A stretch of DNA of 64,000 nt from Alphaproteobacteria bacterium MarineAlpha5_Bin12 (GTDB lineage Bacteria > Pseudomonadota > Alphaproteobacteria > HIMB59 > GCA-002718135). The notes beneath the pieces are model-generated. The model ran no database searches. It had not been told where the DNA came from and was given only the letters and a program-made list of their open reading frames with translations. The stretch's first letter is position 1, and each line of letters begins with the position of its first letter. The stretch covers positions 7,079 through 71,078 of the forward strand of contig PTKS01000001.1 of the NCBI GenBank assembly GCA_002937855.1, read 5' to 3'. A program made the position numbers and the translations under genes. This document shows positions 1-64,000 of the stretch, in pieces.

Positions 1-283
1 GTGGTCCTTAATGGGCGTATTTTTAACTTTTCATCTTGCAGGTGGAAAAGGAGGTATGAAACATATGTTAGAACAGTTTGGGCCTGCTCTAAAGCTTCCT
101 TGGACTAAACTAAAGGCACCAACATTATCAAAAAAACTTTCAAAAAAAATAATTGATGGAACAAAAAAACAATCAAGGGGAGTCTCGATATCAAAGCTTA
201 ATAATATTAGAGATAGGTATTTAATTTCTTTACTTAAAATGAGAAAAAAGTATGAAAGAGAAATTAATGGAAATATTAAGTAA
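1..283 (+). CDS. lcdH: L-carnitine 3-dehydrogenase (3-hydroxyacyl-CoA dehydrogenase family), C-terminal part, truncated by window start
   Basis: WSLMGVFLTFHLAGGKGGMKHMLEQFGPALKLPWTKL matches the C-terminal segment I recognise from carnitine dehydrogenases; betaine/carnitine genes nearby. Confidence 0.75.
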   Translation, partial: WSLMGVFLTFHLAGGKGGMKHMLEQFGPALKLPWTKLKAPTLSKKLSKKIIDGTKKQSRGVSISKLNNIRDRYLISLLKMRKKYEREINGNIK

Positions 284-1271
284 AAATATAGTATTAAAAG
301 ATTATATTCCGACTGGGACACCTTCGACAAAAAATTTTAATGTTCGTGAAATTCCTATAAAAATATCTAAAGATAAAGAAGTTTTAGTAAAAAACTTATG
401 GATATCTGTTGATCCTTATATGCGTACAAGAATGACAGATAGAAAAAACTATATTCCACCTTTTACATTAAACGAACCAATGGATGGTTCTGCGATAGGT
501 GAAGTGATAGAAACAAATTCAAAAATATTTTCTAAAGGTGATTTGGTTTATAGTTTTTGTGGTTGGAGAGATTATTTTGTTACAAATGAAGAAAATCTTG
601 AAAAAATAAAACCAATTGATGTTCCAATACAAGCTTACTTGGGGCCACTAGGTTTTACTGGCCACACAGCTTATGTTGGATTGTTTAATATTGGTAATTT
701 ACAACCAGAAAAAACTGTACTTGTATCATCAGCCGCAGGAGCTGTTGGCTCTATGGTCTGTCAATTTGCTAAAATAATGGGATGCAAAGTAATAGCGAGT
801 ACAGGAACTGATGAAAAAGTTGAATGGTTGAAAAATGAATTATTAGTTGATCATGCTTTTAATTATAAAAAGGTTGAAAATCTAGTTTTGTATTTCAAGG
901 ATAAGTGTCCTGATGGTTTTGATTTTTATTTTGACAATGTTGGTGGTGAATTTTTGGAATCTGTTATTTATCGTATGAAAAACTTTGGTAAAATAGTTAT
1001 TTGTGGAAGAATTAGCCAAATGAATGCAACAAGTCCAACTGGATTGAAGAATATGGCCCATGTACTAGTAAAACGTTTAACAATTAGAGGATTTTTAATT
1101 TTTGACCATTTAAAAGACCGAGCAAAATTTGAAAAGGATGTGAGTAAATGGATCAAGGAAGGTAAACTTCAATGGAAAGAAACTGTTGTGCAAGGTTTGG
1201 AAAATTCCCCAGAGGCATTTGCTAATTTACTAGAAGGTAAAAATATTGGAAAAATGCTTATAAAAATCTAA
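252..1271 (+). CDS. NADP-dependent oxidoreductase (CurA/YncB, prostaglandin-reductase-like MDR); true start may be 267
   Basis: SVDPYMR, SAAGAVGS, FDNVGG and C-terminal GKNIGK motifs. Confidence 0.9.
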   Translation: MKEKLMEILSKNIVLKDYIPTGTPSTKNFNVREIPIKISKDKEVLVKNLWISVDPYMRTRMTDRKNYIPPFTLNEPMDGSAIGEVIETNSKIFSKGDLVYSFCGWRDYFVTNEENLEKIKPIDVPIQAYLGPLGFTGHTAYVGLFNIGNLQPEKTVLVSSAAGAVGSMVCQFAKIMGCKVIASTGTDEKVEWLKNELLVDHAFNYKKVENLVLYFKDKCPDGFDFYFDNVGGEFLESVIYRMKNFGKIVICGRISQMNATSPTGLKNMAHVLVKRLTIRGFLIFDHLKDRAKFEKDVSKWIKEGKLQWKETVVQGLENSPEAFANLLEGKNIGKMLIKI

Positions 1272-1276
1272 AAAAT

Positions 1277-1645
1277 TTAAATAAATTTTTTAAGATCTGG
1301 AGGTGAATAATTAGGTCCTTTCAAAACTTTACCATATTCATTATAAATTGGTTTACCCTCTGCTGATAATTTTGACATATTTGAACGATGTACTTCATTA
1401 AAACATTTATCAATTTCTAAACCCCAAGCTGCAGCCCCACCATAAGTAACTACAAGTATATCCGTCAAAGCATCAGCTACTTCAATAATATCTTTATTTT
1501 TAATAGAATCTTTTAATTCCTGCAATTCTTCTTCGATTAATTTAATTCTTAAATCAATAATATTTTCACTTGGAAATTCTGGTTTTTGTTTTACTTCTTG
1601 ACCAAATGTAGTCATAAATTGTTTTACTTTCTCAAAATTTGTCAT
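1277..1645 (-). CDS. MazG-like/PRA-PH-like nucleoside triphosphate pyrophosphohydrolase
   Basis: LIEEELQEL...EVADALTDIL...EVHRSNMSK...GKVLKGPNY signature. Confidence 0.88.
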   Translation of the reverse strand: MTNFEKVKQFMTTFGQEVKQKPEFPSENIIDLRIKLIEEELQELKDSIKNKDIIEVADALTDILVVTYGGAAAWGLEIDKCFNEVHRSNMSKLSAEGKPIYNEYGKVLKGPNYSPPDLKKFI

Positions 1646-1658
1646 AATAACCTTTCAT

Positions 1659-3104
1659 TTATTTAATTTCTTTAATTACTTCAGGAATCATTTTTATCAA
1701 ATCACTAGCAATTAAACCAGGTCCAAGTTTTAAAGCACAATTTGAATGAATATAACATCCAATTTTTGCAGCTTTAAAAGGATCTTTATAATGCAAAATA
1801 AGCCCTCCTATAATTCCAGCTAAAACATCTCCAGAACCAGCAGTAGCAAGATAAGGAGAAGTTTCATAATTAATTACTACATCCCCCTTTGGAGAAGCTA
1901 TAACTGCATCATTACCCTTGTAAACTATTACTGCATTAGTCATTCGTGAGACTTCAAGCGCATCAGCAATCTTATTGTCAGTAGTATTAAATATTTTTCT
2001 AAATTCTCCTTCATGTGGCGTTAATATTGATTTTGCATTTCTTTTTCTTAACAAATCTAAGAAATGATTTTTATTTTCCATAATCATGGAAAAAACTGAT
2101 GCATCTAAAACCAAATCTATCTCAGATTTTATTAAGAATTCCAATATTTTTATATTTTGGGAGTCATTTTCTATACCGCATCCATAAACAATAGAATTAA
2201 TTTTAGAATTTAGAATATTTTCTTTTAATTCTGCAAAGTTATTATGAGTTACAATCATCTCTTCTAATACATGGGGTCTGAAAATATTTTTTTGAGACTC
2301 CGCAATAAATAAACTACACAGTCCTGCTCCTGATCTCAAAGCTGATTGACCCGCTGAAAGAAATGCAAGTTTAGCAGCTCCAACCAATTTCTCTCCTCCT
2401 ATAATGCCACAACTTCCTCTATCAAATTTGTGCTCACTTAATTTGGGTTCAGCTAATTTTTCAGGATAATTTAATTGTATTTTACTTTCTGAATCTAAAT
2501 CTTTTAAATCTATTTCCATTATATTAACTTTTCCACAATATTCTTTACCCGGCAAAAGCCATTGCCCTGGTTTAAATCGATGAAAGGTTAAAGTTTCATT
2601 TGAGTGAACTGCAGTTTTGAGGAATTTTCCTGTATTAATATTAATTCCAGATGGCATATCAATCGATATAATTATTTTTTTTGAAGAATTAATTGCATTT
2701 ATAAGACTACATAATGAGTCATTAATTTTGTATTTCAGTCCAGTACCAAAAATTGCATCAATAATAATATCATAATTAGCAAGAATAGGACTTTCATTAA
2801 TAATTTTTTTATTATTCAATTCTGAAATAGCTCTTAGAGAATCAGGAGTTTTTGGCTTGGATATTGGAAAAGAAATTTCAACTGCATGGCCTTTTTGCAA
2901 CAAATATTTAGCAATTAAAATTCCATCACCACCATTATTTCCTGGGCCACAGAAAATAAGAAATTTTTTATTTAAAAATTTTTTTATAATATATTTATAG
3001 CAAGCTGATGCAGCCTTTTTCATTACTTCATAACTTTCTGTTACCTTGAAAGTTTCTAATTCAGCTTTTAAGATCAAGTCATAGGTATACAAATGCCTAT
3101 TCAT
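1659..3104 (-). CDS. nnr: Bifunctional NAD(P)H-hydrate epimerase/dehydratase
   Basis: YjeF-N motifs GPGNNGGDG, DAIFGTG, DMPSG; YjeF-C motifs TPHEGEF, ATAGSGDVLAG. Confidence 0.93.
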   Translation of the reverse strand: MNRHLYTYDLILKAELETFKVTESYEVMKKAASACYKYIIKKFLNKKFLIFCGPGNNGGDGILIAKYLLQKGHAVEISFPISKPKTPDSLRAISELNNKKIINESPILANYDIIIDAIFGTGLKYKINDSLCSLINAINSSKKIIISIDMPSGININTGKFLKTAVHSNETLTFHRFKPGQWLLPGKEYCGKVNIMEIDLKDLDSESKIQLNYPEKLAEPKLSEHKFDRGSCGIIGGEKLVGAAKLAFLSAGQSALRSGAGLCSLFIAESQKNIFRPHVLEEMIVTHNNFAELKENILNSKINSIVYGCGIENDSQNIKILEFLIKSEIDLVLDASVFSMIMENKNHFLDLLRKRNAKSILTPHEGEFRKIFNTTDNKIADALEVSRMTNAVIVYKGNDAVIASPKGDVVINYETSPYLATAGSGDVLAGIIGGLILHYKDPFKAAKIGCYIHSNCALKLGPGLIASDLIKMIPEVIKEIK

Positions 3105-3108
3105 TTAT

Positions 3109-3897
3109 TTAAGACATTCTTTCAGTATTACCGTCTACAGGAAAAATTTGTCCTGTAATGTTTTTAGATTCCTTTCCCATTAAAAAAACGCACATATTGG
3201 CTATATCTGATTTTGTTACAAAACCTTTTATTGAGGTCATAGCTTCTAAATTTCTTCTTATAATTTTTTTATTGTTTTTTGTTGATTTTGCCATAGCTTC
3301 TATAACCTTTTCCATTCTAGGACCAGATACGGATCCTGGACATATTGCATTTACTCTTATTTCATATTTTCCAAGTTCCATTGCCACAGTTTTAGTCAAT
3401 CCGATAATGGCCCATTTACTAGCTGCATAAGGAGACCTTCTAGGAAATCCAAAAATACCCGCGGTAGAAGACAAATTAATTATTGAACCATTTTTAGATT
3501 TTTTCATAAGTGGTATAGCTTGTTTAAGAAAGTAAAAATGGCTAACAACATTTATATGAAGTGTGTTTGACCATTCTTTCGAGTCCATTTTTTCAATTAA
3601 ACCTGTAGGACCAGCTATACCAACATTATTTATAAGACAATCAATACTTTTAAATTTTTTTTTAATTTTTTTGAAAAATATAATTACCTCATTTTCATTT
3701 GCTACATTAATGTGTTCACAAAATAATCTTTTATTATATAGGGAATTCTTATGAATATTATTAATATATTTTGTATCGATATCACAAATATATACGTATG
3801 CCCCAAGACTTAAAAATTTTTTAGCAATTTCCAAACCCAATCCTGAAGCTCCGGCAGATATGACTACTTTTTTTCCTTTAAAAGTTTTTAGAACCAT
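3109..3897 (-). CDS. Short-chain dehydrogenase/reductase
   Basis: AGASGLG, NNVG, YAASK catalytic motif, NAICPG. Confidence 0.92.
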   Translation of the reverse strand: MVLKTFKGKKVVISAGASGLGLEIAKKFLSLGAYVYICDIDTKYINNIHKNSLYNKRLFCEHINVANENEVIIFFKKIKKKFKSIDCLINNVGIAGPTGLIEKMDSKEWSNTLHINVVSHFYFLKQAIPLMKKSKNGSIINLSSTAGIFGFPRRSPYAASKWAIIGLTKTVAMELGKYEIRVNAICPGSVSGPRMEKVIEAMAKSTKNNKKIIRRNLEAMTSIKGFVTKSDIANMCVFLMGKESKNITGQIFPVDGNTERMS

Positions 3898-3902
3898 TGA
3901 GT

Positions 3903-4934
3903 TTAGGTTTTGGTAAGAGAAAACGCTAATTCTTTTTCAGTGATATATCCTTTGGTATTTCCTTGTTTATCAACAACAACTATCGTGGATCTGTTTTCAA
4001 GAACTTCTGGTAAAAATTCTTCTATATAGATATCTTCATGAACTTTAAAAGTATTAGAAAGTGTTTTATCTTTTCCATTAAATTTTTCTGAAGATATCAT
4101 AACAGTCTTTGCTCTTAAAACCTTAGAACGATTTACATCTTTAACAAAAGCTTTTACATAATCATCTGCTGGGTTTAAAATTATTTCTTCCGGCCTTCCT
4201 ACTTGTACTAATTTTCCAGCATTTAAAATCCCTATATGATCTCCTATTTTTAGAGATTCATCTAAATCATGCGTAATAAAAACTATTGTTTTTTTTAACT
4301 CCGATTGTAATTCTAAAAGTTGTTTTTGCATATCACTTCTTATTAAGGGATCTAAGGCACTAAATGCTTCATCCATTAAAAGAATTCCAGGATTCGGAGC
4401 TAAAGCTCTAGCCAACCCAACTCTTTGCTGCATACCTCCAGATAACTGACTTGGATATTGATGTTCAAATCCTTGTAATCCAACGGCTTGAATTTGAGAT
4501 TGAGCAATTTCATTTCTTTCATTTAATTCTTTACCTTGAATTTCCAAACCATATGCAACATTTTGAATAACTGTTTTGTGAGGAAATAATCCAAAGCGTT
4601 GAAATACCATGCTCATTTTACTTTTTCTAAAATCAATTAATTCTTGTTCTTTTAAATCCATTACATTTATGCCATCAACAAAAACTTTACCGTGTGTTGG
4701 ATCTATCAATCTATTAATATGTCGAATCAAAGTAGATTTTCCAGAACCTGATAAACCCATACAAACAAAAGTTTCACCCTCTTCAATTTTAATCGAAACA
4801 TCATCTAAACCAACTGTATGGCCAGTTTCTTCTAAAATTTCCTCTTTAGTAGCTCCATTTTGAACCATTGGAAGGACACTGGAAGGATCATTTCCAAAAA
4901 TTTTATAAATGTTATTTATTTCAATTTTTGGCAT
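3903..4934 (-). CDS. proV: Glycine betaine/proline-type ABC transporter ATP-binding subunit
   Basis: GLSGSGKS Walker A, LSGGMQQR, DEAFSALDP; start set at MPKIEI (4934). Confidence 0.88.
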   Translation of the reverse strand: MPKIEINNIYKIFGNDPSSVLPMVQNGATKEEILEETGHTVGLDDVSIKIEEGETFVCMGLSGSGKSTLIRHINRLIDPTHGKVFVDGINVMDLKEQELIDFRKSKMSMVFQRFGLFPHKTVIQNVAYGLEIQGKELNERNEIAQSQIQAVGLQGFEHQYPSQLSGGMQQRVGLARALAPNPGILLMDEAFSALDPLIRSDMQKQLLELQSELKKTIVFITHDLDESLKIGDHIGILNAGKLVQVGRPEEIILNPADDYVKAFVKDVNRSKVLRAKTVMISSEKFNGKDKTLSNTFKVHEDIYIEEFLPEVLENRSTIVVVDKQGNTKGYITEKELAFSLTKT

Positions 4935-5952
4935 AATTTTTCTTTTTCTTTTTTGGAGGTTGTGTTCTTTCTTGTATTTTTTCACCATAAGCTTGTGTTA
5001 TTCTGTCAAATACAATTGCTAAAAGAACTATTGCTAAACCAGCTTCAATAGAGGAGCCAACATTCAATTGTTGTAAACCCAATAAAACTTCATCTCCAAG
5101 ACCTCTGGTTCCTATCATTGATGCTATGACAACCATTGCTAAAGCCATCATAGTACACTGGTTAATACCTTGCATTATATTTGGCAAAGCAAGTGGTAAT
5201 TGAACACCCCATAGCTTTTGTTTTTTATTTGCTCCAAATGACTCAGCAGCCTCTATAACTTCTTTATCAACAAGTCTTATACCCAAGTCTGTTAAACGTA
5301 TAAGTGGTGGGCAAGAATATATGAATATTCCTATAATTGCAGGTATAGCTCCAAGTCCAAATAGAATTATTCCTGGAATAAGATAGCAGAAACTTGGAAT
5401 TACTTGCATTAAATCAAGAATGGGTAAGATGGCATTTCGAACTTTTGAATTTCGTGCCATTGCAATTCCTATTGGAATTCCAACTATGACACATAACAAT
5501 ATTCCTATTAAAACGATTGTGGTTGTTTCAATTGCTTTATCCCAGAAACGTGGATTTAAAAACCCTATACAGAAAAGACAAAAACCAACAAACATTGTTG
5601 TCCCAACTTTTTTTCCACTTGAAAAATAAGTAATTGCAACAACTAAAAGAATTACTAATGGCCAAGGTAAATCAACTAATAAATTTTTAATTATTGAATA
5701 TGCTCTTAATAATGCATAACCAATCGCATCAAAAATTAATCCATATTTTGCACTAAACCATCTCCAACCATCATTTATCCAAACCATAAAAGGTACATCT
5801 AGCCATTTAGGAAAATTATTTAACCAGCCAAAATCTGTGAAGAGTTCTTTAACGCTATCAGGTTTTCTTTTTGATGAAAGATAGCTAACTACTATTAATC
5901 CAACAAAAATTGCTAAATAAAGGATATTAAGATATTTTGAATATTTTTTCAT
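4921..5952 (-). CDS. proW: Glycine betaine/proline-type ABC transporter permease
   Basis: PILDLMQVIPSFCYLIP, EAA loop (EAAESFG), MVVIASMIG. Confidence 0.88.
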   Translation of the reverse strand: MKKYSKYLNILYLAIFVGLIVVSYLSSKRKPDSVKELFTDFGWLNNFPKWLDVPFMVWINDGWRWFSAKYGLIFDAIGYALLRAYSIIKNLLVDLPWPLVILLVVAITYFSSGKKVGTTMFVGFCLFCIGFLNPRFWDKAIETTTIVLIGILLCVIVGIPIGIAMARNSKVRNAILPILDLMQVIPSFCYLIPGIILFGLGAIPAIIGIFIYSCPPLIRLTDLGIRLVDKEVIEAAESFGANKKQKLWGVQLPLALPNIMQGINQCTMMALAMVVIASMIGTRGLGDEVLLGLQQLNVGSSIEAGLAIVLLAIVFDRITQAYGEKIQERTQPPKKKKKNYAKN

Positions 5953-5972
5953 ATTACAGATTTTAATTTACT

Positions 5973-5992
5973 GGGGGGTTATTGAACCCCCC
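5973..5992 (-). terminator. Stem-loop between binding-protein and permease genes (terminator or mRNA stabiliser)
   Basis: GGGGGGTT-ATTG-AACCCCCC perfect inverted repeat. Confidence 0.65.
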
Positions 5993-6012
5993 TGTAAAAC
6001 TTTAGTAATAAA

Positions 6013-7038
6013 TTATAAAGTGCCTCTTATTTTAGTTGCAACATCAGAAGGTACCCAGTCTAACCACTCAGAGTTATTTTCTAAATACCACATTGCTGTT
6101 GATTCCATATCTCCTCCTGACACATCCACATAATAAGCTAGTAGATTATTAACTGTTTCAGTAGGTAAAGAGTAACCTTTTATGAACTCAGCTACTTCAG
6201 GATTTTCTGCAGCCCAATCAGCTCTTACTGTTTTTGTTAAAGCCATATCTTTATACTCGCATGCACATGAAGGTTTGTATGCTTCAAAGCCATTAGCTTT
6301 AATATCTTCTACAACAACTGACATATTTTGCCAACAATCTGAATCATACTTTGGCTCTTCAAGTCTGACCATATCTATTTCTGGCTTACCCATTAAACTT
6401 GTTGGAGTCCAATAGTAAGAAAATACTGGCTTACCTTTTGCAAAACCACCCGCGATAGCAGCATCTAATGCGCCACCTGAACCTGGATCAAAATTTGTAT
6501 ACATTTCATCTAGTCCATACTCTTTTAGCTTAACATAATTAATTGTGTAACATGTCCAACCAGAGATACAACTTGTAAGTCTACCTTTTGATGGGTCTTC
6601 AGGATCTTTAAATAACTCCCAAACTCCTGGTTTCTTCATGTCTTCAACACTTTTTAAACCATGAGCTTCTGCAGTTGCTCTATCCACCCAAAAAGCTTGT
6701 TCAGAAGCCGGTGTGTTAACACCCATATGAATGATACTTCCATCTGCAAAGTGAGGTTTTAATAATTCTACTAAGTTATCTTCCCATAACTCAGTAATAA
6801 CTTGAATTTGACCATCAAAAAAAGCAGCCATGATAGGCGTTGTGCTTCCTTTAGATACCTGAACATCACAGCCAAAACCTTTCTCAATTACATATGAAGC
6901 AATAGCTGTATGAACATTTGCACTATCCCAGTCAAAATCACCAAGATGTGCGCTGCACTTTGCATTTGCACTTGTTGCATTTAAAGACAACCCAGCAGCA
7001 AATACTAAAGATGCAGATAAAATTTTTAGAAATTTCAT
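6013..7038 (-). CDS. Quaternary amine/histidine-type ABC substrate-binding protein (ProX/HisX-like)
   Basis: Signal peptide; FKDPEDPSKGR, SGWTC, FDPGSGGALDAAI, YYWTPT; GGAGG RBS before ATG 7038. Confidence 0.85.
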   Translation of the reverse strand: MKFLKILSASLVFAAGLSLNATSANAKCSAHLGDFDWDSANVHTAIASYVIEKGFGCDVQVSKGSTTPIMAAFFDGQIQVITELWEDNLVELLKPHFADGSIIHMGVNTPASEQAFWVDRATAEAHGLKSVEDMKKPGVWELFKDPEDPSKGRLTSCISGWTCYTINYVKLKEYGLDEMYTNFDPGSGGALDAAIAGGFAKGKPVFSYYWTPTSLMGKPEIDMVRLEEPKYDSDCWQNMSVVVEDIKANGFEAYKPSCACEYKDMALTKTVRADWAAENPEVAEFIKGYSLPTETVNNLLAYYVDVSGGDMESTAMWYLENNSEWLDWVPSDVATKIRGTL

Positions 7039-7160
7039 GAAATTTCCTCCCAATTTAGTTTAAACTGTGCCTATTAAACAAAAATATAAGAATAAAACAA
7101 CCCTTATTGATTAAAAATTTTGAAGTAATTGATTAATTATTAAGCTAAAAACAAAATAAT

Positions 7161-8057
7161 ATGCATTTTTTAAGTAAATATCCCAATTCTGCAGTTATAT
7201 TTGCGAGTTTTATCTGGGGTACTTATTGGATTCCTCTAAGATACATTAATCAAAATGGAAATGAATCTGTTTGGCCCCTATTTTTCGCATTTGGATTATT
7301 GTCACTTATTCTAATAAAAACAATAATAAATTTAATCACAAAATTATTTTACAAGAATGATAGATACTTTATTTTAGGAAATTTTTTTGCAGCCCTAGCT
7401 ATGGCTTTATATTCTGAGTCATTGCTAAGGGGAGAAATAGCTGAAGTTGTAATTCTTTTTTATTTGTGTCCAGTATGGGGAACAATATTTGCTAAAATTT
7501 TTCTTAAACAAAACTTTAATCTTCAAAGATATATCTCGCTTATTTTAGGATTAATTGGATTAGAAATTATTCTTGGATTTGATCAAGGATATTTTTTTCC
7601 AAATTCATATACAGAATGGATTGCTCTTTTCGCAGGATTATCCTGGTCATTAGGGATAACTTTTTTTCATTTATCAAAACCATCAAGTGTAATTGAGAAA
7701 ACCGCTTTTACATCATTTATAATGGCTTTTATTTTTTTATTTATATCCTTTATCCCTGGAGGCAGGGAAGTGAATTTTGAATATCAAATTTATTTATCAG
7801 CAAATCTTTTAATTTGGATTGCATTATTTTCTTTTTGTTGGCTTTTGCCGTCAATGTATTTGACTTATATAAGTGCGGAAATACTGGATCCTGGGAGAAT
7901 TAATATTCTATTGATGTTTGAAGTTATAATTGGAATTTCAACTGCAGCATTATTAACAAATGAAGTTATAGGAATAAGAGAAGTTATTGGTGCAGTAATT
8001 GTAATATTTGCAGGTACAATAGATTTAATAAAATTTAATAATTTTATTAGACATTAA
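7161..8057 (+). CDS. DMT/EamA family permease
   Basis: About 10 hydrophobic segments; WGTYWIPLR, LFYLCPVW, FEV motifs. Confidence 0.85.
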   Translation: MHFLSKYPNSAVIFASFIWGTYWIPLRYINQNGNESVWPLFFAFGLLSLILIKTIINLITKLFYKNDRYFILGNFFAALAMALYSESLLRGEIAEVVILFYLCPVWGTIFAKIFLKQNFNLQRYISLILGLIGLEIILGFDQGYFFPNSYTEWIALFAGLSWSLGITFFHLSKPSSVIEKTAFTSFIMAFIFLFISFIPGGREVNFEYQIYLSANLLIWIALFSFCWLLPSMYLTYISAEILDPGRINILLMFEVIIGISTAALLTNEVIGIREVIGAVIVIFAGTIDLIKFNNFIRH

Positions 8058-8949
8058 AAGGTTCTTTTTTTACGACTTGATTTGTATTAATTCTTTCTCT
8101 GTAAATAATGTAAATACCACTAACAATAATTAAAAAACCTCCAAATAAAACTGTTGCTCTTGGTATTTCACCAAAAATAATGTAGCCCAAAATAATAACC
8201 CAAATAAAAGCAGAATATTCAAATGGTGTTATTATAGCTGTCTCAGCTCTCTTAGCAGCTTGAGATAAAAAATAATGGCCTAAAGAACCCATAACACCAA
8301 GACTCAACAAAAAAATTAATTCTATACTATTGGGAATTTTAAAATCAGAAGGAAAAAATAAAATTGCTGTTGTTAAAAGTGCTAAAGAATAATAAAAAAT
8401 TATTGAAATACTTGAATCAGTTTTCATAATAAATCTAAGTGAGAGATATGAAAATGCCATAAATACAGCTGAACCTATAGGTAGCAAAGATTCAATTTTA
8501 AATAGATCCGAACCAGGCTGAACTATTACTAATACTCCAATGAAACCAAGAATTACTGCAGCCAGTCTTTTAATACCAAGCTTTTCGCCTAAAATAGGCA
8601 CTGCAAGAACTGTAGCTATGATTGGGCCACTATGAGCCAAAGCAACATTTTCAGAAAGCAGTAAAAATTTTAGGCCAAAAAAATAAAGCACCACAGTTGC
8701 TACAGCTGAAAAGGAACGAATCAAATGTGCAATTGGTTTAGTGGTCTTCAATGTTTTTATTCCAAATTTTAAAACCAACAAAATAGATATAATCATTCCA
8801 CTAAAAGCCCTAAAAAAAATTACTTCCCAAACTGGAAATTTTTGGTTTAACCATTTTACATTTACATCATTAACGCTTAAACAAAACATCCCCAAAATCA
8901 TAAATAGAATTCCAATAAGTTGTTGATTATTTATATAAAATTTTTTCAT
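8047..8949 (-). CDS. DMT/EamA family permease
   Basis: About 10 TM segments; PILGEK, GFIGVLVIVQPG, PFEYS. Confidence 0.88.
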   Translation of the reverse strand: MKKFYINNQQLIGILFMILGMFCLSVNDVNVKWLNQKFPVWEVIFFRAFSGMIISILLVLKFGIKTLKTTKPIAHLIRSFSAVATVVLYFFGLKFLLLSENVALAHSGPIIATVLAVPILGEKLGIKRLAAVILGFIGVLVIVQPGSDLFKIESLLPIGSAVFMAFSYLSLRFIMKTDSSISIIFYYSLALLTTAILFFPSDFKIPNSIELIFLLSLGVMGSLGHYFLSQAAKRAETAIITPFEYSAFIWVIILGYIIFGEIPRATVLFGGFLIIVSGIYIIYRERINTNQVVKKEPFNV

Positions 8950-8997
8950 AAAACTGTTTACAAATATTTAATTTTACTTCAAGAATGAACTAAATTA

Positions 8998-10140
8998 ATG
9001 CACGATACAATAAAAATAAAAAATATTAGTAATAATAAATCATCATTATCAATAGAATGGAATGATGGTGAAAAAAGTAATTTCAATTTTCTTTGGTTAA
9101 GGGATAATTGTCCTTCTGATATTCATCCTACAGCAAGGGAACGTCAGTTTAACTTAAAAGATGTAAGTGAAAATATTAAACCTGAATCATTTAATTTAGA
9201 AAATAATAAAAAAATTAAAATTAAATGGAGCGAGGGTAATCATGTTAGCTTGTATGATATAGGCTGGCTTAGACGACATTGTTATACAATTAACAATAAC
9301 AAAGAATATGTTTCTCCCTATAAATTATGGGATAAAAATCTTTCTCAAAATTTTGAAAAAATTACAGCGGAATATGAAGAAGTGATGGAGACTGAAGAAG
9401 GTTTGATTAAATGGTTAGAAAAACTTCATCATTATGGAATTTGCATTGTAAAAAATACTGTAACTTCAAAAAACTCTGGATTTGAAATCTTAAAAAGAAT
9501 TAGCCACACTAGACAAACATTTTTTGGGACACCTTTTGAAGTAATAAATATTCCTAATCCAAACAACCAAGCTTATACAGCAAAAGGCCTTTTTAATCAT
9601 ACCGATTTACCCTATTTTGAATCAGCTCCAGGATATCAATTCTTACACTGTTTAGTTAACGATGCAACAGGTGGAAATTCTTCAATGGTAGACGCCTTTA
9701 AAGTTGCGGATTATTTTAAAAAAAATGATAAAGAAGTTTTTAAAACTTTAGTTGAAACTTCAGTAAAATTTACTAATAATGACTACACTCAAGAAACTAT
9801 AAGAATAGGTCACTCCCCATTAATTAATCTTAATAAAGACAATGATTACAATGATATTAGATTTAGTGTAGCTCAAATGGGTGTTTTAGACTGCGCCCCT
9901 GATGTAGTAGAAAAATTTTATAAATCTTATCAAAAATTTGCAAAATTATTACATAGTAAAGAATATCTTGTTGAATTTAAACTTGAAAAAGGTGATCTCT
10001 TTTGTTTTAACAACCGTAGAGTAGTTCATGGTAGGACTGAATTTAATCCAAATTCTGGTCATCGTCATTTGCAAGGATACTACATTGATAGAGATGAAAT
10101 ACTTGGTAGAATGAATTATCTTAAAAAAATGGAACTGTAA
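8998..10140 (+). CDS. Gamma-butyrobetaine dioxygenase-like Fe(II)/2-oxoglutarate dioxygenase
   Basis: N-terminal WLRDNC (GBBH-N-like) domain, HTD iron motif, FNNRRVVHGR, RHLQGYY. Confidence 0.82.
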   Translation: MHDTIKIKNISNNKSSLSIEWNDGEKSNFNFLWLRDNCPSDIHPTARERQFNLKDVSENIKPESFNLENNKKIKIKWSEGNHVSLYDIGWLRRHCYTINNNKEYVSPYKLWDKNLSQNFEKITAEYEEVMETEEGLIKWLEKLHHYGICIVKNTVTSKNSGFEILKRISHTRQTFFGTPFEVINIPNPNNQAYTAKGLFNHTDLPYFESAPGYQFLHCLVNDATGGNSSMVDAFKVADYFKKNDKEVFKTLVETSVKFTNNDYTQETIRIGHSPLINLNKDNDYNDIRFSVAQMGVLDCAPDVVEKFYKSYQKFAKLLHSKEYLVEFKLEKGDLFCFNNRRVVHGRTEFNPNSGHRHLQGYYIDRDEILGRMNYLKKMEL

Positions 10141-10158
10141 TTATTTTTTTTAACTAAC

Positions 10159-11589
10159 TTATTTCCATCCACAAATAGTTTTGACTTCTAAATATTCCTC
10201 TAAACCCCAAATACCACCTTCTCGTCCATTACCTGATTGTCTATATCCTCCAAAAGGTGTCCCCGGATCAGAACTTTTACCATTAATATAAACTCCACCT
10301 GATCTAAATTTTTTTGCTACTCTTTTAGCTTTTTCTTTATCTTCTGTCTGAACATAATTTCCTAACCCGTATGAAGTATCATTTGCAATATCTATCGCTT
10401 GATCTTCATTTTCAAAAGGAATGATTGATAATACTGGGCCAAAAATTTCTTCTTTTGCAATTCTCATATCATTTGATACGTCAGTAAAAATAGTTGGGCG
10501 AATAAAATATCCTTTATTTAATCCAGTTGGTCTATCAGGACCTCCTGCAACTAATGTGGCACCTTCATTAATTCCACTTTTTATCAAATCTTGTATTTTA
10601 TCAAATTGAATTTTGGATACTACAGGCCCTATATGATCACCATTTTTTTCAGCTAGATCAACTTTTATATTGTTTGCCTGATCTGCAGCTTCCTTAATAG
10701 CTCTTTCATATATACTTTTTTCCACAAGCATACGTGTAGGTGCATCACAAGATTGTCCTGAGTTGCTCATTATATTTTTTACCCCATCTTTTACTGCATC
10801 AGGATAAGAGTCTGCAAAAATTATATTTCCTCCCTTACCACCTAGTTCTAAACAAACTCTTTTGATTGTATCAGCAGAATTTTTTGTAATAAGTTTTCCA
10901 GCTCTAGTAGATCCCGTAAATGAAACCATATCAATATCAGGGTGGCTAGATATTTGAGTTCCTACACCCTCTCCATTACCATTAACTAAATTAAAAACTC
11001 CCTTTGGAAATCCTGCTTCATTTATCATTTCTGTAAATAACATACCTGACAGAGGAGCAATTTCTGATGGTTTTAAAATCATAGTACATCCAGTAGCTAA
11101 TGCAGGAATAACTTTGAGGGTTATTTGATTAATTGGCCAATTCCAAGGTGTAATTAATCCACATACACCAATTGGCTCATAAGCAATATGATTGTCAGAG
11201 CCTTCTTCAAAAGATTTTTCAAATTCAAATTTTTCAAGTCTTTTAATAAAGTCCTTAATATGAGATGCTCCAGAGCTAGTTTGGGCACTGCTCGCCCAAT
11301 CCATAGGAGCTCCCATTTCCATGGAAATTACTTCAGTCATTTTTTCCCAATTAGATTTATATATTTCATACAATTTTTTAAGAAGTGAAAGTCTTTCATT
11401 TTTTGAGGTATTACTCCAAGTTGAAAAGGCTTTTTTTGCAGATGCTACTGCAGAATTTGTATCTCCAAAATCACCTAATGAAATTATAGCGCATACTTTT
11501 TCTGTAGAAGGATCGATTACCTCAAAATCATTAGACTTTAATGGCTCTACCCACTGCCCGTTTATATAAAATTTTCTTTTATCTAGCAT
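10159..11589 (-). CDS. Aldehyde dehydrogenase family protein
   Basis: ITPWNWP, FTGST, LELGGK, catalytic GQSC, EEIFGPV. Confidence 0.93.
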   Translation of the reverse strand: MLDKRKFYINGQWVEPLKSNDFEVIDPSTEKVCAIISLGDFGDTNSAVASAKKAFSTWSNTSKNERLSLLKKLYEIYKSNWEKMTEVISMEMGAPMDWASSAQTSSGASHIKDFIKRLEKFEFEKSFEEGSDNHIAYEPIGVCGLITPWNWPINQITLKVIPALATGCTMILKPSEIAPLSGMLFTEMINEAGFPKGVFNLVNGNGEGVGTQISSHPDIDMVSFTGSTRAGKLITKNSADTIKRVCLELGGKGGNIIFADSYPDAVKDGVKNIMSNSGQSCDAPTRMLVEKSIYERAIKEAADQANNIKVDLAEKNGDHIGPVVSKIQFDKIQDLIKSGINEGATLVAGGPDRPTGLNKGYFIRPTIFTDVSNDMRIAKEEIFGPVLSIIPFENEDQAIDIANDTSYGLGNYVQTEDKEKAKRVAKKFRSGGVYINGKSSDPGTPFGGYRQSGNGREGGIWGLEEYLEVKTICGWK

Positions 11590-11659
11590 TAGTAATAAAA
11601 TTATATACTAATTAATAACAAATATATAATAATTTGCATATTGAAATTATCTAAAAACA

Positions 11660-12502
11660 ATGGCAAAAGAATGTATGGAAATCAATTTATTATCTGGAGC
11701 ATTAGGAGCTGAAATAGGTGGTATAAGCTTAAAAGATACTTCAATAGAAAATCATAAAAAAATTAATGATTTGTTATTAGAACATAAAGTAATTTTTTTT
11801 AGAGATCAGAACATAAGCCCAGAAGAACAAATAAAACTGGCGAGTTGTTTTGGTCCAGTAGAAAAACATGTTTACGTTAAAGGTCGTAAAGAATATCCCG
11901 AAATTATAAGAATAATTAAAGAACCTGATGAAAAAAATCAATGGGGTGAAAATTGGCACAGTGATGTGAGCTACAATCCAAAACCAACAAAAGCTGTCAT
12001 TTTAAAGTCTATTAAAATACCTCCTGTTGGAGGTGACACTGTTTTTTCTAATATGGAGCTAGCTTGGGAAACTTTAGATCAAGACATAAAAGATAAAATA
12101 AAAGACAAAAAGGCTATTCACAGTTCATTAGGCGCGGCTTTTTTTGTAAATGATTATAAAGCTATGGAGGGAAATGGTAATTATGATGAATATTCAAATG
12201 AACACCCAATAGTTAGAACCCACCCTGAAACAGGAAAAAAAATATTATTTGTAAATTGGACATATACAAAAAAAATTGTAGGAATGGAAAAAAATGAAAG
12301 TGATGAAATACTCTATAAAATTTTCAAACATCAAGAAAGACTTGATTTAACTTGTAGGTTTAGATGGACAACAAATGCAGTGGCTATTTGGGATAATAGA
12401 AGTGTCAATCATTATGCAATAGCAGATTTTTTTCCTGGTAGAGGCCTGGGTTACGAAAGAATTATGGACAGAATAGCAATAGAAGGTGATAAGCCTAATT
12501 AA
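11660..12502 (+). CDS. TauD/TfdA family Fe(II)/2-oxoglutarate dioxygenase (sulfonate or sulfate-ester type)
   Basis: WHSDVSY, GGDT, HPIVRTHPETG, WDNR..NHYA. Confidence 0.88.
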   Translation: MAKECMEINLLSGALGAEIGGISLKDTSIENHKKINDLLLEHKVIFFRDQNISPEEQIKLASCFGPVEKHVYVKGRKEYPEIIRIIKEPDEKNQWGENWHSDVSYNPKPTKAVILKSIKIPPVGGDTVFSNMELAWETLDQDIKDKIKDKKAIHSSLGAAFFVNDYKAMEGNGNYDEYSNEHPIVRTHPETGKKILFVNWTYTKKIVGMEKNESDEILYKIFKHQERLDLTCRFRWTTNAVAIWDNRSVNHYAIADFFPGRGLGYERIMDRIAIEGDKPN

Positions 12503-13311
12503 AACCTTGAGGCAATAAATTCTGGATTTATAACTGAGTCTTTTGTGTTGTATTTGATTTCATCTCCATCAAGATTCCTTATATTTCCTCCAGCCTCTTT
12601 TAAAATGCAGTGTCCTGCAGCAGTATCCCATTCTGATGTAGGTTTAAATCTTGGATAAATATCCGCTTTACCCTCTGCAACCAAGCAAAATTTAATAGAA
12701 CTACCACTATAGTTTAAATTATATTCATTTTGAATTTTTAACCATTTTTTCATCTTTTCATCATTAATATGAGATCTGCTTGATATAATATTCAATTTTT
12801 TATCTGAAAATTTATCTTCTTTATAAGCAATTAATTTAGAATCTATATTTAAATGAAAATTATTTTCATTTATTGATGCTTTTTTTATGAAGCACCCTAA
12901 ATTTTTTGCAGCTAAATATATTCTTGATATTGTCGGCGCATAAACAACTCCTAAAATTGGAAAATGAGAGCTAATTAAAGCAATATTAATTGTAAATTCT
13001 CCATTTTTTTTAATAAATTCCTTTGTTCCATCAAGTGGATCAACTAACCAATAATTTTTCCATTTTTTTCTTTCTTCCCAAGGAATGTGGTCAGATTCTT
13101 CTGAGAAGAAAGGAATTTCTTTTTTTAAATTTTCTAATGAATTTTTAATAATATTATGAGAATTATAGTCTGCTTCGGTAACTGGATGATTTGGTTTTTT
13201 TTCTTTTATGTCAAAATCTTTTTTATAAATTTCCATTACTGCACGGCCTGCAATAATTGCTATTTGACCAATTTTTTCCAAAAGTTCTAAATTTATTATA
13301 TCTTTATTCAA
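12499..13311 (-). CDS. cysQ: 3'(2'),5'-bisphosphate nucleotidase
   Basis: PVTEAD, SEE, WLVDPLDGTKEF, SRSH, GSSIKFC, TSEWDTAAG. Confidence 0.93.
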   Translation of the reverse strand: MNKDIINLELLEKIGQIAIIAGRAVMEIYKKDFDIKEKKPNHPVTEADYNSHNIIKNSLENLKKEIPFFSEESDHIPWEERKKWKNYWLVDPLDGTKEFIKKNGEFTINIALISSHFPILGVVYAPTISRIYLAAKNLGCFIKKASINENNFHLNIDSKLIAYKEDKFSDKKLNIISSRSHINDEKMKKWLKIQNEYNLNYSGSSIKFCLVAEGKADIYPRFKPTSEWDTAAGHCILKEAGGNIRNLDGDEIKYNTKDSVINPEFIASRF

Positions 13312-13330
13312 TTATGATTGTATGGCAATT

Positions 13331-14125
13331 TTATAACTTACCATCTTTCCTCAATTTTTCTCTAATTTTTGTTGCTGAAATTTTTGTTATTTTTTCTTCA
13401 AAAGATTCTTCTTCAAGTTTGTAACCGACTTTTCTTCCATATGTTATATTTACAATATTAGGAACTAGTTGAATTATAAATTCTTTACCGTGAGTAAAAC
13501 CTTTAGAATTAAGATGTTGGTTTATATTTTCACAAACTTTTTCAAAGTCAAAAGGGTTGTCCTCTTGATCAAATCCTCTAGTAGATCCTTCAACATCCCT
13601 AACCTGAATTACTACTTGTCCTGTTTTTTGATAACATCTTTCGAATAAGGCATAGTGGCCATCATGCCATGGTTGCCATCTGCCTAGCATTTGGACAGTT
13701 GGTTTTTTCCAATCAAATTGAATTAAGTCTTTTGCAATTATTTTAGTGTATTCATCTGATTTAAATTCTTTAAAATGATAATCTAACTTATTATCAGGCT
13801 TTTCAAATATTTCATTAGTATCTTCATACCTACCTTTTGCAATTGTATCCATCCAAATTGTATATTTTGGATTTATGATGTTTCGATAATCTTTTTTTGG
13901 ACATATAAAATCACAAATAGCATATGTTTTTCTTGATTCATCTCCAAGTTTCTTCATTCTTTCTGCCTGACGTCTTCTGCCTGACTCTGAAAAATCCCAG
14001 TCATTATACTTTGCTCTAATCTCATCTGATCTAAAATGATCTGCACCTATCTTTTGCGCTAGTTTGTTTGAAAGTGTAGATTTACCTGAACCAGGTAATC
14101 CCATAACTAAGATTATATTTGCCAT
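13331..14125 (-). CDS. Fusion of an adenylylsulfate-kinase-like P-loop domain and a HxGH nucleotidyltransferase domain
   Basis: N-terminal GLPGSGKST, DEIR, DFSESGR; C-terminal GRWQPWHDGH and ISATKIR. Confidence 0.75.
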   Translation of the reverse strand: MANIILVMGLPGSGKSTLSNKLAQKIGADHFRSDEIRAKYNDWDFSESGRRRQAERMKKLGDESRKTYAICDFICPKKDYRNIINPKYTIWMDTIAKGRYEDTNEIFEKPDNKLDYHFKEFKSDEYTKIIAKDLIQFDWKKPTVQMLGRWQPWHDGHYALFERCYQKTGQVVIQVRDVEGSTRGFDQEDNPFDFEKVCENINQHLNSKGFTHGKEFIIQLVPNIVNITYGRKVGYKLEEESFEEKITKISATKIREKLRKDGKL

Positions 14126-14174
14126 AATTTTGTATAGTATTTAATTTATAAAGTGGAATTCTTTTATTTCAAGC

Positions 14175-17100
14175 TTATTTATTTTCGTCAAGCATCATAA
14201 GGCTCGCATTACCGCCTGCTGCAGTAGTATTATAAGTAAATGTTTTTTCTGTAACGAATTGCATTAAATAATTTGGGCCCCCTGCTTTAGCTCCTGTTCC
14301 TGATAGTCCTCTTCCTCCAAACGGATGAACCCCCACAACAGCTCCTACAATATTCCTGTTTATGTAAATATTTCCAATTTTAGCATTATTTGAGATGAAG
14401 TTTATTGTATTGTCAATCCTGCTTTGAACCCCAAGTGTAAGTCCGTAATTTAAATTATTAATATCTTTTACAAGCTTTTCAAGTTCAACTGCCTTATATT
14501 TTATAACATGAATAACTGGTCCAAAAATTTCTTTCTTTAAATCTTTTAAGTTTTCTATTTTTAATAATGTAGGTTTGGTAAAATTACCTTCTAAACTAAT
14601 TTCATTTTTATTGCGCGACAATAAATTCATATTATTTTCTTGAATATGATTTTCAATATTATTTTTTGAATCCTCATCTATTACTGGTCCAATATCAGTT
14701 TTTAATTTTCTTGGATCTCCTATTTCTATTTTTTGTAATGCACCTTCTAGCATTTTAATTGTATTCTCATAAACTTCTTCTTGTATAGCCATTATTCTTA
14801 ATGCAGAACATCTTTGACCTGAAGATCCAAAACCAGATTCTATAGCATCATCAACAACTTGTTCTGTCAAAGCTGAAGAGTCTACAATCATTACATTTAA
14901 ACCACCTGTTTCAGCTGTAAATGATATAATCTCACCTTCTCTTTCATTAATTTTATTTTGAATATGTTTTGCTGTTTCATTAGAACCTGTAAATACTACA
15001 CCTTTAATTTTTTGATTTGCTATAACTTTATTTCCAACTTCTGGCCCATTTCCTAAAACAAGTTGAAGTGCCTCACTTGGCACACCTGCTTTTAAGAAAA
15101 GTTTCATAATAATATTTCCTATGATCGATGTTTGTTCTGCAGGTTTAGTAATTACAGTATTTCCAGCTAATAGTGGAGCTACAATCTGTCCTACAAAAAT
15201 TGCTATAGGAAAATTCCAAGGACTAATTGTAAAGTATACACCCTTTCCTTCATAAGTTAATTCATTGATTTCTCCAGTTGGTCCATTTAATTTTATTGGA
15301 TTTTTAAAAATTTTTTTAGCTTCACTTGAATAATAATAACAAAAATCAATAGCTTCTCTAATATCGTTCATAGAGTCATTTATTGTTTTGCCAGCTTCAA
15401 GTACACAAATTCTTATTAATTCTTCCTGATTGTTTTCAAGTAGCTCTGCAAAATTATTTATAACTTTAGCTCTTTCATCAACATCCGTAGCGTTCCATTC
15501 GTTATAATAATTTGAAGCAATATCTATAGCTTCACTAATTTTGTTACTATCAATAAATGAAACTTTACCAAGCTTAATTGATTTATCAAATGGTGAGTAG
15601 ACATCAAAAGTTTTATCTTTAATCTCTTTTCCATTTATAATTGAGAAAGCTTCATAGTCATAATTTTTTTTGTTTTCTGAAAAAATATCAATAAATTTTT
15701 TTCTAGTTTTTTCATCATTAATATCATATCCCATTGAATTTTTTCTTTCTGGTTCATACATATCTGGAGGCAGTGGAATTTTTGGGTTATATAATTTATC
15801 ATAACCTTTTATAATTTTAATAGGATCTTCTAAAATATCATCAACTGTTAAACTTGGATCACTAACCTTATTTATAAAGGAAGTATTCGCACCATTTTCA
15901 AGTAATCTCCTCATAAGATAAGGTAATAAATCATCATAGTTACCAACCGGAGCATAAATTCTGCATTTTGGATAATTATCTTTTGCATAACTGTTAAAAT
16001 ATTCATGTATTTGTCCAGCCATTCCATGAATTCTCTGGAATTCAAATATCTTATCCTTTCCAATTTCTTCTATGAATGAAATTGAATACGCATTATGAGA
16101 GGCAAACTGGGGGAAAATAGTATCTTGTTTCTCTAGTAATTTTAACGCACAAGCCATCCAAGATAAATCTGTAAAGGACTTTCTTGTATAAACTGGATAA
16201 TTTGGAATTCCTAATTCTTGTGCAATTTTAACCTCTGTGTCCCAATAAGCACCTTTTACCAATCTTACATTAATTTTTTTATTTGTTTCTTTAGCAAGTT
16301 TATCAAGCCAATCTACTAAAGTGAAGCATCTTTTCTGATAAGCTTGAACAGCAAGACCGAGTCCATTCCAATTTTTTAAACTTGAGTCATTCATCATTAA
16401 TTCTAAGAGCATCAATGAAAGAACTAATCGGTAATTTTCTTCTGCATCTATACACAATTGGATATTGTATTCGCTTGCTAACTTGCACAATGATATTAAT
16501 TTTGGCAATAATTCTTTTTTTAAATCTTCAAATTTGTTTCTTTCATATCTAGGATGCAAAGCTGATATTTTAATTGAAACACCATTTGATTGCGTTATAT
16601 CATCATTATTCTTTAATTCTTTGCCTACAGCATGTATAGAATTTTTATAATCTTCAAAATATCTATCCCCATCTTCCATAGTTCTTGCACCTTCTCCTAA
16701 CATATCAAAAGAAAAAAGGTTTTTTGAATATAGATTGGTATTAGTATATTTTATACTTTCTTTCATTGTGGGCTTAAAAACAAATTGACTTGCTAAAATT
16801 GTAACAGCTTTTTTTACTGCAATTCTCAAAACTGGCTCAGAAGTTTTTTTTAATAAACTTTTATAATTTTCTTCTAAATGAGTTTTGTTTTCTTGTTTTT
16901 TATCTAAAATTTTACCAGTTAAAAAAAAGCTCCATGAAGAAGCATTTACAAAGACGCCTTTATCAAAACCGGCATGTTTTGACCAATCAGCAGATGTGAA
17001 TTTGTCTTCTAAAAGTCTATCAATTGTTTTGTTATCTGGTATTCTTAAAAGAGCTTCAGCTAAGCATAATAGAACTGTACCCTCTTTAGTATTTAATTGG

Positions 17101-17294
17101 TATTCTTGTAAGAGATTTTCTATCGGAGATTTTATTTTTGATTGATTTCTAGCATAATCTACAATCTCCTCAGATCTATTTCTTACTTTATCTTTTACTA
17201 ATTTATATTTGGGCTCTAAATATTTTAATAATATTTTTACAACCTGTTCTTCAGGCATATATTGAACATTATTTAATTCACTAAAATCAACCAT
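14175..17294 (-). CDS. putA: Bifunctional proline dehydrogenase/P5C dehydrogenase
   Basis: CLAEALLRIPD, SFDMLGE, RLVKGAYWD, RRLLENGANTSF, SPWNFP, GQRCSALR, NTTAAGGNASL. Confidence 0.97.
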   Translation of the reverse strand: MVDFSELNNVQYMPEEQVVKILLKYLEPKYKLVKDKVRNRSEEIVDYARNQSKIKSPIENLLQEYQLNTKEGTVLLCLAEALLRIPDNKTIDRLLEDKFTSADWSKHAGFDKGVFVNASSWSFFLTGKILDKKQENKTHLEENYKSLLKKTSEPVLRIAVKKAVTILASQFVFKPTMKESIKYTNTNLYSKNLFSFDMLGEGARTMEDGDRYFEDYKNSIHAVGKELKNNDDITQSNGVSIKISALHPRYERNKFEDLKKELLPKLISLCKLASEYNIQLCIDAEENYRLVLSLMLLELMMNDSSLKNWNGLGLAVQAYQKRCFTLVDWLDKLAKETNKKINVRLVKGAYWDTEVKIAQELGIPNYPVYTRKSFTDLSWMACALKLLEKQDTIFPQFASHNAYSISFIEEIGKDKIFEFQRIHGMAGQIHEYFNSYAKDNYPKCRIYAPVGNYDDLLPYLMRRLLENGANTSFINKVSDPSLTVDDILEDPIKIIKGYDKLYNPKIPLPPDMYEPERKNSMGYDINDEKTRKKFIDIFSENKKNYDYEAFSIINGKEIKDKTFDVYSPFDKSIKLGKVSFIDSNKISEAIDIASNYYNEWNATDVDERAKVINNFAELLENNQEELIRICVLEAGKTINDSMNDIREAIDFCYYYSSEAKKIFKNPIKLNGPTGEINELTYEGKGVYFTISPWNFPIAIFVGQIVAPLLAGNTVITKPAEQTSIIGNIIMKLFLKAGVPSEALQLVLGNGPEVGNKVIANQKIKGVVFTGSNETAKHIQNKINEREGEIISFTAETGGLNVMIVDSSALTEQVVDDAIESGFGSSGQRCSALRIMAIQEEVYENTIKMLEGALQKIEIGDPRKLKTDIGPVIDEDSKNNIENHIQENNMNLLSRNKNEISLEGNFTKPTLLKIENLKDLKKEIFGPVIHVIKYKAVELEKLVKDINNLNYGLTLGVQSRIDNTINFISNNAKIGNIYINRNIVGAVVGVHPFGGRGLSGTGAKAGGPNYLMQFVTEKTFTYNTTAAGGNASLMMLDENK

Positions 17295-17309
17295 TTTAAA
17301 ATTTAAAAA

Positions 17310-18971
17310 CTACTTATTATAATTATAATATTTTTTTGCTTGATTTAAAGTGACGTATTCATTCTTTATATCACTTTCAATTAAATCAATATCTCTTTCA
17401 TGTGGATTTCCATAGCCGCCCCCACTTGCTGTATGAATTCTCACCACATCTTCTGGATCTAATGTTAAACCTGTTACAACAGAATACTTTTCTACTTTCC
17501 CATCTTTTCTTATAACCTCAATATAATTAGATCCTCCTTCATTCCCGCCTTCAAGCGACCAAGGCAAGCTTTTTGACCTTGTGTAAGCAACTGAAACCCA
17601 AGCATTTTTAGATCGAATTCTATAATCCATTACTATACCTTTACCTCCTCTGAATTTACCTTCACCACCATCTTCATCATTTAAACGCATTTGATCAACA
17701 TAAACCCCATGCCTTGCTTCTGATATTTCAGCTGGAGTATTGAATGTGTCTCCATGAAAAGCAGAAAAATTAGCGTTGAGACCATCAGAAACTGAACTAG
17801 CGCCCCAACCACCTACTTGTGGTTCTATAATTATAAAAGTTGCTCCAGTGTCCGGATGCTGTCCACCCATAAAAGTTCCGCAAATTGATGCAAAACTACC
17901 TGCTGTAGCTTTATCTGGATTTAGGTTTGAAATAGTTTTCCATACTAGATCATATGATCTTATATCTGTTTCATAATATATACCTTGTGCAGCAGGTCTT
18001 GTAGGATTAAACATAGATCCTTCGTCACATAAAACTTTTAATGGTCTAAATGTACCCGCATTACAAACAAAGTCACCAGAAGTAATTGCTTTGAATGCCA
18101 TTTGAGCCGAAACTACAGTACCATCATAAGATGCATTATTCGGTCCCTCATCTTGCTTAGGATTGTTTCTTAAATCAACTATAAATTCCTTATTAGTAAT
18201 AGTTACATCTACTTGGATTTTCCTTCCATCATCAAGCAAATCCTCTCCATGAAATGTTCCTTTTGGTAAATTTTGTAATGATTCTAGTGAATTTTTTTCT
18301 CCATAATCCATAAATAATTGAACTGATTGCTTAAATGTTTCTTTGCCATATTTTATAGCTATATCTTTTATCCTTTTTTCACCTACTCTTATTGATGCAA
18401 TAGCTGCCCACATATCTCCTAAAGTATATTGTGGAACTCTGCTATTCGCAGTAATAATATCTATTACTGATTGAATAGGTTTACCCTCTTCAATCATTTT
18501 TATTACTGGTAACTGAAGTCCTTCTTGGAATATTTCTTTAGCATCTGCCGAAATTCCTCCTGGAGCCATTCCTCCTAAATCAGGCCAGTGAGCAATATTT
18601 GCTGTCCAAGCTATTCTTTCTCCATCTACAAATATTGGCATTACTACTATAACATCATTTAAATGGGTAACACCTCCATTGTAGGGATCGTTTGTAGCAA
18701 AAACATCACCTTCTTTTATATCTTCTATTTTATATTTTTTTATAACTGCCTGCGCTGCTTTATCACACATTGCTATGAAAGCAGGAATACCTGCACCTGA
18801 AGCGGCTATGTTACCATCCGTATCAGTAACCGCAGTTCCAAAATCTAAAACTTCATATATTATTGAACTCATAGCTGTTTTTCTCATTGCAACAAACATT
18901 TCATCACACGCAGCTTGTAAAGAACTTTGGATAATTTCAGTAGTTATTGGATCTAAATTAACTTTAGTCAT
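17310..18971 (-). CDS. Hydantoinase B/oxoprolinase family subunit (B1)
   Basis: DPIT, NDPYNGGVTHLND, AHWPDLGG, EIFQEG, GGGYG. Confidence 0.92.
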   Translation of the reverse strand: MTKVNLDPITTEIIQSSLQAACDEMFVAMRKTAMSSIIYEVLDFGTAVTDTDGNIAASGAGIPAFIAMCDKAAQAVIKKYKIEDIKEGDVFATNDPYNGGVTHLNDVIVVMPIFVDGERIAWTANIAHWPDLGGMAPGGISADAKEIFQEGLQLPVIKMIEEGKPIQSVIDIITANSRVPQYTLGDMWAAIASIRVGEKRIKDIAIKYGKETFKQSVQLFMDYGEKNSLESLQNLPKGTFHGEDLLDDGRKIQVDVTITNKEFIVDLRNNPKQDEGPNNASYDGTVVSAQMAFKAITSGDFVCNAGTFRPLKVLCDEGSMFNPTRPAAQGIYYETDIRSYDLVWKTISNLNPDKATAGSFASICGTFMGGQHPDTGATFIIIEPQVGGWGASSVSDGLNANFSAFHGDTFNTPAEISEARHGVYVDQMRLNDEDGGEGKFRGGKGIVMDYRIRSKNAWVSVAYTRSKSLPWSLEGGNEGGSNYIEVIRKDGKVEKYSVVTGLTLDPEDVVRIHTASGGGYGNPHERDIDLIESDIKNEYVTLNQAKKYYNYNK

Positions 18972-21040
18972 TTATTACCTTGAATTGTAATATGTAAATT
19001 AGCGTATTCGTCAATTTTACATTTTTGATTTGGAAAAATAACCACGGTAGTACTTGGATCCTCAACAATTGCTGGGCCTGAAAATTCCATGTCTGGTTCT
19101 AAAAGATTAAAATCATATATTTTTGCTGGATGTGTTCCCATTTCATCGAAATCTACTTCTCTAGTTTCTTTAATTGTTTTTTCAATAGAGACACCAGTTT
19201 TTTTTCTTTTTTGAAGATCAGGTTTATCTATTTTTGCAAAAGCTACTAAATGAAATTGGATCATATCCACTTGGCTATCAAGTCTATATGTAAATTCTTT
19301 TTCATATTGATCATGAAATAAATTTTTAATTTCATCAATAGATTTGTCTGAATATTCTTCATTTTTTAATGGGATCTCTACTGAATGATCTTGGCCTAAA
19401 TATCTAAAACTTCCAAATCTTTTAAAAGTAATTTTATCTTTTAATATATTCTCTTTTTCAAAACTTTTTAAAGCATCATTTTCCATTTTATTAAATGTTT
19501 CATTTAAAATACCAAGTGCATTCTTATCCATTGTAAGTAATCTTGTTAAAATATAATCTCTTCTTAAATCACTCATAAGCATACCCCATGCAGAAAAAAC
19601 TGATGAATTAACAGGTACTATGACTTTTGGTATGTTTAACTCTCTTGCCAATGAAGTTGCATGCATCCCACCCCCTCCACCGAAGGCAACTAATGTAAAT
19701 TCTCTGGGATCATATCCTCTGTTAACAGATACTAATTTTAATGCATTAATCATATTGTTATTTGCTATTCGAATTATCCCTCTAGCTAATTCTGTATTCG
19801 AAAATTTTAGTTTTTCAGAAAGATTATTTGAATATTTTTTTACTGATTCCATATCTGCTTTAATTGCGCCTCCACAAAAAAAGTTTGGGTTTATTCGATT
19901 TGTTATTAAATTTGCATCCGTAGTTGTTATTGATTTACCACCCTTCCCATAGGATACTGGACCTGGATCAGCCCCTGCACTTTGCGGACCTACATGTAAT
20001 TTATTAAAATTATCTACCCAAGCAATACTTCCTCCGCCATTTCCTATTTCTACTATATCTACTACAGGCAACATAACTGGATATCCTGCAGAAAGTCGGT
20101 TCTTTTCAATCCAGTAATTCGTATTAATTTTTACATTTCCATTCTCTATTAAAGAACATTTTGCTGTTGTTCCTCCTACATCAAGTGTAATTATGTTGTT
20201 TTCTCCAATTAATTTTCCCAATTCTGCTGCTCCAAGTACGCCGCTTGTAGGGCCTGATTCTATCATTGTTAAAGGAATTTTTTTTGTAGAATCAAATGTA
20301 TCTATGCCACCGTTAGATTGCATCACGTAAGGATTTGATTTGAAATTAGAATTAATTAATTTAGTATTTAATTTATCTAAATAATTTCTTGCAATAGGCT
20401 TCACATATGCGCATAAAGCAGTAGTATTAGTTCTTTCGTATTCTCTCCATTCCCTAGTAATATGATGAGATGCTACTACATCAATTTCTGGCCAATATTT
20501 ATTTATATGCTCAACTACTTTTTGTTCATGAGAAGAATTAGCATAAGAATGAATCAAGCAAACTGCAATTGATTTTACATTATTATTTTTAAAATGATCT
20601 AAAATATTATTGAGATTCGACAAATCAATGGGAGCCAGTTCTTTTCCTAAAAAATCAATTCTTCCAGGAACTTCAGCTCTCAAATATCTTTCTACAAAAG
20701 GTTTAGGTTTCTTATACCTTAAATTAAAAAAATCTGGTCTATCCCCTCTTGCGATTTCAATTGAGTCTCTAAATCCTTTTGTTGTTATCAAGCCAGTTAA
20801 AACACCTTTTCTCTCAGTAATCGAATTAATTACAACAGTTGTTCCATGAGCAAAAAAACTTGACTTAGATATATCTACATTTGATTTATTTATAGAATCA
20901 AAAACACCTATTTCATAACTACTTGGAGTAGTATCACTTTTAGCAGTTTTAATACTTAGGGCTTTTCCTGATTTTTCATCAATTTCAAAATAGACTAAAT
21001 CAGTAAAAGTTCCCCCAACATCTGTAGCTATTCTCAACAT
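18968..21040 (-). CDS. Hydantoinase A/oxoprolinase family ATP-binding subunit (A1)
   Basis: DVGGTFTD, HGTT, REYER, SGP, DVGGT, GPQSAGADPGP, FSAWG. Confidence 0.92.
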   Translation of the reverse strand: MLRIATDVGGTFTDLVYFEIDEKSGKALSIKTAKSDTTPSSYEIGVFDSINKSNVDISKSSFFAHGTTVVINSITERKGVLTGLITTKGFRDSIEIARGDRPDFFNLRYKKPKPFVERYLRAEVPGRIDFLGKELAPIDLSNLNNILDHFKNNNVKSIAVCLIHSYANSSHEQKVVEHINKYWPEIDVVASHHITREWREYERTNTTALCAYVKPIARNYLDKLNTKLINSNFKSNPYVMQSNGGIDTFDSTKKIPLTMIESGPTSGVLGAAELGKLIGENNIITLDVGGTTAKCSLIENGNVKINTNYWIEKNRLSAGYPVMLPVVDIVEIGNGGGSIAWVDNFNKLHVGPQSAGADPGPVSYGKGGKSITTTDANLITNRINPNFFCGGAIKADMESVKKYSNNLSEKLKFSNTELARGIIRIANNNMINALKLVSVNRGYDPREFTLVAFGGGGGMHATSLARELNIPKVIVPVNSSVFSAWGMLMSDLRRDYILTRLLTMDKNALGILNETFNKMENDALKSFEKENILKDKITFKRFGSFRYLGQDHSVEIPLKNEEYSDKSIDEIKNLFHDQYEKEFTYRLDSQVDMIQFHLVAFAKIDKPDLQKRKKTGVSIEKTIKETREVDFDEMGTHPAKIYDFNLLEPDMEFSGPAIVEDPSTTVVIFPNQKCKIDEYANLHITIQGNK

Positions 21041-22758
21041 TAACTTATCTTTACATTAGGATGAAATTTTTCAATATATTTTTTTGAAATATAACCTTGT
21101 TTGTAATCATCAAGTACCTTTGAAGCTTCTCTTTCATTTGGATCTCCATATCCACCGCCTCCACCACATTGCAATATAATTTTTTTTCCTTTTTTTACTG
21201 GAACTCGAGTTGCCTTAGCTACTCCTTTTGTATTTGTATTATCTTCGAAGAGAAAACAATTATTTGGCAATCCTTCTTTTCCTCCATTTAATCCCCATGG
21301 AGGTAATTTACTTCTCTCACAAACTGTTGTTGCAAAAGAATCTTCTAACATTTCAAACTCAAAATTTACACCTAATCCTCCTCTATTTTTGCCTGCGCCA
21401 CAGCTATCTTGTATTAATTCAACCCTATTTATTAACCAAGGATTTCTATTTTCCCAAACTTCTGCAGGTGCAAATCTTGTAGCTGATTCGGCATGATGAA
21501 GACAAGTTGCGCCATCACCAAAATGGCTTGCTCCCTGACCAACTGGGTGTGGTGCTCCATCAGCCCAAGGCTCTCCAGTTTTTTCCCTTATTCCCCACCA
21601 TACAATTCCGTTGATACATCCCCCGCTACTTGCAGGAACATTTTGAGGAAATTTTGTCCCAAGAGCTTTATAGATAACTTCTATTGCTTGCAGGGCAGGC
21701 CAACCATAAAGAAAGCACGGGGCTGGAGATATAGGATGAAAAAGTGTACCTGGTTTTGTTATTACTTCTATTGGTCTAAAAAAACCTTCGTTAGGAGCCT
21801 CATTGCTTCCTGCTAGCATACTCATAGCAACTCTAGCAGTTGAAACAGTAGAAGGTAAAGGGCAGTTAATTGGCCCATTCTGTTGAACTGGTGCTTTAGA
21901 CATATCTAAAATCACTTTTTCATCTTCAATTATTACTTTTAAATCAAATGGTACTACGCCTTCTTCAACTCCGTTACTATCCATTTGACCTGAGCCAAAG
22001 TATTCTCCATTTGGAATTTGTTTTAAATAATTTCTGACAATTGATTCTCCTGCATCAAAAATAGCCTCTGTTGTTTCTTTAAATTTTTTTAAACCGTATT
22101 TTGATACAATTTTTTTTAGAGCCCTTTCTCCTGCTCTAACTCCTATAGCTTGAGCATTTATATCGCCAGCAACAGAATTTGGTACGCGAGTATTTGCAAT
22201 GCACATTTTGTATATATCCTCAACAAGCTCTCCTTTATTAAATAATTTAACACCTGGATAAACTGTCCCTTCCTGAAAAACATCTACAGTGTCTGTAGAG
22301 TATGGTTCTTTTCCCGCAATATCTAACCAGTGAGCTTTTATTGCTGTATATGCAATTAACTCATTATTAAAAAAAACTGGCATAACTAATGCTGCGTCTT
22401 GAGGATGCGAGCCGGTTCCATAAGGAGAATTATATATTATGATGTCACCTTCGTTTAATTTATCTTCTCCGCCAACACCTTTTACCGCTTCCTCAATACA
22501 AAAATTCAAAGTACCCATAAAGAGAGGTAGGCTTGGAGCTTGGGCTAAAAGTCTCAAATGATTGTCATATATTGCCCCTGCAAAATCTAATACATCATAA
22601 ATTACTGGAGACATTGCAGTTCTACATAAAGCTCTTTTCATTTGTTCTGCTGCAGAATTGAGAGAGTTTCTTACAATTTGTGTTGTAATTGGATCAACTT
22701 CAGCTTTATCTGCTTTTCTGTCGACTCCACATTTATAATGATGAAGTTCATTATTCAT
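21040..22758 (-). CDS. Hydantoinase B/oxoprolinase family subunit (B2)
   Basis: DPIT, NSPYGTGSHPQD, AHWLD, VFQEG, GGGGGYG. Confidence 0.92.
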   Translation of the reverse strand: MNNELHHYKCGVDRKADKAEVDPITTQIVRNSLNSAAEQMKRALCRTAMSPVIYDVLDFAGAIYDNHLRLLAQAPSLPLFMGTLNFCIEEAVKGVGGEDKLNEGDIIIYNSPYGTGSHPQDAALVMPVFFNNELIAYTAIKAHWLDIAGKEPYSTDTVDVFQEGTVYPGVKLFNKGELVEDIYKMCIANTRVPNSVAGDINAQAIGVRAGERALKKIVSKYGLKKFKETTEAIFDAGESIVRNYLKQIPNGEYFGSGQMDSNGVEEGVVPFDLKVIIEDEKVILDMSKAPVQQNGPINCPLPSTVSTARVAMSMLAGSNEAPNEGFFRPIEVITKPGTLFHPISPAPCFLYGWPALQAIEVIYKALGTKFPQNVPASSGGCINGIVWWGIREKTGEPWADGAPHPVGQGASHFGDGATCLHHAESATRFAPAEVWENRNPWLINRVELIQDSCGAGKNRGGLGVNFEFEMLEDSFATTVCERSKLPPWGLNGGKEGLPNNCFLFEDNTNTKGVAKATRVPVKKGKKIILQCGGGGGYGDPNEREASKVLDDYKQGYISKKYIEKFHPNVKIS

Positions 22759-22761
22759 AAA

Positions 22762-24801
22762 TCAATCCATTTCTCTATTTACTAATAACAAGTTATTATC
22801 AGAATCTGTAGTTATATCATAATTTACATCTACATAAGTAATTGCTGTACTTTCAACTATTATCAAAGGTCCTTTAGTTTTTGAATTTATTTTTGATCTT
22901 GATATTATTTTAAATTCAATCTCTTTATTTTCAAAAAAAGAATAGCATTTTATATTTTCATTAGTTACTAATATATCTTCCTCATTTATCTTTCCGGTTT
23001 CAGATTTTCTTGGTAATGGTATTCTTATCGATGCTCTTGTAGAAACAATCTCAACAACAGTATCTAATTTACTTCCAAATGTTTTTTCATATTCTTCCAT
23101 AAATTTATTTTTTAAACTTTCAGCATCAATTGAAATTTTACCATTTTTTTCATTATCTAATTTTAGAGTAATGGTATGTTCTTGGCCCATCCATCTCATA
23201 TCCAGTGCAACCTCTTTTATTTTATCGCTTGTTGCAAAATTTATTTTTTGCCTATCTTCTAGTTCTTTGAACAAAACTTCTAATATCTGATTAGATTCTT
23301 TTATGGACTCATCAGATAATCTTAAAATTTTTGTTTTAGCATTCATCTGAAGTAAATCTGCTCCTAACAATCCCCAGGCTGAAAAATTACCTGAGTAAGG
23401 AGGAATAATTATTTCTTTAATATCAAGTTCTTTAGCAATTAAATTTGACATTAGTGGTCCTGCACCACCAAAAGCTAATAGTTTTAGTTCTCTCGGATCA
23501 ATACCTTGTTCTATTGTTATTTCTCTAATTGCATCTGCCATATTAGCACTGCTTATTTTTAAAATTCCTATTGCTGTTTCAGATGCAGATAAATTAATCT
23601 TTTTACCAACTGAATTCAGAGCTTTTTCTGCTAAAGATTTATTTAATTTTAAACCTGATGCTAATTTTCCTTCACCAAGCATACCCAAGTAAAATGCTGC
23701 GTCTGTCGTAGTTGGCTTATCCCCACCTCTTTCATAACAAGCTGGTCCCGGCACTGCTCCCGAACTTTGAGGTCCTGATCTAATTAACCCTCCTTCATCT
23801 AAATATGCTATTGAGCCACCACCAGCGCCAATTGATCGAACATCTACCCATGGAGACTGAACAGGCAGGCCTAATATCTTTCCTTCAAATTGTATTTGAG
23901 GCCTTCCATTAATTATCAAACAAGTATCAAAGCTAGTTCCACCTACATCAGCAGTTACCATATTTATATTCTTAAGTTTTCTTGATAGTTCACCTGCACC
24001 TTCGGCCCCGGCTACTGGGCCTGACATTATTGTTTCAAAAGGACGATCTTCCGCTTCATCAAATGTCATTGATCCACTTCCTGATCGTGTTACTAAAAAT
24101 GTTCCTTTATAACCTATTGAATTTAATTCATTCTTTAAGCTATTCAAATAATTTGACATCCTTGCTTTAACAAAAGCATCAATAACGGTAGTTGTTGTTC
24201 TTTCATATTCTCTATACTCTCCTGATACCATTGATGATAAAGAAATTTGACCTTTGAATCCTGATTTTCTTAAAATTTTTGCAGCAAATTTTTCATGCTC
24301 TTTGTTGGTATATGAATTTATAAAAGCAATAGCAATACTGCTAACATTTTCCTTAATAAAAAATTCACAAGCTTTTTTAATTTGGTCTTCTTTTATAGGA
24401 GAATGAACCGAGCCATCAGAATAAAGTCTTTCATCAATTTCTAATCTTAAATATCTTGGCACCAAAGGAGGTGCCGGCTGCCAAAATAAATTATACATTT
24501 CATCTCTATCGCCTCTCCTAATCTCTAAAACATCTCTAAAACCTTTGGTGCACAACAAACCCACCTTAGATCCTTTTCTTTCTAACAATGCATTTAATCC
24601 AACAGTTGTTCCATGTAAGAAGAAGTCAACCTTACTAATTTGTTCAGAATTTAAATTTCTTTTTATTACTTCTACAACTGCTTTTTCAGGAGTGTCAGGA
24701 GTTGTTGGAATCTTATCAATAGTTACAGAATTTTTTTCTTCATCATATATAATGAAGTCAGTAAAAGTTCCTCCTATATCTACACCTATTCTTGATGACA
24801 T
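22762..24801 (-). CDS. Hydantoinase A/oxoprolinase family ATP-binding subunit (A2)
   Basis: DIGGTFTD, HGTT, REYER, SGP, DVGGTSFD, IGAGGGS. Confidence 0.92.
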   Translation of the reverse strand: MSSRIGVDIGGTFTDFIIYDEEKNSVTIDKIPTTPDTPEKAVVEVIKRNLNSEQISKVDFFLHGTTVGLNALLERKGSKVGLLCTKGFRDVLEIRRGDRDEMYNLFWQPAPPLVPRYLRLEIDERLYSDGSVHSPIKEDQIKKACEFFIKENVSSIAIAFINSYTNKEHEKFAAKILRKSGFKGQISLSSMVSGEYREYERTTTTVIDAFVKARMSNYLNSLKNELNSIGYKGTFLVTRSGSGSMTFDEAEDRPFETIMSGPVAGAEGAGELSRKLKNINMVTADVGGTSFDTCLIINGRPQIQFEGKILGLPVQSPWVDVRSIGAGGGSIAYLDEGGLIRSGPQSSGAVPGPACYERGGDKPTTTDAAFYLGMLGEGKLASGLKLNKSLAEKALNSVGKKINLSASETAIGILKISSANMADAIREITIEQGIDPRELKLLAFGGAGPLMSNLIAKELDIKEIIIPPYSGNFSAWGLLGADLLQMNAKTKILRLSDESIKESNQILEVLFKELEDRQKINFATSDKIKEVALDMRWMGQEHTITLKLDNEKNGKISIDAESLKNKFMEEYEKTFGSKLDTVVEIVSTRASIRIPLPRKSETGKINEEDILVTNENIKCYSFFENKEIEFKIISRSKINSKTKGPLIIVESTAITYVDVNYDITTDSDNNLLLVNREMD

Positions 24802-24887
24802 AACTATTTTAATTGTATATTTTTATGCTATCAGAAGAAATGGATAATTCAACTACAAAAAAATTACAAACATGTTAATAAATTATT

Positions 24888-26600
24888 ATGGAAATAAATA
24901 CTTATAAATCAAAAAAACTTGAAGATAATAAAAATTTTGATTGCGATCCTATTACTACAGAAATTATTAGAAATAGTTTGAATTCAGCCGCTGAACAAAT
25001 GAAAAAAGTTCTAATTAGATCTGCTTTTTCACCCATAATCTATGAAGTTTTAGACTTTGCTAGTGCAATTTATGATAAAAATTATTGTATGTTGGCTCAA
25101 TCTCCTAGCCTACCAGGATTTATGGGAACTTTAAGTTTTTGTGTTGAAGAAGCAGTAAAAGAAGTTGGTGGAACTAAAAATTTATATGATGGAGATATAA
25201 TTATATATAACAATCCATACGGATCAGGATCTCATTCACAAGATGCAGCCATAGTTAAACCAATTTTTTATAATAATAATTTGGTGGGATATTCTGCAAT
25301 TAAAGCTCATTGGTTGGATACGGGTGGCAAAGAACCTTATTCAACAGACACTGTTGACATTTTTCAAGAAGGAACAATATTTCCTGGACTAAAACTATAC
25401 AGCAAAGGAGAATTAGTTGAAGATGTATATAAATTGATAATAGCAAATACAAGAGTTCCTAAAGCAATTATTGGAGACTTAAATGCACAATTAAATGGTG
25501 TAAAGGCTGGGGCTAACGCTCTTAAAAGAATTATTAATAAATTTGGTTATGATCTTTTTTATGCATCTGTTTTAGAAATATATGATCATGGTGAAAAACT
25601 TGTCAGAAAAACTTTAAGTAGGATTCCGAATGGCATGTATACAGGATATGGACAATTGGATAATAATGGAAATGATGAAGGTGTTGTAAAATTTAAGATG
25701 AACATTGAAGTTAGAGATTCTGATTTAATTCTTGATTTTAGCGAATGTCCGGACCAACAAAATGGCCCTATAAATTGCCCACTACCTTCTACCGTTTCAA
25801 AGGCGAGAGTTGCTTTTGCCATGATGGCTGGAAATGGACAACAGCCTAATGAGGGTTTTTTTAGACCTTTAATAATTAAAACTAGAAAGGGTTCTATGTT
25901 TCACCCTGTTTCGCCAGCTCCATGTTTTTTGAATGGATGGCCAGGTTTGCAGGTTATAGAAATTATTTATAAAATTTTATCTGAAAAACTTCCTGAAGCA
26001 TTCCCTGCAAGCAGTGGAGGTTGTTTAATTGGGGCAGTTTGGTGGGGCAAAAGAGAGAAAGATGGAGAGCCTTGGGCAGATGGTGCGCCACACCCTGTTG
26101 GTCAAGGAGGGTTTTTTTGTGGTGATGGAGTTACATCAATGCATCATAATTCTGCAGGAACTAGAATGTCTCCAACAGAAATATGGGAATCAAGAAATCC
26201 TTGGTTAATTAAAAAAATTGAACTAGCAAAAGATTCTTGTGGCCCCGGAGAATTTAGAGGTGGTCTTGGGTTAAATTTAGAATTTGAAATGTTAGAAGAT
26301 ACTTTCATAACTACTGTTGTTGAAAGAACTAAAAACCCCCCTTGGGGAATCAAACAAGGACTTGAAGGAAGGGCAAATAATGTTGAAGTAAATAAAAAAA
26401 ATGGAGAAAAATTTAACATGCCAAAAAAATCGGGGCACAAACTTTCACAAGGTGATAAAATTAGTTTCTTAACAGGTGGTGGTGGTGGATACGGAAATCC
26501 CAAAAACAGAAAAATTGAATCTATTAAAAATGATCTAAAGCAAGGATATATATCCAAAGAACATATAAGAAATTATTATAAATTTTTTGAATTTAATTAA
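24888..26600 (+). CDS. Hydantoinase B/oxoprolinase family subunit (B3), no co-oriented A partner, close paralog of B2
   Basis: DPIT, NNPYGSGSHSQD, AHWLD; long stretches shared with B2 (GKEPYSTDTVD, QQNGPINCPLPSTVS, GEPWADGAPHPVGQG). Confidence 0.92.
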   Translation: MEINTYKSKKLEDNKNFDCDPITTEIIRNSLNSAAEQMKKVLIRSAFSPIIYEVLDFASAIYDKNYCMLAQSPSLPGFMGTLSFCVEEAVKEVGGTKNLYDGDIIIYNNPYGSGSHSQDAAIVKPIFYNNNLVGYSAIKAHWLDTGGKEPYSTDTVDIFQEGTIFPGLKLYSKGELVEDVYKLIIANTRVPKAIIGDLNAQLNGVKAGANALKRIINKFGYDLFYASVLEIYDHGEKLVRKTLSRIPNGMYTGYGQLDNNGNDEGVVKFKMNIEVRDSDLILDFSECPDQQNGPINCPLPSTVSKARVAFAMMAGNGQQPNEGFFRPLIIKTRKGSMFHPVSPAPCFLNGWPGLQVIEIIYKILSEKLPEAFPASSGGCLIGAVWWGKREKDGEPWADGAPHPVGQGGFFCGDGVTSMHHNSAGTRMSPTEIWESRNPWLIKKIELAKDSCGPGEFRGGLGLNLEFEMLEDTFITTVVERTKNPPWGIKQGLEGRANNVEVNKKNGEKFNMPKKSGHKLSQGDKISFLTGGGGGYGNPKNRKIESIKNDLKQGYISKEHIRNYYKFFEFN

Positions 26601-26738
26601 ATTGAAATATTTATTAAATTTTTTTTAAATTATTAAATTAATTAATTTATTCACTATATTACTTAAAAACCTAAGAAAATCTTTCTTTTTTACAGCTATT
26701 AATGAAAATTTTATACAAAATCATTTATTCATAATATT

Positions 26739-26752
26739 GGTATTTAAATACC
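26739..26752. promoter_or_regulatory. Candidate operator palindrome upstream of the peptide ABC operon
   Basis: Perfect 14-bp palindrome GGTATTTAAATACC in an otherwise nearly all-AT spacer, about 50 nt before the ATG. Confidence 0.35.
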
Positions 26753-26803
26753 TTTTAATTTTTTCTAAATAAGCTAAATTATAGTAAATAAAAGGAGGAA
26801 ATA

Positions 26804-28405
26804 ATGAAATTAAATAGTTATTTCAAAAAATTATTAATTACTGTTCTAATTGCCTTTTTTTCATTTTCTTTAGCAAATGCTAAAACGGTTTTAAGAACAG
26901 ATGAAGCAGCAATAGGAGAAGCTGATCCTGCTAAAGCAACTGATTACGTGGATTCAGTTCTGATGTTTAATGTTTATGATGCTTTGGTTGATGAAGACAG
27001 AGGTGGTAGTGGTGGAATAAACGCCCTTCTTGCAGATAGTTGGGAATACTCGAATCCTACTACTCTTAAAATAACATTAAAAGATGGAATCAAATTTCAC
27101 AGTGGAAACACAATGGATGCTGATGACGTAGTCTTTTCATATAATCGTTTAATGGGTATGGGACAAGGTTTCTCATTTTTGTTTGGAAGTGTTACCGACG
27201 TTAAAGCCCTAAATTCTAAAACAGTACAAATCACTACTTCAGAACCTTATGCACCTCTAGTTGCTAGCTTAATTAGACTTGCAATAGTAGATAAAGAAGC
27301 GATTCAAGCTAATACAGCTGCAGGTGATTATGGAGATAATGGTGATTATGGAGAAGCATATCTTTTAACTACATCTGCGGGAACTGGAGCATATAAGATT
27401 GTTGATCATGATCCAAATGTTAAAACAGTTTTAGCGAAGAATGAAGATTATTTCCAAGGTCACAATGCTAAAGCTCCTGATGAAGTAATCATTAAGTATA
27501 GTGTTGAAGCTGCAACTATTAAAACTCTTTTAGTTAGAAATGAACATGAAATTTCAAGCATGTGGTTACCAAATGAAGTCGTAGCTGCTTTGGAAAAAGA
27601 GCCTAACGTTGATATTATTCCAATTCCTAGACCAGGAGCTTGGATGAACAAACTTAATAATAGAAAAGCGCCTTTTGATGATGTTCATTGCAGAAGAGCT
27701 ATCCAATTAGCTTACGATTATGATTCTCTTGAAAAATCATTTGCTGTTACTGATACTTTAATAGCTGGTAAAAAATCAAGCGGTCCATTGATTCCTGGTT
27801 TGTTAGGATATGATGCCAATAAGCCTGCTATTGAGAGAGATATTGAAAAAGCTAGAGCAGAACTTGCTAAATGTAAATATAATCCTGGAGACTTTACACT
27901 TGATTTAGCTTGGATTGCTGAAGTTCCATATGAAGAACCGTGGGCACTTCAATTACAAGCTAATGCTATGGAGTTAGGATTTGATGCTACAGTTACAGGT
28001 CTACCATGGGCTAAATTTACAGAGCAAGTTGCTAGTTGGGAAAATACTCCTCATGCAACAGTAGTTTCTGTTGTAGCAAACTTTCCTGATCCTGATGGTT
28101 TATTGTATCCTCAATGGCACTCATCTACTGGTGGTACTTGGATGTCAGCTGAATGGGCAAATGATCCAGAGTTAGATGCTCTTTTAGAAAAAGGAAGAGC
28201 TGAAACGGATATGGATGAAAGAGTAAAAATATATCAAGCGGCAAATCAATTGATTATTGATAATGCTATCACTCTTTTCATTACTGATTTCGTTGGTATG
28301 CAACCTGTAAATACAGCTGTATCCAATGCTCAAACTGCGGGCACTCTTACAGGATATGGAACAATGGGTAGAAACCTATCATTCAGAGAACTTGAAATTA
28401 ATTAA
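26804..28405 (+). CDS. Dpp/Opp-family (class 5) ABC substrate-binding protein
   Basis: AGGAGG RBS; signal peptide; LADSW, GIKFHSG..MDADDVVFS, GTGAYK, PFDDVHCRRAI. Confidence 0.92.
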   Translation: MKLNSYFKKLLITVLIAFFSFSLANAKTVLRTDEAAIGEADPAKATDYVDSVLMFNVYDALVDEDRGGSGGINALLADSWEYSNPTTLKITLKDGIKFHSGNTMDADDVVFSYNRLMGMGQGFSFLFGSVTDVKALNSKTVQITTSEPYAPLVASLIRLAIVDKEAIQANTAAGDYGDNGDYGEAYLLTTSAGTGAYKIVDHDPNVKTVLAKNEDYFQGHNAKAPDEVIIKYSVEAATIKTLLVRNEHEISSMWLPNEVVAALEKEPNVDIIPIPRPGAWMNKLNNRKAPFDDVHCRRAIQLAYDYDSLEKSFAVTDTLIAGKKSSGPLIPGLLGYDANKPAIERDIEKARAELAKCKYNPGDFTLDLAWIAEVPYEEPWALQLQANAMELGFDATVTGLPWAKFTEQVASWENTPHATVVSVVANFPDPDGLLYPQWHSSTGGTWMSAEWANDPELDALLEKGRAETDMDERVKIYQAANQLIIDNAITLFITDFVGMQPVNTAVSNAQTAGTLTGYGTMGRNLSFRELEIN

Positions 28406-28421
28406 TTAATTTTTTAATATT

Positions 28422-28446
28422 TAAAGGCCGGGTAAGCCGGCCTTTA
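28422..28446 (+). terminator. Stem-loop after binding-protein gene (partial terminator or stabiliser)
   Basis: TAAAGGCCGG-GTAAG-CCGGCCTTTA followed by T-rich sequence. Confidence 0.75.
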
Positions 28447-28453
28447 TTTAATC

Positions 28454-29491
28454 TTGCATCTGGGATTATTTGTTTTGTCAGCAACTCAATATTTTTTAAG
28501 AAGAACGTTTATATCTATAATTGTTTTTTTTGGAGCTTCTATCGTAATTTTTTGTCTTGCTAGATTAATCCCTGGGGATCCTGCTAGAATTGCTCTTGGA
28601 CCATTTGCTAGTAAAGAAATGGTTGAGCAATATAGAGAATTACTTCATTTAAATGAATCAATAATTATACAATACAAAATCTTTATAACAAATTTATTCC
28701 AAGGTGATCTGGGAATATCAACCTATACTAAAAGACCAGTCTTAATTGATATACAAAGTTATTTTCCAGCTACTTTTGAGTTAGTGCTTGTGGCTGTTAC
28801 TCTAATGATAATAATTGGAATGCCTTTGGGAATTCTCTCAGGTAAATTTAAAGATACTTTTGTAGATCACATATCAAGGGTTTTTTCTCTTTTAGGTGTT
28901 GTTACACCAAGTTTTCTTTGGGCAATAATTCTGATGTTAATATTTGCTTTTTGGATGCCAATTTTCCCAGTTTCGGAAAGATTTGATGAAGCATTAGATC
29001 CCCCTAAATTAGTAACAGGCCTATTATTAATCGACTCATTATTAGAAGGTAATTTTAATTTTTTTAAAGATGCTCTTGCTCATTTATTTTTACCTGGTCT
29101 TGCTATTGCTATGCCGGCAATCGGAAATGTAGCAAGATTAACCCGAACCAATCTTAGTGATATTTATGATAAACAATATATTGAATTTGCTAAATCTTAT
29201 TCATTTAGTGAATTCAAAATAGCAACAAAATATGCTTTAAAACCTGCTTCTATACCTACTGTAACTATAATTGGATTAGATTTTGCTTTAATGTTAGGAA
29301 ATGCATTTTTAGTAGAAACAGTTTTTGTGTGGCCAGGTATGGCTAAATATGGTGTTGAAGTAATTCTTGCTAAAGACCTTAATGGTATAGTTGCAACTGC
29401 TCTTATTATTACAACTTTTTATTTAGTAATAAATATGGTTGTTGATTTTGTTGTATTAATATTAAACCCAAGAATAAGTTTAAAGGATTAA
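28454..29491 (+). CDS. Peptide ABC transporter permease (DppB-like)
   Basis: IPGDPA, GDLGIS, FPATFEL, LVETVFVWPGM. Confidence 0.9.
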   Translation: MHLGLFVLSATQYFLRRTFISIIVFFGASIVIFCLARLIPGDPARIALGPFASKEMVEQYRELLHLNESIIIQYKIFITNLFQGDLGISTYTKRPVLIDIQSYFPATFELVLVAVTLMIIIGMPLGILSGKFKDTFVDHISRVFSLLGVVTPSFLWAIILMLIFAFWMPIFPVSERFDEALDPPKLVTGLLLIDSLLEGNFNFFKDALAHLFLPGLAIAMPAIGNVARLTRTNLSDIYDKQYIEFAKSYSFSEFKIATKYALKPASIPTVTIIGLDFALMLGNAFLVETVFVWPGMAKYGVEVILAKDLNGIVATALIITTFYLVINMVVDFVVLILNPRISLKD

Positions 29492-29493
29492 AT

Positions 29494-30342
29494 ATGAATA
29501 TATTCAAAACAAAATCTTTCTATAAATTTAGCAGAAATCCTTTATCAGTATTTGGTTTAATTATAGTTGTTACGGTATTATTATTAGCTATATTTGCACC
29601 CTTTATTACACCATTCCCAGAACATGTTGGGCCATTTACTGATTTTGCAAATAAATCTAAACCACCGGACTCTACTTATATTTTTGGTACTGACAAAATT
29701 GGAAGAGACATATTTACTCGATGCATTTATGGCTATCGTATTTCTTTAATATTAGGTGTTGTTGTTTTATCAATTGCAGTGCCTATTGGAGTTACAATGG
29801 GTTTATGTGCTGGATATATTGGAAAAAAAACTGAATTGGTTTTAATGAGAATAACAGATATTTTTTTAGCAATACCAGCTTTAGTTTTAGCTTTATCTAT
29901 TATTGGTTTATTAGATAGACCAAATTTACTGTATACTATGATTGCAGTTTCGATGGCATGGTGGCCATGGTATACGAGACTAATTTATAATATAACAAGA
30001 TCAATCAAAACTGAAGGTTACATTGCGGCAGCTGAAGTAATGGGGGCTTCAAAATTTCACATAATGTTTAAGGAAATATTGCCTAATTGCCTTCCATCCT
30101 TACTAACAAAAATTACTCTAGATCTTGGTTTTGTGATATTGGTGGGCTCATCTTTGAGCTTTTTGGGTTTAGGTGCGCAGCCACCAACTCCAGATCTTGG
30201 GACAATGGTTGCTAAAGGGGCTTCTCTTCTTCCAGATACCTGGTGGTTTTCACTTTTTCCAGGTTTTGCAATACTAATTGTTGTGTTAGGTTTTAATTTA
30301 GTAGGAGACGGTTTGAAAGATATGTTTGATGTTGATGTCTAA
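29494..30342 (+). CDS. Peptide ABC transporter permease (DppC-like)
   Basis: FGTDKIGRDIF, SLSFLGLGAQPPTPDLG, GDGL. Confidence 0.92.
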   Translation: MNIFKTKSFYKFSRNPLSVFGLIIVVTVLLLAIFAPFITPFPEHVGPFTDFANKSKPPDSTYIFGTDKIGRDIFTRCIYGYRISLILGVVVLSIAVPIGVTMGLCAGYIGKKTELVLMRITDIFLAIPALVLALSIIGLLDRPNLLYTMIAVSMAWWPWYTRLIYNITRSIKTEGYIAAAEVMGASKFHIMFKEILPNCLPSLLTKITLDLGFVILVGSSLSFLGLGAQPPTPDLGTMVAKGASLLPDTWWFSLFPGFAILIVVLGFNLVGDGLKDMFDVDV

Positions 30343-31201
30343 TAAACTTTTAAAAATTCAAGATTTAGAATTATCATTTAAAATGTATGAAGGAATTTCA
30401 TATGTTCTAAAAAAAATAAATTTAGAATTGTCTAGAGGAGAAAAAGTTGCATTAGTAGGAGAATCTGGTTCAGGCAAATCAGTCACTACTAAACTTATAT
30501 TAGGGTTATTAAATCAAAAAAATGTTACAAAAAAAGGAAAAATAATTTTTAACAATAAAGATATTTTAAACCTCTCTCAAAATGAATTTAAAAAGATTAG
30601 AGGAAATAATATTTCTATAATATTTCAGGATCCTATTGCAGCCCTAAATCCAGTTTTTAAAGTTAAAGATCAATTTTATGAAGTAAATTTAAATGGGGGA
30701 AATATCTCAAAAAAAGATTCCTTTTTAAAAGCATGTGAGGCTCTGGAAAAAGTATCTATAAGAGATCCAGAAAGAGTATTAGAGTCTTATCCTTTTCAGC
30801 TCAGTGGAGGTCTCGCTCAAAGAGTAGTTATTACAATGGCTATGATTAATAAACCTGAATTACTTTTAGCAGATGAACCTAGCACTGCACTAGATGTTAC
30901 TATACAAAATCAGGCTTTAGATTTGATGAATGAATTAACCAAAGAAACGAATACGGCAGTATTACTTATAACTCATAACATGGGTGTTGTAAGAAAATTT
31001 GCTGAAAAAGTTTATGTAATTTATAGAGGTGTTATTGTTGAGGAGGGTACAAAAAATCAACTTTTTAACAATCCTGGCCATCCTTATACGAAAGCACTAT
31101 TAGAATCAATCCCTAAACTTAGTGGTGATGGACTACCTTTGCATAACGAAAATCCTCCTGACTATGCTTCAATAGAAAAATACACTCACAAAAATGATTA
31201 A
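30335..31201 (+). CDS. Peptide ABC transporter ATPase (DppD-like)
   Basis: GESGSGKS, YPFQLSGG, ADEP, HPYT. Confidence 0.92.
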   Translation: MSNKLLKIQDLELSFKMYEGISYVLKKINLELSRGEKVALVGESGSGKSVTTKLILGLLNQKNVTKKGKIIFNNKDILNLSQNEFKKIRGNNISIIFQDPIAALNPVFKVKDQFYEVNLNGGNISKKDSFLKACEALEKVSIRDPERVLESYPFQLSGGLAQRVVITMAMINKPELLLADEPSTALDVTIQNQALDLMNELTKETNTAVLLITHNMGVVRKFAEKVYVIYRGVIVEEGTKNQLFNNPGHPYTKALLESIPKLSGDGLPLHNENPPDYASIEKYTHKND

Positions 31202-31970
31202 AATTAAAAACATTTCAAAAAAATTTTTTATAAAAAATAATGAAGTTCAGGCACTAAATAAAATAAATTTATTAATAGAAGAAAAAGATTGTTTTGCGGT
31301 AGTTGGTGAATCTGGCTCAGGAAAAACTACTTTAGCAAATATAATTTTAGGAATTTATCAACAAGACGAAGGTGATATTTCATTTTTTGAAAAACAATTA
31401 TTTAAAAAAAGAAATTTAGAAGAAAGAAAATTAATTCAATATGTTCAACAAAATCCTATGTCTACCCTAAATCCAAAAAAAACAATATTTAGTACAATTT
31501 CATTACCTTTAAAAATTCATAAAATAGTTAAAAAAGATGAAATTGAAGAAAGAGTTAAAAAATTGTTATCCTATGTGGGGTTAAATCCAGAATTTATGGT
31601 TAGATATCCTGATACTTTGTCAGGAGGACAAAAACAAAGAGTAGCAATTGCAAGAGCATTAGCTGCCGAGCCAAAAGTTTTAATATTAGATGAGCCAACA
31701 TCAGCACTTGATGTAATAGTTCAATCAAAAGTCTTAAACCTTCTTTTAAAGATTAAAAAAGAATTTGATTTAACATATATATTTATCACTCATGACTTAA
31801 GTGTCGTAAGAAACATAGCCAATAAAGTTGTTGTTATGAATAAAGGAGAAATAGAAGAATCAGGAGAAACTAAAGAAGTTTTTCTTCATCCTAAAAGTCA
31901 GTATACAAGAGATCTAATAAAAGCTATACCAACTGTCACAGATAAAGAAGATGCGGTCAAACCAAAATAA
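31194..31970 (+). CDS. Peptide ABC transporter ATPase (DppF-like)
   Basis: GESGSGKT, LSGGQKQR, DEPTSALD, ITHDL. Confidence 0.92.
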   Translation: MIKIKNISKKFFIKNNEVQALNKINLLIEEKDCFAVVGESGSGKTTLANIILGIYQQDEGDISFFEKQLFKKRNLEERKLIQYVQQNPMSTLNPKKTIFSTISLPLKIHKIVKKDEIEERVKKLLSYVGLNPEFMVRYPDTLSGGQKQRVAIARALAAEPKVLILDEPTSALDVIVQSKVLNLLLKIKKEFDLTYIFITHDLSVVRNIANKVVVMNKGEIEESGETKEVFLHPKSQYTRDLIKAIPTVTDKEDAVKPK

Positions 31971-32460
31971 TAAAATTTTACTTAATTTAATAAATATTAC
32001 AAGATATGGCAGTTCTGAGTATTTTTATAAGAAATTAGACCATGCAATTAAAAAGATTATAGGACACAAACTATTTACTTTAATGGTTAATGACAAAAAA
32101 GTAAAATATGTTGAAAGAGTCTATTCTAACAATAGAAAAATCTATCCATTATTAGGAACGAAACCAATACCAAAAAATAATTGGACAAAAAGAGTCTATA
32201 GTCAAAAAAAAGAATTTTTAGCTAAAGATTTTAATGAAATAAAAAAACTTTTTTTTGATTACGAAATAATTGAATCCTTAGGATGTGGTTCAATAATTAA
32301 TGTGCCAGTTATTTATAATAAAAAGATCTTAGGTACGTTAAATATTTTACATAAAGAAAAATTTTATAACAAAAGTAGCATAAAAAAAATTCTTCCCTAC
32401 ACCCAGCTTTTAGCTCCGTATTATTTAGCTCATCAACAAAAAATGAAAAAAAAGAAATAA
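31951..32460 (+). CDS. Stand-alone GAF-domain protein
   Basis: GHKLFT..ERVYS..YP..GTKP..FFDYEIIESLGCGSIINVPV..GTLNILH pattern of small GAF proteins. Confidence 0.75.
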   Translation: MRSNQNNKILLNLINITRYGSSEYFYKKLDHAIKKIIGHKLFTLMVNDKKVKYVERVYSNNRKIYPLLGTKPIPKNNWTKRVYSQKKEFLAKDFNEIKKLFFDYEIIESLGCGSIINVPVIYNKKILGTLNILHKEKFYNKSSIKKILPYTQLLAPYYLAHQQKMKKKK

Positions 32461-32468
32461 TTTTTTTA

Positions 32469-33566
32469 CTATAATAATTTTAATTCTTTTGGAAAACTTG
32501 TCAAAACCTCATTACCATCTTTAGTAATCAAAACATCATCTTCTATCCTAATTCCTAAACTATCTTTTTTGTACAATCCTGGTTCAATTGTAATTACCAT
32601 ACCCGCTTCTAATAAATCATAATTTTTTCTCATAACATATGGATCTTCATGAACATCAAGACCTAATCCATGACCAGTTTTATGTACTATTAAATCCTCA
32701 TAGCCTGATCCTGCAAGAGAATTCAAAACATTATCATCTACTTCATGTAGACTAATTCCTGGTTTAGAACTATTGATGCCTTCTAAGTTAGCCTTTAAAA
32801 CTGCTTCATATATTTTCTTAAATTCATCAGAAGCCGAACCTATAAAAAATGTTCTTGTCATATCTGAATTATAACCTCTAACAGTTGCTCCAAAATCAAA
32901 AAGTAAGCAATCACCTTCTTTAACCTTATAATCATTACGTGAATGTCCATGAGGCAGTCCTGAATTGTCTGATGCAAGCACAATCGGGTCAAATGCGATA
33001 TCCTCAGCACCAAAATTATATAATTGCTGAATTAAATAATTTTTAATTTCTATTTCAGTTTTGCCCACTTCAACAAACTCAAGAGTTTTGTTTAATGAAT
33101 TTTCAGAAATTTCGATTGCCTTTCTTAAAGAATCTATTTCGTCAGTACTTTTTAATAACCTGATACCACTTATTTCTTTTTGTGCATTTATAATTTCAAT
33201 ACCTTGGGATGCTTTATGAATTGCTTGCATTTCAAATACTCTCATCCTTTGACCTTCAACTCCTATTTTTGAAACTGGACCAATTTTTTTTAATGCTTTA
33301 TCAAACGCAGATTGATATCCATCAGAGTCTTGCCATTCAAAAACATCTGCATCTATATCTAGTTTAGCGAAACTATCTAACTCCAAAACAGGCATTATAC
33401 CAATAGGTTTTGTTGTTTTTGAGAATATTAAGATTGTAGGTCTTTCCATTAAATGAAAATTACCGCCTGTAATATATAAAAAATTAGAACCAGGAACTAT
33501 TGCAATTGCATCTAAACCTTGTTTATCTAAAATCGATTGAATTTTTTCAACTTTTTCTTTACTCAT
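32469..33566 (-). CDS. Xaa-Pro peptidase (M24B, prolidase/aminopeptidase-P-like)
   Basis: Creatinase-N-like domain plus metal-ligand motifs DFG, SDMTRT, HKTGHGLG, TIEPG, RIED. Confidence 0.92.
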   Translation of the reverse strand: MSKEKVEKIQSILDKQGLDAIAIVPGSNFLYITGGNFHLMERPTILIFSKTTKPIGIMPVLELDSFAKLDIDADVFEWQDSDGYQSAFDKALKKIGPVSKIGVEGQRMRVFEMQAIHKASQGIEIINAQKEISGIRLLKSTDEIDSLRKAIEISENSLNKTLEFVEVGKTEIEIKNYLIQQLYNFGAEDIAFDPIVLASDNSGLPHGHSRNDYKVKEGDCLLFDFGATVRGYNSDMTRTFFIGSASDEFKKIYEAVLKANLEGINSSKPGISLHEVDDNVLNSLAGSGYEDLIVHKTGHGLGLDVHEDPYVMRKNYDLLEAGMVITIEPGLYKKDSLGIRIEDDVLITKDGNEVLTSFPKELKLL

Positions 33567-33675
33567 TTTAATCTAATAACCATTGATATTGAATTTAAGA
33601 TATATTATCTTTTTTCTATAAATTAACAACAAAAATATTCAATAAGAATATTGTAAATATGGAAGTGACAATTTT

Positions 33676-34440
33676 ATGAATAAAAATTTTTCACTTAACA
33701 AAAAAGTTGCTCTTATTACAGGTTCTAGTTCAGGAATTGGTGCGGAAATTGCAAAAGAATTTTCCAAAGCTGGAGCAAAAGTTTATTTAATTGCTCGTAA
33801 CGAAAAAAAATTAAAAGCACTTACCATTAAATTAAATAAGAAATATAATACTAATAATAGATTTATAGTTTGTGATATTAATAATTATGAAGAATTTAAA
33901 AGAAAAATACTTAAAATCAAAAATATTGATATTTATGTTAACAATGCTGGTATGAATATACCTAAACATTTTTTTAATATAAAAATTAGTGAATTAGATG
34001 AAATTATTAATTTAAATATGAAATCAATGTTTGTAACTACACAAATTATAGTTAGAAAAATGATTAAAATGAAAAATTATAAGAAAAAAAATTTGAATAT
34101 TATTAATATATCTTCAACCCTGGGTCATGTGGGCTCACTAAATAGAACAGCGTACAGTATGACTAAGTTTGGTGTGGAAGGTTTTACCAAATCTCTAGCA
34201 GTTGACCTTGCAAATTATAATATTAGAGTGAATGCAATTGCTCCAACTGCAATTTTAACACCTATGCTAAAAAAATATTTAACTAAAGATTTTCGAAAAA
34301 AAACCGTTTCTAATATTTTAATGAAAAGAATAGGTTCGGTAGACGATGTAGCTTCTACTGCAGTTTTTTTAGCTTCAAATGCAGCTAAATTTATTACTGG
34401 TACATCAATATTGGTTGATGGAGGATGGACAGCAAAATAA
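33676..34440 (+). CDS. Short-chain dehydrogenase/reductase
   Basis: TGSSSGIG, NNAG, YSMTK, VDGGW. Confidence 0.92.
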   Translation: MNKNFSLNKKVALITGSSSGIGAEIAKEFSKAGAKVYLIARNEKKLKALTIKLNKKYNTNNRFIVCDINNYEEFKRKILKIKNIDIYVNNAGMNIPKHFFNIKISELDEIINLNMKSMFVTTQIIVRKMIKMKNYKKKNLNIINISSTLGHVGSLNRTAYSMTKFGVEGFTKSLAVDLANYNIRVNAIAPTAILTPMLKKYLTKDFRKKTVSNILMKRIGSVDDVASTAVFLASNAAKFITGTSILVDGGWTAK

Positions 34441-34475
34441 TATCAAAAATTATTGTCCAAGAATATTAAAAACCC

Positions 34476-36194
34476 CTATTTGCCTTTTCTTATCTTTTTT
34501 GTTTTTATATAATCAACCTTTAAATTTTTAGTAATTATAACACCATATTCTTTTTTTGCTTGTGGTATTGATACATAGTTATTTTTGACATCCTCCAAAA
34601 CATTTTCAGGATTTCTATTAAAGGGGTTGCCAAAACCTCCTCCTCCTCCTGTAAATGTTGTTACTTTTGTTCCAGCTGGAATTGGATAGGAATTAGATTT
34701 CAATCGTTTCTCATTTTTACCATTTGGAAATTTTAAATTGACTTTTGGACCTATCGCATCTTTCCCTCCAAATAACCCCCAACCTGTTGTTTTTGATCTT
34801 TCAAACCAAAGAGATAAATTTAGATCTGTATTAACTGTATATTCTTTATATAAACCATTTCCTCCTCTCATTTTTCCAGGTCCTCCAGTATCTTTTCTAA
34901 TTCCGTAATTTCTGATTGTTACTGGATATTTATTTTCATATATTTCTATTGGTATATCTTTAAAAGCGCCATTTACATTATTTATAAGAGCATCAGCTCC
35001 ATCTCCATCACCCCAAGCACCCCACCCACCTGGAGTTGGCTCAACTGCAATAAATGGTGAGTTATTTCTATAGTCAACTCCATGTAAAATAAATACCATT
35101 GAGTCACCATAATGACCTGCGGCAGATTGATTTTTCATTACAGGAGATAATGCTTTAATAAATGCATCTATTAAAAGTCCTAATATAGAAAAATACCATT
35201 GACAAGCAGCTGGTTCTTTAGCTGAGAAAATTGATCCTTCTGGAGCCTTTACTTCAAGTGTTTTAAAAGTACCCCCATCTACAGGTCTTTTTGGATTTAT
35301 TAGATTTTTAAAAGCAACCCTGCACGCTGATACAGTTTGTGCAAATCCACAATTGACAGGACCAGTTTTTTGTTCTGATGATCCTTTTAAATCAATTGTT
35401 ATTTTCTCTCCCTTAACACTCACAGTCATCTTAATTTTAATTGGATCTTTAGTAATTCCATCATTATCTAAATAACCCTCAGCTCTATATATACCGTTCT
35501 TTAGTTTTTTTACTGTCTGTCTTTCTATTATTTCTGATTGCTTGAAAATTTCTTCTCTAGCACTTTTAATCATATCTAATCCAAATCTATCAATTAATGA
35601 TAAAAATCTTTTTTCACCCAATTTACCTGCAGCAATTTGGGCATTCAAATCTCCTTCAAGAGTATATCCAAACCTTCCATTCATTTTTAAAAATTCAATA
35701 ATATCTTTTCTTGGCTTATAATTTTCATGTATTTTAGTTGGTGCCCATCTAAAACCCTCTTGATAAATGTTAATAGAATCCATTGGGCCACCTGGATCTT
35801 TCCCACCAATATCTAGCCAATGGGCTCTGCTTGCTGAAAATCCAACTAAAGTTTTTTTATAAAAAATTGGAGCATATATAGTTGCGTCATTTAAATGAGT
35901 TCCAGTAAAATAAGAATCATTCACAAAAAAAATATCTCCTTCTTTAAAAATATCCCATCCAAACATTCTTGCCGTTTCTTTAATACAAACTTCTAAATTA
36001 CCAAGAAATAGTGGTAATCCTGAAGATTGACCAAGCACATTCCCATTTTCATCAAGCAATGCTACAACACAATCTTTTCCTTCATAAATAACTGGTGCAT
36101 ACGCACTTCTAATTAAACCAGCATTCATATCTTCAGCAATTGCAATAAAAGCATTTCTGATAATTTCAGTACTTATTGGATCTGTTTTTTTCAT
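34476..36194 (-). CDS. Hydantoinase B/oxoprolinase family subunit (B4)
   Basis: DPIS, NDSYFTGTHLND, AHWLDIGG, IYQEG, GGGGGFG. Confidence 0.92.
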   Translation of the reverse strand: MKKTDPISTEIIRNAFIAIAEDMNAGLIRSAYAPVIYEGKDCVVALLDENGNVLGQSSGLPLFLGNLEVCIKETARMFGWDIFKEGDIFFVNDSYFTGTHLNDATIYAPIFYKKTLVGFSASRAHWLDIGGKDPGGPMDSINIYQEGFRWAPTKIHENYKPRKDIIEFLKMNGRFGYTLEGDLNAQIAAGKLGEKRFLSLIDRFGLDMIKSAREEIFKQSEIIERQTVKKLKNGIYRAEGYLDNDGITKDPIKIKMTVSVKGEKITIDLKGSSEQKTGPVNCGFAQTVSACRVAFKNLINPKRPVDGGTFKTLEVKAPEGSIFSAKEPAACQWYFSILGLLIDAFIKALSPVMKNQSAAGHYGDSMVFILHGVDYRNNSPFIAVEPTPGGWGAWGDGDGADALINNVNGAFKDIPIEIYENKYPVTIRNYGIRKDTGGPGKMRGGNGLYKEYTVNTDLNLSLWFERSKTTGWGLFGGKDAIGPKVNLKFPNGKNEKRLKSNSYPIPAGTKVTTFTGGGGGFGNPFNRNPENVLEDVKNNYVSIPQAKKEYGVIITKNLKVDYIKTKKIRKGK

Positions 36195-38215
36195 TTAATT
36201 TTTTTTATTATTAAATTTCCCATTTTATCAAGCACTAATGAATAATTAGGAGGGACAACAGTTGTTGCGCTCTCTTCCTCGATCACTAATGGGCCTTTAT
36301 AAATATCATGTTTTTTAATTAAACTTCTATTAATTATTTGAGTTTTAAATTTTTTGCCATTAAAAATTATTTCTCTATTTTGTTTTGATGTTTTATTTAT
36401 AATATTCTCTTTCTTCATTTTAGAATAATCAATAGGTTTTTCTACTTTGCCAATAGCAATTAATCTTAAGTTAATTATTTCAACAGGAGCATCTGGGGTT
36501 GAGTGTCCATATTTTTGCTTATAGGTTTTATGAAAATTATTATTTATTTTATTTAAATCTATTTTATTGTCTATGGATATATTTACATAATATTCTTGAC
36601 CTATGTACCTCATATCTGCCGTTTGATAAAAAGTCATTTGTTTTTCTTTAACTCCTTCACTTATAAGTAACTTTGAAGCTTCGTGAACTAATTGATCATA
36701 CTCTTTCTGTAATTCTTTTTTCTTAACTTCAGATAAAATAGTAAAAAAATTTTTATTTAAATCTCTTCTAATATCTGTTTGTAACATTCCCCAGGCTGAA
36801 AAAGTCCCAGGATTAGGAGGTACAACAATTTCTTTAATCTCTAATTCTTCAGCAATCCAAACAGCATGCATTGATCCTGCTCCGCCAAAAGCAACGAGAG
36901 AGAAATCTCTTGGATCTATCCCATGCTTTACTGTAATAGTTCTAATTGCATCGGCCATTTTAGCATTAATAATTGATAAAATACCTTCTGCTAATTGGGT
37001 GTTTGTCATATTCAATTTTTTTGACATTTGTTTTAAAACTTTTTTTGACTCTTGTATTTGAAGACCCATCCATCCACCTAATTTTGAATCAGGTCCAATA
37101 CGACCTAAATATAAGTTAGCATCTGTCACGGTCGGGTTTGAACCTCCTTTTCCATAACAAGCTGGGCCAGGTTCGGCTCCAGCGCTTTGTGGACCAACTC
37201 TCAACGCACCAGCTTCAAGCCAAGCAATTGAACCTCCACCAGCCCCTATGGTATGGATGTCAACGAAAGGTATCAATAATGGCAAAGACTCCTGCTCCGT
37301 CTCATTAGTAATATTTGGCTTTCCATCTATAATTAAACTCATATCAAATGATGTGCCCCCCATATCAACACATATTAAATTAGGCTTATTTGTTATTTTT
37401 GATAAAGCAGCACCTCCTATTGTACCGCCAACCGGACCAGACAATAGTGTTTGTACTGGATTTTTTATTGCTGTTTTAGCTCTAATTATCCCCCCATTTG
37501 ATTGCATTATGTAAAGAGGTTTTTTATATTTATTTTTCAAAAGTTCTTTTTCTAAATGAGCAAGATAATTATTTACTACAGGGCCAACATAAGCATTCAT
37601 AACAGCAGTTGATGATCTTTCATATTCTCTCCATTCTCTAGCAACCTCATGTGAAAGAGAAATAACAACTTTGTCACCTATTCTTTTTTTTAATATTTTT
37701 TTTGCTAATACTTCATGTTTTGGATTTATATATGAATGTAAAAAACAAACTGCTACAGCAGTAATATTTTCTTTGTTTATTTTTTTGATTATTGGATCGA
37801 AATCTTTCTGATTTATTGTATTAATTATTTTTCCTTCCCAAGATATTCTTTCTTTTACTTCATGCACGTCAATTTTATTTGCTAATTGTTTTGGTTTTTT
37901 ATATTGAACTTCATAAAGGGTTTTTCTATCACCTCTTGCGATTGTATAAGTATCACTAACTCCAGCTGTCATTATTAATAGAACTCTAGCACCTTTTCTT
38001 TCTAAAAAGGCATTTAGACCTACGGTAGTCCCATGAACAAGAAATTCAATATTTTTTAAATCTAATTTGAATTTATTTATTCCATTCATCACAGCTATAG
38101 CTGGATTTTTTGGAGTTGAAAGAACTTTTGATGTAAAAGTTTTTTTACTTTCATACTCTTGTATTACAAAATCAGTAAATGTTCCCCCTATATCAGCAGC
38201 TATTCTATATTTCAT
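36191..38215 (-). CDS. Hydantoinase A/oxoprolinase family ATP-binding subunit (A3)
   Basis: Start set at MKYRIAADIGGTFTD; HGTT, REYER, SGP, DMGGTSFD. Confidence 0.92.
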   Translation of the reverse strand: MKYRIAADIGGTFTDFVIQEYESKKTFTSKVLSTPKNPAIAVMNGINKFKLDLKNIEFLVHGTTVGLNAFLERKGARVLLIMTAGVSDTYTIARGDRKTLYEVQYKKPKQLANKIDVHEVKERISWEGKIINTINQKDFDPIIKKINKENITAVAVCFLHSYINPKHEVLAKKILKKRIGDKVVISLSHEVAREWREYERSSTAVMNAYVGPVVNNYLAHLEKELLKNKYKKPLYIMQSNGGIIRAKTAIKNPVQTLLSGPVGGTIGGAALSKITNKPNLICVDMGGTSFDMSLIIDGKPNITNETEQESLPLLIPFVDIHTIGAGGGSIAWLEAGALRVGPQSAGAEPGPACYGKGGSNPTVTDANLYLGRIGPDSKLGGWMGLQIQESKKVLKQMSKKLNMTNTQLAEGILSIINAKMADAIRTITVKHGIDPRDFSLVAFGGAGSMHAVWIAEELEIKEIVVPPNPGTFSAWGMLQTDIRRDLNKNFFTILSEVKKKELQKEYDQLVHEASKLLISEGVKEKQMTFYQTADMRYIGQEYYVNISIDNKIDLNKINNNFHKTYKQKYGHSTPDAPVEIINLRLIAIGKVEKPIDYSKMKKENIINKTSKQNREIIFNGKKFKTQIINRSLIKKHDIYKGPLVIEEESATTVVPPNYSLVLDKMGNLIIKKIK

Positions 38216-38220
38216 AAGAA

Positions 38221-39153
38221 TTATCTTTTTCTTCCTGCTGTTAATGCGACTGCCCCAAAAATAATCACACCTGTTGTCACATCCTTCCAAAAAGGATCAG
38301 CATTTAAAATATTAAATCCGTTATTTATTAATGCTAAAACCATAACTCCAGCAACTGACCTCCATACCGCACCTTCTCCCCCATATATACTAGTCCCTCC
38401 GAGTATAACTGCAGCTATAGCTTGTAATTCCATTCCTAGACCCGCTTGAGGCTGACCTAGTGATATTCTAGAAACTTGAATTGCCCCAGCTATTCCAGCT
38501 GCAAAACCAGTTAATGCAAAAGTATATATCGTTACTAAATTTGCCCTTATTCCAGCTAATTTTGATGCCTCTTCGTTCCCACCAACTGCAAAGACATTTC
38601 TTCCAAATGTAGTTCGATTAAGAATTATAGTCATAATAATTGTAAATATAATCAATATAAAGATGGTAAAATGAATTCCGTATATTTTTCCTCGGCCAAG
38701 CCATATAAACTCTGGCATTCTAACAGGAATTAAAAATCCACCTGTAATCAAAATTGCTATACCTCGATATATTAAACTTGTTGCTATTGTGGCTAAAAAA
38801 GAGTGTACTCCTAAAGAAGTGATCAAAACACCATTAGTATATCCTAAAATTATTCCTATAATTGGAGCTAAAGCAAGCCCTAACAATGGATCAATATTTA
38901 CTGCTATCCATGCTGCCGCGCAACTTGCTACTCCAAATATTGATGCTGTAGAAAGGTCAAATCCACCAGCTATAATACACAATGTTAGTGCTGCTGCAAT
39001 AATAGCTAAAGGTGCATTTTGATTTAAAATATTCAACAAATTACGGGGAGATAAAAAAGCATCACTGGAAAAAGTTAATATTATCATTAACAATACAATA
39101 AGAATTAATACTGCGTACTCTCTGATAAAATTAACTACATTGTATCTTGTCAT
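38221..39153 (-). CDS. Sugar-type (RbsC-like) ABC transporter permease
   Basis: GGFDLS, FGRNVFAVGGNEEASKLAGI, ELQAIAAVILGGTS. Confidence 0.92.
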   Translation of the reverse strand: MTRYNVVNFIREYAVLILIVLLMIILTFSSDAFLSPRNLLNILNQNAPLAIIAAALTLCIIAGGFDLSTASIFGVASCAAAWIAVNIDPLLGLALAPIIGIILGYTNGVLITSLGVHSFLATIATSLIYRGIAILITGGFLIPVRMPEFIWLGRGKIYGIHFTIFILIIFTIIMTIILNRTTFGRNVFAVGGNEEASKLAGIRANLVTIYTFALTGFAAGIAGAIQVSRISLGQPQAGLGMELQAIAAVILGGTSIYGGEGAVWRSVAGVMVLALINNGFNILNADPFWKDVTTGVIIFGAVALTAGRKR

Positions 39154-39180
39154 CTTATAAATAAATTTTTGGTTTAAAAA

Positions 39181-39209
39181 AACTGGGCTTAAAAAAATTA
39201 AGCCCAGTT
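39181..39209 (-). terminator. Stem-loop after sugar-type binding-protein gene
   Basis: AACTGGGCTT...AAGCCCAGTT inverted repeat followed by a T tract on the minus strand. Confidence 0.78.
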
Positions 39210-39223
39210 ATTAAAAGGATATT

Positions 39224-40219
39224 TTATCCTTTCCATTCTCCTTTAAAATCAGGAAATTTATCCAATACAGATTTATTAATTAAACCTGGAACAGGTCCTC
39301 TTTCATCCATATTGATTTCTGATTCGAAAGATTCACCTCGAAGTTTTTTTATAACAGCTTCAGTTCCATATAATCCTAGACTATAAGGAAAGTCACCTTT
39401 GGTATAATCCCATCTTCCTGATCTAACCATATCAAGACCAATAGCCGAAGCTCCACCTCCCATTAAAAAGAGATCTTCAACGACATATCCTGCGTCTTCA
39501 AGTGCAATATCAGCTCCGACCAAATGTTGATCAGCATTTGATAATATAACGTGAATTTTTGTACCCGCGTTTGCTTGAAGAGCATCCTGAACCCCTGTTA
39601 AAGATGTATCGGGATCATAATTACCCATTACTTCTGCTACTACTTTTATGTTGCTATGACCGCTTAAGATTTTATTGAATGTTTCTAATCTTAAGTTATC
39701 AAAAGGATATATTTTTTGTCCAATAATGATTATCACATTACATGGATCAATTCCTTTACAACCTTCATTTACAACAGCATCAGCTTGCCAAGTAGCTCCT
39801 TCAATAACGGGATGTATTACTGTAGCAGTAATACCTCCAATTTGATCTTTCATAGTAGTTAAATCTGGACCAATTGGAAACAACGTTGTAGACGTTGGAA
39901 TCCCTGCATCAATTGCTTCTTTTACAAAACTTGCTATTCCAACTGAATCATTTGGAAGAACAACAAATCCATCAAATTCTTGTGAAGCAATTGCATCTTC
40001 TATTTGTTGAGCTTGAACAACAGCGTTAAACTCACCATTAAACATTTTACTTGTAGCCCCCATTTCTTTTGCTTTTGCAGCAACACCTTCGTAAACAGCT
40101 TGATTAAAACCATTTTCACTTGAAGCCGCAAAAAAAGCTATATGCTCACCTTTAGCATATAAAGAATTAAAATTAAAAAGAGCACCAAATAAGATAAAAA
40201 TTGAAAATAAAATTTTCAT
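39224..40219 (-). CDS. Sugar-type (RbsB-like) ABC substrate-binding protein
   Basis: AGGAGG RBS before ATG 40219, signal peptide, QAQQIEDAI, AIDAGIP periplasmic-binding-protein pattern. Confidence 0.85.
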   Translation of the reverse strand: MKILFSIFILFGALFNFNSLYAKGEHIAFFAASSENGFNQAVYEGVAAKAKEMGATSKMFNGEFNAVVQAQQIEDAIASQEFDGFVVLPNDSVGIASFVKEAIDAGIPTSTTLFPIGPDLTTMKDQIGGITATVIHPVIEGATWQADAVVNEGCKGIDPCNVIIIIGQKIYPFDNLRLETFNKILSGHSNIKVVAEVMGNYDPDTSLTGVQDALQANAGTKIHVILSNADQHLVGADIALEDAGYVVEDLFLMGGGASAIGLDMVRSGRWDYTKGDFPYSLGLYGTEAVIKKLRGESFESEINMDERGPVPGLINKSVLDKFPDFKGEWKG

Positions 40220-40432
40220 AAATTCCTCCTTAAAATCGCATACTAAGATATCCTTAATAAAAAAGTTATCACAGTAGGGAATTGAAAACAATTAAAAATT
40301 TTAACAATTAGTATAACTAATTATTAACAATAATTTGAAAATTGCTATTAAAAACTACAATTTATCTAATTTAATTTGATTTTTTTAATAGAAAGTGTGA
40401 GTATTTGGTCTTATTACATTTTTGTTAATAAA

Positions 40433-41182
40433 ATGAATGATGTCTTAAAATTAAAAAATATTTCAAAAAATTTTGGAGGGGTTGAGGCTTTAGCAGGTAT
40501 TGATTTAAATTTGTCAAAGGGTGAGTGTCTGGGTTTAATGGGAGATAATGGGGCAGGAAAATCTACATTAATCAAAATTATAGCTGGAAATTATTTACCT
40601 TCAGGAGGAAAAATATTTTTAAACGAAAATGAAGTTATATTTAACAAGCCTGTGGACGCACAACAAAAAGGCATAGAAGTAGTTTATCAAGATCTTGCGT
40701 TGTGCGATAATCTTAGAGCTTATGAAAATGTTTATTTAGGAAGATGGCTAGTAAAATTCAAAATTGGTCCATTTAGTTTTGTTGACTTTAAGAAAATGAA
40801 AGAAGAATCAAAAAATCTATTTAAAGAACTCAAATCAGATACTAGGTCCAATCAACTTGTCAAAACATTGTCTGGTGGACAAAAACAGGCTGTAGCTTTA
40901 TCTCGAACAAGATTATCTAATCCTGATATAGTTTTGATGGATGAGCCCACAGCTGCAATTAGCATAAAACAAGTTAAAGAAGTATTACAATATATTTTAA
41001 AACTTAAAGAAAAAAATATTGCAATAATTTTAATCAGTCACAGAATGATGGATGTATTTGAAGTTTGTGATAGAGTGATGGTATTAAGAAGAGGTTCGAA
41101 AGTATCTGACAAAAAAATCACAAACACTAACCCAGAAGAAGTTACTGGTTTAATAACAGGTGCTATAGATACCTCTTTTTAG
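40433..41182 (+). CDS. Sugar-type ABC transporter ATPase (single nucleotide-binding domain)
   Basis: GDNGAGKST, VYQDLALCDNL, LSGGQKQ, MDEPTAA, ISH; start set at MNDVLK. Confidence 0.92.
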   Translation: MNDVLKLKNISKNFGGVEALAGIDLNLSKGECLGLMGDNGAGKSTLIKIIAGNYLPSGGKIFLNENEVIFNKPVDAQQKGIEVVYQDLALCDNLRAYENVYLGRWLVKFKIGPFSFVDFKKMKEESKNLFKELKSDTRSNQLVKTLSGGQKQAVALSRTRLSNPDIVLMDEPTAAISIKQVKEVLQYILKLKEKNIAIILISHRMMDVFEVCDRVMVLRRGSKVSDKKITNTNPEEVTGLITGAIDTSF

Positions 41183-41223
41183 TTTTTGCTGGTTTTTTTG
41201 TAAGGAAATAGTATATTAAAAAA

Positions 41224-42030
41224 ATGAACAACAAACCGCTAAAAATTATGTATCTAAGTCCCGTAGGAGTAGATAGCTTAGATGGACTTTTTGCTGAAAT
41301 GGTTAAGGACAGTAAGGATCCTGATACAGAAGTTCATATCACATCTTTAAAAGAAGATAATGGAAGTTTTTCACATATTGAATTTAGATCTTATGAAGCT
41401 ATGGCGACTTCTGGAATTATTAATGCAACTGTCAGTGCAGCAAAAGAAGGATTTGATGCTTTAGCAATTGGGTGCTTTTATGATACTGCATTGCATGATT
41501 CTAGAGAAGTATCTGGAGATATGGTAGTAGTTGCCCCATGTCACTCTTCTTGTGAAATTGCTCTAAGTTTGGCAAATAATTTTGGAATTATTGTTGGCCG
41601 TAGGAAATGGGTTCATCAAATGAAAGGTAATGTAATTGAATATGGATATGCAGATAAACTTGCTGGCTTTTATGATGTGGGATTAGGTGTGGATGACTTT
41701 CAGGTAGATCATCAAAGAACAGTTAACCTTCTAATTGATGCTGCAAAAAAAGCTGTAGATAAAGATTATGCCGAGTCAATTATATTAGGTTGTACTGCTG
41801 AATTTGGTTTTTATAAAACTTTGCAAGAAGAAATTGGAGTGCCTGTTATTGATCCTTCTTTAGCTGCATTAAAAAAAGCGGAGCATCATGCCAATTTAAA
41901 AAGAAAATTTAATTTAATTCCTAGTAGAAAATGGAGTTGTGAATCACCAACAAAAAAAGAAATTGAAAAATTTAATATGTTTCATGACACAGAGCCCTTT
42001 GGCAATAGAATAGTGATTCCAGCAAATTAG
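41224..42030 (+). CDS. Hydantoin racemase / Asp-Glu racemase family protein
   Basis: Two catalytic-Cys motifs IGCFYD and ILGCT; GVPVIDP. Confidence 0.88.
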   Translation: MNNKPLKIMYLSPVGVDSLDGLFAEMVKDSKDPDTEVHITSLKEDNGSFSHIEFRSYEAMATSGIINATVSAAKEGFDALAIGCFYDTALHDSREVSGDMVVVAPCHSSCEIALSLANNFGIIVGRRKWVHQMKGNVIEYGYADKLAGFYDVGLGVDDFQVDHQRTVNLLIDAAKKAVDKDYAESIILGCTAEFGFYKTLQEEIGVPVIDPSLAALKKAEHHANLKRKFNLIPSRKWSCESPTKKEIEKFNMFHDTEPFGNRIVIPAN

Positions 42031-42057
42031 TTTTGATTAAAAAAATATTTTTTTTGA

Positions 42058-42133
42058 TGGTGGCCCCGATTGGAATTGAACCAATGACACAAGGATTTTC
42101 AGTCCTTTGCTCTACCAACTGAGCTACAGGGCC
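42058..42133 (-). tRNA. tRNA-Phe(GAA)
   Basis: Reverse complement GGCCCTGTAGCTCAGTTGGTAGAGCAAAGGACTGAAAATCCTTGTGTCATTGGTTCAATTCCAATCGGGGCCACCA folds as a cloverleaf with encoded CCA. Confidence 0.97.
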
Positions 42134-42202
42134 AATAAAAAGATTTTGATAGATATATTTTACTATTATTTCAACAAATATTATTAATTTAGTTAATTAT
42201 TT

Positions 42203-42358
42203 TTATATTCCTTTGTCTTCTGTAACGAAATACTTCCCATTTAACCATTTTAATAAATCTATATCACCACATTTTTTTGAGCAAAATGGCACATATTCTT
42301 TTGTTTTCAAAATTTGCTTGCCACAAATCGGGCATTTTAATTTTTTATTTTTTTTCAT
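42203..42358 (-). CDS. yacG: DNA gyrase inhibitor YacG (51 aa, absent from the ORF track)
   Basis: Manual translation MKKNKKLKCPICGKQILKTKEYVPFCSKKCGDIDLLKWLNGKY..; zinc-finger pattern CxxC..PFCSxxC..DL..W; lies between infA and tRNA-Phe. Confidence 0.9.
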   Translation of the reverse strand: MKKNKKLKCPICGKQILKTKEYVPFCSKKCGDIDLLKWLNGKYFVTEDKGI

Positions 42359-42362
42359 AGAT

Positions 42363-42581
42363 TTATTTATGTCTAAAAGTAATCCTTCCTTTAGTTAAAT
42401 CATAGGGGGTCATCTCAACTGTAACTTTATCACCTGCTAATACTCTAATTCGATTTTTTCTCATTTTACCCGAAGTGTGAGCTAACACTTCATGATTATT
42501 TTCTAGTTTTACTTTAAACATTGCGTTCGGGAGAAGCTCTTTTACTACTCCTTCAAATTCTATAGATCCTTCTTTTGGCAT
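42363..42581 (-). CDS. infA: Translation initiation factor IF-1
   Basis: [32 protein letters not shown]. Confidence 0.98.
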
Positions 42582-42606
42582 ATAATCTCCTAAACTTTAA
42601 TTATAA

Positions 42607-43893
42607 TTAATTTTCTCTTATTTTAACAGATAATTTATGAGCATACAAACCTTCAGCTTCTGCCATCTGCTGCGTATAAGTAGATAGTTTCTTAAATCCT
42701 TTTTTTGTAATTCTTATCGCTGAGTTTCTTTTCATAAAATCTAATACACCTAGACCAGAAGAAAAACGTGCTGAACCACTAGTTGGTAGAACGTGGTTTG
42801 TACCAGCTATATAATCTCCGAATGACTCAGTAGAATAAGAACCAAAAAATACTGCGCCTGCATTTGTAACTCTCTTATAAATATATTCATTTATAGAAGT
42901 TTGTAAATGTAGATGCTCTGGAGAAATTTCATTAACATATTTATAAGAATTTTTTATTGATTTAATTACTATTATTACTCCAAAATTTTCTAGACTTTGA
43001 TTTATAGTTTTTTTCTTAATTTGATTTTTTGTTAATCTCTTAATAGATTCTTTTACTTTACTTGCAAAATTTAGATTATCAGTAATTAATATAGATTGAG
43101 ACTTTTCATCATGTTCTGCTTGAGCAATTAAATCACTCGCTATCCAGTCAGGTTTATTTTTTTTATCTGCTACAACCACAATTTCTGAAGGGCCCGCAAT
43201 GGTATCTATTCCAGATTTTCCAAAAATTTGTTTTTTTGCTGTGCTTACATATATATTTCCTGGCCCAAATATTTTACTTACTGGTTTAATTGACTCTGTC
43301 CCGTAAGACATAGCAGCAATTGCATGCGCACCACCTATTTGATACACTTCCTTTATTTTAAATAATTTTAAAATTGCCATAATATATGGATTAAATTTAC
43401 CCTTTTGACTTGGCGTTGTAACAACTATCCTTTTTACACCAGCGATTTTTGCAGGTATAAGACTCATTATTAATGAAGATGGATAACTAGCTTTGCCTCC
43501 CGGAACATAAATTCCAACAGAGTCAATTGGAGTCCATCTTTGAGATAGGCTTATACCTTTTTCTTTACTAGTAAAATTTTTAGGATATTGTTTTAAATGA
43601 TATTTATTAATTCTTTTAACTGCAATTTTAAAACTTTTTAATATTTTAGGATCTATATTTTTAGAATATTGACTTATTTTTTTTGAATTTAATAATATAT
43701 CTTTCTTTTCAATCGTATTCTTATCAAATTTTTTTATTGAATAAATTAATGAAGTATCTCCATATTTTTTTACATCGTTAATAATTTTTTTTACCTTAAT
43801 TTCTATATTTTTGTTTACAGCGTCTATACGTTTATTTATCAATTTTTTAAAAATTAAATCAAAATTTCTAGATTTTTCTTTTATTATTTTCAT
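42607..43893 (-). CDS. hisD: Histidinol dehydrogenase
   Basis: GIYVPGG, GPGN, AGPSE, AQAEHD, PEHL, GDYIAGTNHVLPT. Confidence 0.96.
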   Translation of the reverse strand: MKIIKEKSRNFDLIFKKLINKRIDAVNKNIEIKVKKIINDVKKYGDTSLIYSIKKFDKNTIEKKDILLNSKKISQYSKNIDPKILKSFKIAVKRINKYHLKQYPKNFTSKEKGISLSQRWTPIDSVGIYVPGGKASYPSSLIMSLIPAKIAGVKRIVVTTPSQKGKFNPYIMAILKLFKIKEVYQIGGAHAIAAMSYGTESIKPVSKIFGPGNIYVSTAKKQIFGKSGIDTIAGPSEIVVVADKKNKPDWIASDLIAQAEHDEKSQSILITDNLNFASKVKESIKRLTKNQIKKKTINQSLENFGVIIVIKSIKNSYKYVNEISPEHLHLQTSINEYIYKRVTNAGAVFFGSYSTESFGDYIAGTNHVLPTSGSARFSSGLGVLDFMKRNSAIRITKKGFKKLSTYTQQMAEAEGLYAHKLSVKIREN

Positions 43894-43897
43894 AATT

Positions 43898-44542
43898 TTA
43901 ATTTTCAAATTTCTTAATTATTTTGTTAATTTCAAGATTTGTTTTTAATGCAGATCTATTAACTATTAATTTTGATGTAACATTGAAAATTTTTTCAACT
44001 TCAATCAAACCATTTTCTTTTAAAGTTTTACCTGTTGAAACTAAATCTACGATCCTTCTACACATTTTTAAGGCTGGGGCTAACTCCATTGATCCATTTA
44101 ATTTAATTGTTTCAACTTGAATGCCTCTTTTTGCAAAGTGTTTTTTTGTTAAATTTGGATATTTTGTTGCTACTCGTATATTACTCCAGGATTTTGGTTT
44201 TTCCTTTACTAAAAGTGATTTTAAAGCAGCTACTGATAAATGACATTTACCAATATTTAATTTAATTGGTGAATATATTTCTGAATAATCAAATTCTTCT
44301 ATTACATCACTACCAGCAATACCTATGTGAGCTGCACCAAAAGCAACAAAAGTACAAACATCAAAAGCTCTAACTTTTATAAAATCTATGCTAGGATCAC
44401 TGCTTTTAAACCTAAGCTTTCTACATGACTCATCAAATAGAGACTTATCAGGATTAAGTTTAATTTTTTTAAAAAAAATTCTTAATTCAGATAAAATTCT
44501 TCCTCTAGGAACAGCTATAATAATTTTATTATGTTTTTTCAT
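43898..44542 (-). CDS. hisG: ATP phosphoribosyltransferase, short form
   Basis: PRGRI, GIAGSDV, RVATKYP, LNGSMELAP, DLVSTGKTL; no C-terminal regulatory domain. Confidence 0.95.
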   Translation of the reverse strand: MKKHNKIIIAVPRGRILSELRIFFKKIKLNPDKSLFDESCRKLRFKSSDPSIDFIKVRAFDVCTFVAFGAAHIGIAGSDVIEEFDYSEIYSPIKLNIGKCHLSVAALKSLLVKEKPKSWSNIRVATKYPNLTKKHFAKRGIQVETIKLNGSMELAPALKMCRRIVDLVSTGKTLKENGLIEVEKIFNVTSKLIVNRSALKTNLEINKIIKKFEN

Positions 44543-44625
44543 AACTCGATGGCGTTTTACATACCTTCTTAAAAAGTTCTAGTAAAATCGATTAATTCTT
44601 TATTCTGCTTAAAAAATTCTCATTT

Positions 44626-45882
44626 TTAATCAATTCTTTTGATATTTGCACCACAAGGATTCAATTTATTTTCTATTTTTTCGTATCCTCTATCTAAATG
44701 ATAAATTCTATCAATTTGAGTTTCACCATTTGCTACTAAACCAGCAAGAACAAGACTAACGCTAGCTCTGAGATCACTTGCCATTATTTGTGCTCCTATT
44801 AGTTTTTCTACCCCTTCAATTTTACAATTTTGATTTTTAACAAAAATTTTTGCTCCTAAACGATTAAGTTCACTAACGTGCATAAATCTATTTTCAAAAA
44901 CACTTTCTTCGATATAAGATTTTCCTTTAATTAGAGAAAATAAACACATAAATTGAGCTTGTAGATCAGTTGGAAAACCTGGATATGGTTTAGTTTTTAT
45001 TTTACTTGAAACCAACTTACTATTTTTGCCATCAACAATAATGTAATTTTTTTGTATTTTTATTTTCGCTCCCATTTTCTTTAAAACTTTTAGAGGGGTT
45101 TGCAGGTGCTCAATAATAATGTTATTAATTCTCAATTTTCCTTTTGTAATTAATGCGCCTACAATAAATGTTCCTGCTTCTATACGATCAGGAATAATGG
45201 AATATTTTACAGATTTTAGCTTTTTTACACCTTTTATTATTATATTTTTTTTTCCTATACCTTTAATATTTGCTCCCATCATATTTAAAAAATTACATAG
45301 ATCTTGCACTTCAGGTTCTTTTGCTGCATTTTTTATGACAGTTTTACCTTTGGCTAAAATTGAAGCTAGTAATAAGTTTTCTGTAGCGCCAACACTTACC
45401 CTTGGTAGTTCAATAGTATTTCCTCTCAAACCATTTGGTGCTTTTGCGATTACATAACCATCTTTTATTGAAATTTTTGCTCCTAATTTTTTTAAACCAT
45501 ATAAATGATAATTTATTGGCCTAGTACCTATAGCACACCCACCAGGTAAAGAAACTATTGCATTTTGATTTCTGGATAATAAAGGTCCCAAAACAAGAAT
45601 GGAAGCTCTCATTTTTTTTACCAGATTATACTCTGCCTTATGATTTTTTAAATTTGAGCAATTTATAGTTATATATGATTTTTTTTTATTTATTTTTGCT
45701 CCTAAACTTTCAAGTAAATTAATCATACTATTAACATCTGCTAAATTAGGTATATTCTTTAGAAGGCATTTATCATTTAATAATAATGATGCCGCCATTA
45801 TAGGTAATGCTGAATTTTTTGATCCACTAACTTCAATAATTCCCTTTAAGGGCGAACTTTTTCTTATCAATAGTTTTTTCAC
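44626..45882 (-). CDS. murA: UDP-N-acetylglucosamine 1-carboxyvinyltransferase
   Basis: GSKNSALP, MRAS, LPGGCAIGTRP, PGFPTDLQAQ, HLDRGYE; GTG start. Confidence 0.97.
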   Translation of the reverse strand: MKKLLIRKSSPLKGIIEVSGSKNSALPIMAASLLLNDKCLLKNIPNLADVNSMINLLESLGAKINKKKSYITINCSNLKNHKAEYNLVKKMRASILVLGPLLSRNQNAIVSLPGGCAIGTRPINYHLYGLKKLGAKISIKDGYVIAKAPNGLRGNTIELPRVSVGATENLLLASILAKGKTVIKNAAKEPEVQDLCNFLNMMGANIKGIGKKNIIIKGVKKLKSVKYSIIPDRIEAGTFIVGALITKGKLRINNIIIEHLQTPLKVLKKMGAKIKIQKNYIIVDGKNSKLVSSKIKTKPYPGFPTDLQAQFMCLFSLIKGKSYIEESVFENRFMHVSELNRLGAKIFVKNQNCKIEGVEKLIGAQIMASDLRASVSLVLAGLVANGETQIDRIYHLDRGYEKIENKLNPCGANIKRID

Positions 45883-46001
45883 AATGTATTTTTTTTCTTC
45901 TTTCTCTTTTGAATATTTAGTTTTAACTGTTTAGCAAGTTTTTCAAGCTTTTTTTCCCTAAGTGAATCTTTGTATAGTTTTAAATTTTTTTTAACTTTCA
46001 T
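45879..46001 (-). CDS. Small basic protein (40 aa) coupled to murA, absent from the ORF track
   Basis: MKVKKNLKLYKDSLREKKLEKLAKQLKLNIQKRKKKKNTL; its TGA overlaps the murA GTG (GTGA). Confidence 0.6.
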   Translation of the reverse strand: MKVKKNLKLYKDSLREKKLEKLAKQLKLNIQKRKKKKNTL

Positions 46002-46071
46002 ATTTTATTATTTATCTATAACAAAATTCAATATATGTTTAAATATATATAATTTTAATTAGTGAGGAATT

Positions 46072-46278
46072 ATGGATGAAGATCATTTAAATATAGAAAT
46101 TAGAAGATTTTTAAAAAAAGTTGGTATCTCTTCCCAAAGAATAATAGAAAATGAGATATATCAAGCAGAAAAAAGTAAAAAAATACAAATGGGAGATGAA
46201 ATTAAGTTGGAGATGGAGTTAAAGATTGTAAATACTAATTCTATAAATAAAATAAGCGGAAATATTATTATAAAATAA
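46072..46278 (+). CDS. Small conserved hypothetical protein (DUF6494-like)
   Basis: IRRFLKKVGISSQRIIE motif; GAGG RBS. Confidence 0.7.
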   Translation: MDEDHLNIEIRRFLKKVGISSQRIIENEIYQAEKSKKIQMGDEIKLEMELKIVNTNSINKISGNIIIK

Positions 46279-46289
46279 TTTAAAAATTT

Positions 46290-47456
46290 TTATTCAAATA
46301 AAAACATATAACTATAAGCAATTATTATTGCTGGAAATGCACTATAAATTGTCGCTATTATTGCGGCCTTTGGCGCAAGTACTATTGCTGGAAATAGCGC
46401 ATCGCCATCATTTGAGATAGCATTTCCAATTTCTGCAGATAGAGGAATATATCCATTTAAATAAAAAGTAGCTACAAGTATTTGGGGGCCACATCCCGGT
46501 AAAAAACCAAATAATATTGCTACGATAGGAATAAGTGGGAGCCAAATATCAAAAAACATTTTTAAATCTACATTTGTAAACAATATAAACAATTCAAAAA
46601 ATAAAAATCCAACTATTACCCAAGTTGTAACAAAGTTTGTCGTATCAATTACTCTTGAAATAAAGCCTCGTGATTTATCAGTTGAAAGTTGAAAATCACT
46701 TAAAGGATTTAGAGACCACATTATTAATGATAAATATGCACCTGAAAGGCCAAATAAAGAAGTTAAAGTTAGATCAAGAGGTAGATTATAAAATGAATCA
46801 ATTTCAATTTGAAAAGCTTTAAAAAACCCAATAATTAAGCCGGGCAGAAAAATTAATAGCCAAATTATGTTTAATTTAGAAACAAATGTTTTTTTAATAT
46901 TTTCTTTCTTTGAAGAACTAATAAAAGTTTTAGATCTTAAAAACCCTTCTCCATGAATATAATCTATTATATAACCTGAAATAGTCCCTGCAAATAATGC
47001 CACAGCAAAAATTAATAATCCGGTATAAGGTTCAATAGCTAATAATAGAAAAGCTGCATCGCCCATAGTTGCTGTTAAAACTGCTACTAAAGATCCAAAA
47101 CTTATTCTTCCTTGTATATATTGAGTGACAATTATTACTGCACCACCACATCCAGGTAATGATCCAAGAAATGAAGCTATTGGAACATGTATTTTTTTTG
47201 TTTTTTTTAAAAATTCATTCGTCTTAAAACTTGTTATAGAATCTAGTCCAATAAAAATGAAAAGAGTAAAACCAACAAATACGCTTACCTGCAAATAAGC
47301 ATCAACCATAGATTGATGCACTACTTCACCCAATTGACCAGGTTGAGCTGCTAATAATAAAATTAAAGAAGCAAAAATCAATTTTTTTAATAAACGAGCA
47401 TCATTAGCAAATATACTATGTTTTTGTTTATATATAGCTTCTATAATTTGATTCAT
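46290..47456 (-). CDS. Putative manganese transporter (DUF2899-like)
   Basis: Duplicated LPGCG motifs, TATMGDAAF and AISNDGDALFP; divergent from mntR with an MntR box. Confidence 0.85.
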   Translation of the reverse strand: MNQIIEAIYKQKHSIFANDARLLKKLIFASLILLLAAQPGQLGEVVHQSMVDAYLQVSVFVGFTLFIFIGLDSITSFKTNEFLKKTKKIHVPIASFLGSLPGCGGAVIIVTQYIQGRISFGSLVAVLTATMGDAAFLLLAIEPYTGLLIFAVALFAGTISGYIIDYIHGEGFLRSKTFISSSKKENIKKTFVSKLNIIWLLIFLPGLIIGFFKAFQIEIDSFYNLPLDLTLTSLFGLSGAYLSLIMWSLNPLSDFQLSTDKSRGFISRVIDTTNFVTTWVIVGFLFFELFILFTNVDLKMFFDIWLPLIPIVAILFGFLPGCGPQILVATFYLNGYIPLSAEIGNAISNDGDALFPAIVLAPKAAIIATIYSAFPAIIIAYSYMFLFE

Positions 47457-47475
47457 TTTTGCAGTTATAGCTATT

Positions 47476-47497
47476 AAATGTAGCTATGGCTACATTT
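47476..47497. promoter_or_regulatory. MntR operator
   Basis: AAATGTAGC-TATG-GCTACATTT, perfect 9-4-9 palindrome resembling the enteric MntR box (AAACATAGC-N4-GCTATGTTT), 20 nt upstream of the transporter ATG. Confidence 0.85.
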
Positions 47498-47560
47498 TTT
47501 TTGATTAAATTGTTAAAAAATCTACCTTTTCATATATTTTTAGTGTAATAAATTTTCATA

Positions 47561-47974
47561 ATGAAAAAAACTGACAAAAAATTAAATTCATTCCGTAATG
47601 CTAGAAATAGTCATGTTAATGAAAATGCTGAAGATTATTTAGAAATCGTTAATGATTTGATACAGGAAAAAGGAGAAGCAAGAATTGTTGATATATCAAA
47701 TAATTTAGACATTGCCCAAGCAACAGCAAATAAAACCGTAAAGAGATTAATAGCAAGTGGTTATTTATATAAAGAACCCTATCGTTCAGTATTTTTAACT
47801 ATAAAGGGTCAAAAACTTGCCATAAATTCAAAAAAACGTCACAAATTAGTTTATGAATTTTTAAGAAAAATTGGAGTAAGCAAAAAAAATGCAACGATCG
47901 ATTCAGAGGGAATTGAACATCATGTAAGTAATGAAACTTTAGATGCGTTTAAAAGAATTATAAAAAATGATTAG
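47561..47974 (+). CDS. mntR: Manganese-responsive DtxR-family regulator
   Basis: AEDYLE, EARIVDI, PYRSVFLT, RH, DSEGIEHHVS. Confidence 0.92.
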   Translation: MKKTDKKLNSFRNARNSHVNENAEDYLEIVNDLIQEKGEARIVDISNNLDIAQATANKTVKRLIASGYLYKEPYRSVFLTIKGQKLAINSKKRHKLVYEFLRKIGVSKKNATIDSEGIEHHVSNETLDAFKRIIKND

Positions 47975-48003
47975 GTGAACTGCCATAAATGACAGCTCAC
48001 CTA
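47972..48003. terminator. Stem-loop right after mntR (possibly bidirectional terminator)
   Basis: TAGGTGAACTGCCA-TAAA-TGACAGCTCACCTA; both plus-strand mismatches become G-U pairs on the minus strand. Confidence 0.6.
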
Positions 48004-48008
48004 TTTTG

Positions 48009-48087
48009 ACAACATATTAGTCACTATGATGGTAGGATTCCATAATGCGCGTATAATATTTTCATAGCCCCTTATATTATATGTTGT
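48009..48087. ncRNA. Candidate structured small RNA or leader
   Basis: Nested stems ACAACATAT/ATATGTTGT, CTATGA/TCATAG and TGG/CCA in an intergenic region next to a terminator-like hairpin. Confidence 0.3.
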
Positions 48088-48206
48088 AAAACCTAGAAAA
48101 ACAGAAAATAATTCTTTTTTCAAGTAAATAATCATGTATAGTAGCAAATATTTTTAAATATTATGAAAAAGAAGAAATATTTTCTTTTAAAATTGTATTA
48201 ACCAGA

Positions 48207-48668
48207 ATGGATTTAATAGATAAAAAAATACTATCTTTGCTTCAAAGAGATGCTTCATTGCCTTTAACTACTATTGCTAAAAAAGTAGGTTTATCAACTA
48301 CGCCATGTTTTAATAGAATAAAAAAGCTTGAAGAAGATGGTGTTATTAAGAAAAAAGTAGCAATTATAGACAATAGAAAAATAGATCTGCCAGTTATTGT
48401 CTATCTTTCAATAAATGTTGCAAAACATACAAAAGAATGGCTAGACACTTTCACTAATCAAGTTACAAGTTTTGATGAAGTTGTAGAAATGTATAGAATA
48501 AATGGAGATACAGATTATCTAATAAAAGTTGTAGTCCAATCGATAGAGGCATATGATAATTTTAGTCAACGATTAATTAGTGAGATAAGTTTTAGAAGTT
48601 TAAAATCAAATATAGTTTTGAAAGAAATTAAAAATACTACTATGCTTCCTCTAAATCATATTGAATAA
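48207..48668 (+). CDS. Lrp/AsnC family transcriptional regulator
   Basis: DLIDKKIL..LQRDA, VGLSTTPCFNRIKKLEEDGVI, GDTDYLIKV. Confidence 0.93.
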   Translation: MDLIDKKILSLLQRDASLPLTTIAKKVGLSTTPCFNRIKKLEEDGVIKKKVAIIDNRKIDLPVIVYLSINVAKHTKEWLDTFTNQVTSFDEVVEMYRINGDTDYLIKVVVQSIEAYDNFSQRLISEISFRSLKSNIVLKEIKNTTMLPLNHIE

Positions 48669-48669
48669 T

Positions 48670-49662
48670 ATGACTGAATTTGAAGATGAAAAGTTAATGT
48701 TGGATACTATGTATTGGTGGGGAATACCAACATTATTTAGATGCAAACATTCAGATGATCTAAGTAGCTGCGATATTGCTCTTGTAGGTGTTCCGCATAG
48801 TACAGGAAACGGAACTACAGAAAGAGATCAGCATCTTGGACCTAGGTTTGTAAGACATGTTTCTGCAGGACTGAGAAGAGTCCATTTAGATTTTGGATTA
48901 GATCCTTGGTCTAGTAATAAGATTATAGATTTAGGAGATGTTCCATTACCTGAAGCTAACAACAACGAAAAATGTATAGAAAGAATTACAAATTTTTATC
49001 ATAATATTGCCCAACATAAAAAAAGAGTGGTATCAATTGGAGGGGATCACTCTATAACCGGAGGAATTCTTCAAGGCTTAAATTATAAAAAATCAAATTT
49101 AACAGGAGGACAAAAAGTAAATTTAATTCAATTTGATGCTCATACGGATACATATGAAAACTTAGATCATTTTTTGGGTGCAAAGAAATCAGCCGCTCAC
49201 TGGGCATCTTATTTAGTTAGAAATGGTTTTGTGGATGCGGGATCGAGCACCCAAATTGGTATAAGAGGTAATCCTAGGACTTTGGATTGGCTAAAACCAA
49301 GTTATGATCTGGGTTATCAAGTAATTACAATGGAAGAATATATAAAAATTGGCAATAAGAATGCTTTAAAAAAAATTGAGGAAAATCTTGATGACAAGCC
49401 AATTTATATTACATTTGATTTAGATTGTCTCGATCCAACAATTGCTCCAGCGGTTTCAAATTTAGAACCTGCATATAGAGGTTTTACAATTGATGAAGCT
49501 AGAAAACTTCTCCAGGGACTAAAAGGTAAAAATATTATAGGAGGAGATATAGTATGCTTAATGCCTACAAAAGATAATAAAAATAATATTACCTCTATGA
49601 CAGCAGCTTCTATAATGTTCGAATTAATTAGTTTGATAAGCTATTACTTAAATAAAAATTAA
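48670..49662 (+). CDS. Ureohydrolase (agmatinase/arginase family) of unknown substrate
   Basis: Metal-ligand motifs GGDHS, DAHTD and DLDCLDP intact; substrate-contact motifs atypical. Confidence 0.88.
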   Translation: MTEFEDEKLMLDTMYWWGIPTLFRCKHSDDLSSCDIALVGVPHSTGNGTTERDQHLGPRFVRHVSAGLRRVHLDFGLDPWSSNKIIDLGDVPLPEANNNEKCIERITNFYHNIAQHKKRVVSIGGDHSITGGILQGLNYKKSNLTGGQKVNLIQFDAHTDTYENLDHFLGAKKSAAHWASYLVRNGFVDAGSSTQIGIRGNPRTLDWLKPSYDLGYQVITMEEYIKIGNKNALKKIEENLDDKPIYITFDLDCLDPTIAPAVSNLEPAYRGFTIDEARKLLQGLKGKNIIGGDIVCLMPTKDNKNNITSMTAASIMFELISLISYYLNKN

Positions 49663-49663
49663 T

Positions 49664-50077
49664 TTAATAATTTAATAAAATATTTACGGGCTCTCCATGT
49701 ATGAGGTTTATGGCAGCTTTTTTAAATTTTGGTGGACCTTTGGGAGAATAATCATTGCTAAATGCATAGCCTTCTTTTGGTCGCCAAAAAAGACCAGTGT
49801 TCAATTTACCATCACTGTTTTCATCATGATAAACAACAATTGCAATTTCCCCTTCATGAATGTTGCTGAAGGGAATTATATTTTTTCCTCTTACAGCTTT
49901 TTTTCTAATTGAGTCCAAAGCCTTTTCTTCTTTTAAAAAATCTTCCTTATTTTTATAAATCTTAACATCAATGAATCCATCATCATGTTGCACCCCCTCA
50001 ACTACTACTGTGCCATGAGCTTGAAGTAAAGTTGGGCAAATATAAAATAAAATTAAAAAAATTATAATTTTTTTCAT
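49664..50077 (-). CDS. Exported DUF2141-family protein
   Basis: Signal peptide; AIVVYHDENSDGKLN..PKEGYAFSN..GPPKF. Confidence 0.85.
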   Translation of the reverse strand: MKKIIIFLILFYICPTLLQAHGTVVVEGVQHDDGFIDVKIYKNKEDFLKEEKALDSIRKKAVRGKNIIPFSNIHEGEIAIVVYHDENSDGKLNTGLFWRPKEGYAFSNDYSPKGPPKFKKAAINLIHGEPVNILLNY

Positions 50078-50087
50078 TATTATTTAA

Positions 50088-50113
50088 TAACTCCCTTTTT
50101 TAAAAGGGAGTTA
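50088..50113 (-). terminator. Intergenic stem-loop / intrinsic terminator
   Basis: TAACTCCCTTT...AAAGGGAGTTA inverted repeat between two minus-strand genes. Confidence 0.7.
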
Positions 50114-50121
50114 AAATTTTA

Positions 50122-50490
50122 TTATGATTTCCTACTATACATAAAAAACAATATCGCAAATAATCCAATTAGAATAATATTTATATATGCTGTGGGGCCT
50201 GAGACCTGCCCCGTAATTATATGGTATCCGATAATCAAAAACCACATTACTCCACCAATTGCAAACAGTTGACCCATTGAAGAAAGAGCCTCGCCAGCAA
50301 CTTGGGGCATTCTCCAAGATAATAAAGCAATAAACAAAACAGTAACCCCTGTAAATTGGCCTATAACAATCATTGCAGGTGAAACTGGAAGATTTGCCAT
50401 TTGAAAAAACATAGCTGTTGCAAACAAAAGACCTAAACCATTTATCGCATTAATTACTGCGTTAATTTTAAAAACTAAACCAAGATTCAT
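50122..50490 (-). CDS. Hypothetical four-TM membrane protein
   Basis: Four hydrophobic segments; AGGAG RBS before ATG 50490. Confidence 0.7.
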   Translation of the reverse strand: MNLGLVFKINAVINAINGLGLLFATAMFFQMANLPVSPAMIVIGQFTGVTVLFIALLSWRMPQVAGEALSSMGQLFAIGGVMWFLIIGYHIITGQVSGPTAYINIILIGLFAILFFMYSRKS

Positions 50491-50581
50491 AAAATCTCCT
50501 TTCAATAATAATATTTATATCATTAGATTCAGTATATAGTTAGATATATTTAAAAGTTAATAATATATATAGTTAAAAGAT

Positions 50582-50656
50582 GCTGTTGTAGCTTAGTGGT
50601 AAAGCACTTGCATGGTAAGCAAGAGATCGAGGTTTCGATTACCTCCAACAGCACCA
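50582..50656 (+). tRNA. tRNA-Thr(GGT)
   Basis: Acceptor GCTGTTG/CAACAGC plus ACCA, anticodon arm CTTGC-ATGGTAA-GCAAG, T arm GAGGT-TTCGATT-ACCTC. Confidence 0.93.
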
Positions 50657-50726
50657 TTATTTTATATATAAAAAAAGTAAAAATATATAATAATAAGAGG
50701 ATAAAAAATTTAAAGAAAGGAAATAA

Positions 50727-51011
50727 ATGTCTGTAACAAGAATAACCACATTAAAATTCAAATCAAAAGAAGGAGCAGATCAAGTTGAAGAGACTTATAA
50801 AGAAAATGCACCAAGTGAATTTTCTGAAGCAGAACAATTATTGGAAGTACGAGTTGATGACCTAACTTTAATGTTCGTTTCATTATATGCTGATAATGAC
50901 ACAATGGAAAGGGCTTCTGCTGCAAGGTCAAAACGAATGGATTTAAATAAAGAGATAATTGATTCAGTAGACGGAAAAACGGGTGAGGTAATTTTAAATC
51001 ATATAAAATAA
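50727..51011 (+). CDS. Small hypothetical protein (possibly dimeric alpha/beta-barrel fold)
   Basis: AAGGA RBS, 94-aa ORF with alternating strand/helix pattern; fold is a guess. Confidence 0.65.
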   Translation: MSVTRITTLKFKSKEGADQVEETYKENAPSEFSEAEQLLEVRVDDLTLMFVSLYADNDTMERASAARSKRMDLNKEIIDSVDGKTGEVILNHIK

Positions 51012-51029
51012 AATATTATCTTTTAAATA

Positions 51030-51353
51030 TTATTTAGGCATATTTGTAGCACCAGTTTCTGAACGAATAATTTTACCATCTTTTATAATATATACTGCCA
51101 AAACAGCTTGTCTCGAGCCATCTTGAAAAGAAACAAAGAAATGAGCTATGCCTATTTCATCATTTTCATAAATGATACGGTGATTTTCAGTGTTAGGACC
51201 TTCTTCACCCGTAATAAATTTATTTACCTGATCTCTAGGTATATGTTTACCAGTTGAATGTTGAACCCAAACATAATCTTCACTAAGTATTTCATTAATT
51301 TTTTCTATATCTTTTTTTTCTTGAGCATCATAAAGTTTTTGTAACAGTGACAT
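51030..51353 (-). CDS. NTF2/SnoaL-like protein
   Basis: ILSEDYVWV, IKDGKII C-terminal pattern; AGGAG RBS. Confidence 0.75.
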   Translation of the reverse strand: MSLLQKLYDAQEKKDIEKINEILSEDYVWVQHSTGKHIPRDQVNKFITGEEGPNTENHRIIYENDEIGIAHFFVSFQDGSRQAVLAVYIIKDGKIIRSETGATNMPK

Positions 51354-51379
51354 TCTATTCTCCTTAATATTTTATTGAT

Positions 51380-51688
51380 CTAGTTAAAAACAACTCTCAT
51401 TTCATCTTGAATAGTTCCCTCTACAAAGACACCTTCCATCTTTTTCATTGATTTTATCATCCTAGGATCAGCTGAAATCTTAGCATCTAATTCCATAGCT
51501 TCTCCTGTCATCATTTCTCCAATATGTGTCCATCGTATAGTTCTTGGATTGCCTCCAATTTGAAAAGAGACATGAACATCATACCCAGCATGTTCTTTTG
51601 TTATTGCAGCTTGTTCCTTAGCAATTTCCATTGCTTCTCCTAGTTTATTATCATGAACTCCTATAGTTCTTGTATAAATCATTTTCAT
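51380..51688 (-). CDS. Small hypothetical protein (possibly NIPSNAP-like alpha/beta barrel)
   Basis: AAGGA RBS, 102-aa ORF co-oriented with neighbours; fold is a guess. Confidence 0.65.
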   Translation of the reverse strand: MKMIYTRTIGVHDNKLGEAMEIAKEQAAITKEHAGYDVHVSFQIGGNPRTIRWTHIGEMMTGEAMELDAKISADPRMIKSMKKMEGVFVEGTIQDEMRVVFN

Positions 51689-51712
51689 TTTATTATCCTT
51701 TAAGTTATATTA

Positions 51713-52078
51713 TTATTCTTTTGCATAAGTTGCTGCAGTAGAACTATCGAATTCGTAACCTACAAATTCTTCATCTCCAACTACCCAAGCATCATGTCCA
51801 GGGGCAAAAGTATAAGCATCACCAGGTCCAATTTCAATTGAAGAACCATCCTCATGTGTAACCATTATTTTTCCTTGCACGCAGACACCCACATGGTTTT
51901 TTTCGCAGCTTTCGGTGCCTACCATAGGCTTAATGCATTCTGACCATTTCCAACCTGGTTGTGAAGTTAGTCTAGCTGCCTTAACTCCATTTCCTAAATC
52001 AACATTATCCACTCTCATTTTATCTGGAGTCATAGTTTCATCAGGTTGATCAAAATTTTTTTTGTTTAATGAAGGCAT
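51713..52078 (-). CDS. Cupin-domain protein
   Basis: QPGWKWSECIKP..SCEKNHVG..GPGDAY..PGHDAWVVG. Confidence 0.88.
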   Translation of the reverse strand: MPSLNKKNFDQPDETMTPDKMRVDNVDLGNGVKAARLTSQPGWKWSECIKPMVGTESCEKNHVGVCVQGKIMVTHEDGSSIEIGPGDAYTFAPGHDAWVVGDEEFVGYEFDSSTAATYAKE

Positions 52079-52112
52079 TATATTTCCTCTCTAATAAATT
52101 TATGTTTAAATT

Positions 52113-52319
52113 TTAATCTTTGTTACCTTTCTTGTAAATAAAATCTAGGAAAAGCTTCTTTAATCTTCCTTTTTTTATCTCAGATTCTAACTTTTCTTTA
52201 TTGATATGTTGCCTTAAATAGTTGATTTTTTCCTCAACCGACCATGTTGGCTCCTCTTTTGGATAAGGATGATAGGAACCAATGAATTTATCATTGTCTT
52301 TGTCTTTTTTAATTTTCAT
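52113..52319 (-). CDS. Hypothetical protein
   Basis: Short ORF co-oriented with the cupin cluster; no recognised motif. Confidence 0.4.
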   Translation of the reverse strand: MKIKKDKDNDKFIGSYHPYPKEEPTWSVEEKINYLRQHINKEKLESEIKKGRLKKLFLDFIYKKGNKD

Positions 52320-52337
52320 TTTAACGCGCACTATAAG

Positions 52338-52388
52338 ATTAACGGCCTGTGATATTAAATAATAAGGGGCTAACTACAGACCGTTAAT
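52338..52388 (-). ncRNA. Candidate hairpin sRNA or leader with anti-SD-like loop
   Basis: Minus strand ATTAACGGTCTGT...ACAGGCCGTTAAT forms a 13-bp stem with one G-U pair; loop contains TAGCCCCTTA. Confidence 0.35.
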
Positions 52389-52538
52389 TCATTATGAAAT
52401 TTATTTTATCAATAAACCCAAAATATATATATAAATATATGCATATAATTCAAGGCATTATTTGTTAAAATTATATTAAAATTTTAACAGTGTTTATAAA
52501 TTGATTGAAATCAGTTTTTTTTACACTAGCTTATTATA

Positions 52539-53279
52539 ATGAGCACTTTTTTAGGACCAAGCGATTTAGTTGGAATATCTTTTTGGCTAGTTTCTATTGC
52601 AATGGTAGCTTCAACTGTCTTCTTCTTTTACGAGGGTATGTTTGTAAAAGCTTCTTGGAGGACTTCAATGGTAGTAGCTGGTTTAATAACGCTAATAGCT
52701 GCAATACATTACTACTATATGAGAGATTTCTGGGTAAATACAGAAACTTCTCCGACAGTTTATAGATACATTGACTGGTTGCTGACTGTACCTCTTCAAA
52801 TGATTGAATTTTATTTAATTTTATTAGCTGTAGGTGCTAAAATTTCTGTTTATGCCTTTTGGAGACTGCTATTAGGAACATTAATTATGCTACTTGGTGG
52901 TTATAGTGGCGAGATAGGGTGGTTGAGTCCAGGTTTAGGATTTACAATTGGTATGTTTGGTTGGGCGATAATCATATGGGAAATTTTCCAAGGTGAGTCA
53001 AGCAAGGCAGCAAATAAAAATCCTTTCGTCAAGCAAGCATTTAATGCACTCAGATTTATCGTTTTAATTGGATGGGCTATATATCCCGTTGGCTATATCT
53101 TCGGCTTTCTTACTCCAGCGGTCGGTATGGGAGATGTCTCAGGAGATTTATTCCAAAATTCATTAAACATAATCTATAATTTAGCAGATTTTGTTAACAA
53201 AATACTATTTGGCTTAATTATTTGGAATGCAGCAGTGAGAGATACACTAGGCACTTCAAAAAAGCTAAAAAAATCATAA
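52539..53279 (+). CDS. Proteorhodopsin, DTE proton pump, blue-tuned
   Basis: Seven TM segments; AAIHY His, RYIDWLLTVPLQMIEF (D-T-E, Gln at the tuning site), retinal Lys in DFVNKILFG. Confidence 0.95.
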   Translation: MSTFLGPSDLVGISFWLVSIAMVASTVFFFYEGMFVKASWRTSMVVAGLITLIAAIHYYYMRDFWVNTETSPTVYRYIDWLLTVPLQMIEFYLILLAVGAKISVYAFWRLLLGTLIMLLGGYSGEIGWLSPGLGFTIGMFGWAIIIWEIFQGESSKAANKNPFVKQAFNALRFIVLIGWAIYPVGYIFGFLTPAVGMGDVSGDLFQNSLNIIYNLADFVNKILFGLIIWNAAVRDTLGTSKKLKKS

Positions 53280-53352
53280 AAATAAGAAAAAAAACTTTTA
53301 TCAATTTAATTTAAATTTTTTTTGTATAGATTTAGTATTAGTTTAAATAAAT

Positions 53353-53967
53353 ATGAGCTTTTATACAATTATACAACTATGTCTTGTTTGTTTGATGGGT
53401 GCTATGTCGCCTGGTCCAAGTGTAGCACTAATTATTAATAATACGATAACTAAAAATAGATTAAATGGAATAGTAACTTCTATTGGTCACGGACTTGGCG
53501 TAACAATTTATGCATTATTTGCAGTATTAGGATTGGAAATATTAATTACTAATTATTATAAAATTTTTATTATGTTTCAATTAATAGGAAGTTTTGTTTT
53601 GATTTATATTGGCATTCAAACAATTATAAATGCAAATAAGTCAGTCGATATTTTCAACAATGATAAAATTAGGTCAACCAATTCTTTTTTGCAGGGTTTC
53701 TTTATTGCTTTTTTTAATCCTAAAATATTAGTATTTTTTGCTGCTTTATTTTCACAATTTATTTATATAAATGCTAAAGTTTTTGATCAAACAATACTTA
53801 TCTTGGTACCAGGCATAATTGATACATTATGGTATATATTAGTATCAATCATCGTATCTTTGTATACTGTAAACAATTTTATTTATAAATACAAAAAAAA
53901 TGTTGAAAGGATTACTGGAGCAGTATTGATAATTGTTGCGTTAACTCTTTTGATTAATTTGATTTAG
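53353..53967 (+). CDS. LysE/RhtB family exporter
   Basis: AMSPGPS, GHGLG, FFNPKILVFF. Confidence 0.92.
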   Translation: MSFYTIIQLCLVCLMGAMSPGPSVALIINNTITKNRLNGIVTSIGHGLGVTIYALFAVLGLEILITNYYKIFIMFQLIGSFVLIYIGIQTIINANKSVDIFNNDKIRSTNSFLQGFFIAFFNPKILVFFAALFSQFIYINAKVFDQTILILVPGIIDTLWYILVSIIVSLYTVNNFIYKYKKNVERITGAVLIIVALTLLINLI

Positions 53968-55045
53968 ATTTTATTAAATCGTAAACCCTTAAAAGATTTA
54001 AACCCATAACTTTTTCAATATCTTTTTCATTGTAGCCCCTTTTTTTTAATTCATCTCCAATTTTCATATGATCTAAACAATCTATAATACCTCTTGGAAG
54101 GCAATCTGTACCATCATAATCACTCCCAATGCCCACGTAATCTATTCCAATCAAATTTATTATATATTCGATATGATCAACAAATTTTTCTAAACTAGGA
54201 ACAATAGAATATAAACTTTTTTGCAAAAAATACTGTCTATACACCCACCTTAGATCAGGATTTTGATATTTTAAATCAATATTATTTAAATCATTTTTTA
54301 AACTTTCTTTAAATTTCTTATCTTTTTCTTGAAAATCAGTATCAATAAATGCGGGATAAAGATTTAAGCAAATTATCCCTTTTTTTTCTTTTATTGCTAT
54401 AATTTGATCATCTTTTAAATTTCTAAAATGAGGGCATAAGGTATAAGCATTTGAATGAGAAGCTATTATGGGATTTTTAGCAATTTTCATAATATCCCAA
54501 AAACTTTTTTCACCTATATGCGAAACATCAATCAAGACCCCTCGCTCCTCACATAATTTTAATGATTCTAAACCAAACTTTGTCAAACCAATTGATTTTA
54601 TATTTTTTAAATTAAATTTTTCATCATATGCTGAAGTTGCTAAATCAGTTGAATAATTCCAAGTAGGACCTAAATAAAATAATCCTCTATTAATAAAATG
54701 CTCAAGTTTATCAATACTTCCTTCGAAACACTCCCCACCTTCAATACCTATTGCGGCATATAAAGTTTTATCTTTCTTGAAGTTAATATCCCCTAAGGAG
54801 TTGATCTTGATAAGTAAATCTGTTTTTTTATCAATTTCTTCCAATTTATCTATTAATTCATTTGCCCTAGAAAATGCCGCATGTTGGAGATAGTGTTTAG
54901 GCATCCAAATTGCAAAAACCTCTAAATTAATTTTACCCTCTATCAATCTTTCAATATCTGTGTGACCGTTATTACTTTTTGTTATTATATCTTCTCCTAC
55001 AATAGCCCTTTGTAAAACATCATTATGGAGATCAGCCACAAACAT
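53954..55045 (-). CDS. Membrane dipeptidase (peptidase M19)
   Basis: DLHND, GIEG, DVSH, ASHSN, RNLKD, GIGSDYDG. Confidence 0.92.
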   Translation of the reverse strand: MFVADLHNDVLQRAIVGEDIITKSNNGHTDIERLIEGKINLEVFAIWMPKHYLQHAAFSRANELIDKLEEIDKKTDLLIKINSLGDINFKKDKTLYAAIGIEGGECFEGSIDKLEHFINRGLFYLGPTWNYSTDLATSAYDEKFNLKNIKSIGLTKFGLESLKLCEERGVLIDVSHIGEKSFWDIMKIAKNPIIASHSNAYTLCPHFRNLKDDQIIAIKEKKGIICLNLYPAFIDTDFQEKDKKFKESLKNDLNNIDLKYQNPDLRWVYRQYFLQKSLYSIVPSLEKFVDHIEYIINLIGIDYVGIGSDYDGTDCLPRGIIDCLDHMKIGDELKKRGYNEKDIEKVMGLNLLRVYDLIKSKSN

Positions 55046-55055
55046 TTTTTAATTA

Positions 55056-55601
55056 TTATATATCTTTTGCAAGTTGCATTTTAATAATTTTATCTGGATT
55101 TGAAACCATGCCGTTTGGTCCATCACCTTTTTTGATTTGATCAATGTATTCCATTCCTTCTATAACTTTTCCCCAAACTGTATATTGGCCATCAAGGTGA
55201 GGGGCATCTGTAAAACAGATAAAGAACTGACTGTTAGCGGAATCTGGATTTTGTGCTCTTGCCATTGAAACAGTACCTCTTACATGTTTTTCATTTGTAA
55301 ATTCAGCTTTTAAATCTGGTTTATCTGAGCCTCCAGTTCCATCACCTTTAGGATCTCCAGTTTGAGCCATAAATCCATCAATAACTCGATGAAATACAAT
55401 GTTATCGTAAAATCCCTCACTTACTAATTCTTTAATATGTTTTACATGATTTGGAGCTAAATCAGGTCGAGCTTCAATTGTTATCCTTCCATATTTAACT
55501 TCAAGGTATATTAAGTTTTCTTTTTCATCAGCCATTAATCCTCCTATTGGATACAAAATAATTAATAGGAGGCTGAATCTTATTATTAATCTTTTCAACA
55601 C
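55056..55601 (-). CDS. Cyclophilin-type peptidyl-prolyl isomerase (start at GTG 55601/TTG 55598 with signal-like segment, or at ATG 55535)
   Basis: APNHV, FHRVIDGFMAQTGDP, SMARAQNPDSANSQFFI, HLDGQYTVWG. Confidence 0.92.
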   Translation of the reverse strand: MLKRLIIRFSLLLIILYPIGGLMADEKENLIYLEVKYGRITIEARPDLAPNHVKHIKELVSEGFYDNIVFHRVIDGFMAQTGDPKGDGTGGSDKPDLKAEFTNEKHVRGTVSMARAQNPDSANSQFFICFTDAPHLDGQYTVWGKVIEGMEYIDQIKKGDGPNGMVSNPDKIIKMQLAKDI

Positions 55602-55656
55602 AGCATTCCTAAAGTATAAATTATACATATTACTAAAATGTATTATACAAAATAGA

Positions 55657-56121
55657 ATGCATACAATCGAGAAAAAAATTAAAGAAATGGGATTAGATAT
55701 ACCAAATATCCCTGATCCAATAGCCAACTATGTTCCATATAAAGTTTATAACAAAATTATAACAATATCCGGTCAGGCACCAATTAAAAATGGTAAAATT
55801 ATATATAAGGGAAAAGTTGGAAAAGATATAACTATAGAAGAAGGAATACAAGCTTCAAAATTATGTGCTGAAAATATTTTAGCTATAATAAAAAAAGCAT
55901 GCAATAATGATTGGAATAATTTTGGAGAATTAATAAAATTGGGAGGTTTTGTTAATTGTGCTAAAGACTTTTCAGATCATCCCAAAATTATAAATGGTGC
56001 CTCTGATATGTTAGTGGAAGTACTTGGATCATCAGGCAAACACACTAGATTTGCTGTTGGGGCAAATTCATTACCTTTAGATATATCTGTTGAAATCGAG
56101 GCATTAGCTTCATTAAGATAA
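55657..56121 (+). CDS. RidA/YjgF family protein
   Basis: PIANYVP, ISGQ, NGASD, GKHTRFAVG..LP. Confidence 0.9.
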   Translation: MHTIEKKIKEMGLDIPNIPDPIANYVPYKVYNKIITISGQAPIKNGKIIYKGKVGKDITIEEGIQASKLCAENILAIIKKACNNDWNNFGELIKLGGFVNCAKDFSDHPKIINGASDMLVEVLGSSGKHTRFAVGANSLPLDISVEIEALASLR

Positions 56122-56123
56122 TT

Positions 56124-57218
56124 ATGATTCAAAGAAAAGTATTTAATAGTATTTTTTTTTTATTATTGGCTATTTTTTTATTTTTTAATAAGGATGTATT
56201 AGCAAAAAGAGCAGCAATAATAGTAAACTACGAAACAAATGAAGTGTTATTTGAAGTTAATGCAGACACATTAAATTATCCTGCTTCATTAGCAAAAATT
56301 ATGACTTTATATTTAACCTTTGAGGCTCTAGAAAAAGGAGATTTAAAATGGGATCAAAAATTAAAGGTTTCAAAAGTTGCTGCATCAAGATCACCTAGTA
56401 AATTGTATTTAGAAGTCGGCGAAACAATAACGGTTGAAGACGCTGTTATGGCATTAGTAGTTAAATCAGCAAATGATGTGGCAACAGTAATAGCAGAATC
56501 TTTAGCTGATAGTGAAAGAGATTTTGCAAAAAAAATGACAAAAAAAGCAAGAGAAATAGGAATGAAAAATACAACATACAAAAATGCATCAGGCTTGCCT
56601 AATAGAGCTCAATTGACAACTGCACGAGATACATCAATTTTATCAAGAGCACTAATTAAAAATTATCCTAGTTATTATGAATTATTTAAAGAGAAAAAAT
56701 TTTCTTGGAAAGACAAAAAATATAAGAGCCATAACAAACTTATGTCAAGCTATGATGGCGCAGATGGAATCAAAACTGGTTATATTTATGCTTCAGGTTT
56801 TCAATTAGCATTTTCAGCAGTTAGAAATAATACAAGACTCATAGGTATTTATTTTGGAGGAGATACTGCAAAACATAGAGATGAAACATTAAAATTTCTT
56901 ATGAATAAAGAATTTGCAGAATTAAGTGAAAAAAAAATTCAAACAAACAAACAAGTTAGTAAAGAAAATTTAGAGAAAAATAATCAGTATAAGATTATTG
57001 TAGGAACATTTAAATATGAGAAAAATGCAAAAAAACAAATTAAAATAGTTAGAAGTTTTTTCCCCGAAGTACTAAAAAATAAAGATAGTAGAATTTTTTC
57101 AAGAAAAGGTCAAAATAGAACTTGGTATGAAACACAATTTATTTTTTTTGACAAACAGGAGGCTAGTACATTATGCAGTTTAATGAAAAAAAATAATATA
57201 GATTGCTTTGTTAAATAG
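56124..57218 (+). CDS. D-alanyl-D-alanine carboxypeptidase (S11) with a SPOR-like C-terminus
   Basis: PASLAK (SxxK), SAN, KTG. Confidence 0.92.
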   Translation: MIQRKVFNSIFFLLLAIFLFFNKDVLAKRAAIIVNYETNEVLFEVNADTLNYPASLAKIMTLYLTFEALEKGDLKWDQKLKVSKVAASRSPSKLYLEVGETITVEDAVMALVVKSANDVATVIAESLADSERDFAKKMTKKAREIGMKNTTYKNASGLPNRAQLTTARDTSILSRALIKNYPSYYELFKEKKFSWKDKKYKSHNKLMSSYDGADGIKTGYIYASGFQLAFSAVRNNTRLIGIYFGGDTAKHRDETLKFLMNKEFAELSEKKIQTNKQVSKENLEKNNQYKIIVGTFKYEKNAKKQIKIVRSFFPEVLKNKDSRIFSRKGQNRTWYETQFIFFDKQEASTLCSLMKKNNIDCFVK

Positions 57219-58623
57219 CAAAATTAAAATTTACGTTACTCAGCTTTAATTGAGATTCTATATTTTTTTTCATTTTTTTTAACGACTCTTCACTAAGAGC
57301 TTCAGCCCTTACAGTTAATGCATTTTCAGTATTTGATGCCCTGATACCCCACCAACCTTCATTATTCTCAACACGTACGCCATCTATACTAATAACCTTT
57401 AGATTTTCTTTAGATAATCTTTCAATAATTTCTTCTACTATTTTAAATTTCCTTGATTCAATAACTTTGATTCTTGTTTCTGGCGTAGAGTAAGTTTTTG
57501 GATATTTACTGATAATTTCACTTAATGGAATCTCTTTTTTTGAAATTATTTGCAATAATCTCAATGCAACATACATAGCATCATCATAACCAAAAAAATT
57601 ATCTTTATACATTATATGACCGCTCATTTCCCCTGAAAGGGGTGAATTTAATTCTTCCATTTTATCTTTTATTACCGAGTGACCAGTCTTATACATTATT
57701 GGATTACAACCTATTTTTTTTACTTCATCAAAAAAAACTTTACTTGATTTAACATCCATTATTATTGATGGATTATCATATAGTTCAGCAATTTCTTCAG
57801 CCAATATAATCATATATTGGTCAGCCCATATAATATTATCTTTATTGTCAATTATACCCAATCTATCTCCATCACCGTCAAAAGCTAGACCTAAATCACA
57901 CTTATTTTTTTTTACAACATCTCTTAATTGTTTTAAATTTTTGGGTATTGTTGGATCAGGATGATGGTTCGGAAATGTCCCATCAACAACATCATTTATT
58001 AATATATTTTCTGTATTTTTTAACCTTTTAATTACATTATTTATTGTCACTCCTACGGAGCCATTTCCTGCATCCCAAGCAACTTTTAATTTTTTTTCAA
58101 TAGAAATATCTTGTAATAGTCTTTTAGTATATTGATCTAAAATATTTATATTTTTTTTTAAGCCCTTTGTATAATTATCTTTAAAAACTATATTTTTTAA
58201 ATTTTGTATATTTGACGAGTAAAATGGTTTTTTATTTAGAACTATTTTAAAACCATTGTATTCAGGTGGATTATGAGAACCTGTGATCATTATACCAGCA
58301 TCAACATTTAGGTGATATACAGAAAAATAAAGCATAGGAGTGGGACATAATCCAATTATTATTACCTCTAAACCATTTTGAACTAATCCTGCAGTCAATG
58401 CCTCATGCAAAGAAGGTGAGGTTAATCTACCATCATAACCTATAACTATCTTATTAATATTGTTTTGACTTTTTATTAAAGTTCCAAATTTTAATCCTAA
58501 AGAATATGCCGTGTTGACTGAAAGGTTTTGATTAATGATTCCTCTTATGTCATATTCCCTAAGTATTTCTTCATCAAATTCCTCAAAACTATATTTTGAT
58601 TCCTTAGCTTTATTATCTTCCAA
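57211..58623 (-). CDS. Phosphomannomutase/phosphoglucomutase
   Basis: REYDIRG, TGSHNP, DGDGDR, GEMSGH, RASNT. Confidence 0.93.
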   Translation of the reverse strand: MEDNKAKESKYSFEEFDEEILREYDIRGIINQNLSVNTAYSLGLKFGTLIKSQNNINKIVIGYDGRLTSPSLHEALTAGLVQNGLEVIIIGLCPTPMLYFSVYHLNVDAGIMITGSHNPPEYNGFKIVLNKKPFYSSNIQNLKNIVFKDNYTKGLKKNINILDQYTKRLLQDISIEKKLKVAWDAGNGSVGVTINNVIKRLKNTENILINDVVDGTFPNHHPDPTIPKNLKQLRDVVKKNKCDLGLAFDGDGDRLGIIDNKDNIIWADQYMIILAEEIAELYDNPSIIMDVKSSKVFFDEVKKIGCNPIMYKTGHSVIKDKMEELNSPLSGEMSGHIMYKDNFFGYDDAMYVALRLLQIISKKEIPLSEIISKYPKTYSTPETRIKVIESRKFKIVEEIIERLSKENLKVISIDGVRVENNEGWWGIRASNTENALTVRAEALSEESLKKMKKNIESQLKLSNVNFNFAI

Positions 58624-59917
58624 TACTTATATGCTCCCAACCAAGATTTTTAAGCTCATCTTGATTATATAAATTACGAAGATCAAAAATTATAGTTTTA
58701 TTAACTAATGTTTTTAATTTTTTTAAATCAAGTGCTCTAAACTCATTCCATTCTGTTCCTATAATTATTGCATCAACATTATTACACGTATCATATACAT
58801 CACTACCATATTTAAATTTAGGATTTTCATATTGTGAATTTTTCATTGCTTTAGGATCATAAGCAATTATTTTTGCACCTGACTGCAATAGCTCATTACC
58901 TATTATTATGGATGTAGAATCTCTAATATCATCTGTATTTGGTTTAAAGCTTAATCCAAGTAGTGCAAATTTTAAATTATTTACATTATTTGAAAAGAAC
59001 TTTTCTATTTTTTTAGCTAAAATTTTTGGTCTTTGTTTATTAAATTCATTCACAGAGTCAACAATGGATAGCTTTATATTATTTTTTTTAGCAGTATTGG
59101 AAAATGCTTTCACATCTTTAGGAAAACAGGATCCTCCAAAACCAGGTCCAGCATGAAGAAATTTAGAGTTTATTCTTTTATCTAAGCCCATTCCTTTTGA
59201 AACATCTTGAATATTTGCTCCAACTTTTTCACAGAGATCGGCAACTTCATTTATAAAAGAAATTTTTGTAGCCAAAAAACTATTGCTCGCGTATTTAATT
59301 AATTCAGCAGTTTCAAGATTAGTTATAACTATAGGAGTCTCTAAAATATAAAGAGGCCTATATAGAGATTTTAATATTTTTTCACCTTTATCAGATTCTA
59401 TCCCTATGATTACTCTATCTGGTCTCATAAAATCATTTATAGCTGACCCCTCCCTCAAAAACTCAGGATTTGAAGCAACGTCAAACATAGAGTTATTTAC
59501 TTTTTTCTGAATTATTTCTTTTATTTTCCTTGAAGTACCTACTGGGACAGTAGATTTTATGACTACTAAACAATATTTTTTTATATTATGAGAAATTTCT
59601 TCAGCAACTGCATAAACAGAAGTTAAGTCTGCGTCATCATCAATTCTTCTACTGGGTGTTCCTACTGTGATAAAAACAGCATCAGCATTAGATAAACTTT
59701 TAGTTATATCATTTGAAAGCTTAATCTGTTTTGTATTTTTTTGATGCTTTGCAAAAAGTTCGTCTAAGCCTGGTTCATAAATAGGCATTAAACCTTGATT
59801 GAGTTTTTTAATTCTATTATTATCTTTGTCAACAAAAGTTACTTTGAATCCAAACTCAGCAAAACATAAACCAGATATCAAACCCACATACCCGGTGCCT
59901 ACCATTACAATATTCAT
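58613..59917 (-). CDS. ugd: UDP-glucose 6-dehydrogenase
   Basis: GTGYVG, KSTVPVG, SNPEFLREG, GFGGSCFPKD, FKPNTDDIR. Confidence 0.93.
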   Translation of the reverse strand: MNIVMVGTGYVGLISGLCFAEFGFKVTFVDKDNNRIKKLNQGLMPIYEPGLDELFAKHQKNTKQIKLSNDITKSLSNADAVFITVGTPSRRIDDDADLTSVYAVAEEISHNIKKYCLVVIKSTVPVGTSRKIKEIIQKKVNNSMFDVASNPEFLREGSAINDFMRPDRVIIGIESDKGEKILKSLYRPLYILETPIVITNLETAELIKYASNSFLATKISFINEVADLCEKVGANIQDVSKGMGLDKRINSKFLHAGPGFGGSCFPKDVKAFSNTAKKNNIKLSIVDSVNEFNKQRPKILAKKIEKFFSNNVNNLKFALLGLSFKPNTDDIRDSTSIIIGNELLQSGAKIIAYDPKAMKNSQYENPKFKYGSDVYDTCNNVDAIIIGTEWNEFRALDLKKLKTLVNKTIIFDLRNLYNQDELKNLGWEHISIGR

Positions 59918-60105
59918 AACTTTTGATTTACAATAATTTTATATAGTCTAATAGAAAAATATTAAGTTATATTTAACAAAAATACTATAACATTTTACTA
60001 ATAATTTTAATAGAATCGGCTATAAAAAAGCTTCCAAAAAACCTTATAACATTAACGATTCGCAATAAAAAACTAATATTTTAAGTGACTTATAGTAAAA
60101 TAATG

Positions 60106-60161
60106 AATGAGCAGAGCGTTTTAGATATTTCCTCCTAAAAGTTATTTAGCCTCTGCTCATT
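60106..60161. ncRNA. Candidate hairpin sRNA with CCUCC anti-SD sequence (plus strand), or terminator of the minus-strand gene
   Basis: 11-bp outer stem AATGAGCAGAG/CTCTGCTCATT, inner stem TTTTAG/CTAAAA, apical ATATTTCCTC. Confidence 0.4.
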
Positions 60162-60624
60162 TAAAAGAAATCCATCTAGCCACGTTTTTTTTATATCTTG
60201 CATACTCATCATTAAATCTGCGTTCTAAATATTTCTCTTCAGGAAATATCACATAATTATTTATCCAAAAAAACAATATTATAGATGAGAACAAGTACCA
60301 AGTATTTTCGAAAACCAAAAACATTGAAAAATGAAAACCAATAAATGCAAGATATATAGGATTTCTACTATAAGAATATATTCCGGTTTTAATTATTCTC
60401 TCAGTGGGGGTATGAGGAGGTAGTTTTTCATTATATTTAATGAACATTCTGGCACTAACAAAAAAAAGAGTAAAAAAAATAATTAAAAAGAAAAATCCTA
60501 TTATATTAAAAAAAATAGGTATTTTAATATTAAAACTAAATAATAAATTCAGTAAAAATGAAAGAACAAGTAAAGAAACAAAAACTTTTAAAGGATTAAA
60601 TTTAATATTAGGACCTTGTGTCAT
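60157..60624 (-). CDS. Isoprenylcysteine carboxyl methyltransferase / PEMT family membrane protein
   Basis: GIYSYSRNPIY, EEKYLERRF..Y..YK..V.RW. Confidence 0.88.
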   Translation of the reverse strand: MTQGPNIKFNPLKVFVSLLVLSFLLNLLFSFNIKIPIFFNIIGFFFLIIFFTLFFVSARMFIKYNEKLPPHTPTERIIKTGIYSYSRNPIYLAFIGFHFSMFLVFENTWYLFSSIILFFWINNYVIFPEEKYLERRFNDEYARYKKNVARWISFK

Positions 60625-60634
60625 GATATAATTT

Positions 60635-61300
60635 TTAATTAATTTCTTTTATGGTTTTATCAAGATCTTTATATGATTTTATGATCTTAAAAGTTCCTTC
60701 ATCTATTAATGATTGGTGAGATATATTTTTCCAATGTGAAGCTGCAACTATTCCAAGCACTTTAAGACCAGCATCAATTGCAGATCTGACTCCTGGAAGA
60801 CTATCTTCTAAAACTAGCACCTCGTCTTTTTTTAAATTGTTATTCTCAACTATCTTTAAATAAATATCTGGACTTGGTTTTGGTTTTTCAACCATTTCAA
60901 AAGTGTATATATTTTGACTTTTAAAATATTTAGTTAGATTAACATTTTTTAACCCTTTAATAATTCTTTGTTTTCCGCTGTTTGACCCTATGTAAAACTC
61001 CAAATCATTTTTTTTTAAAAAATCTTCTATTTGTTCTACAGCTTTTAATTCTTTATCAAAAAAAGTACTCACAGTTCTCATTACGTTATTAAATAAAAGA
61101 ATGTGATCTGAAATTTTATGAATTTTTGAGATCTCTTTTGCTACTTTAATTGTTTTATTACCAGCATATTGGGCCGCTATTGATTGAGGGGTATAATGAT
61201 TTATATCCATTTTTTTAAGGACTTTATCAAAGGCTCTGGCAGCTAAAATTTCGCTGTCAATTATAACTCCATCAAAATCAAAAATTAAATGCTTAATCAT
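60635..61300 (-). CDS. HAD family IA hydrolase
   Basis: FDFDGVIIDSE, SN, KPSPDIY, EDS..GV. Confidence 0.92.
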   Translation of the reverse strand: MIKHLIFDFDGVIIDSEILAARAFDKVLKKMDINHYTPQSIAAQYAGNKTIKVAKEISKIHKISDHILLFNNVMRTVSTFFDKELKAVEQIEDFLKKNDLEFYIGSNSGKQRIIKGLKNVNLTKYFKSQNIYTFEMVEKPKPSPDIYLKIVENNNLKKDEVLVLEDSLPGVRSAIDAGLKVLGIVAASHWKNISHQSLIDEGTFKIIKSYKDLDKTIKEIN

Positions 61301-61370
61301 TATGTAATTAAAGATTACTTATTTTTAATCTTTTTTTAAAAAATTGCACGAAAAAGCTTGAAAACTTTCA

Positions 61371-61418
61371 TTGCAATTTATTCAACTTTAGACTAACATG
61401 TATCAACTTGGGATACAT
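61371..61418 (+). promoter_or_regulatory. Sigma70-like promoter overlapped by a palindromic operator
   Basis: TTGCAA-17 nt-TAACAT, with ATGTATC-N7-GATACAT (61398-61418) covering the end of the -10 box and the expected start site. Confidence 0.55.
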
Positions 61419-61475
61419 AACTCGTCGTTAAAACGAAAGTGGGATCGGTCCCCTTTAAATTTTAAAGGAGGATAA

Positions 61476-62645
61476 ATGAAAATAGGTTATTTTTGTAATT
61501 CTACAAATTGGAATAATGAACCATATATTGAAGTTTTAAATAAAATAAGAGAAATTGCAGATTATTGTGAGAATAATGACTGGGATTCTATATGGTTTAC
61601 AGAACATCACTTCAGTCATGAAGGTATGGAAATATGTCCAAATCCACTCATGTTAAGTGCCGACATTGCTGCTAGAACAAAAAGAATTAGAATTGGACAA
61701 GCGGCGACAATTATAACTTTTTGGAATCCAATCAGAGTAGCTGAAGATATTGCATTACTAGATAATTTATCTAATGGAAGAATTGAAGCTGGAATAGGAA
61801 GAGGAATTTATGGAAGAGAAGCCTTGAATATGAATCCTGATGCCGATATGAAAGATCAAGCAAAAAATTATAGATTATTTGAAGAGACTCTAGATATATT
61901 AAAAAAAGCCTGGTCAAATAAATTTTTTAATCATTCAGGAGAGTTTTATACCTATCCTTCGCCTAATTTTGAGTGGCAACATGATATGAGTACTCCAGAT
62001 CAAGAATTTGTAGATCTCAATACAAATATTCTTAAAAAAATTAGTATAGTTCCTAGACCAATTCAACAACCGCACCCACCATTATGGCAAGTTGTGGATA
62101 GTCCAAGTTCAATTGAATGGGCTGCGAAAAATGGGATAAATACTATTATGTGGATTCCAACAGTACAGTCTCTTAAAAAACGCTTCGAAATTTATAAAAA
62201 TTCGAAATCTGAACATGAAAAAAGAAATGTAGAGATGGGAGAGGGAATTTGTCTTGTTAGAGATATGTTCATTGCTGATAGCATGGAAGAAGCAAAAGAG
62301 AAAGCAGGAAAACAAATGGTGGATTATATGAGATGGGTCTGTCATTGGAGGGGGTTAGGGACGCATATGAACCCAGGAGAAGAACTTCCTAAGACTAAAA
62401 ACAAGCTTGATTTATTAACATATGACTTTCTTCATAAAAGGAATATGCTTTTTGGAACAGTTGACTATGTAATAGAAAAAATCGAAGAATTACAAAGTGA
62501 ACTAAACTTAAAAAATCTTCAAGTATGGTCAAATTTTCCAGGAGTTAAGCATGAAGATTGCATGAAAAGCATAAAATTGTTTACTGAAAAAGTTATGCCA
62601 CACTTTAAAAATAAGGAAAAAGTTAAAATAAAACAGGCATCATAA
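61476..62645 (+). CDS. Luciferase-like (LLM class) flavin-dependent oxidoreductase
   Basis: WFTEHHF, ARTKRIRIG, PIRVAEDIALLD.LS.GR, PRPIQQPHPP; AGGAGG RBS. Confidence 0.92.
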   Translation: MKIGYFCNSTNWNNEPYIEVLNKIREIADYCENNDWDSIWFTEHHFSHEGMEICPNPLMLSADIAARTKRIRIGQAATIITFWNPIRVAEDIALLDNLSNGRIEAGIGRGIYGREALNMNPDADMKDQAKNYRLFEETLDILKKAWSNKFFNHSGEFYTYPSPNFEWQHDMSTPDQEFVDLNTNILKKISIVPRPIQQPHPPLWQVVDSPSSIEWAAKNGINTIMWIPTVQSLKKRFEIYKNSKSEHEKRNVEMGEGICLVRDMFIADSMEEAKEKAGKQMVDYMRWVCHWRGLGTHMNPGEELPKTKNKLDLLTYDFLHKRNMLFGTVDYVIEKIEELQSELNLKNLQVWSNFPGVKHEDCMKSIKLFTEKVMPHFKNKEKVKIKQAS

Positions 62646-64000
62646 TGAAAGTCAAAAAAAAACTGCATTCCTTATCAGGTGGTCAAGCAGTTGTTAAATA
62701 TATAAAAACTGAAAAAGTCAGAAATATATTTGGATTAATTGGATCTGCAACAATGGAGATTTTTGACTCTCTATATGATTGCAAAGATATCAATTTTATT
62801 GATGTCAGAGATGAAAGAACAGGCACACATATTGCTGATGGATATGCTAGAGCTTCAGGACAAGCAGGTATAATGATAGCAGGTCAGAATGGTCCAGGAG
62901 CTACAAATTTAACTACAGGTATTGCTCAGGCATATTCTGCATTTTCTCCTGTAATTACAATTGCAGGTGCCGTCTCCAATGAACATAAGGGAAAGGACTC
63001 CTTTCAAGAAATAGATCAACAATCTCTTTTTGAACCAATAACTAAAAAAACATTTACAATAAAAAAAACAAATAAAATTCCTTCAATTTTAAATCAATCT
63101 TTCAAAATTGCTCTAACTCCAAAGTGTGGGCCAGTTCATATAAATTTACCAAGAGATATACTATCCAAAAAAGAGAGTTTTAAAGAATTTTCAAAACATA
63201 ATATTAAAATGAATATTAAAATTAATGAAAAAATCATTAAACAATCTATTGATAAAATCTTATCTACAAAAAAAAATGTAATAATTGTTGGAGCTGGTAT
63301 TAAAAATAATGGAAATTATAAAGATGTAGTCAAATTAGCCAAACTTATTAATACTCCAATTGTTTCATCTGCAGGTCATGGAGATGCAATTCCTTTTGAT
63401 GAAAAACTTTATATGGGTCAGATGGGCCCTCGAGGAAATGAGATTGCATCAAAATTAGTAAAAGAAGCTGAAACTATTTTAGCACTTGGTACCAGATTGG
63501 GATTTAATTCTACATTTTATTCTTATGAAAATATAAATAAAAAAGCATTTATAATTCAGGTTGATATTGATAAAAAATCTTTGGGGAGGTACTTTCCAAT
63601 AGAAATAGGTATTTGTAATGATGCAAGTAAAATTGCGAAAATTTTATATGAAAAAATTTTATTAAAAAAAGAAATAAAAAAAATCAATGATTGGACCAAA
63701 AGTGCAATTCATCAAAGAAAGATATATATTCAAAAACGAGATCACGAAGCAAATCTAGAAAGTCAACCGATTAAGCCTTCTGGTTTATTTAAAATATTAC
63801 GAGATGTGATTCCTAATAACTCAGCAGTAACATTAGATGCGGGGACACTCTGTCTTCAAGCTACGGATGCAATTAATTATTATAAGCCGCCTTGTTTTTT
63901 TACACCTTTGGATTTTGGATTAGTAGGATTTTCTTTTGCTTGCGGACTTGGAGTTAAAATTGCACGACCGGATTCTCCTGTTATAAGTTTAATGGGTGAT
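62645..64000 (+). CDS. Thiamine-diphosphate-dependent enzyme (sulfoacetaldehyde acetyltransferase / acetolactate synthase-like), truncated by window end, absent from the ORF track
   Basis: Manual translation: FGLIGSAT, RDER, ADGYARASG, AGQNGPGATN, FQEIDQ, ending at the GD of the ThDP motif; TAATG overlap with the LLM stop. Confidence 0.88.
   Translation, partial: MKVKKKLHSLSGGQAVVKYIKTEKVRNIFGLIGSATMEIFDSLYDCKDINFIDVRDERTGTHIADGYARASGQAGIMIAGQNGPGATNLTTGIAQAYSAFSPVITIAGAVSNEHKGKDSFQEIDQQSLFEPITKKTFTIKKTNKIPSILNQSFKIALTPKCGPVHINLPRDILSKKESFKEFSKHNIKMNIKINEKIIKQSIDKILSTKKNVIIVGAGIKNNGNYKDVVKLAKLINTPIVSSAGHGDAIPFDEKLYMGQMGPRGNEIASKLVKEAETILALGTRLGFNSTFYSYENINKKAFIIQVDIDKKSLGRYFPIEIGICNDASKIAKILYEKILLKKEIKKINDWTKSAIHQRKIYIQKRDHEANLESQPIKPSGLFKILRDVIPNNSAVTLDAGTLCLQATDAINYYKPPCFFTPLDFGLVGFSFACGLGVKIARPDSPVISLMGD

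What the first reader, a model, noticed from the sequence alone, without database searches (positions are those of the whole stretch)
14175..42030. 28-kb cyclic-amide catabolic block: seven hydantoinase/oxoprolinase subunits with prolidase, racemase, two importers and PutA (candidate cyclic-dipeptide or lactam pathway)
Seen: 3 A and 4 B subunit genes, a Dpp/Opp importer, a sugar-type importer, an M24 Xaa-Pro peptidase, a two-Cys racemase and an SDR. putA starts only 15 nt after B1 in the same A2-B2-A1-B1-putA run. Established: this family (N-methylhydantoinase HyuAB, 5-oxoprolinase, caprolactamase CapAB) opens stable cyclic amides using ATP. Hydantoin routes need an N-carbamoylase, and 5-oxoproline gives glutamate directly without PutA. 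No carbamoylase is visible in the window. Inference: proline-containing diketopiperazines or related lactams are imported by the peptide ABC system, ring-opened with ATP, split by the prolidase and fed to PutA, with the racemase handling D-forms. Keeping this many paralogs in a streamlined genome implies several distinct substrates from dissolved organic nitrogen.
Basis: partly seen in the sequence, partly recalled or inferred. Interest (0 to 1): 0.88.

Follow-up and report, generated by a model that had tools for sequence, protein, structure and literature searches.

The report
Cyclic-amide (likely cyclic-dipeptide) catabolic island
A 25-kb accessory gene island in a small marine bacterial genome combines an unusual peptide-type importer with several ATP-driven ring-opening enzymes, a proline-type peptidase and a cyclic-peptide-type epimerase, which makes it a strong, testable candidate for the still unknown pathway by which bacteria eat cyclic dipeptides.

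Summary
The gene content is as described: 3 A and 4 B hydantoinase/oxoprolinase subunits, a Dpp-type and a sugar-type ABC importer, an M24 peptidase, a two-Cys racemase, an SDR and PutA. The block is not one unit. putA is a backbone gene. B1 to the racemase (17310-42057) is an accessory island between putA and tRNA-Phe, missing from a collinear relative. Its core (Dpp importer, A2-B2, B3, A1-B1, a stand-alone GAF protein, M24) recurs in four relatives, and importer + A2-B2 (often + GAF-A1-B1) recurs across phyla. New support for a cyclic-peptide substrate: 28 of 28 SBP orthologues lack both DppA residues that anchor a linear dipeptide's termini. The racemase resembles the cyclic-peptide epimerase OpaE, not hydantoin racemases. 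Metal-competent M24B peptidases of three clades accompany the module. Other lineages attach hydroxyproline/pyrroline-carboxylate enzymes. No carbamoylase is linked. Against: PutA linkage is lineage-specific (0 of 63 outside loci), the racemase is variable, and no enzyme reaches a curated functional cut-off. Best reading (about 0.4): import, ATP-dependent ring opening and M24B cleavage of proline-containing diketopiperazines. The substrate is untested.

The parts
14175..17294 (-). putA (bifunctional proline dehydrogenase / P5C dehydrogenase). A backbone gene, now 15 nt downstream of B1.
   Evidence: NCBIfam NF008869 scores 1378 bits against a cut-off of 747. It is present between AAA and hisD in G004, which lacks the island.
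17310..18971 (-). B1, Hydantoinase_B subunit (metal/hydrolysis subunit).
   Evidence: Pfam 507 bits. D43/H103/D106/H128 correspond to the CapB metal tetrad.
18968..21040 (-). A1, Hydantoinase_A subunit (ASKHA ATPase).
   Evidence: Pfam. The DxGGTFTD, DxGGT and GAxPGP motifs are intact.
21040..22758 (-). B2, Hydantoinase_B subunit of the cross-phylum B2 clade.
   Evidence: Pfam 512 bits. Orthologues at 56-63% identity occur in 63 loci of other taxa. Tree.
22762..24801 (-). A2, Hydantoinase_A subunit.
   Evidence: Pfam. ATP motifs intact. Adjacent to B2 in 56 of 63 outside loci.
24888..26600 (+). B3, an orphan Hydantoinase_B that is a lineage-specific paralogue of B2 (59.5% identity), transcribed divergently from A2.
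   Evidence: Metal tetrad intact.
26804..28405 (+). Family-5 solute-binding protein of the Dpp-type importer. It is non-canonical because it lacks the DppA D408 and R355 anchors (Asn426; no Arg).
   Evidence: RNA-library contigs from 4 studies cover it.
28454..31970 (+). dppB, dppC, dppD and dppF (two permeases and two ATPases).
   Evidence: Pfam BPD_transp_1 x2, OppC_N, ABC_tran x2 and oligo_HPY.
31951..32460 (+). Stand-alone GAF-fold protein, an unexplained conserved module component.
   Evidence: AF2 pLDDT 92. Foldseek hits are GAF domains. Found in 5 of 5 module genomes and 0 of 36 others. Lies immediately upstream of A1-B1 in 10 of 11 outside loci.
32469..33566 (-). M24B (prolidase / Xaa-Pro peptidase-like) metallopeptidase.
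   Evidence: Pfam. Best PDB matches are prolidases and Xaa-Pro aminopeptidases. Ligands D224/D235/H299/E328/E342. Co-occurrence.
33676..34440 (+). SDR oxidoreductase, part of the variable unit. Not seen in the relatives' loci.
   Evidence: Pfam. Absent from L001-L009.
34476..36194 (-). B4, Hydantoinase_B subunit of the second unit.
   Evidence: Pfam. Groups with Trueperaceae B4-like genes.
36191..38215 (-). A4, Hydantoinase_A subunit. The ORF runs to TTG 38290, but the likely start is ATG 38215.
   Evidence: Pfam. The N-terminal extension does not align with the other A subunits.
38221..40291 (-). Sugar-type (BPD_transp_2 / Peripla_BP_4) permease and binding protein.
   Evidence: Pfam. The binding protein has only one weak PDB match, at 40 bits.
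40376..41182 (+). ABC ATPase of the second importer.
   Evidence: Pfam.
41224..42030 (+). [quoted passage not shown]
   Evidence: 9qbx OpaE matches at E 9e-28, against 2e-9 for hydantoin racemase. Cys84/Cys190 dyad and V14/L19/V124/G125 pocket (using residue roles from PMC12661438).
42058..42133 (-). tRNA-Phe(GAA), whose 3' end marks the right island boundary.
   Evidence: The G004 putA-hisD spacer aligns to 17086-17335 and 42057-42804.

Best explanation
Window 17310-42057 is an accessory catabolic island inserted between putA and tRNA-Phe. Its conserved core is a Dpp-type ABC importer with a non-canonical binding protein, two complete ATP-dependent lactam hydrolases (A2B2 and A1B1), a third hydrolytic subunit (B3, a B2 duplicate that probably shares A2), a stand-alone GAF protein and an M24B metallopeptidase. 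A variable second unit adds A4B4, a sugar-type importer, an SDR and an OpaE-like epimerase. Proposed mechanism: uncharged cyclic dipeptides (2,5-diketopiperazines, probably proline-containing) are imported. An A subunit activates a ring amide with ATP. A B subunit's metal site hydrolyses it to a linear Xaa-Pro-type dipeptide. The M24B peptidase then splits that dipeptide, and the proline goes to PutA, which here is read through from the A2-B2-A1-B1 operon. The epimerase inverts D-configured ring carbons while the substrate is still cyclic. Shown: gene content, intact catalytic motifs, island status, conserved linkage, loss of the dipeptide anchors and OpaE-like pocket residues. Inferred: the substrate, the order of steps, subunit sharing and the role of the GAF protein. 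My confidence that this is an ATP-dependent cyclic-amide catabolic island for an imported peptide-like compound is about 0.8. My confidence that the substrate is a diketopiperazine is about 0.4, and that is the figure given.
For: (1) Enzymes are competent. ATP motifs are intact in 4 of 4 A subunits, and the CapB metal tetrad is invariant in 5 of 5 B subunits (motif roles from PMC8453981). They match the hydrolase branch (N-methylhydantoinase 7hk5, caprolactamase 6yra) far better than the carboxylases. (2) Island status. G004 is collinear from proX to arginase but lacks 17310-42057, and a tRNA-Phe sits at the edge. (3) Linkage. The core is syntenic in G001, G021, G022 and G024. Among 63 outside loci, A2 sits next to B2 in 56, a dpp gene is present in 49, an SBP5 orthologue of at least 35% identity in 23, and GAF-A1-B1 in 10. 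(4) The SBP is not a linear-dipeptide binder. 28 of 28 orthologues lack DppA D408 and R355, while G032's M24-coupled SBP keeps both motifs (roles from PMC8566422). (5) The epimerase matches OpaE at E 9e-28 against 2e-9 for hydantoin racemase. It has the Cys84/Cys190 dyad and a hydrophobic pocket V14/L19/V124/G125 instead of N/D12, T/S118, T119. The same subfamily holds NozR of cyclo-D-Trp-D-Trp biosynthesis. (6) M24B peptidases with all five metal ligands, from three distinct clades, accompany the module. The island-type M24 is in 5 of 5 module genomes, and in 2 of 36 others it sits at another Dpp operon. (7) Proline-family enzymes are linked elsewhere. In A. ampelinum S4 these are a trans-3-hydroxy-L-proline dehydratase and an Ldh-family oxidoreductase. 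Across the fetched loci, Ldh_2 occurs in 7 and proline-racemase-superfamily genes in 6. (8) No carbamoylase is linked. (9) RNA-library contigs from 4 studies cover the SBP gene, with short contigs on A1, B2, A2, B3, dppD and M24. (10) Otzen et al. 2018 speculated that some genes annotated as 5-oxoprolinase may be 'cyclic dipeptide hydrolase genes' (passage read).
Against: No biochemical data exist for any of these proteins. All A and B subunits score far below the curated cut-offs (227-531 bits against 1000 for caprolactamase), and the M24 scores 205 against 630 for PepQ, so the functions are family-level only. putA is a backbone gene and is linked in 0 of 63 outside loci. In G022/G024 it is on the opposite strand, and in G021 it is a different 48%-identical type 14 kb away. 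M24-like genes lie within 10 kb in only 10 of 63 outside loci, all below 40% identical to the window's. The racemase orthologue is in only 2 of 5 module genomes and 8 of 63 outside loci, and here it is co-transcribed with the second (sugar-type) importer, not the Dpp one. Pocket position 25 is Leu, not the Tyr/Phe/Trp typical of OpaE-like enzymes. The SBP anchor mapping rests on alignments at about 22% identity. Characterised family members act on small mono-lactams, and no member is known to open a diketopiperazine. The need for two or three different enzymes and for a GAF protein is not explained by this model. RNA-library contigs do not prove transcription (tool caveat).
Confidence: 0.4

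Rival explanations
1. The substrates are other peptide-like or N-substituted lactams rather than diketopiperazines. Candidates are N-terminal pyroglutamyl peptides (ring opening gives Glu-Xaa, then M24 cleavage), amino-lactams of ornithine or lysine, or opine-like N-alkyl pyroglutamates as in agropinic acid catabolism.
For: The family opens 5-, 6- and 7-membered mono-lactams (PMC8453981; P. putida OplBA in bioRxiv 10.1101/2021.12.09.472016). The SBP matches the agropinic-acid binder AgaA as well as it matches DppA (81.8 vs 82-83 bits). B2 orthologues lie on Agrobacterium/Allorhizobium megaplasmids. Loss of the N-terminal anchor Asp would also suit an N-blocked peptide.
Against: A pyroglutamyl peptide keeps a free C-terminus, yet the Arg anchor is also lost in 28 of 28 orthologues. 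An OpaE-like epimerase with a hydrophobic pocket has no obvious role here. Opines are implausible for an oligotrophic marine genome. Hydroxyproline enzymes in other lineages fit imino-acid products better.
Confidence: 0.27
2. The block is a mosaic of unrelated functions. The Dpp importer and M24 handle ordinary linear Xaa-Pro peptides, and the A/B enzymes salvage internally formed lactams (5-oxoproline, pyrrolidone), so the proximity is only island packaging.
For: The island-type M24 occurs with a Dpp operon and without any hydantoinase in G025 and G032. The fifth A/B pair on C17 has no importer next to it. putA proximity can be explained by the insertion site.
Against: The window's SBP orthogroup is in one operon with A2-B2 across phyla (23 of 63 loci at 35% identity or more; for example L061 is a single-strand 13-gene operon). 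That SBP lineage lacks the linear-dipeptide anchors, whereas G032's M24-coupled SBP keeps them. GAF-like co-occurs 5 of 5 against 0 of 36.
Confidence: 0.15
3. This is a classical ATP-dependent hydantoin route (HyuAB type) acting on 5-substituted hydantoins, with the racemase as a hydantoin racemase and a distant or unconventional decarbamoylase.
For: The best solved match of A1 and B1 is an N-methylhydantoinase (7hk5). The racemase belongs to the allantoin/hydantoin-racemase subfamily. Ketogulonicigenium has an M20 aminoacylase after HyuB.
Against: No CN_hydrolase or M20 gene is in the window or beside any A/B pair; the genome's 3 and 5 hits are on other contigs. The racemase lacks the polar N/D12, T/S118, T119 substrate ligands of allantoin/hydantoin racemases. 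The Ketogulonicigenium M20 has 0 matches in the other loci. The importer is peptide-type.
Confidence: 0.08
4. The A/B proteins are ATP-dependent carboxylases (acetone/acetophenone-carboxylase-like) acting on a ketone.
For: Same superfamily. Caprolactamase itself needs bicarbonate (PMC8453981). Marine acetone carboxylase homologues exist (PMC13714315).
Against: Scores to Apc/Acx are much lower than to the hydrolases: B1 scores 74 and 50 bits against 232 and 178, and NCBIfam Apc models give 72-267 bits against cut-offs of 1250-1500. No gamma-subunit family was hit by any ORF scanned. The context is peptide import and a peptidase.
Confidence: 0.03

Closest known systems
Caprolactamase CapAB of Pseudomonas jessenii (PDB 6yra) and the valerolactam hydrolase OplBA of P. 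putida
   Same: Two-subunit ATP-dependent lactam hydrolase. The A subunit has the ASKHA ATP motifs and the B subunit the Asp-His-Asp-His metal site, all conserved here.
   Different: Only 227-531 bits against the 1000-bit equivalog cut-offs. Here there are 2 A + 3 B in the core, a stand-alone GAF partner gene, a dedicated ABC importer, an M24B peptidase and an epimerase. The substrate is presumably larger and peptide-derived.
N-methylhydantoinase (fused A-B protein, PDB 7hk5) and the HyuAB hydantoin-utilisation systems
   Same: The best-scoring solved relative of A1 and B1 (396 and 232 bits). Pairing with a racemase of the same subfamily is reminiscent of hyu clusters (that resemblance is recalled, not from a call).
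   Different: The subunits are separate. No carbamoylase is linked. The racemase pocket is hydrophobic and OpaE-like rather than hydantoin/allantoin-like.
OpaE (Aspergillus ustus, PDB 9qbx) and NozR epimerases acting on cyclised peptides
   Same: Full-length match at E 9e-28. The two-Cys dyad and hydrophobic residues at pocket positions 20, 131 and 132 are shared.
   Different: Those enzymes are biosynthetic and this one sits in a catabolic island. Position 25 is Leu rather than aromatic. The substrate is unknown.
E. coli DppABCDF dipeptide importer with DppA
   Same: Same five-gene architecture and SBP_bac_5 fold.
   Different: The SBP scores only 76 bits against DppA's 1005-bit NCBIfam cut-off and lacks the D408 and R355 termini anchors in 28 of 28 orthologues.
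Pyrococcus/Thermococcus-type prolidases (M24B; PDB 4rgz, 1wy2, 1pv9)
   Same: Best PDB matches over the full length (E 1e-58 to 5e-50). The five metal ligands and the HGxGxxxHExP block are conserved.
   Different: Below the PepQ equivalog cut-off (205 vs 630). It is an extra paralogue beside a roughly 30%-identical housekeeping M24, and it is always coupled to a Dpp-type importer.

Membership tests
ATP-dependent hydantoinase/oxoprolinase (lactamase) family | A subunit with the Hydant_A_N + Hydantoinase_A domains and the ASKHA ATP motifs (DxGGTxxD, DxGGT, GxxPGP) | tested here: met
   Pfam. The motifs are invariant in A1, A2, A4 and A5. Motif definitions come from PMC8453981.
ATP-dependent hydantoinase/oxoprolinase (lactamase) family | B subunit with the Asp-His-Asp-His metal site | tested here: met
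   D43/H103/D106/H128 are invariant in B1-B5 and map to CapB D41/H99/D102/H124.
ATP-dependent hydantoinase/oxoprolinase (lactamase) family | ATP-dependent hydrolysis of a cyclic amide | not testable with these tools
   Needs an enzyme assay.
Caprolactamase CapAB (NCBIfam equivalogs NF050156/NF050157) | Score at or above the curated cut-off of 1000 bits | tested here: not met
   The A subunits score 456-531 bits and the B subunits 227-282 bits.
Acetophenone/acetone carboxylase | NCBIfam Apc cut-offs (1250-1500 bits) and a small gamma-type subunit | tested here: not met
   Scores are 72-267 bits. No such family was hit by any ORF scanned.
Hydantoin-utilisation (Hyu) pathway | A linked N-carbamoyl-amino-acid amidohydrolase (M20 or CN_hydrolase) | tested here: not met
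   None in the window or beside the C17 pair. The genome's hits are on other contigs.
Hydantoin/allantoin racemase | Polar substrate ligands N/D12, T/S118, T119 (KpAllR numbering, PMC12661438) | tested here: not met
   V124 and G125 align with T118 and T119, and Val14 sits at the OpaE-Ile20 position, which the paper equates with KpAllR N/D12.
OpaE/NozR-like cyclic-peptide epimerases | Two catalytic Cys plus a hydrophobic pocket at OpaE positions 20/25/131/132 | tested here: met
   Cys84 and Cys190, with V14, V124 and G125 fitting the OpaE-like logo. L19 is hydrophobic but not aromatic. Activity was not tested.
DppA-type dipeptide-binding protein | Asp408 and Arg355 anchoring the dipeptide termini (PMC8566422) | tested here: not met
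   Asn426 and no Arg. Both are absent in 28 of 28 orthologues and present in G032's control SBP.
M24B Xaa-Pro peptidase (prolidase) | Five metal ligands (D, D, H, E, E) and closest similarity to prolidases | tested here: met
   D224/D235/H299/E328/E342 are invariant in 10 full-length sequences. The top PDB hits are prolidases and Xaa-Pro aminopeptidases. The NCBIfam PepQ cut-off is not reached (205 vs 630). Xaa-Pro specificity is untested.
PutA | NCBIfam equivalog NF008869 cut-off | tested here: met
   1378 bits against 747.
Genomic island | Absent from a collinear relative, next to a tRNA gene, with an integrase and flanking direct repeats | tested here: inconclusive
   Absence in G004 and the tRNA-Phe edge are met. 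No integrase and no att-like repeat were found.

The most novel reading that the evidence does not exclude
This module is the first genetically defined diketopiperazine catabolic system. It comprises a dedicated ABC importer whose binding protein has given up the charged anchors for linear dipeptides, ATP-dependent diketopiperazine hydrolases recruited from the oxoprolinase/hydantoinase family (with B subunits swapped on a shared A subunit to widen the substrate range), a GAF protein as a new accessory or regulatory subunit, a catabolic cyclic-dipeptide epimerase and a finishing prolidase. It is spread by horizontal transfer from marine oligotrophs to soil Actinomycetes, and so defines a previously unseen sink for a stable class of dissolved organic nitrogen and signalling molecules.
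Probability: 0.35. Interest if true: 0.88.

Novelty: new variant of a known kind. Interest (0 to 1): 0.72.

Why it matters
Cyclic dipeptides are abundant, protease-resistant natural products and peptide breakdown products. The enzymes that open them were still called unknown in Perzborn et al. 2013, and my phrase search for a named hydrolase found only one speculative sentence. If this widely distributed operon does that job, three things follow. A large set of genes annotated 'hydantoinase/oxoprolinase family' would gain a function. It would explain why a 1.5-Mb genome spends about 25 kb and ATP on this pathway. It would also supply enzymes for mild lactam and diketopiperazine hydrolysis. Several cultured, non-pathogenic carriers make the idea directly testable.

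Tried and rejected
Complex prediction of A1 with the GAF-like protein (alignments A5 and A6) gave no verdict, with a score of 0.00. I draw nothing from it.

Promoter and terminator scans of 14-28 kb were not above the shuffles: 56 promoter-like sites against a mean of 66, and 7 terminator-like sites against 6. They could not show how putA is transcribed.

Rfam at gathering thresholds found only two tRNAs and no riboswitch. No att-like direct repeat of the tRNA end was found; the repeats listed are paralogous coding stretches or AT-rich.

The ESM Atlas gave only 'hypothetical' or 'GAF' clusters for the GAF-like protein. The sugar-type binding protein had a single 40-bit PDB match, which is uninformative. 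The SBP's PDB ranking (unnamed SBP, HbpA, DppA, AgaA, all 82-91 bits) does not discriminate between ligands.

The idea that the GAF protein is a free methionine-sulfoxide reductase was dropped because no Cys is invariant. A creatinase reading of the M24 was dropped because all five metal ligands are present.

In the RNA libraries, stretches without contig cover (for example most of B1 and dppB/C) are not evidence of silence.

The careful tree search did not finish in the time allowed. The tree cited is the quick one with SH-aLRT support only, and it has several long branches.

Literature searches that found nothing on point:
- hydantoinase + SAR11
- hydroxyproline/pyrroline-2-carboxylate + hydantoinase
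- AEGEAN-169/HIMB59 + oxoprolinase/hydantoin
- the loose synonym search

Supplementary files were not consulted. The library lacks most subscription journals, so 'not in print' holds only for these searches.

Full report
OBSERVATION.
- putA (14175-17294, -)
- the run B1-A1-B2-A2 on the minus strand (17310-24801)
- a divergent orphan B3 (24888-26600)
- a five-gene Dpp/Opp-type importer (26804-31970)
- an M24 peptidase with a Creatinase_N domain (32469-33566, -)
- an SDR (33676-34440)
- B4-A4 with a BPD_transp_2 permease and a Peripla_BP_4 binding protein (34476-40291, -)
- an ABC ATPase (40376-41182)
- an Asp/Glu/hydantoin-racemase-family gene (41224-42030)

putA starts 15 nt after the B1 stop. 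One gene was missed: a 169-aa ORF (31951-32460) that overlaps the end of dppF. No carbamoylase-type gene is in the window. The genome's 3 CN_hydrolase and 5 M20 hits are all on other contigs. The genome (1.5 Mb, 20 contigs, about 30% GC) holds five B and four A genes. The fifth pair sits on another contig between a catalase-peroxidase and an EamA transporter.

ISLAND AND BACKBONE. In G004, a same-family genome without any Hydantoinase_B gene, the order is proX-EamA-EamA-GBBH-Aldh-TauD-IMPase-AAA-putA-hisD-hisG-murA-ArsP-DtxR-Lrp-arginase. This is collinear with the window but lacks everything from B1 to the racemase. The G004 putA-hisD spacer aligns to window 17086-17335 and 42057-42804. A tRNA-Phe (42058-42133, -) sits exactly at the right edge. 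So 17310-42057 (about 24.7 kb) is an accessory island next to the 3' end of a tRNA gene. It has no integrase and no att-like repeat. putA is a backbone gene. Because only 15 nt separate it from B1, it has probably become dependent on read-through from the island operon. That is inference: the promoter scan was uninformative.

THE ENZYMES. All four A subunits keep the three ATP-site motifs, and all five B subunits keep the four metal ligands defined in caprolactamase (roles from PMC8453981, passages read). That includes the orphan B3, which therefore looks active.

B2 and B3 are 59.5% identical, while all other A/A or B/B pairs are 30-47% identical. In a quick maximum-likelihood tree (SH-aLRT only, careful search unfinished, several long branches), the B2 and B3 clades of the window's lineage are sisters (support 93) inside a cross-phylum B2 clade (support 100). 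B1 orthologues form a second clade, B4 groups with Trueperaceae genes, and B5 is a long branch beside B1.

The best solved relatives are an N-methylhydantoinase (7hk5) and caprolactamase (6yra). The acetone and acetophenone carboxylases score far lower. No subunit approaches a curated functional cut-off. These are members of the ATP-dependent lactamase family with unknown substrates.

CONSERVATION. Hydantoinase_B was found in 5 of 24 same-family genomes and 0 of 16 genomes of the sister family. Four of those genomes (G001, G021, G022, G024) share the core M24 - GAF-like - dppFDCB - SBP - B3 <> A2-B2-A1-B1 at 58-97% protein identity. The A4/B4 unit with the sugar-type importer was seen only in G001. 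The SDR was seen in none of them.

A profile of B2/B3 retrieved 77 loci from named genomes. Fourteen are from the same lineage (titles 'MarineAlpha5', 'uncultured Alphaproteobacteria' SAGs); these are not independent of the G handles. The other 63 are at 56-63% identity in Rhodobacterales, Kaistia, Devosia, Pleomorphomonas, Aureimonas, Gaiellales, Solirubrobacterales, Trueperaceae, Flavobacteriaceae and others.

Within +/-10 kb of those 63 loci:
- an A2-like gene in 56
- any dpp gene in 49
- an SBP at least 35% identical to the window's in 23
- a GAF-like gene in 10, each immediately upstream of an A1 orthologue followed by B1 (10 of the 11 loci with such an A1)
- a racemase homologue in 8 (3 at 54-58% identity, each beside an M24)
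- an M24-like gene in 10 (all below 40% identity)
- putA in 0

In Pleomorphomonas carboxyditropha (L061) one strand carries SBP-dppBCDF-A2-B2-B'-GAF-A1-B1-racemase-M24 behind a divergent XRE regulator, which is again two A and three B subunits.

ACCESSORY PROTEINS.

(a) SBP. DppA fixes a dipeptide by Asp408 (alpha-amino group) and Arg355 (alpha-carboxylate), which 'ensures a specificity for dipeptides' (PMC8566422, passages read). In phmmer and MAFFT alignments with E. coli DppA, the island SBP has Asn426 at the Asp position and no Arg. None of 28 orthologues has the Asp (N4, Q2, L5, R5, T2, V10) or the Arg. Those 28 are the window's, three from G001/G021/G024, and 24 from the loci (2 of them own-lineage, L025 and L027). 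Before counting I dropped hits below 39% identity or shorter than 480 aligned residues, and nine near-duplicate own-lineage loci. As a contrast, the SBP of G032's Dpp operon keeps both motifs exactly. The alignment is at about 22% identity, so this is good but not conclusive evidence that the ligand lacks free termini.

(b) Epimerase. Its best solved relative is OpaE, a fungal enzyme that inverts a C-alpha inside a cyclised non-ribosomal peptide (E 9e-28, full length). Hydantoin and allantoin racemases score E 2e-9 or worse. Cys84 and Cys190 align with the OpaE dyad. The pocket residues V14, L19, V124 and G125 follow the hydrophobic OpaE-like pattern rather than the polar N/D12, T/S118, T119 of allantoin/hydantoin racemases (residue roles from passages of PMC12661438). 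That paper also places NozR, of cyclo-D-Trp-D-Trp biosynthesis, in this subfamily.

(c) M24. The top solved matches are archaeal and bacterial prolidases and Xaa-Pro aminopeptidases. The five metal ligands (D224, D235, H299, E328, E342) are invariant in the 10 full-length module-linked M24 proteins, so it is not creatinase-like. These M24s fall into three clades: the window's own lineage, an alphaproteobacterial clade and a Trueperaceae clade. They are only 27-32% identical between clades, so the activity was recruited repeatedly. The island-type M24 (47% identity or more) is in 5 of 5 module genomes and 2 of 36 others. Most genomes also have a separate M24 that is about 30% identical. In those two other genomes (G025, G032) the island-type M24 is adjacent to, or embedded in, another Dpp operon, so this clade is a peptidase for imported peptides.

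(d) GAF-like protein. The model is confident (pLDDT 92, pTM 0.87) and the best Foldseek matches are ligand-binding GAF domains. There is no invariant Cys, but invariant polar residues include R56, S59, Y65, K71, D103, N117 and N131. It is found in 5 of 5 module genomes and 0 of 36 others. No characterised member of the enzyme family is reported with such a partner in the papers I read. Its role is unexplained.

THE PROLINE LINK. Within the lineage, full-length putA is in 5 of 5 module genomes. Among the 36 others, it is in 2 as a full-length gene and in 2 as fragments at contig ends. It lies near the module in different arrangements: co-directional after B1 in the window and G001, tail-to-tail in G022/G024, and a different 48%-identical type in G021. 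That pattern fits either functional pull or a hot spot. Outside the lineage it is never linked.

Other lineages attach different imino-acid enzymes, however. [quoted passage not shown] Ketogulonicigenium has XRE, Ldh-family, HyuA, HyuB and an M20 aminoacylase. Across the fetched loci, Ldh_2 homologues occur in 7 and proline-racemase-superfamily genes in 6, two of them at 63-75% identity to the dehydratase. I found no paper connecting hydantoinase-family genes with hydroxyproline catabolism (search listing).

EXPRESSION. Of 24 runs listed, 20 hold part of 21040-28405, from 13 studies. Six are RNA libraries. I laid four RNA libraries from four studies on 14175-34174. All four cover the SBP gene nearly end to end (for example 26807-28391 and 26894-28389). 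Short low-depth contigs lie on A1, B2, A2, B3, dppD and M24. These are contigs, and the runs were found with this stretch, so this shows presence in RNA libraries and not proven transcription.

INTERPRETATION. The best-supported reading has five steps: import of an uncharged, peptide-derived cyclic amide; ATP-dependent ring opening; cleavage of the resulting Xaa-imino-acid bond by M24B; proline oxidation by PutA; and epimerisation at the cyclic stage. Proline-containing diketopiperazines fit every component. Otzen et al. 2018 raised the possibility that genes annotated as oxoprolinase may be cyclic dipeptide hydrolases (one sentence). Perzborn et al. 2013 tested only ATP-independent D-hydantoinases and called the ring-opening enzymes unknown (passages). 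A six-phrase search for a named diketopiperazine hydrolase returned only the Otzen paper.

What the model does not explain is why two to three different enzymes and a GAF protein are needed, and what the second importer carries. The rivals are listed separately: other blocked or N-substituted lactams, a functional mosaic, a hydantoin route and a carboxylase.

LIMITS. There is no biochemistry. Family-level annotation only. The relatives are not independent. The flanks were capped at 10 kb. The SBP and epimerase residue mappings rest on distant alignments.

Noticed in passing
window 3903-12502: A glycine-betaine-type ABC importer (OpuAC SBP, permease, ATPase), two EamA transporters, a gamma-butyrobetaine-hydroxylase-like TauD protein, an aldehyde dehydrogenase and a second TauD form a block that is conserved and collinear in G004. 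It looks like a quaternary-amine (carnitine/butyrobetaine-type) catabolic cluster.
   Followed up: partly
window 52539-55727: A rhodopsin gene (52539-53279), a LysE exporter, an M19 membrane dipeptidase (53954-55045) and a cyclophilin-type prolyl isomerase (55056-55727) lie 10 kb downstream of the island.
   Followed up: no
L010 (G000 contig C17) 9080-15894: The genome's fifth B/A pair (B5 11256-12920, A5 12920-14956, in B-then-A order) sits between a catalase-peroxidase and an EamA transporter, with an arginase-family gene and a HalD-like 2OG oxygenase upstream. No importer or peptidase is nearby.
   Followed up: partly
L024 and L028: In two loci, A2-B2 orthologues (80-82% identity) are flanked by sugar-type (Peripla_BP_4/BPD_transp_2) importers instead of the Dpp system, so the same enzyme clade is paired with either transporter class. 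L028 is titled as a Methanobacteriota archaeon MAG although its gene is 80% identical to the alphaproteobacterial one, so the contig is probably mis-binned.
   Followed up: no
L059 13768-15837: The A1 orthologue of this Kaistia MAG has an internal stop at codon 188. This is a pseudogene or an assembly error.
   Followed up: partly
L034-L038, L053, L061: Orphan B genes are common. Rhodobacterales loci carry a B1-type gene before the SBP with no A1. L053 and L061 carry an extra B1-type gene after B2. A B:A ratio above 1 therefore recurs in unrelated lineages and is unexplained.
   Followed up: partly
window 42134-42606: The stretch between tRNA-Phe and hisD is conserved with G004 (72% identity over 781 aligned positions including flanks). 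It holds only ORFs shorter than my 90-aa listing threshold, which I did not annotate.
   Followed up: no
L001 (G021) 1-10451: G021 carries a second sugar-type importer with an A-like gene (26% identical to A4), the 86%-identical racemase and a 48%-identical putA with an Lrp-type neighbour, all on the M24 side of the core. The same putA-Lrp pair occurs without the module in G013.
   Followed up: partly
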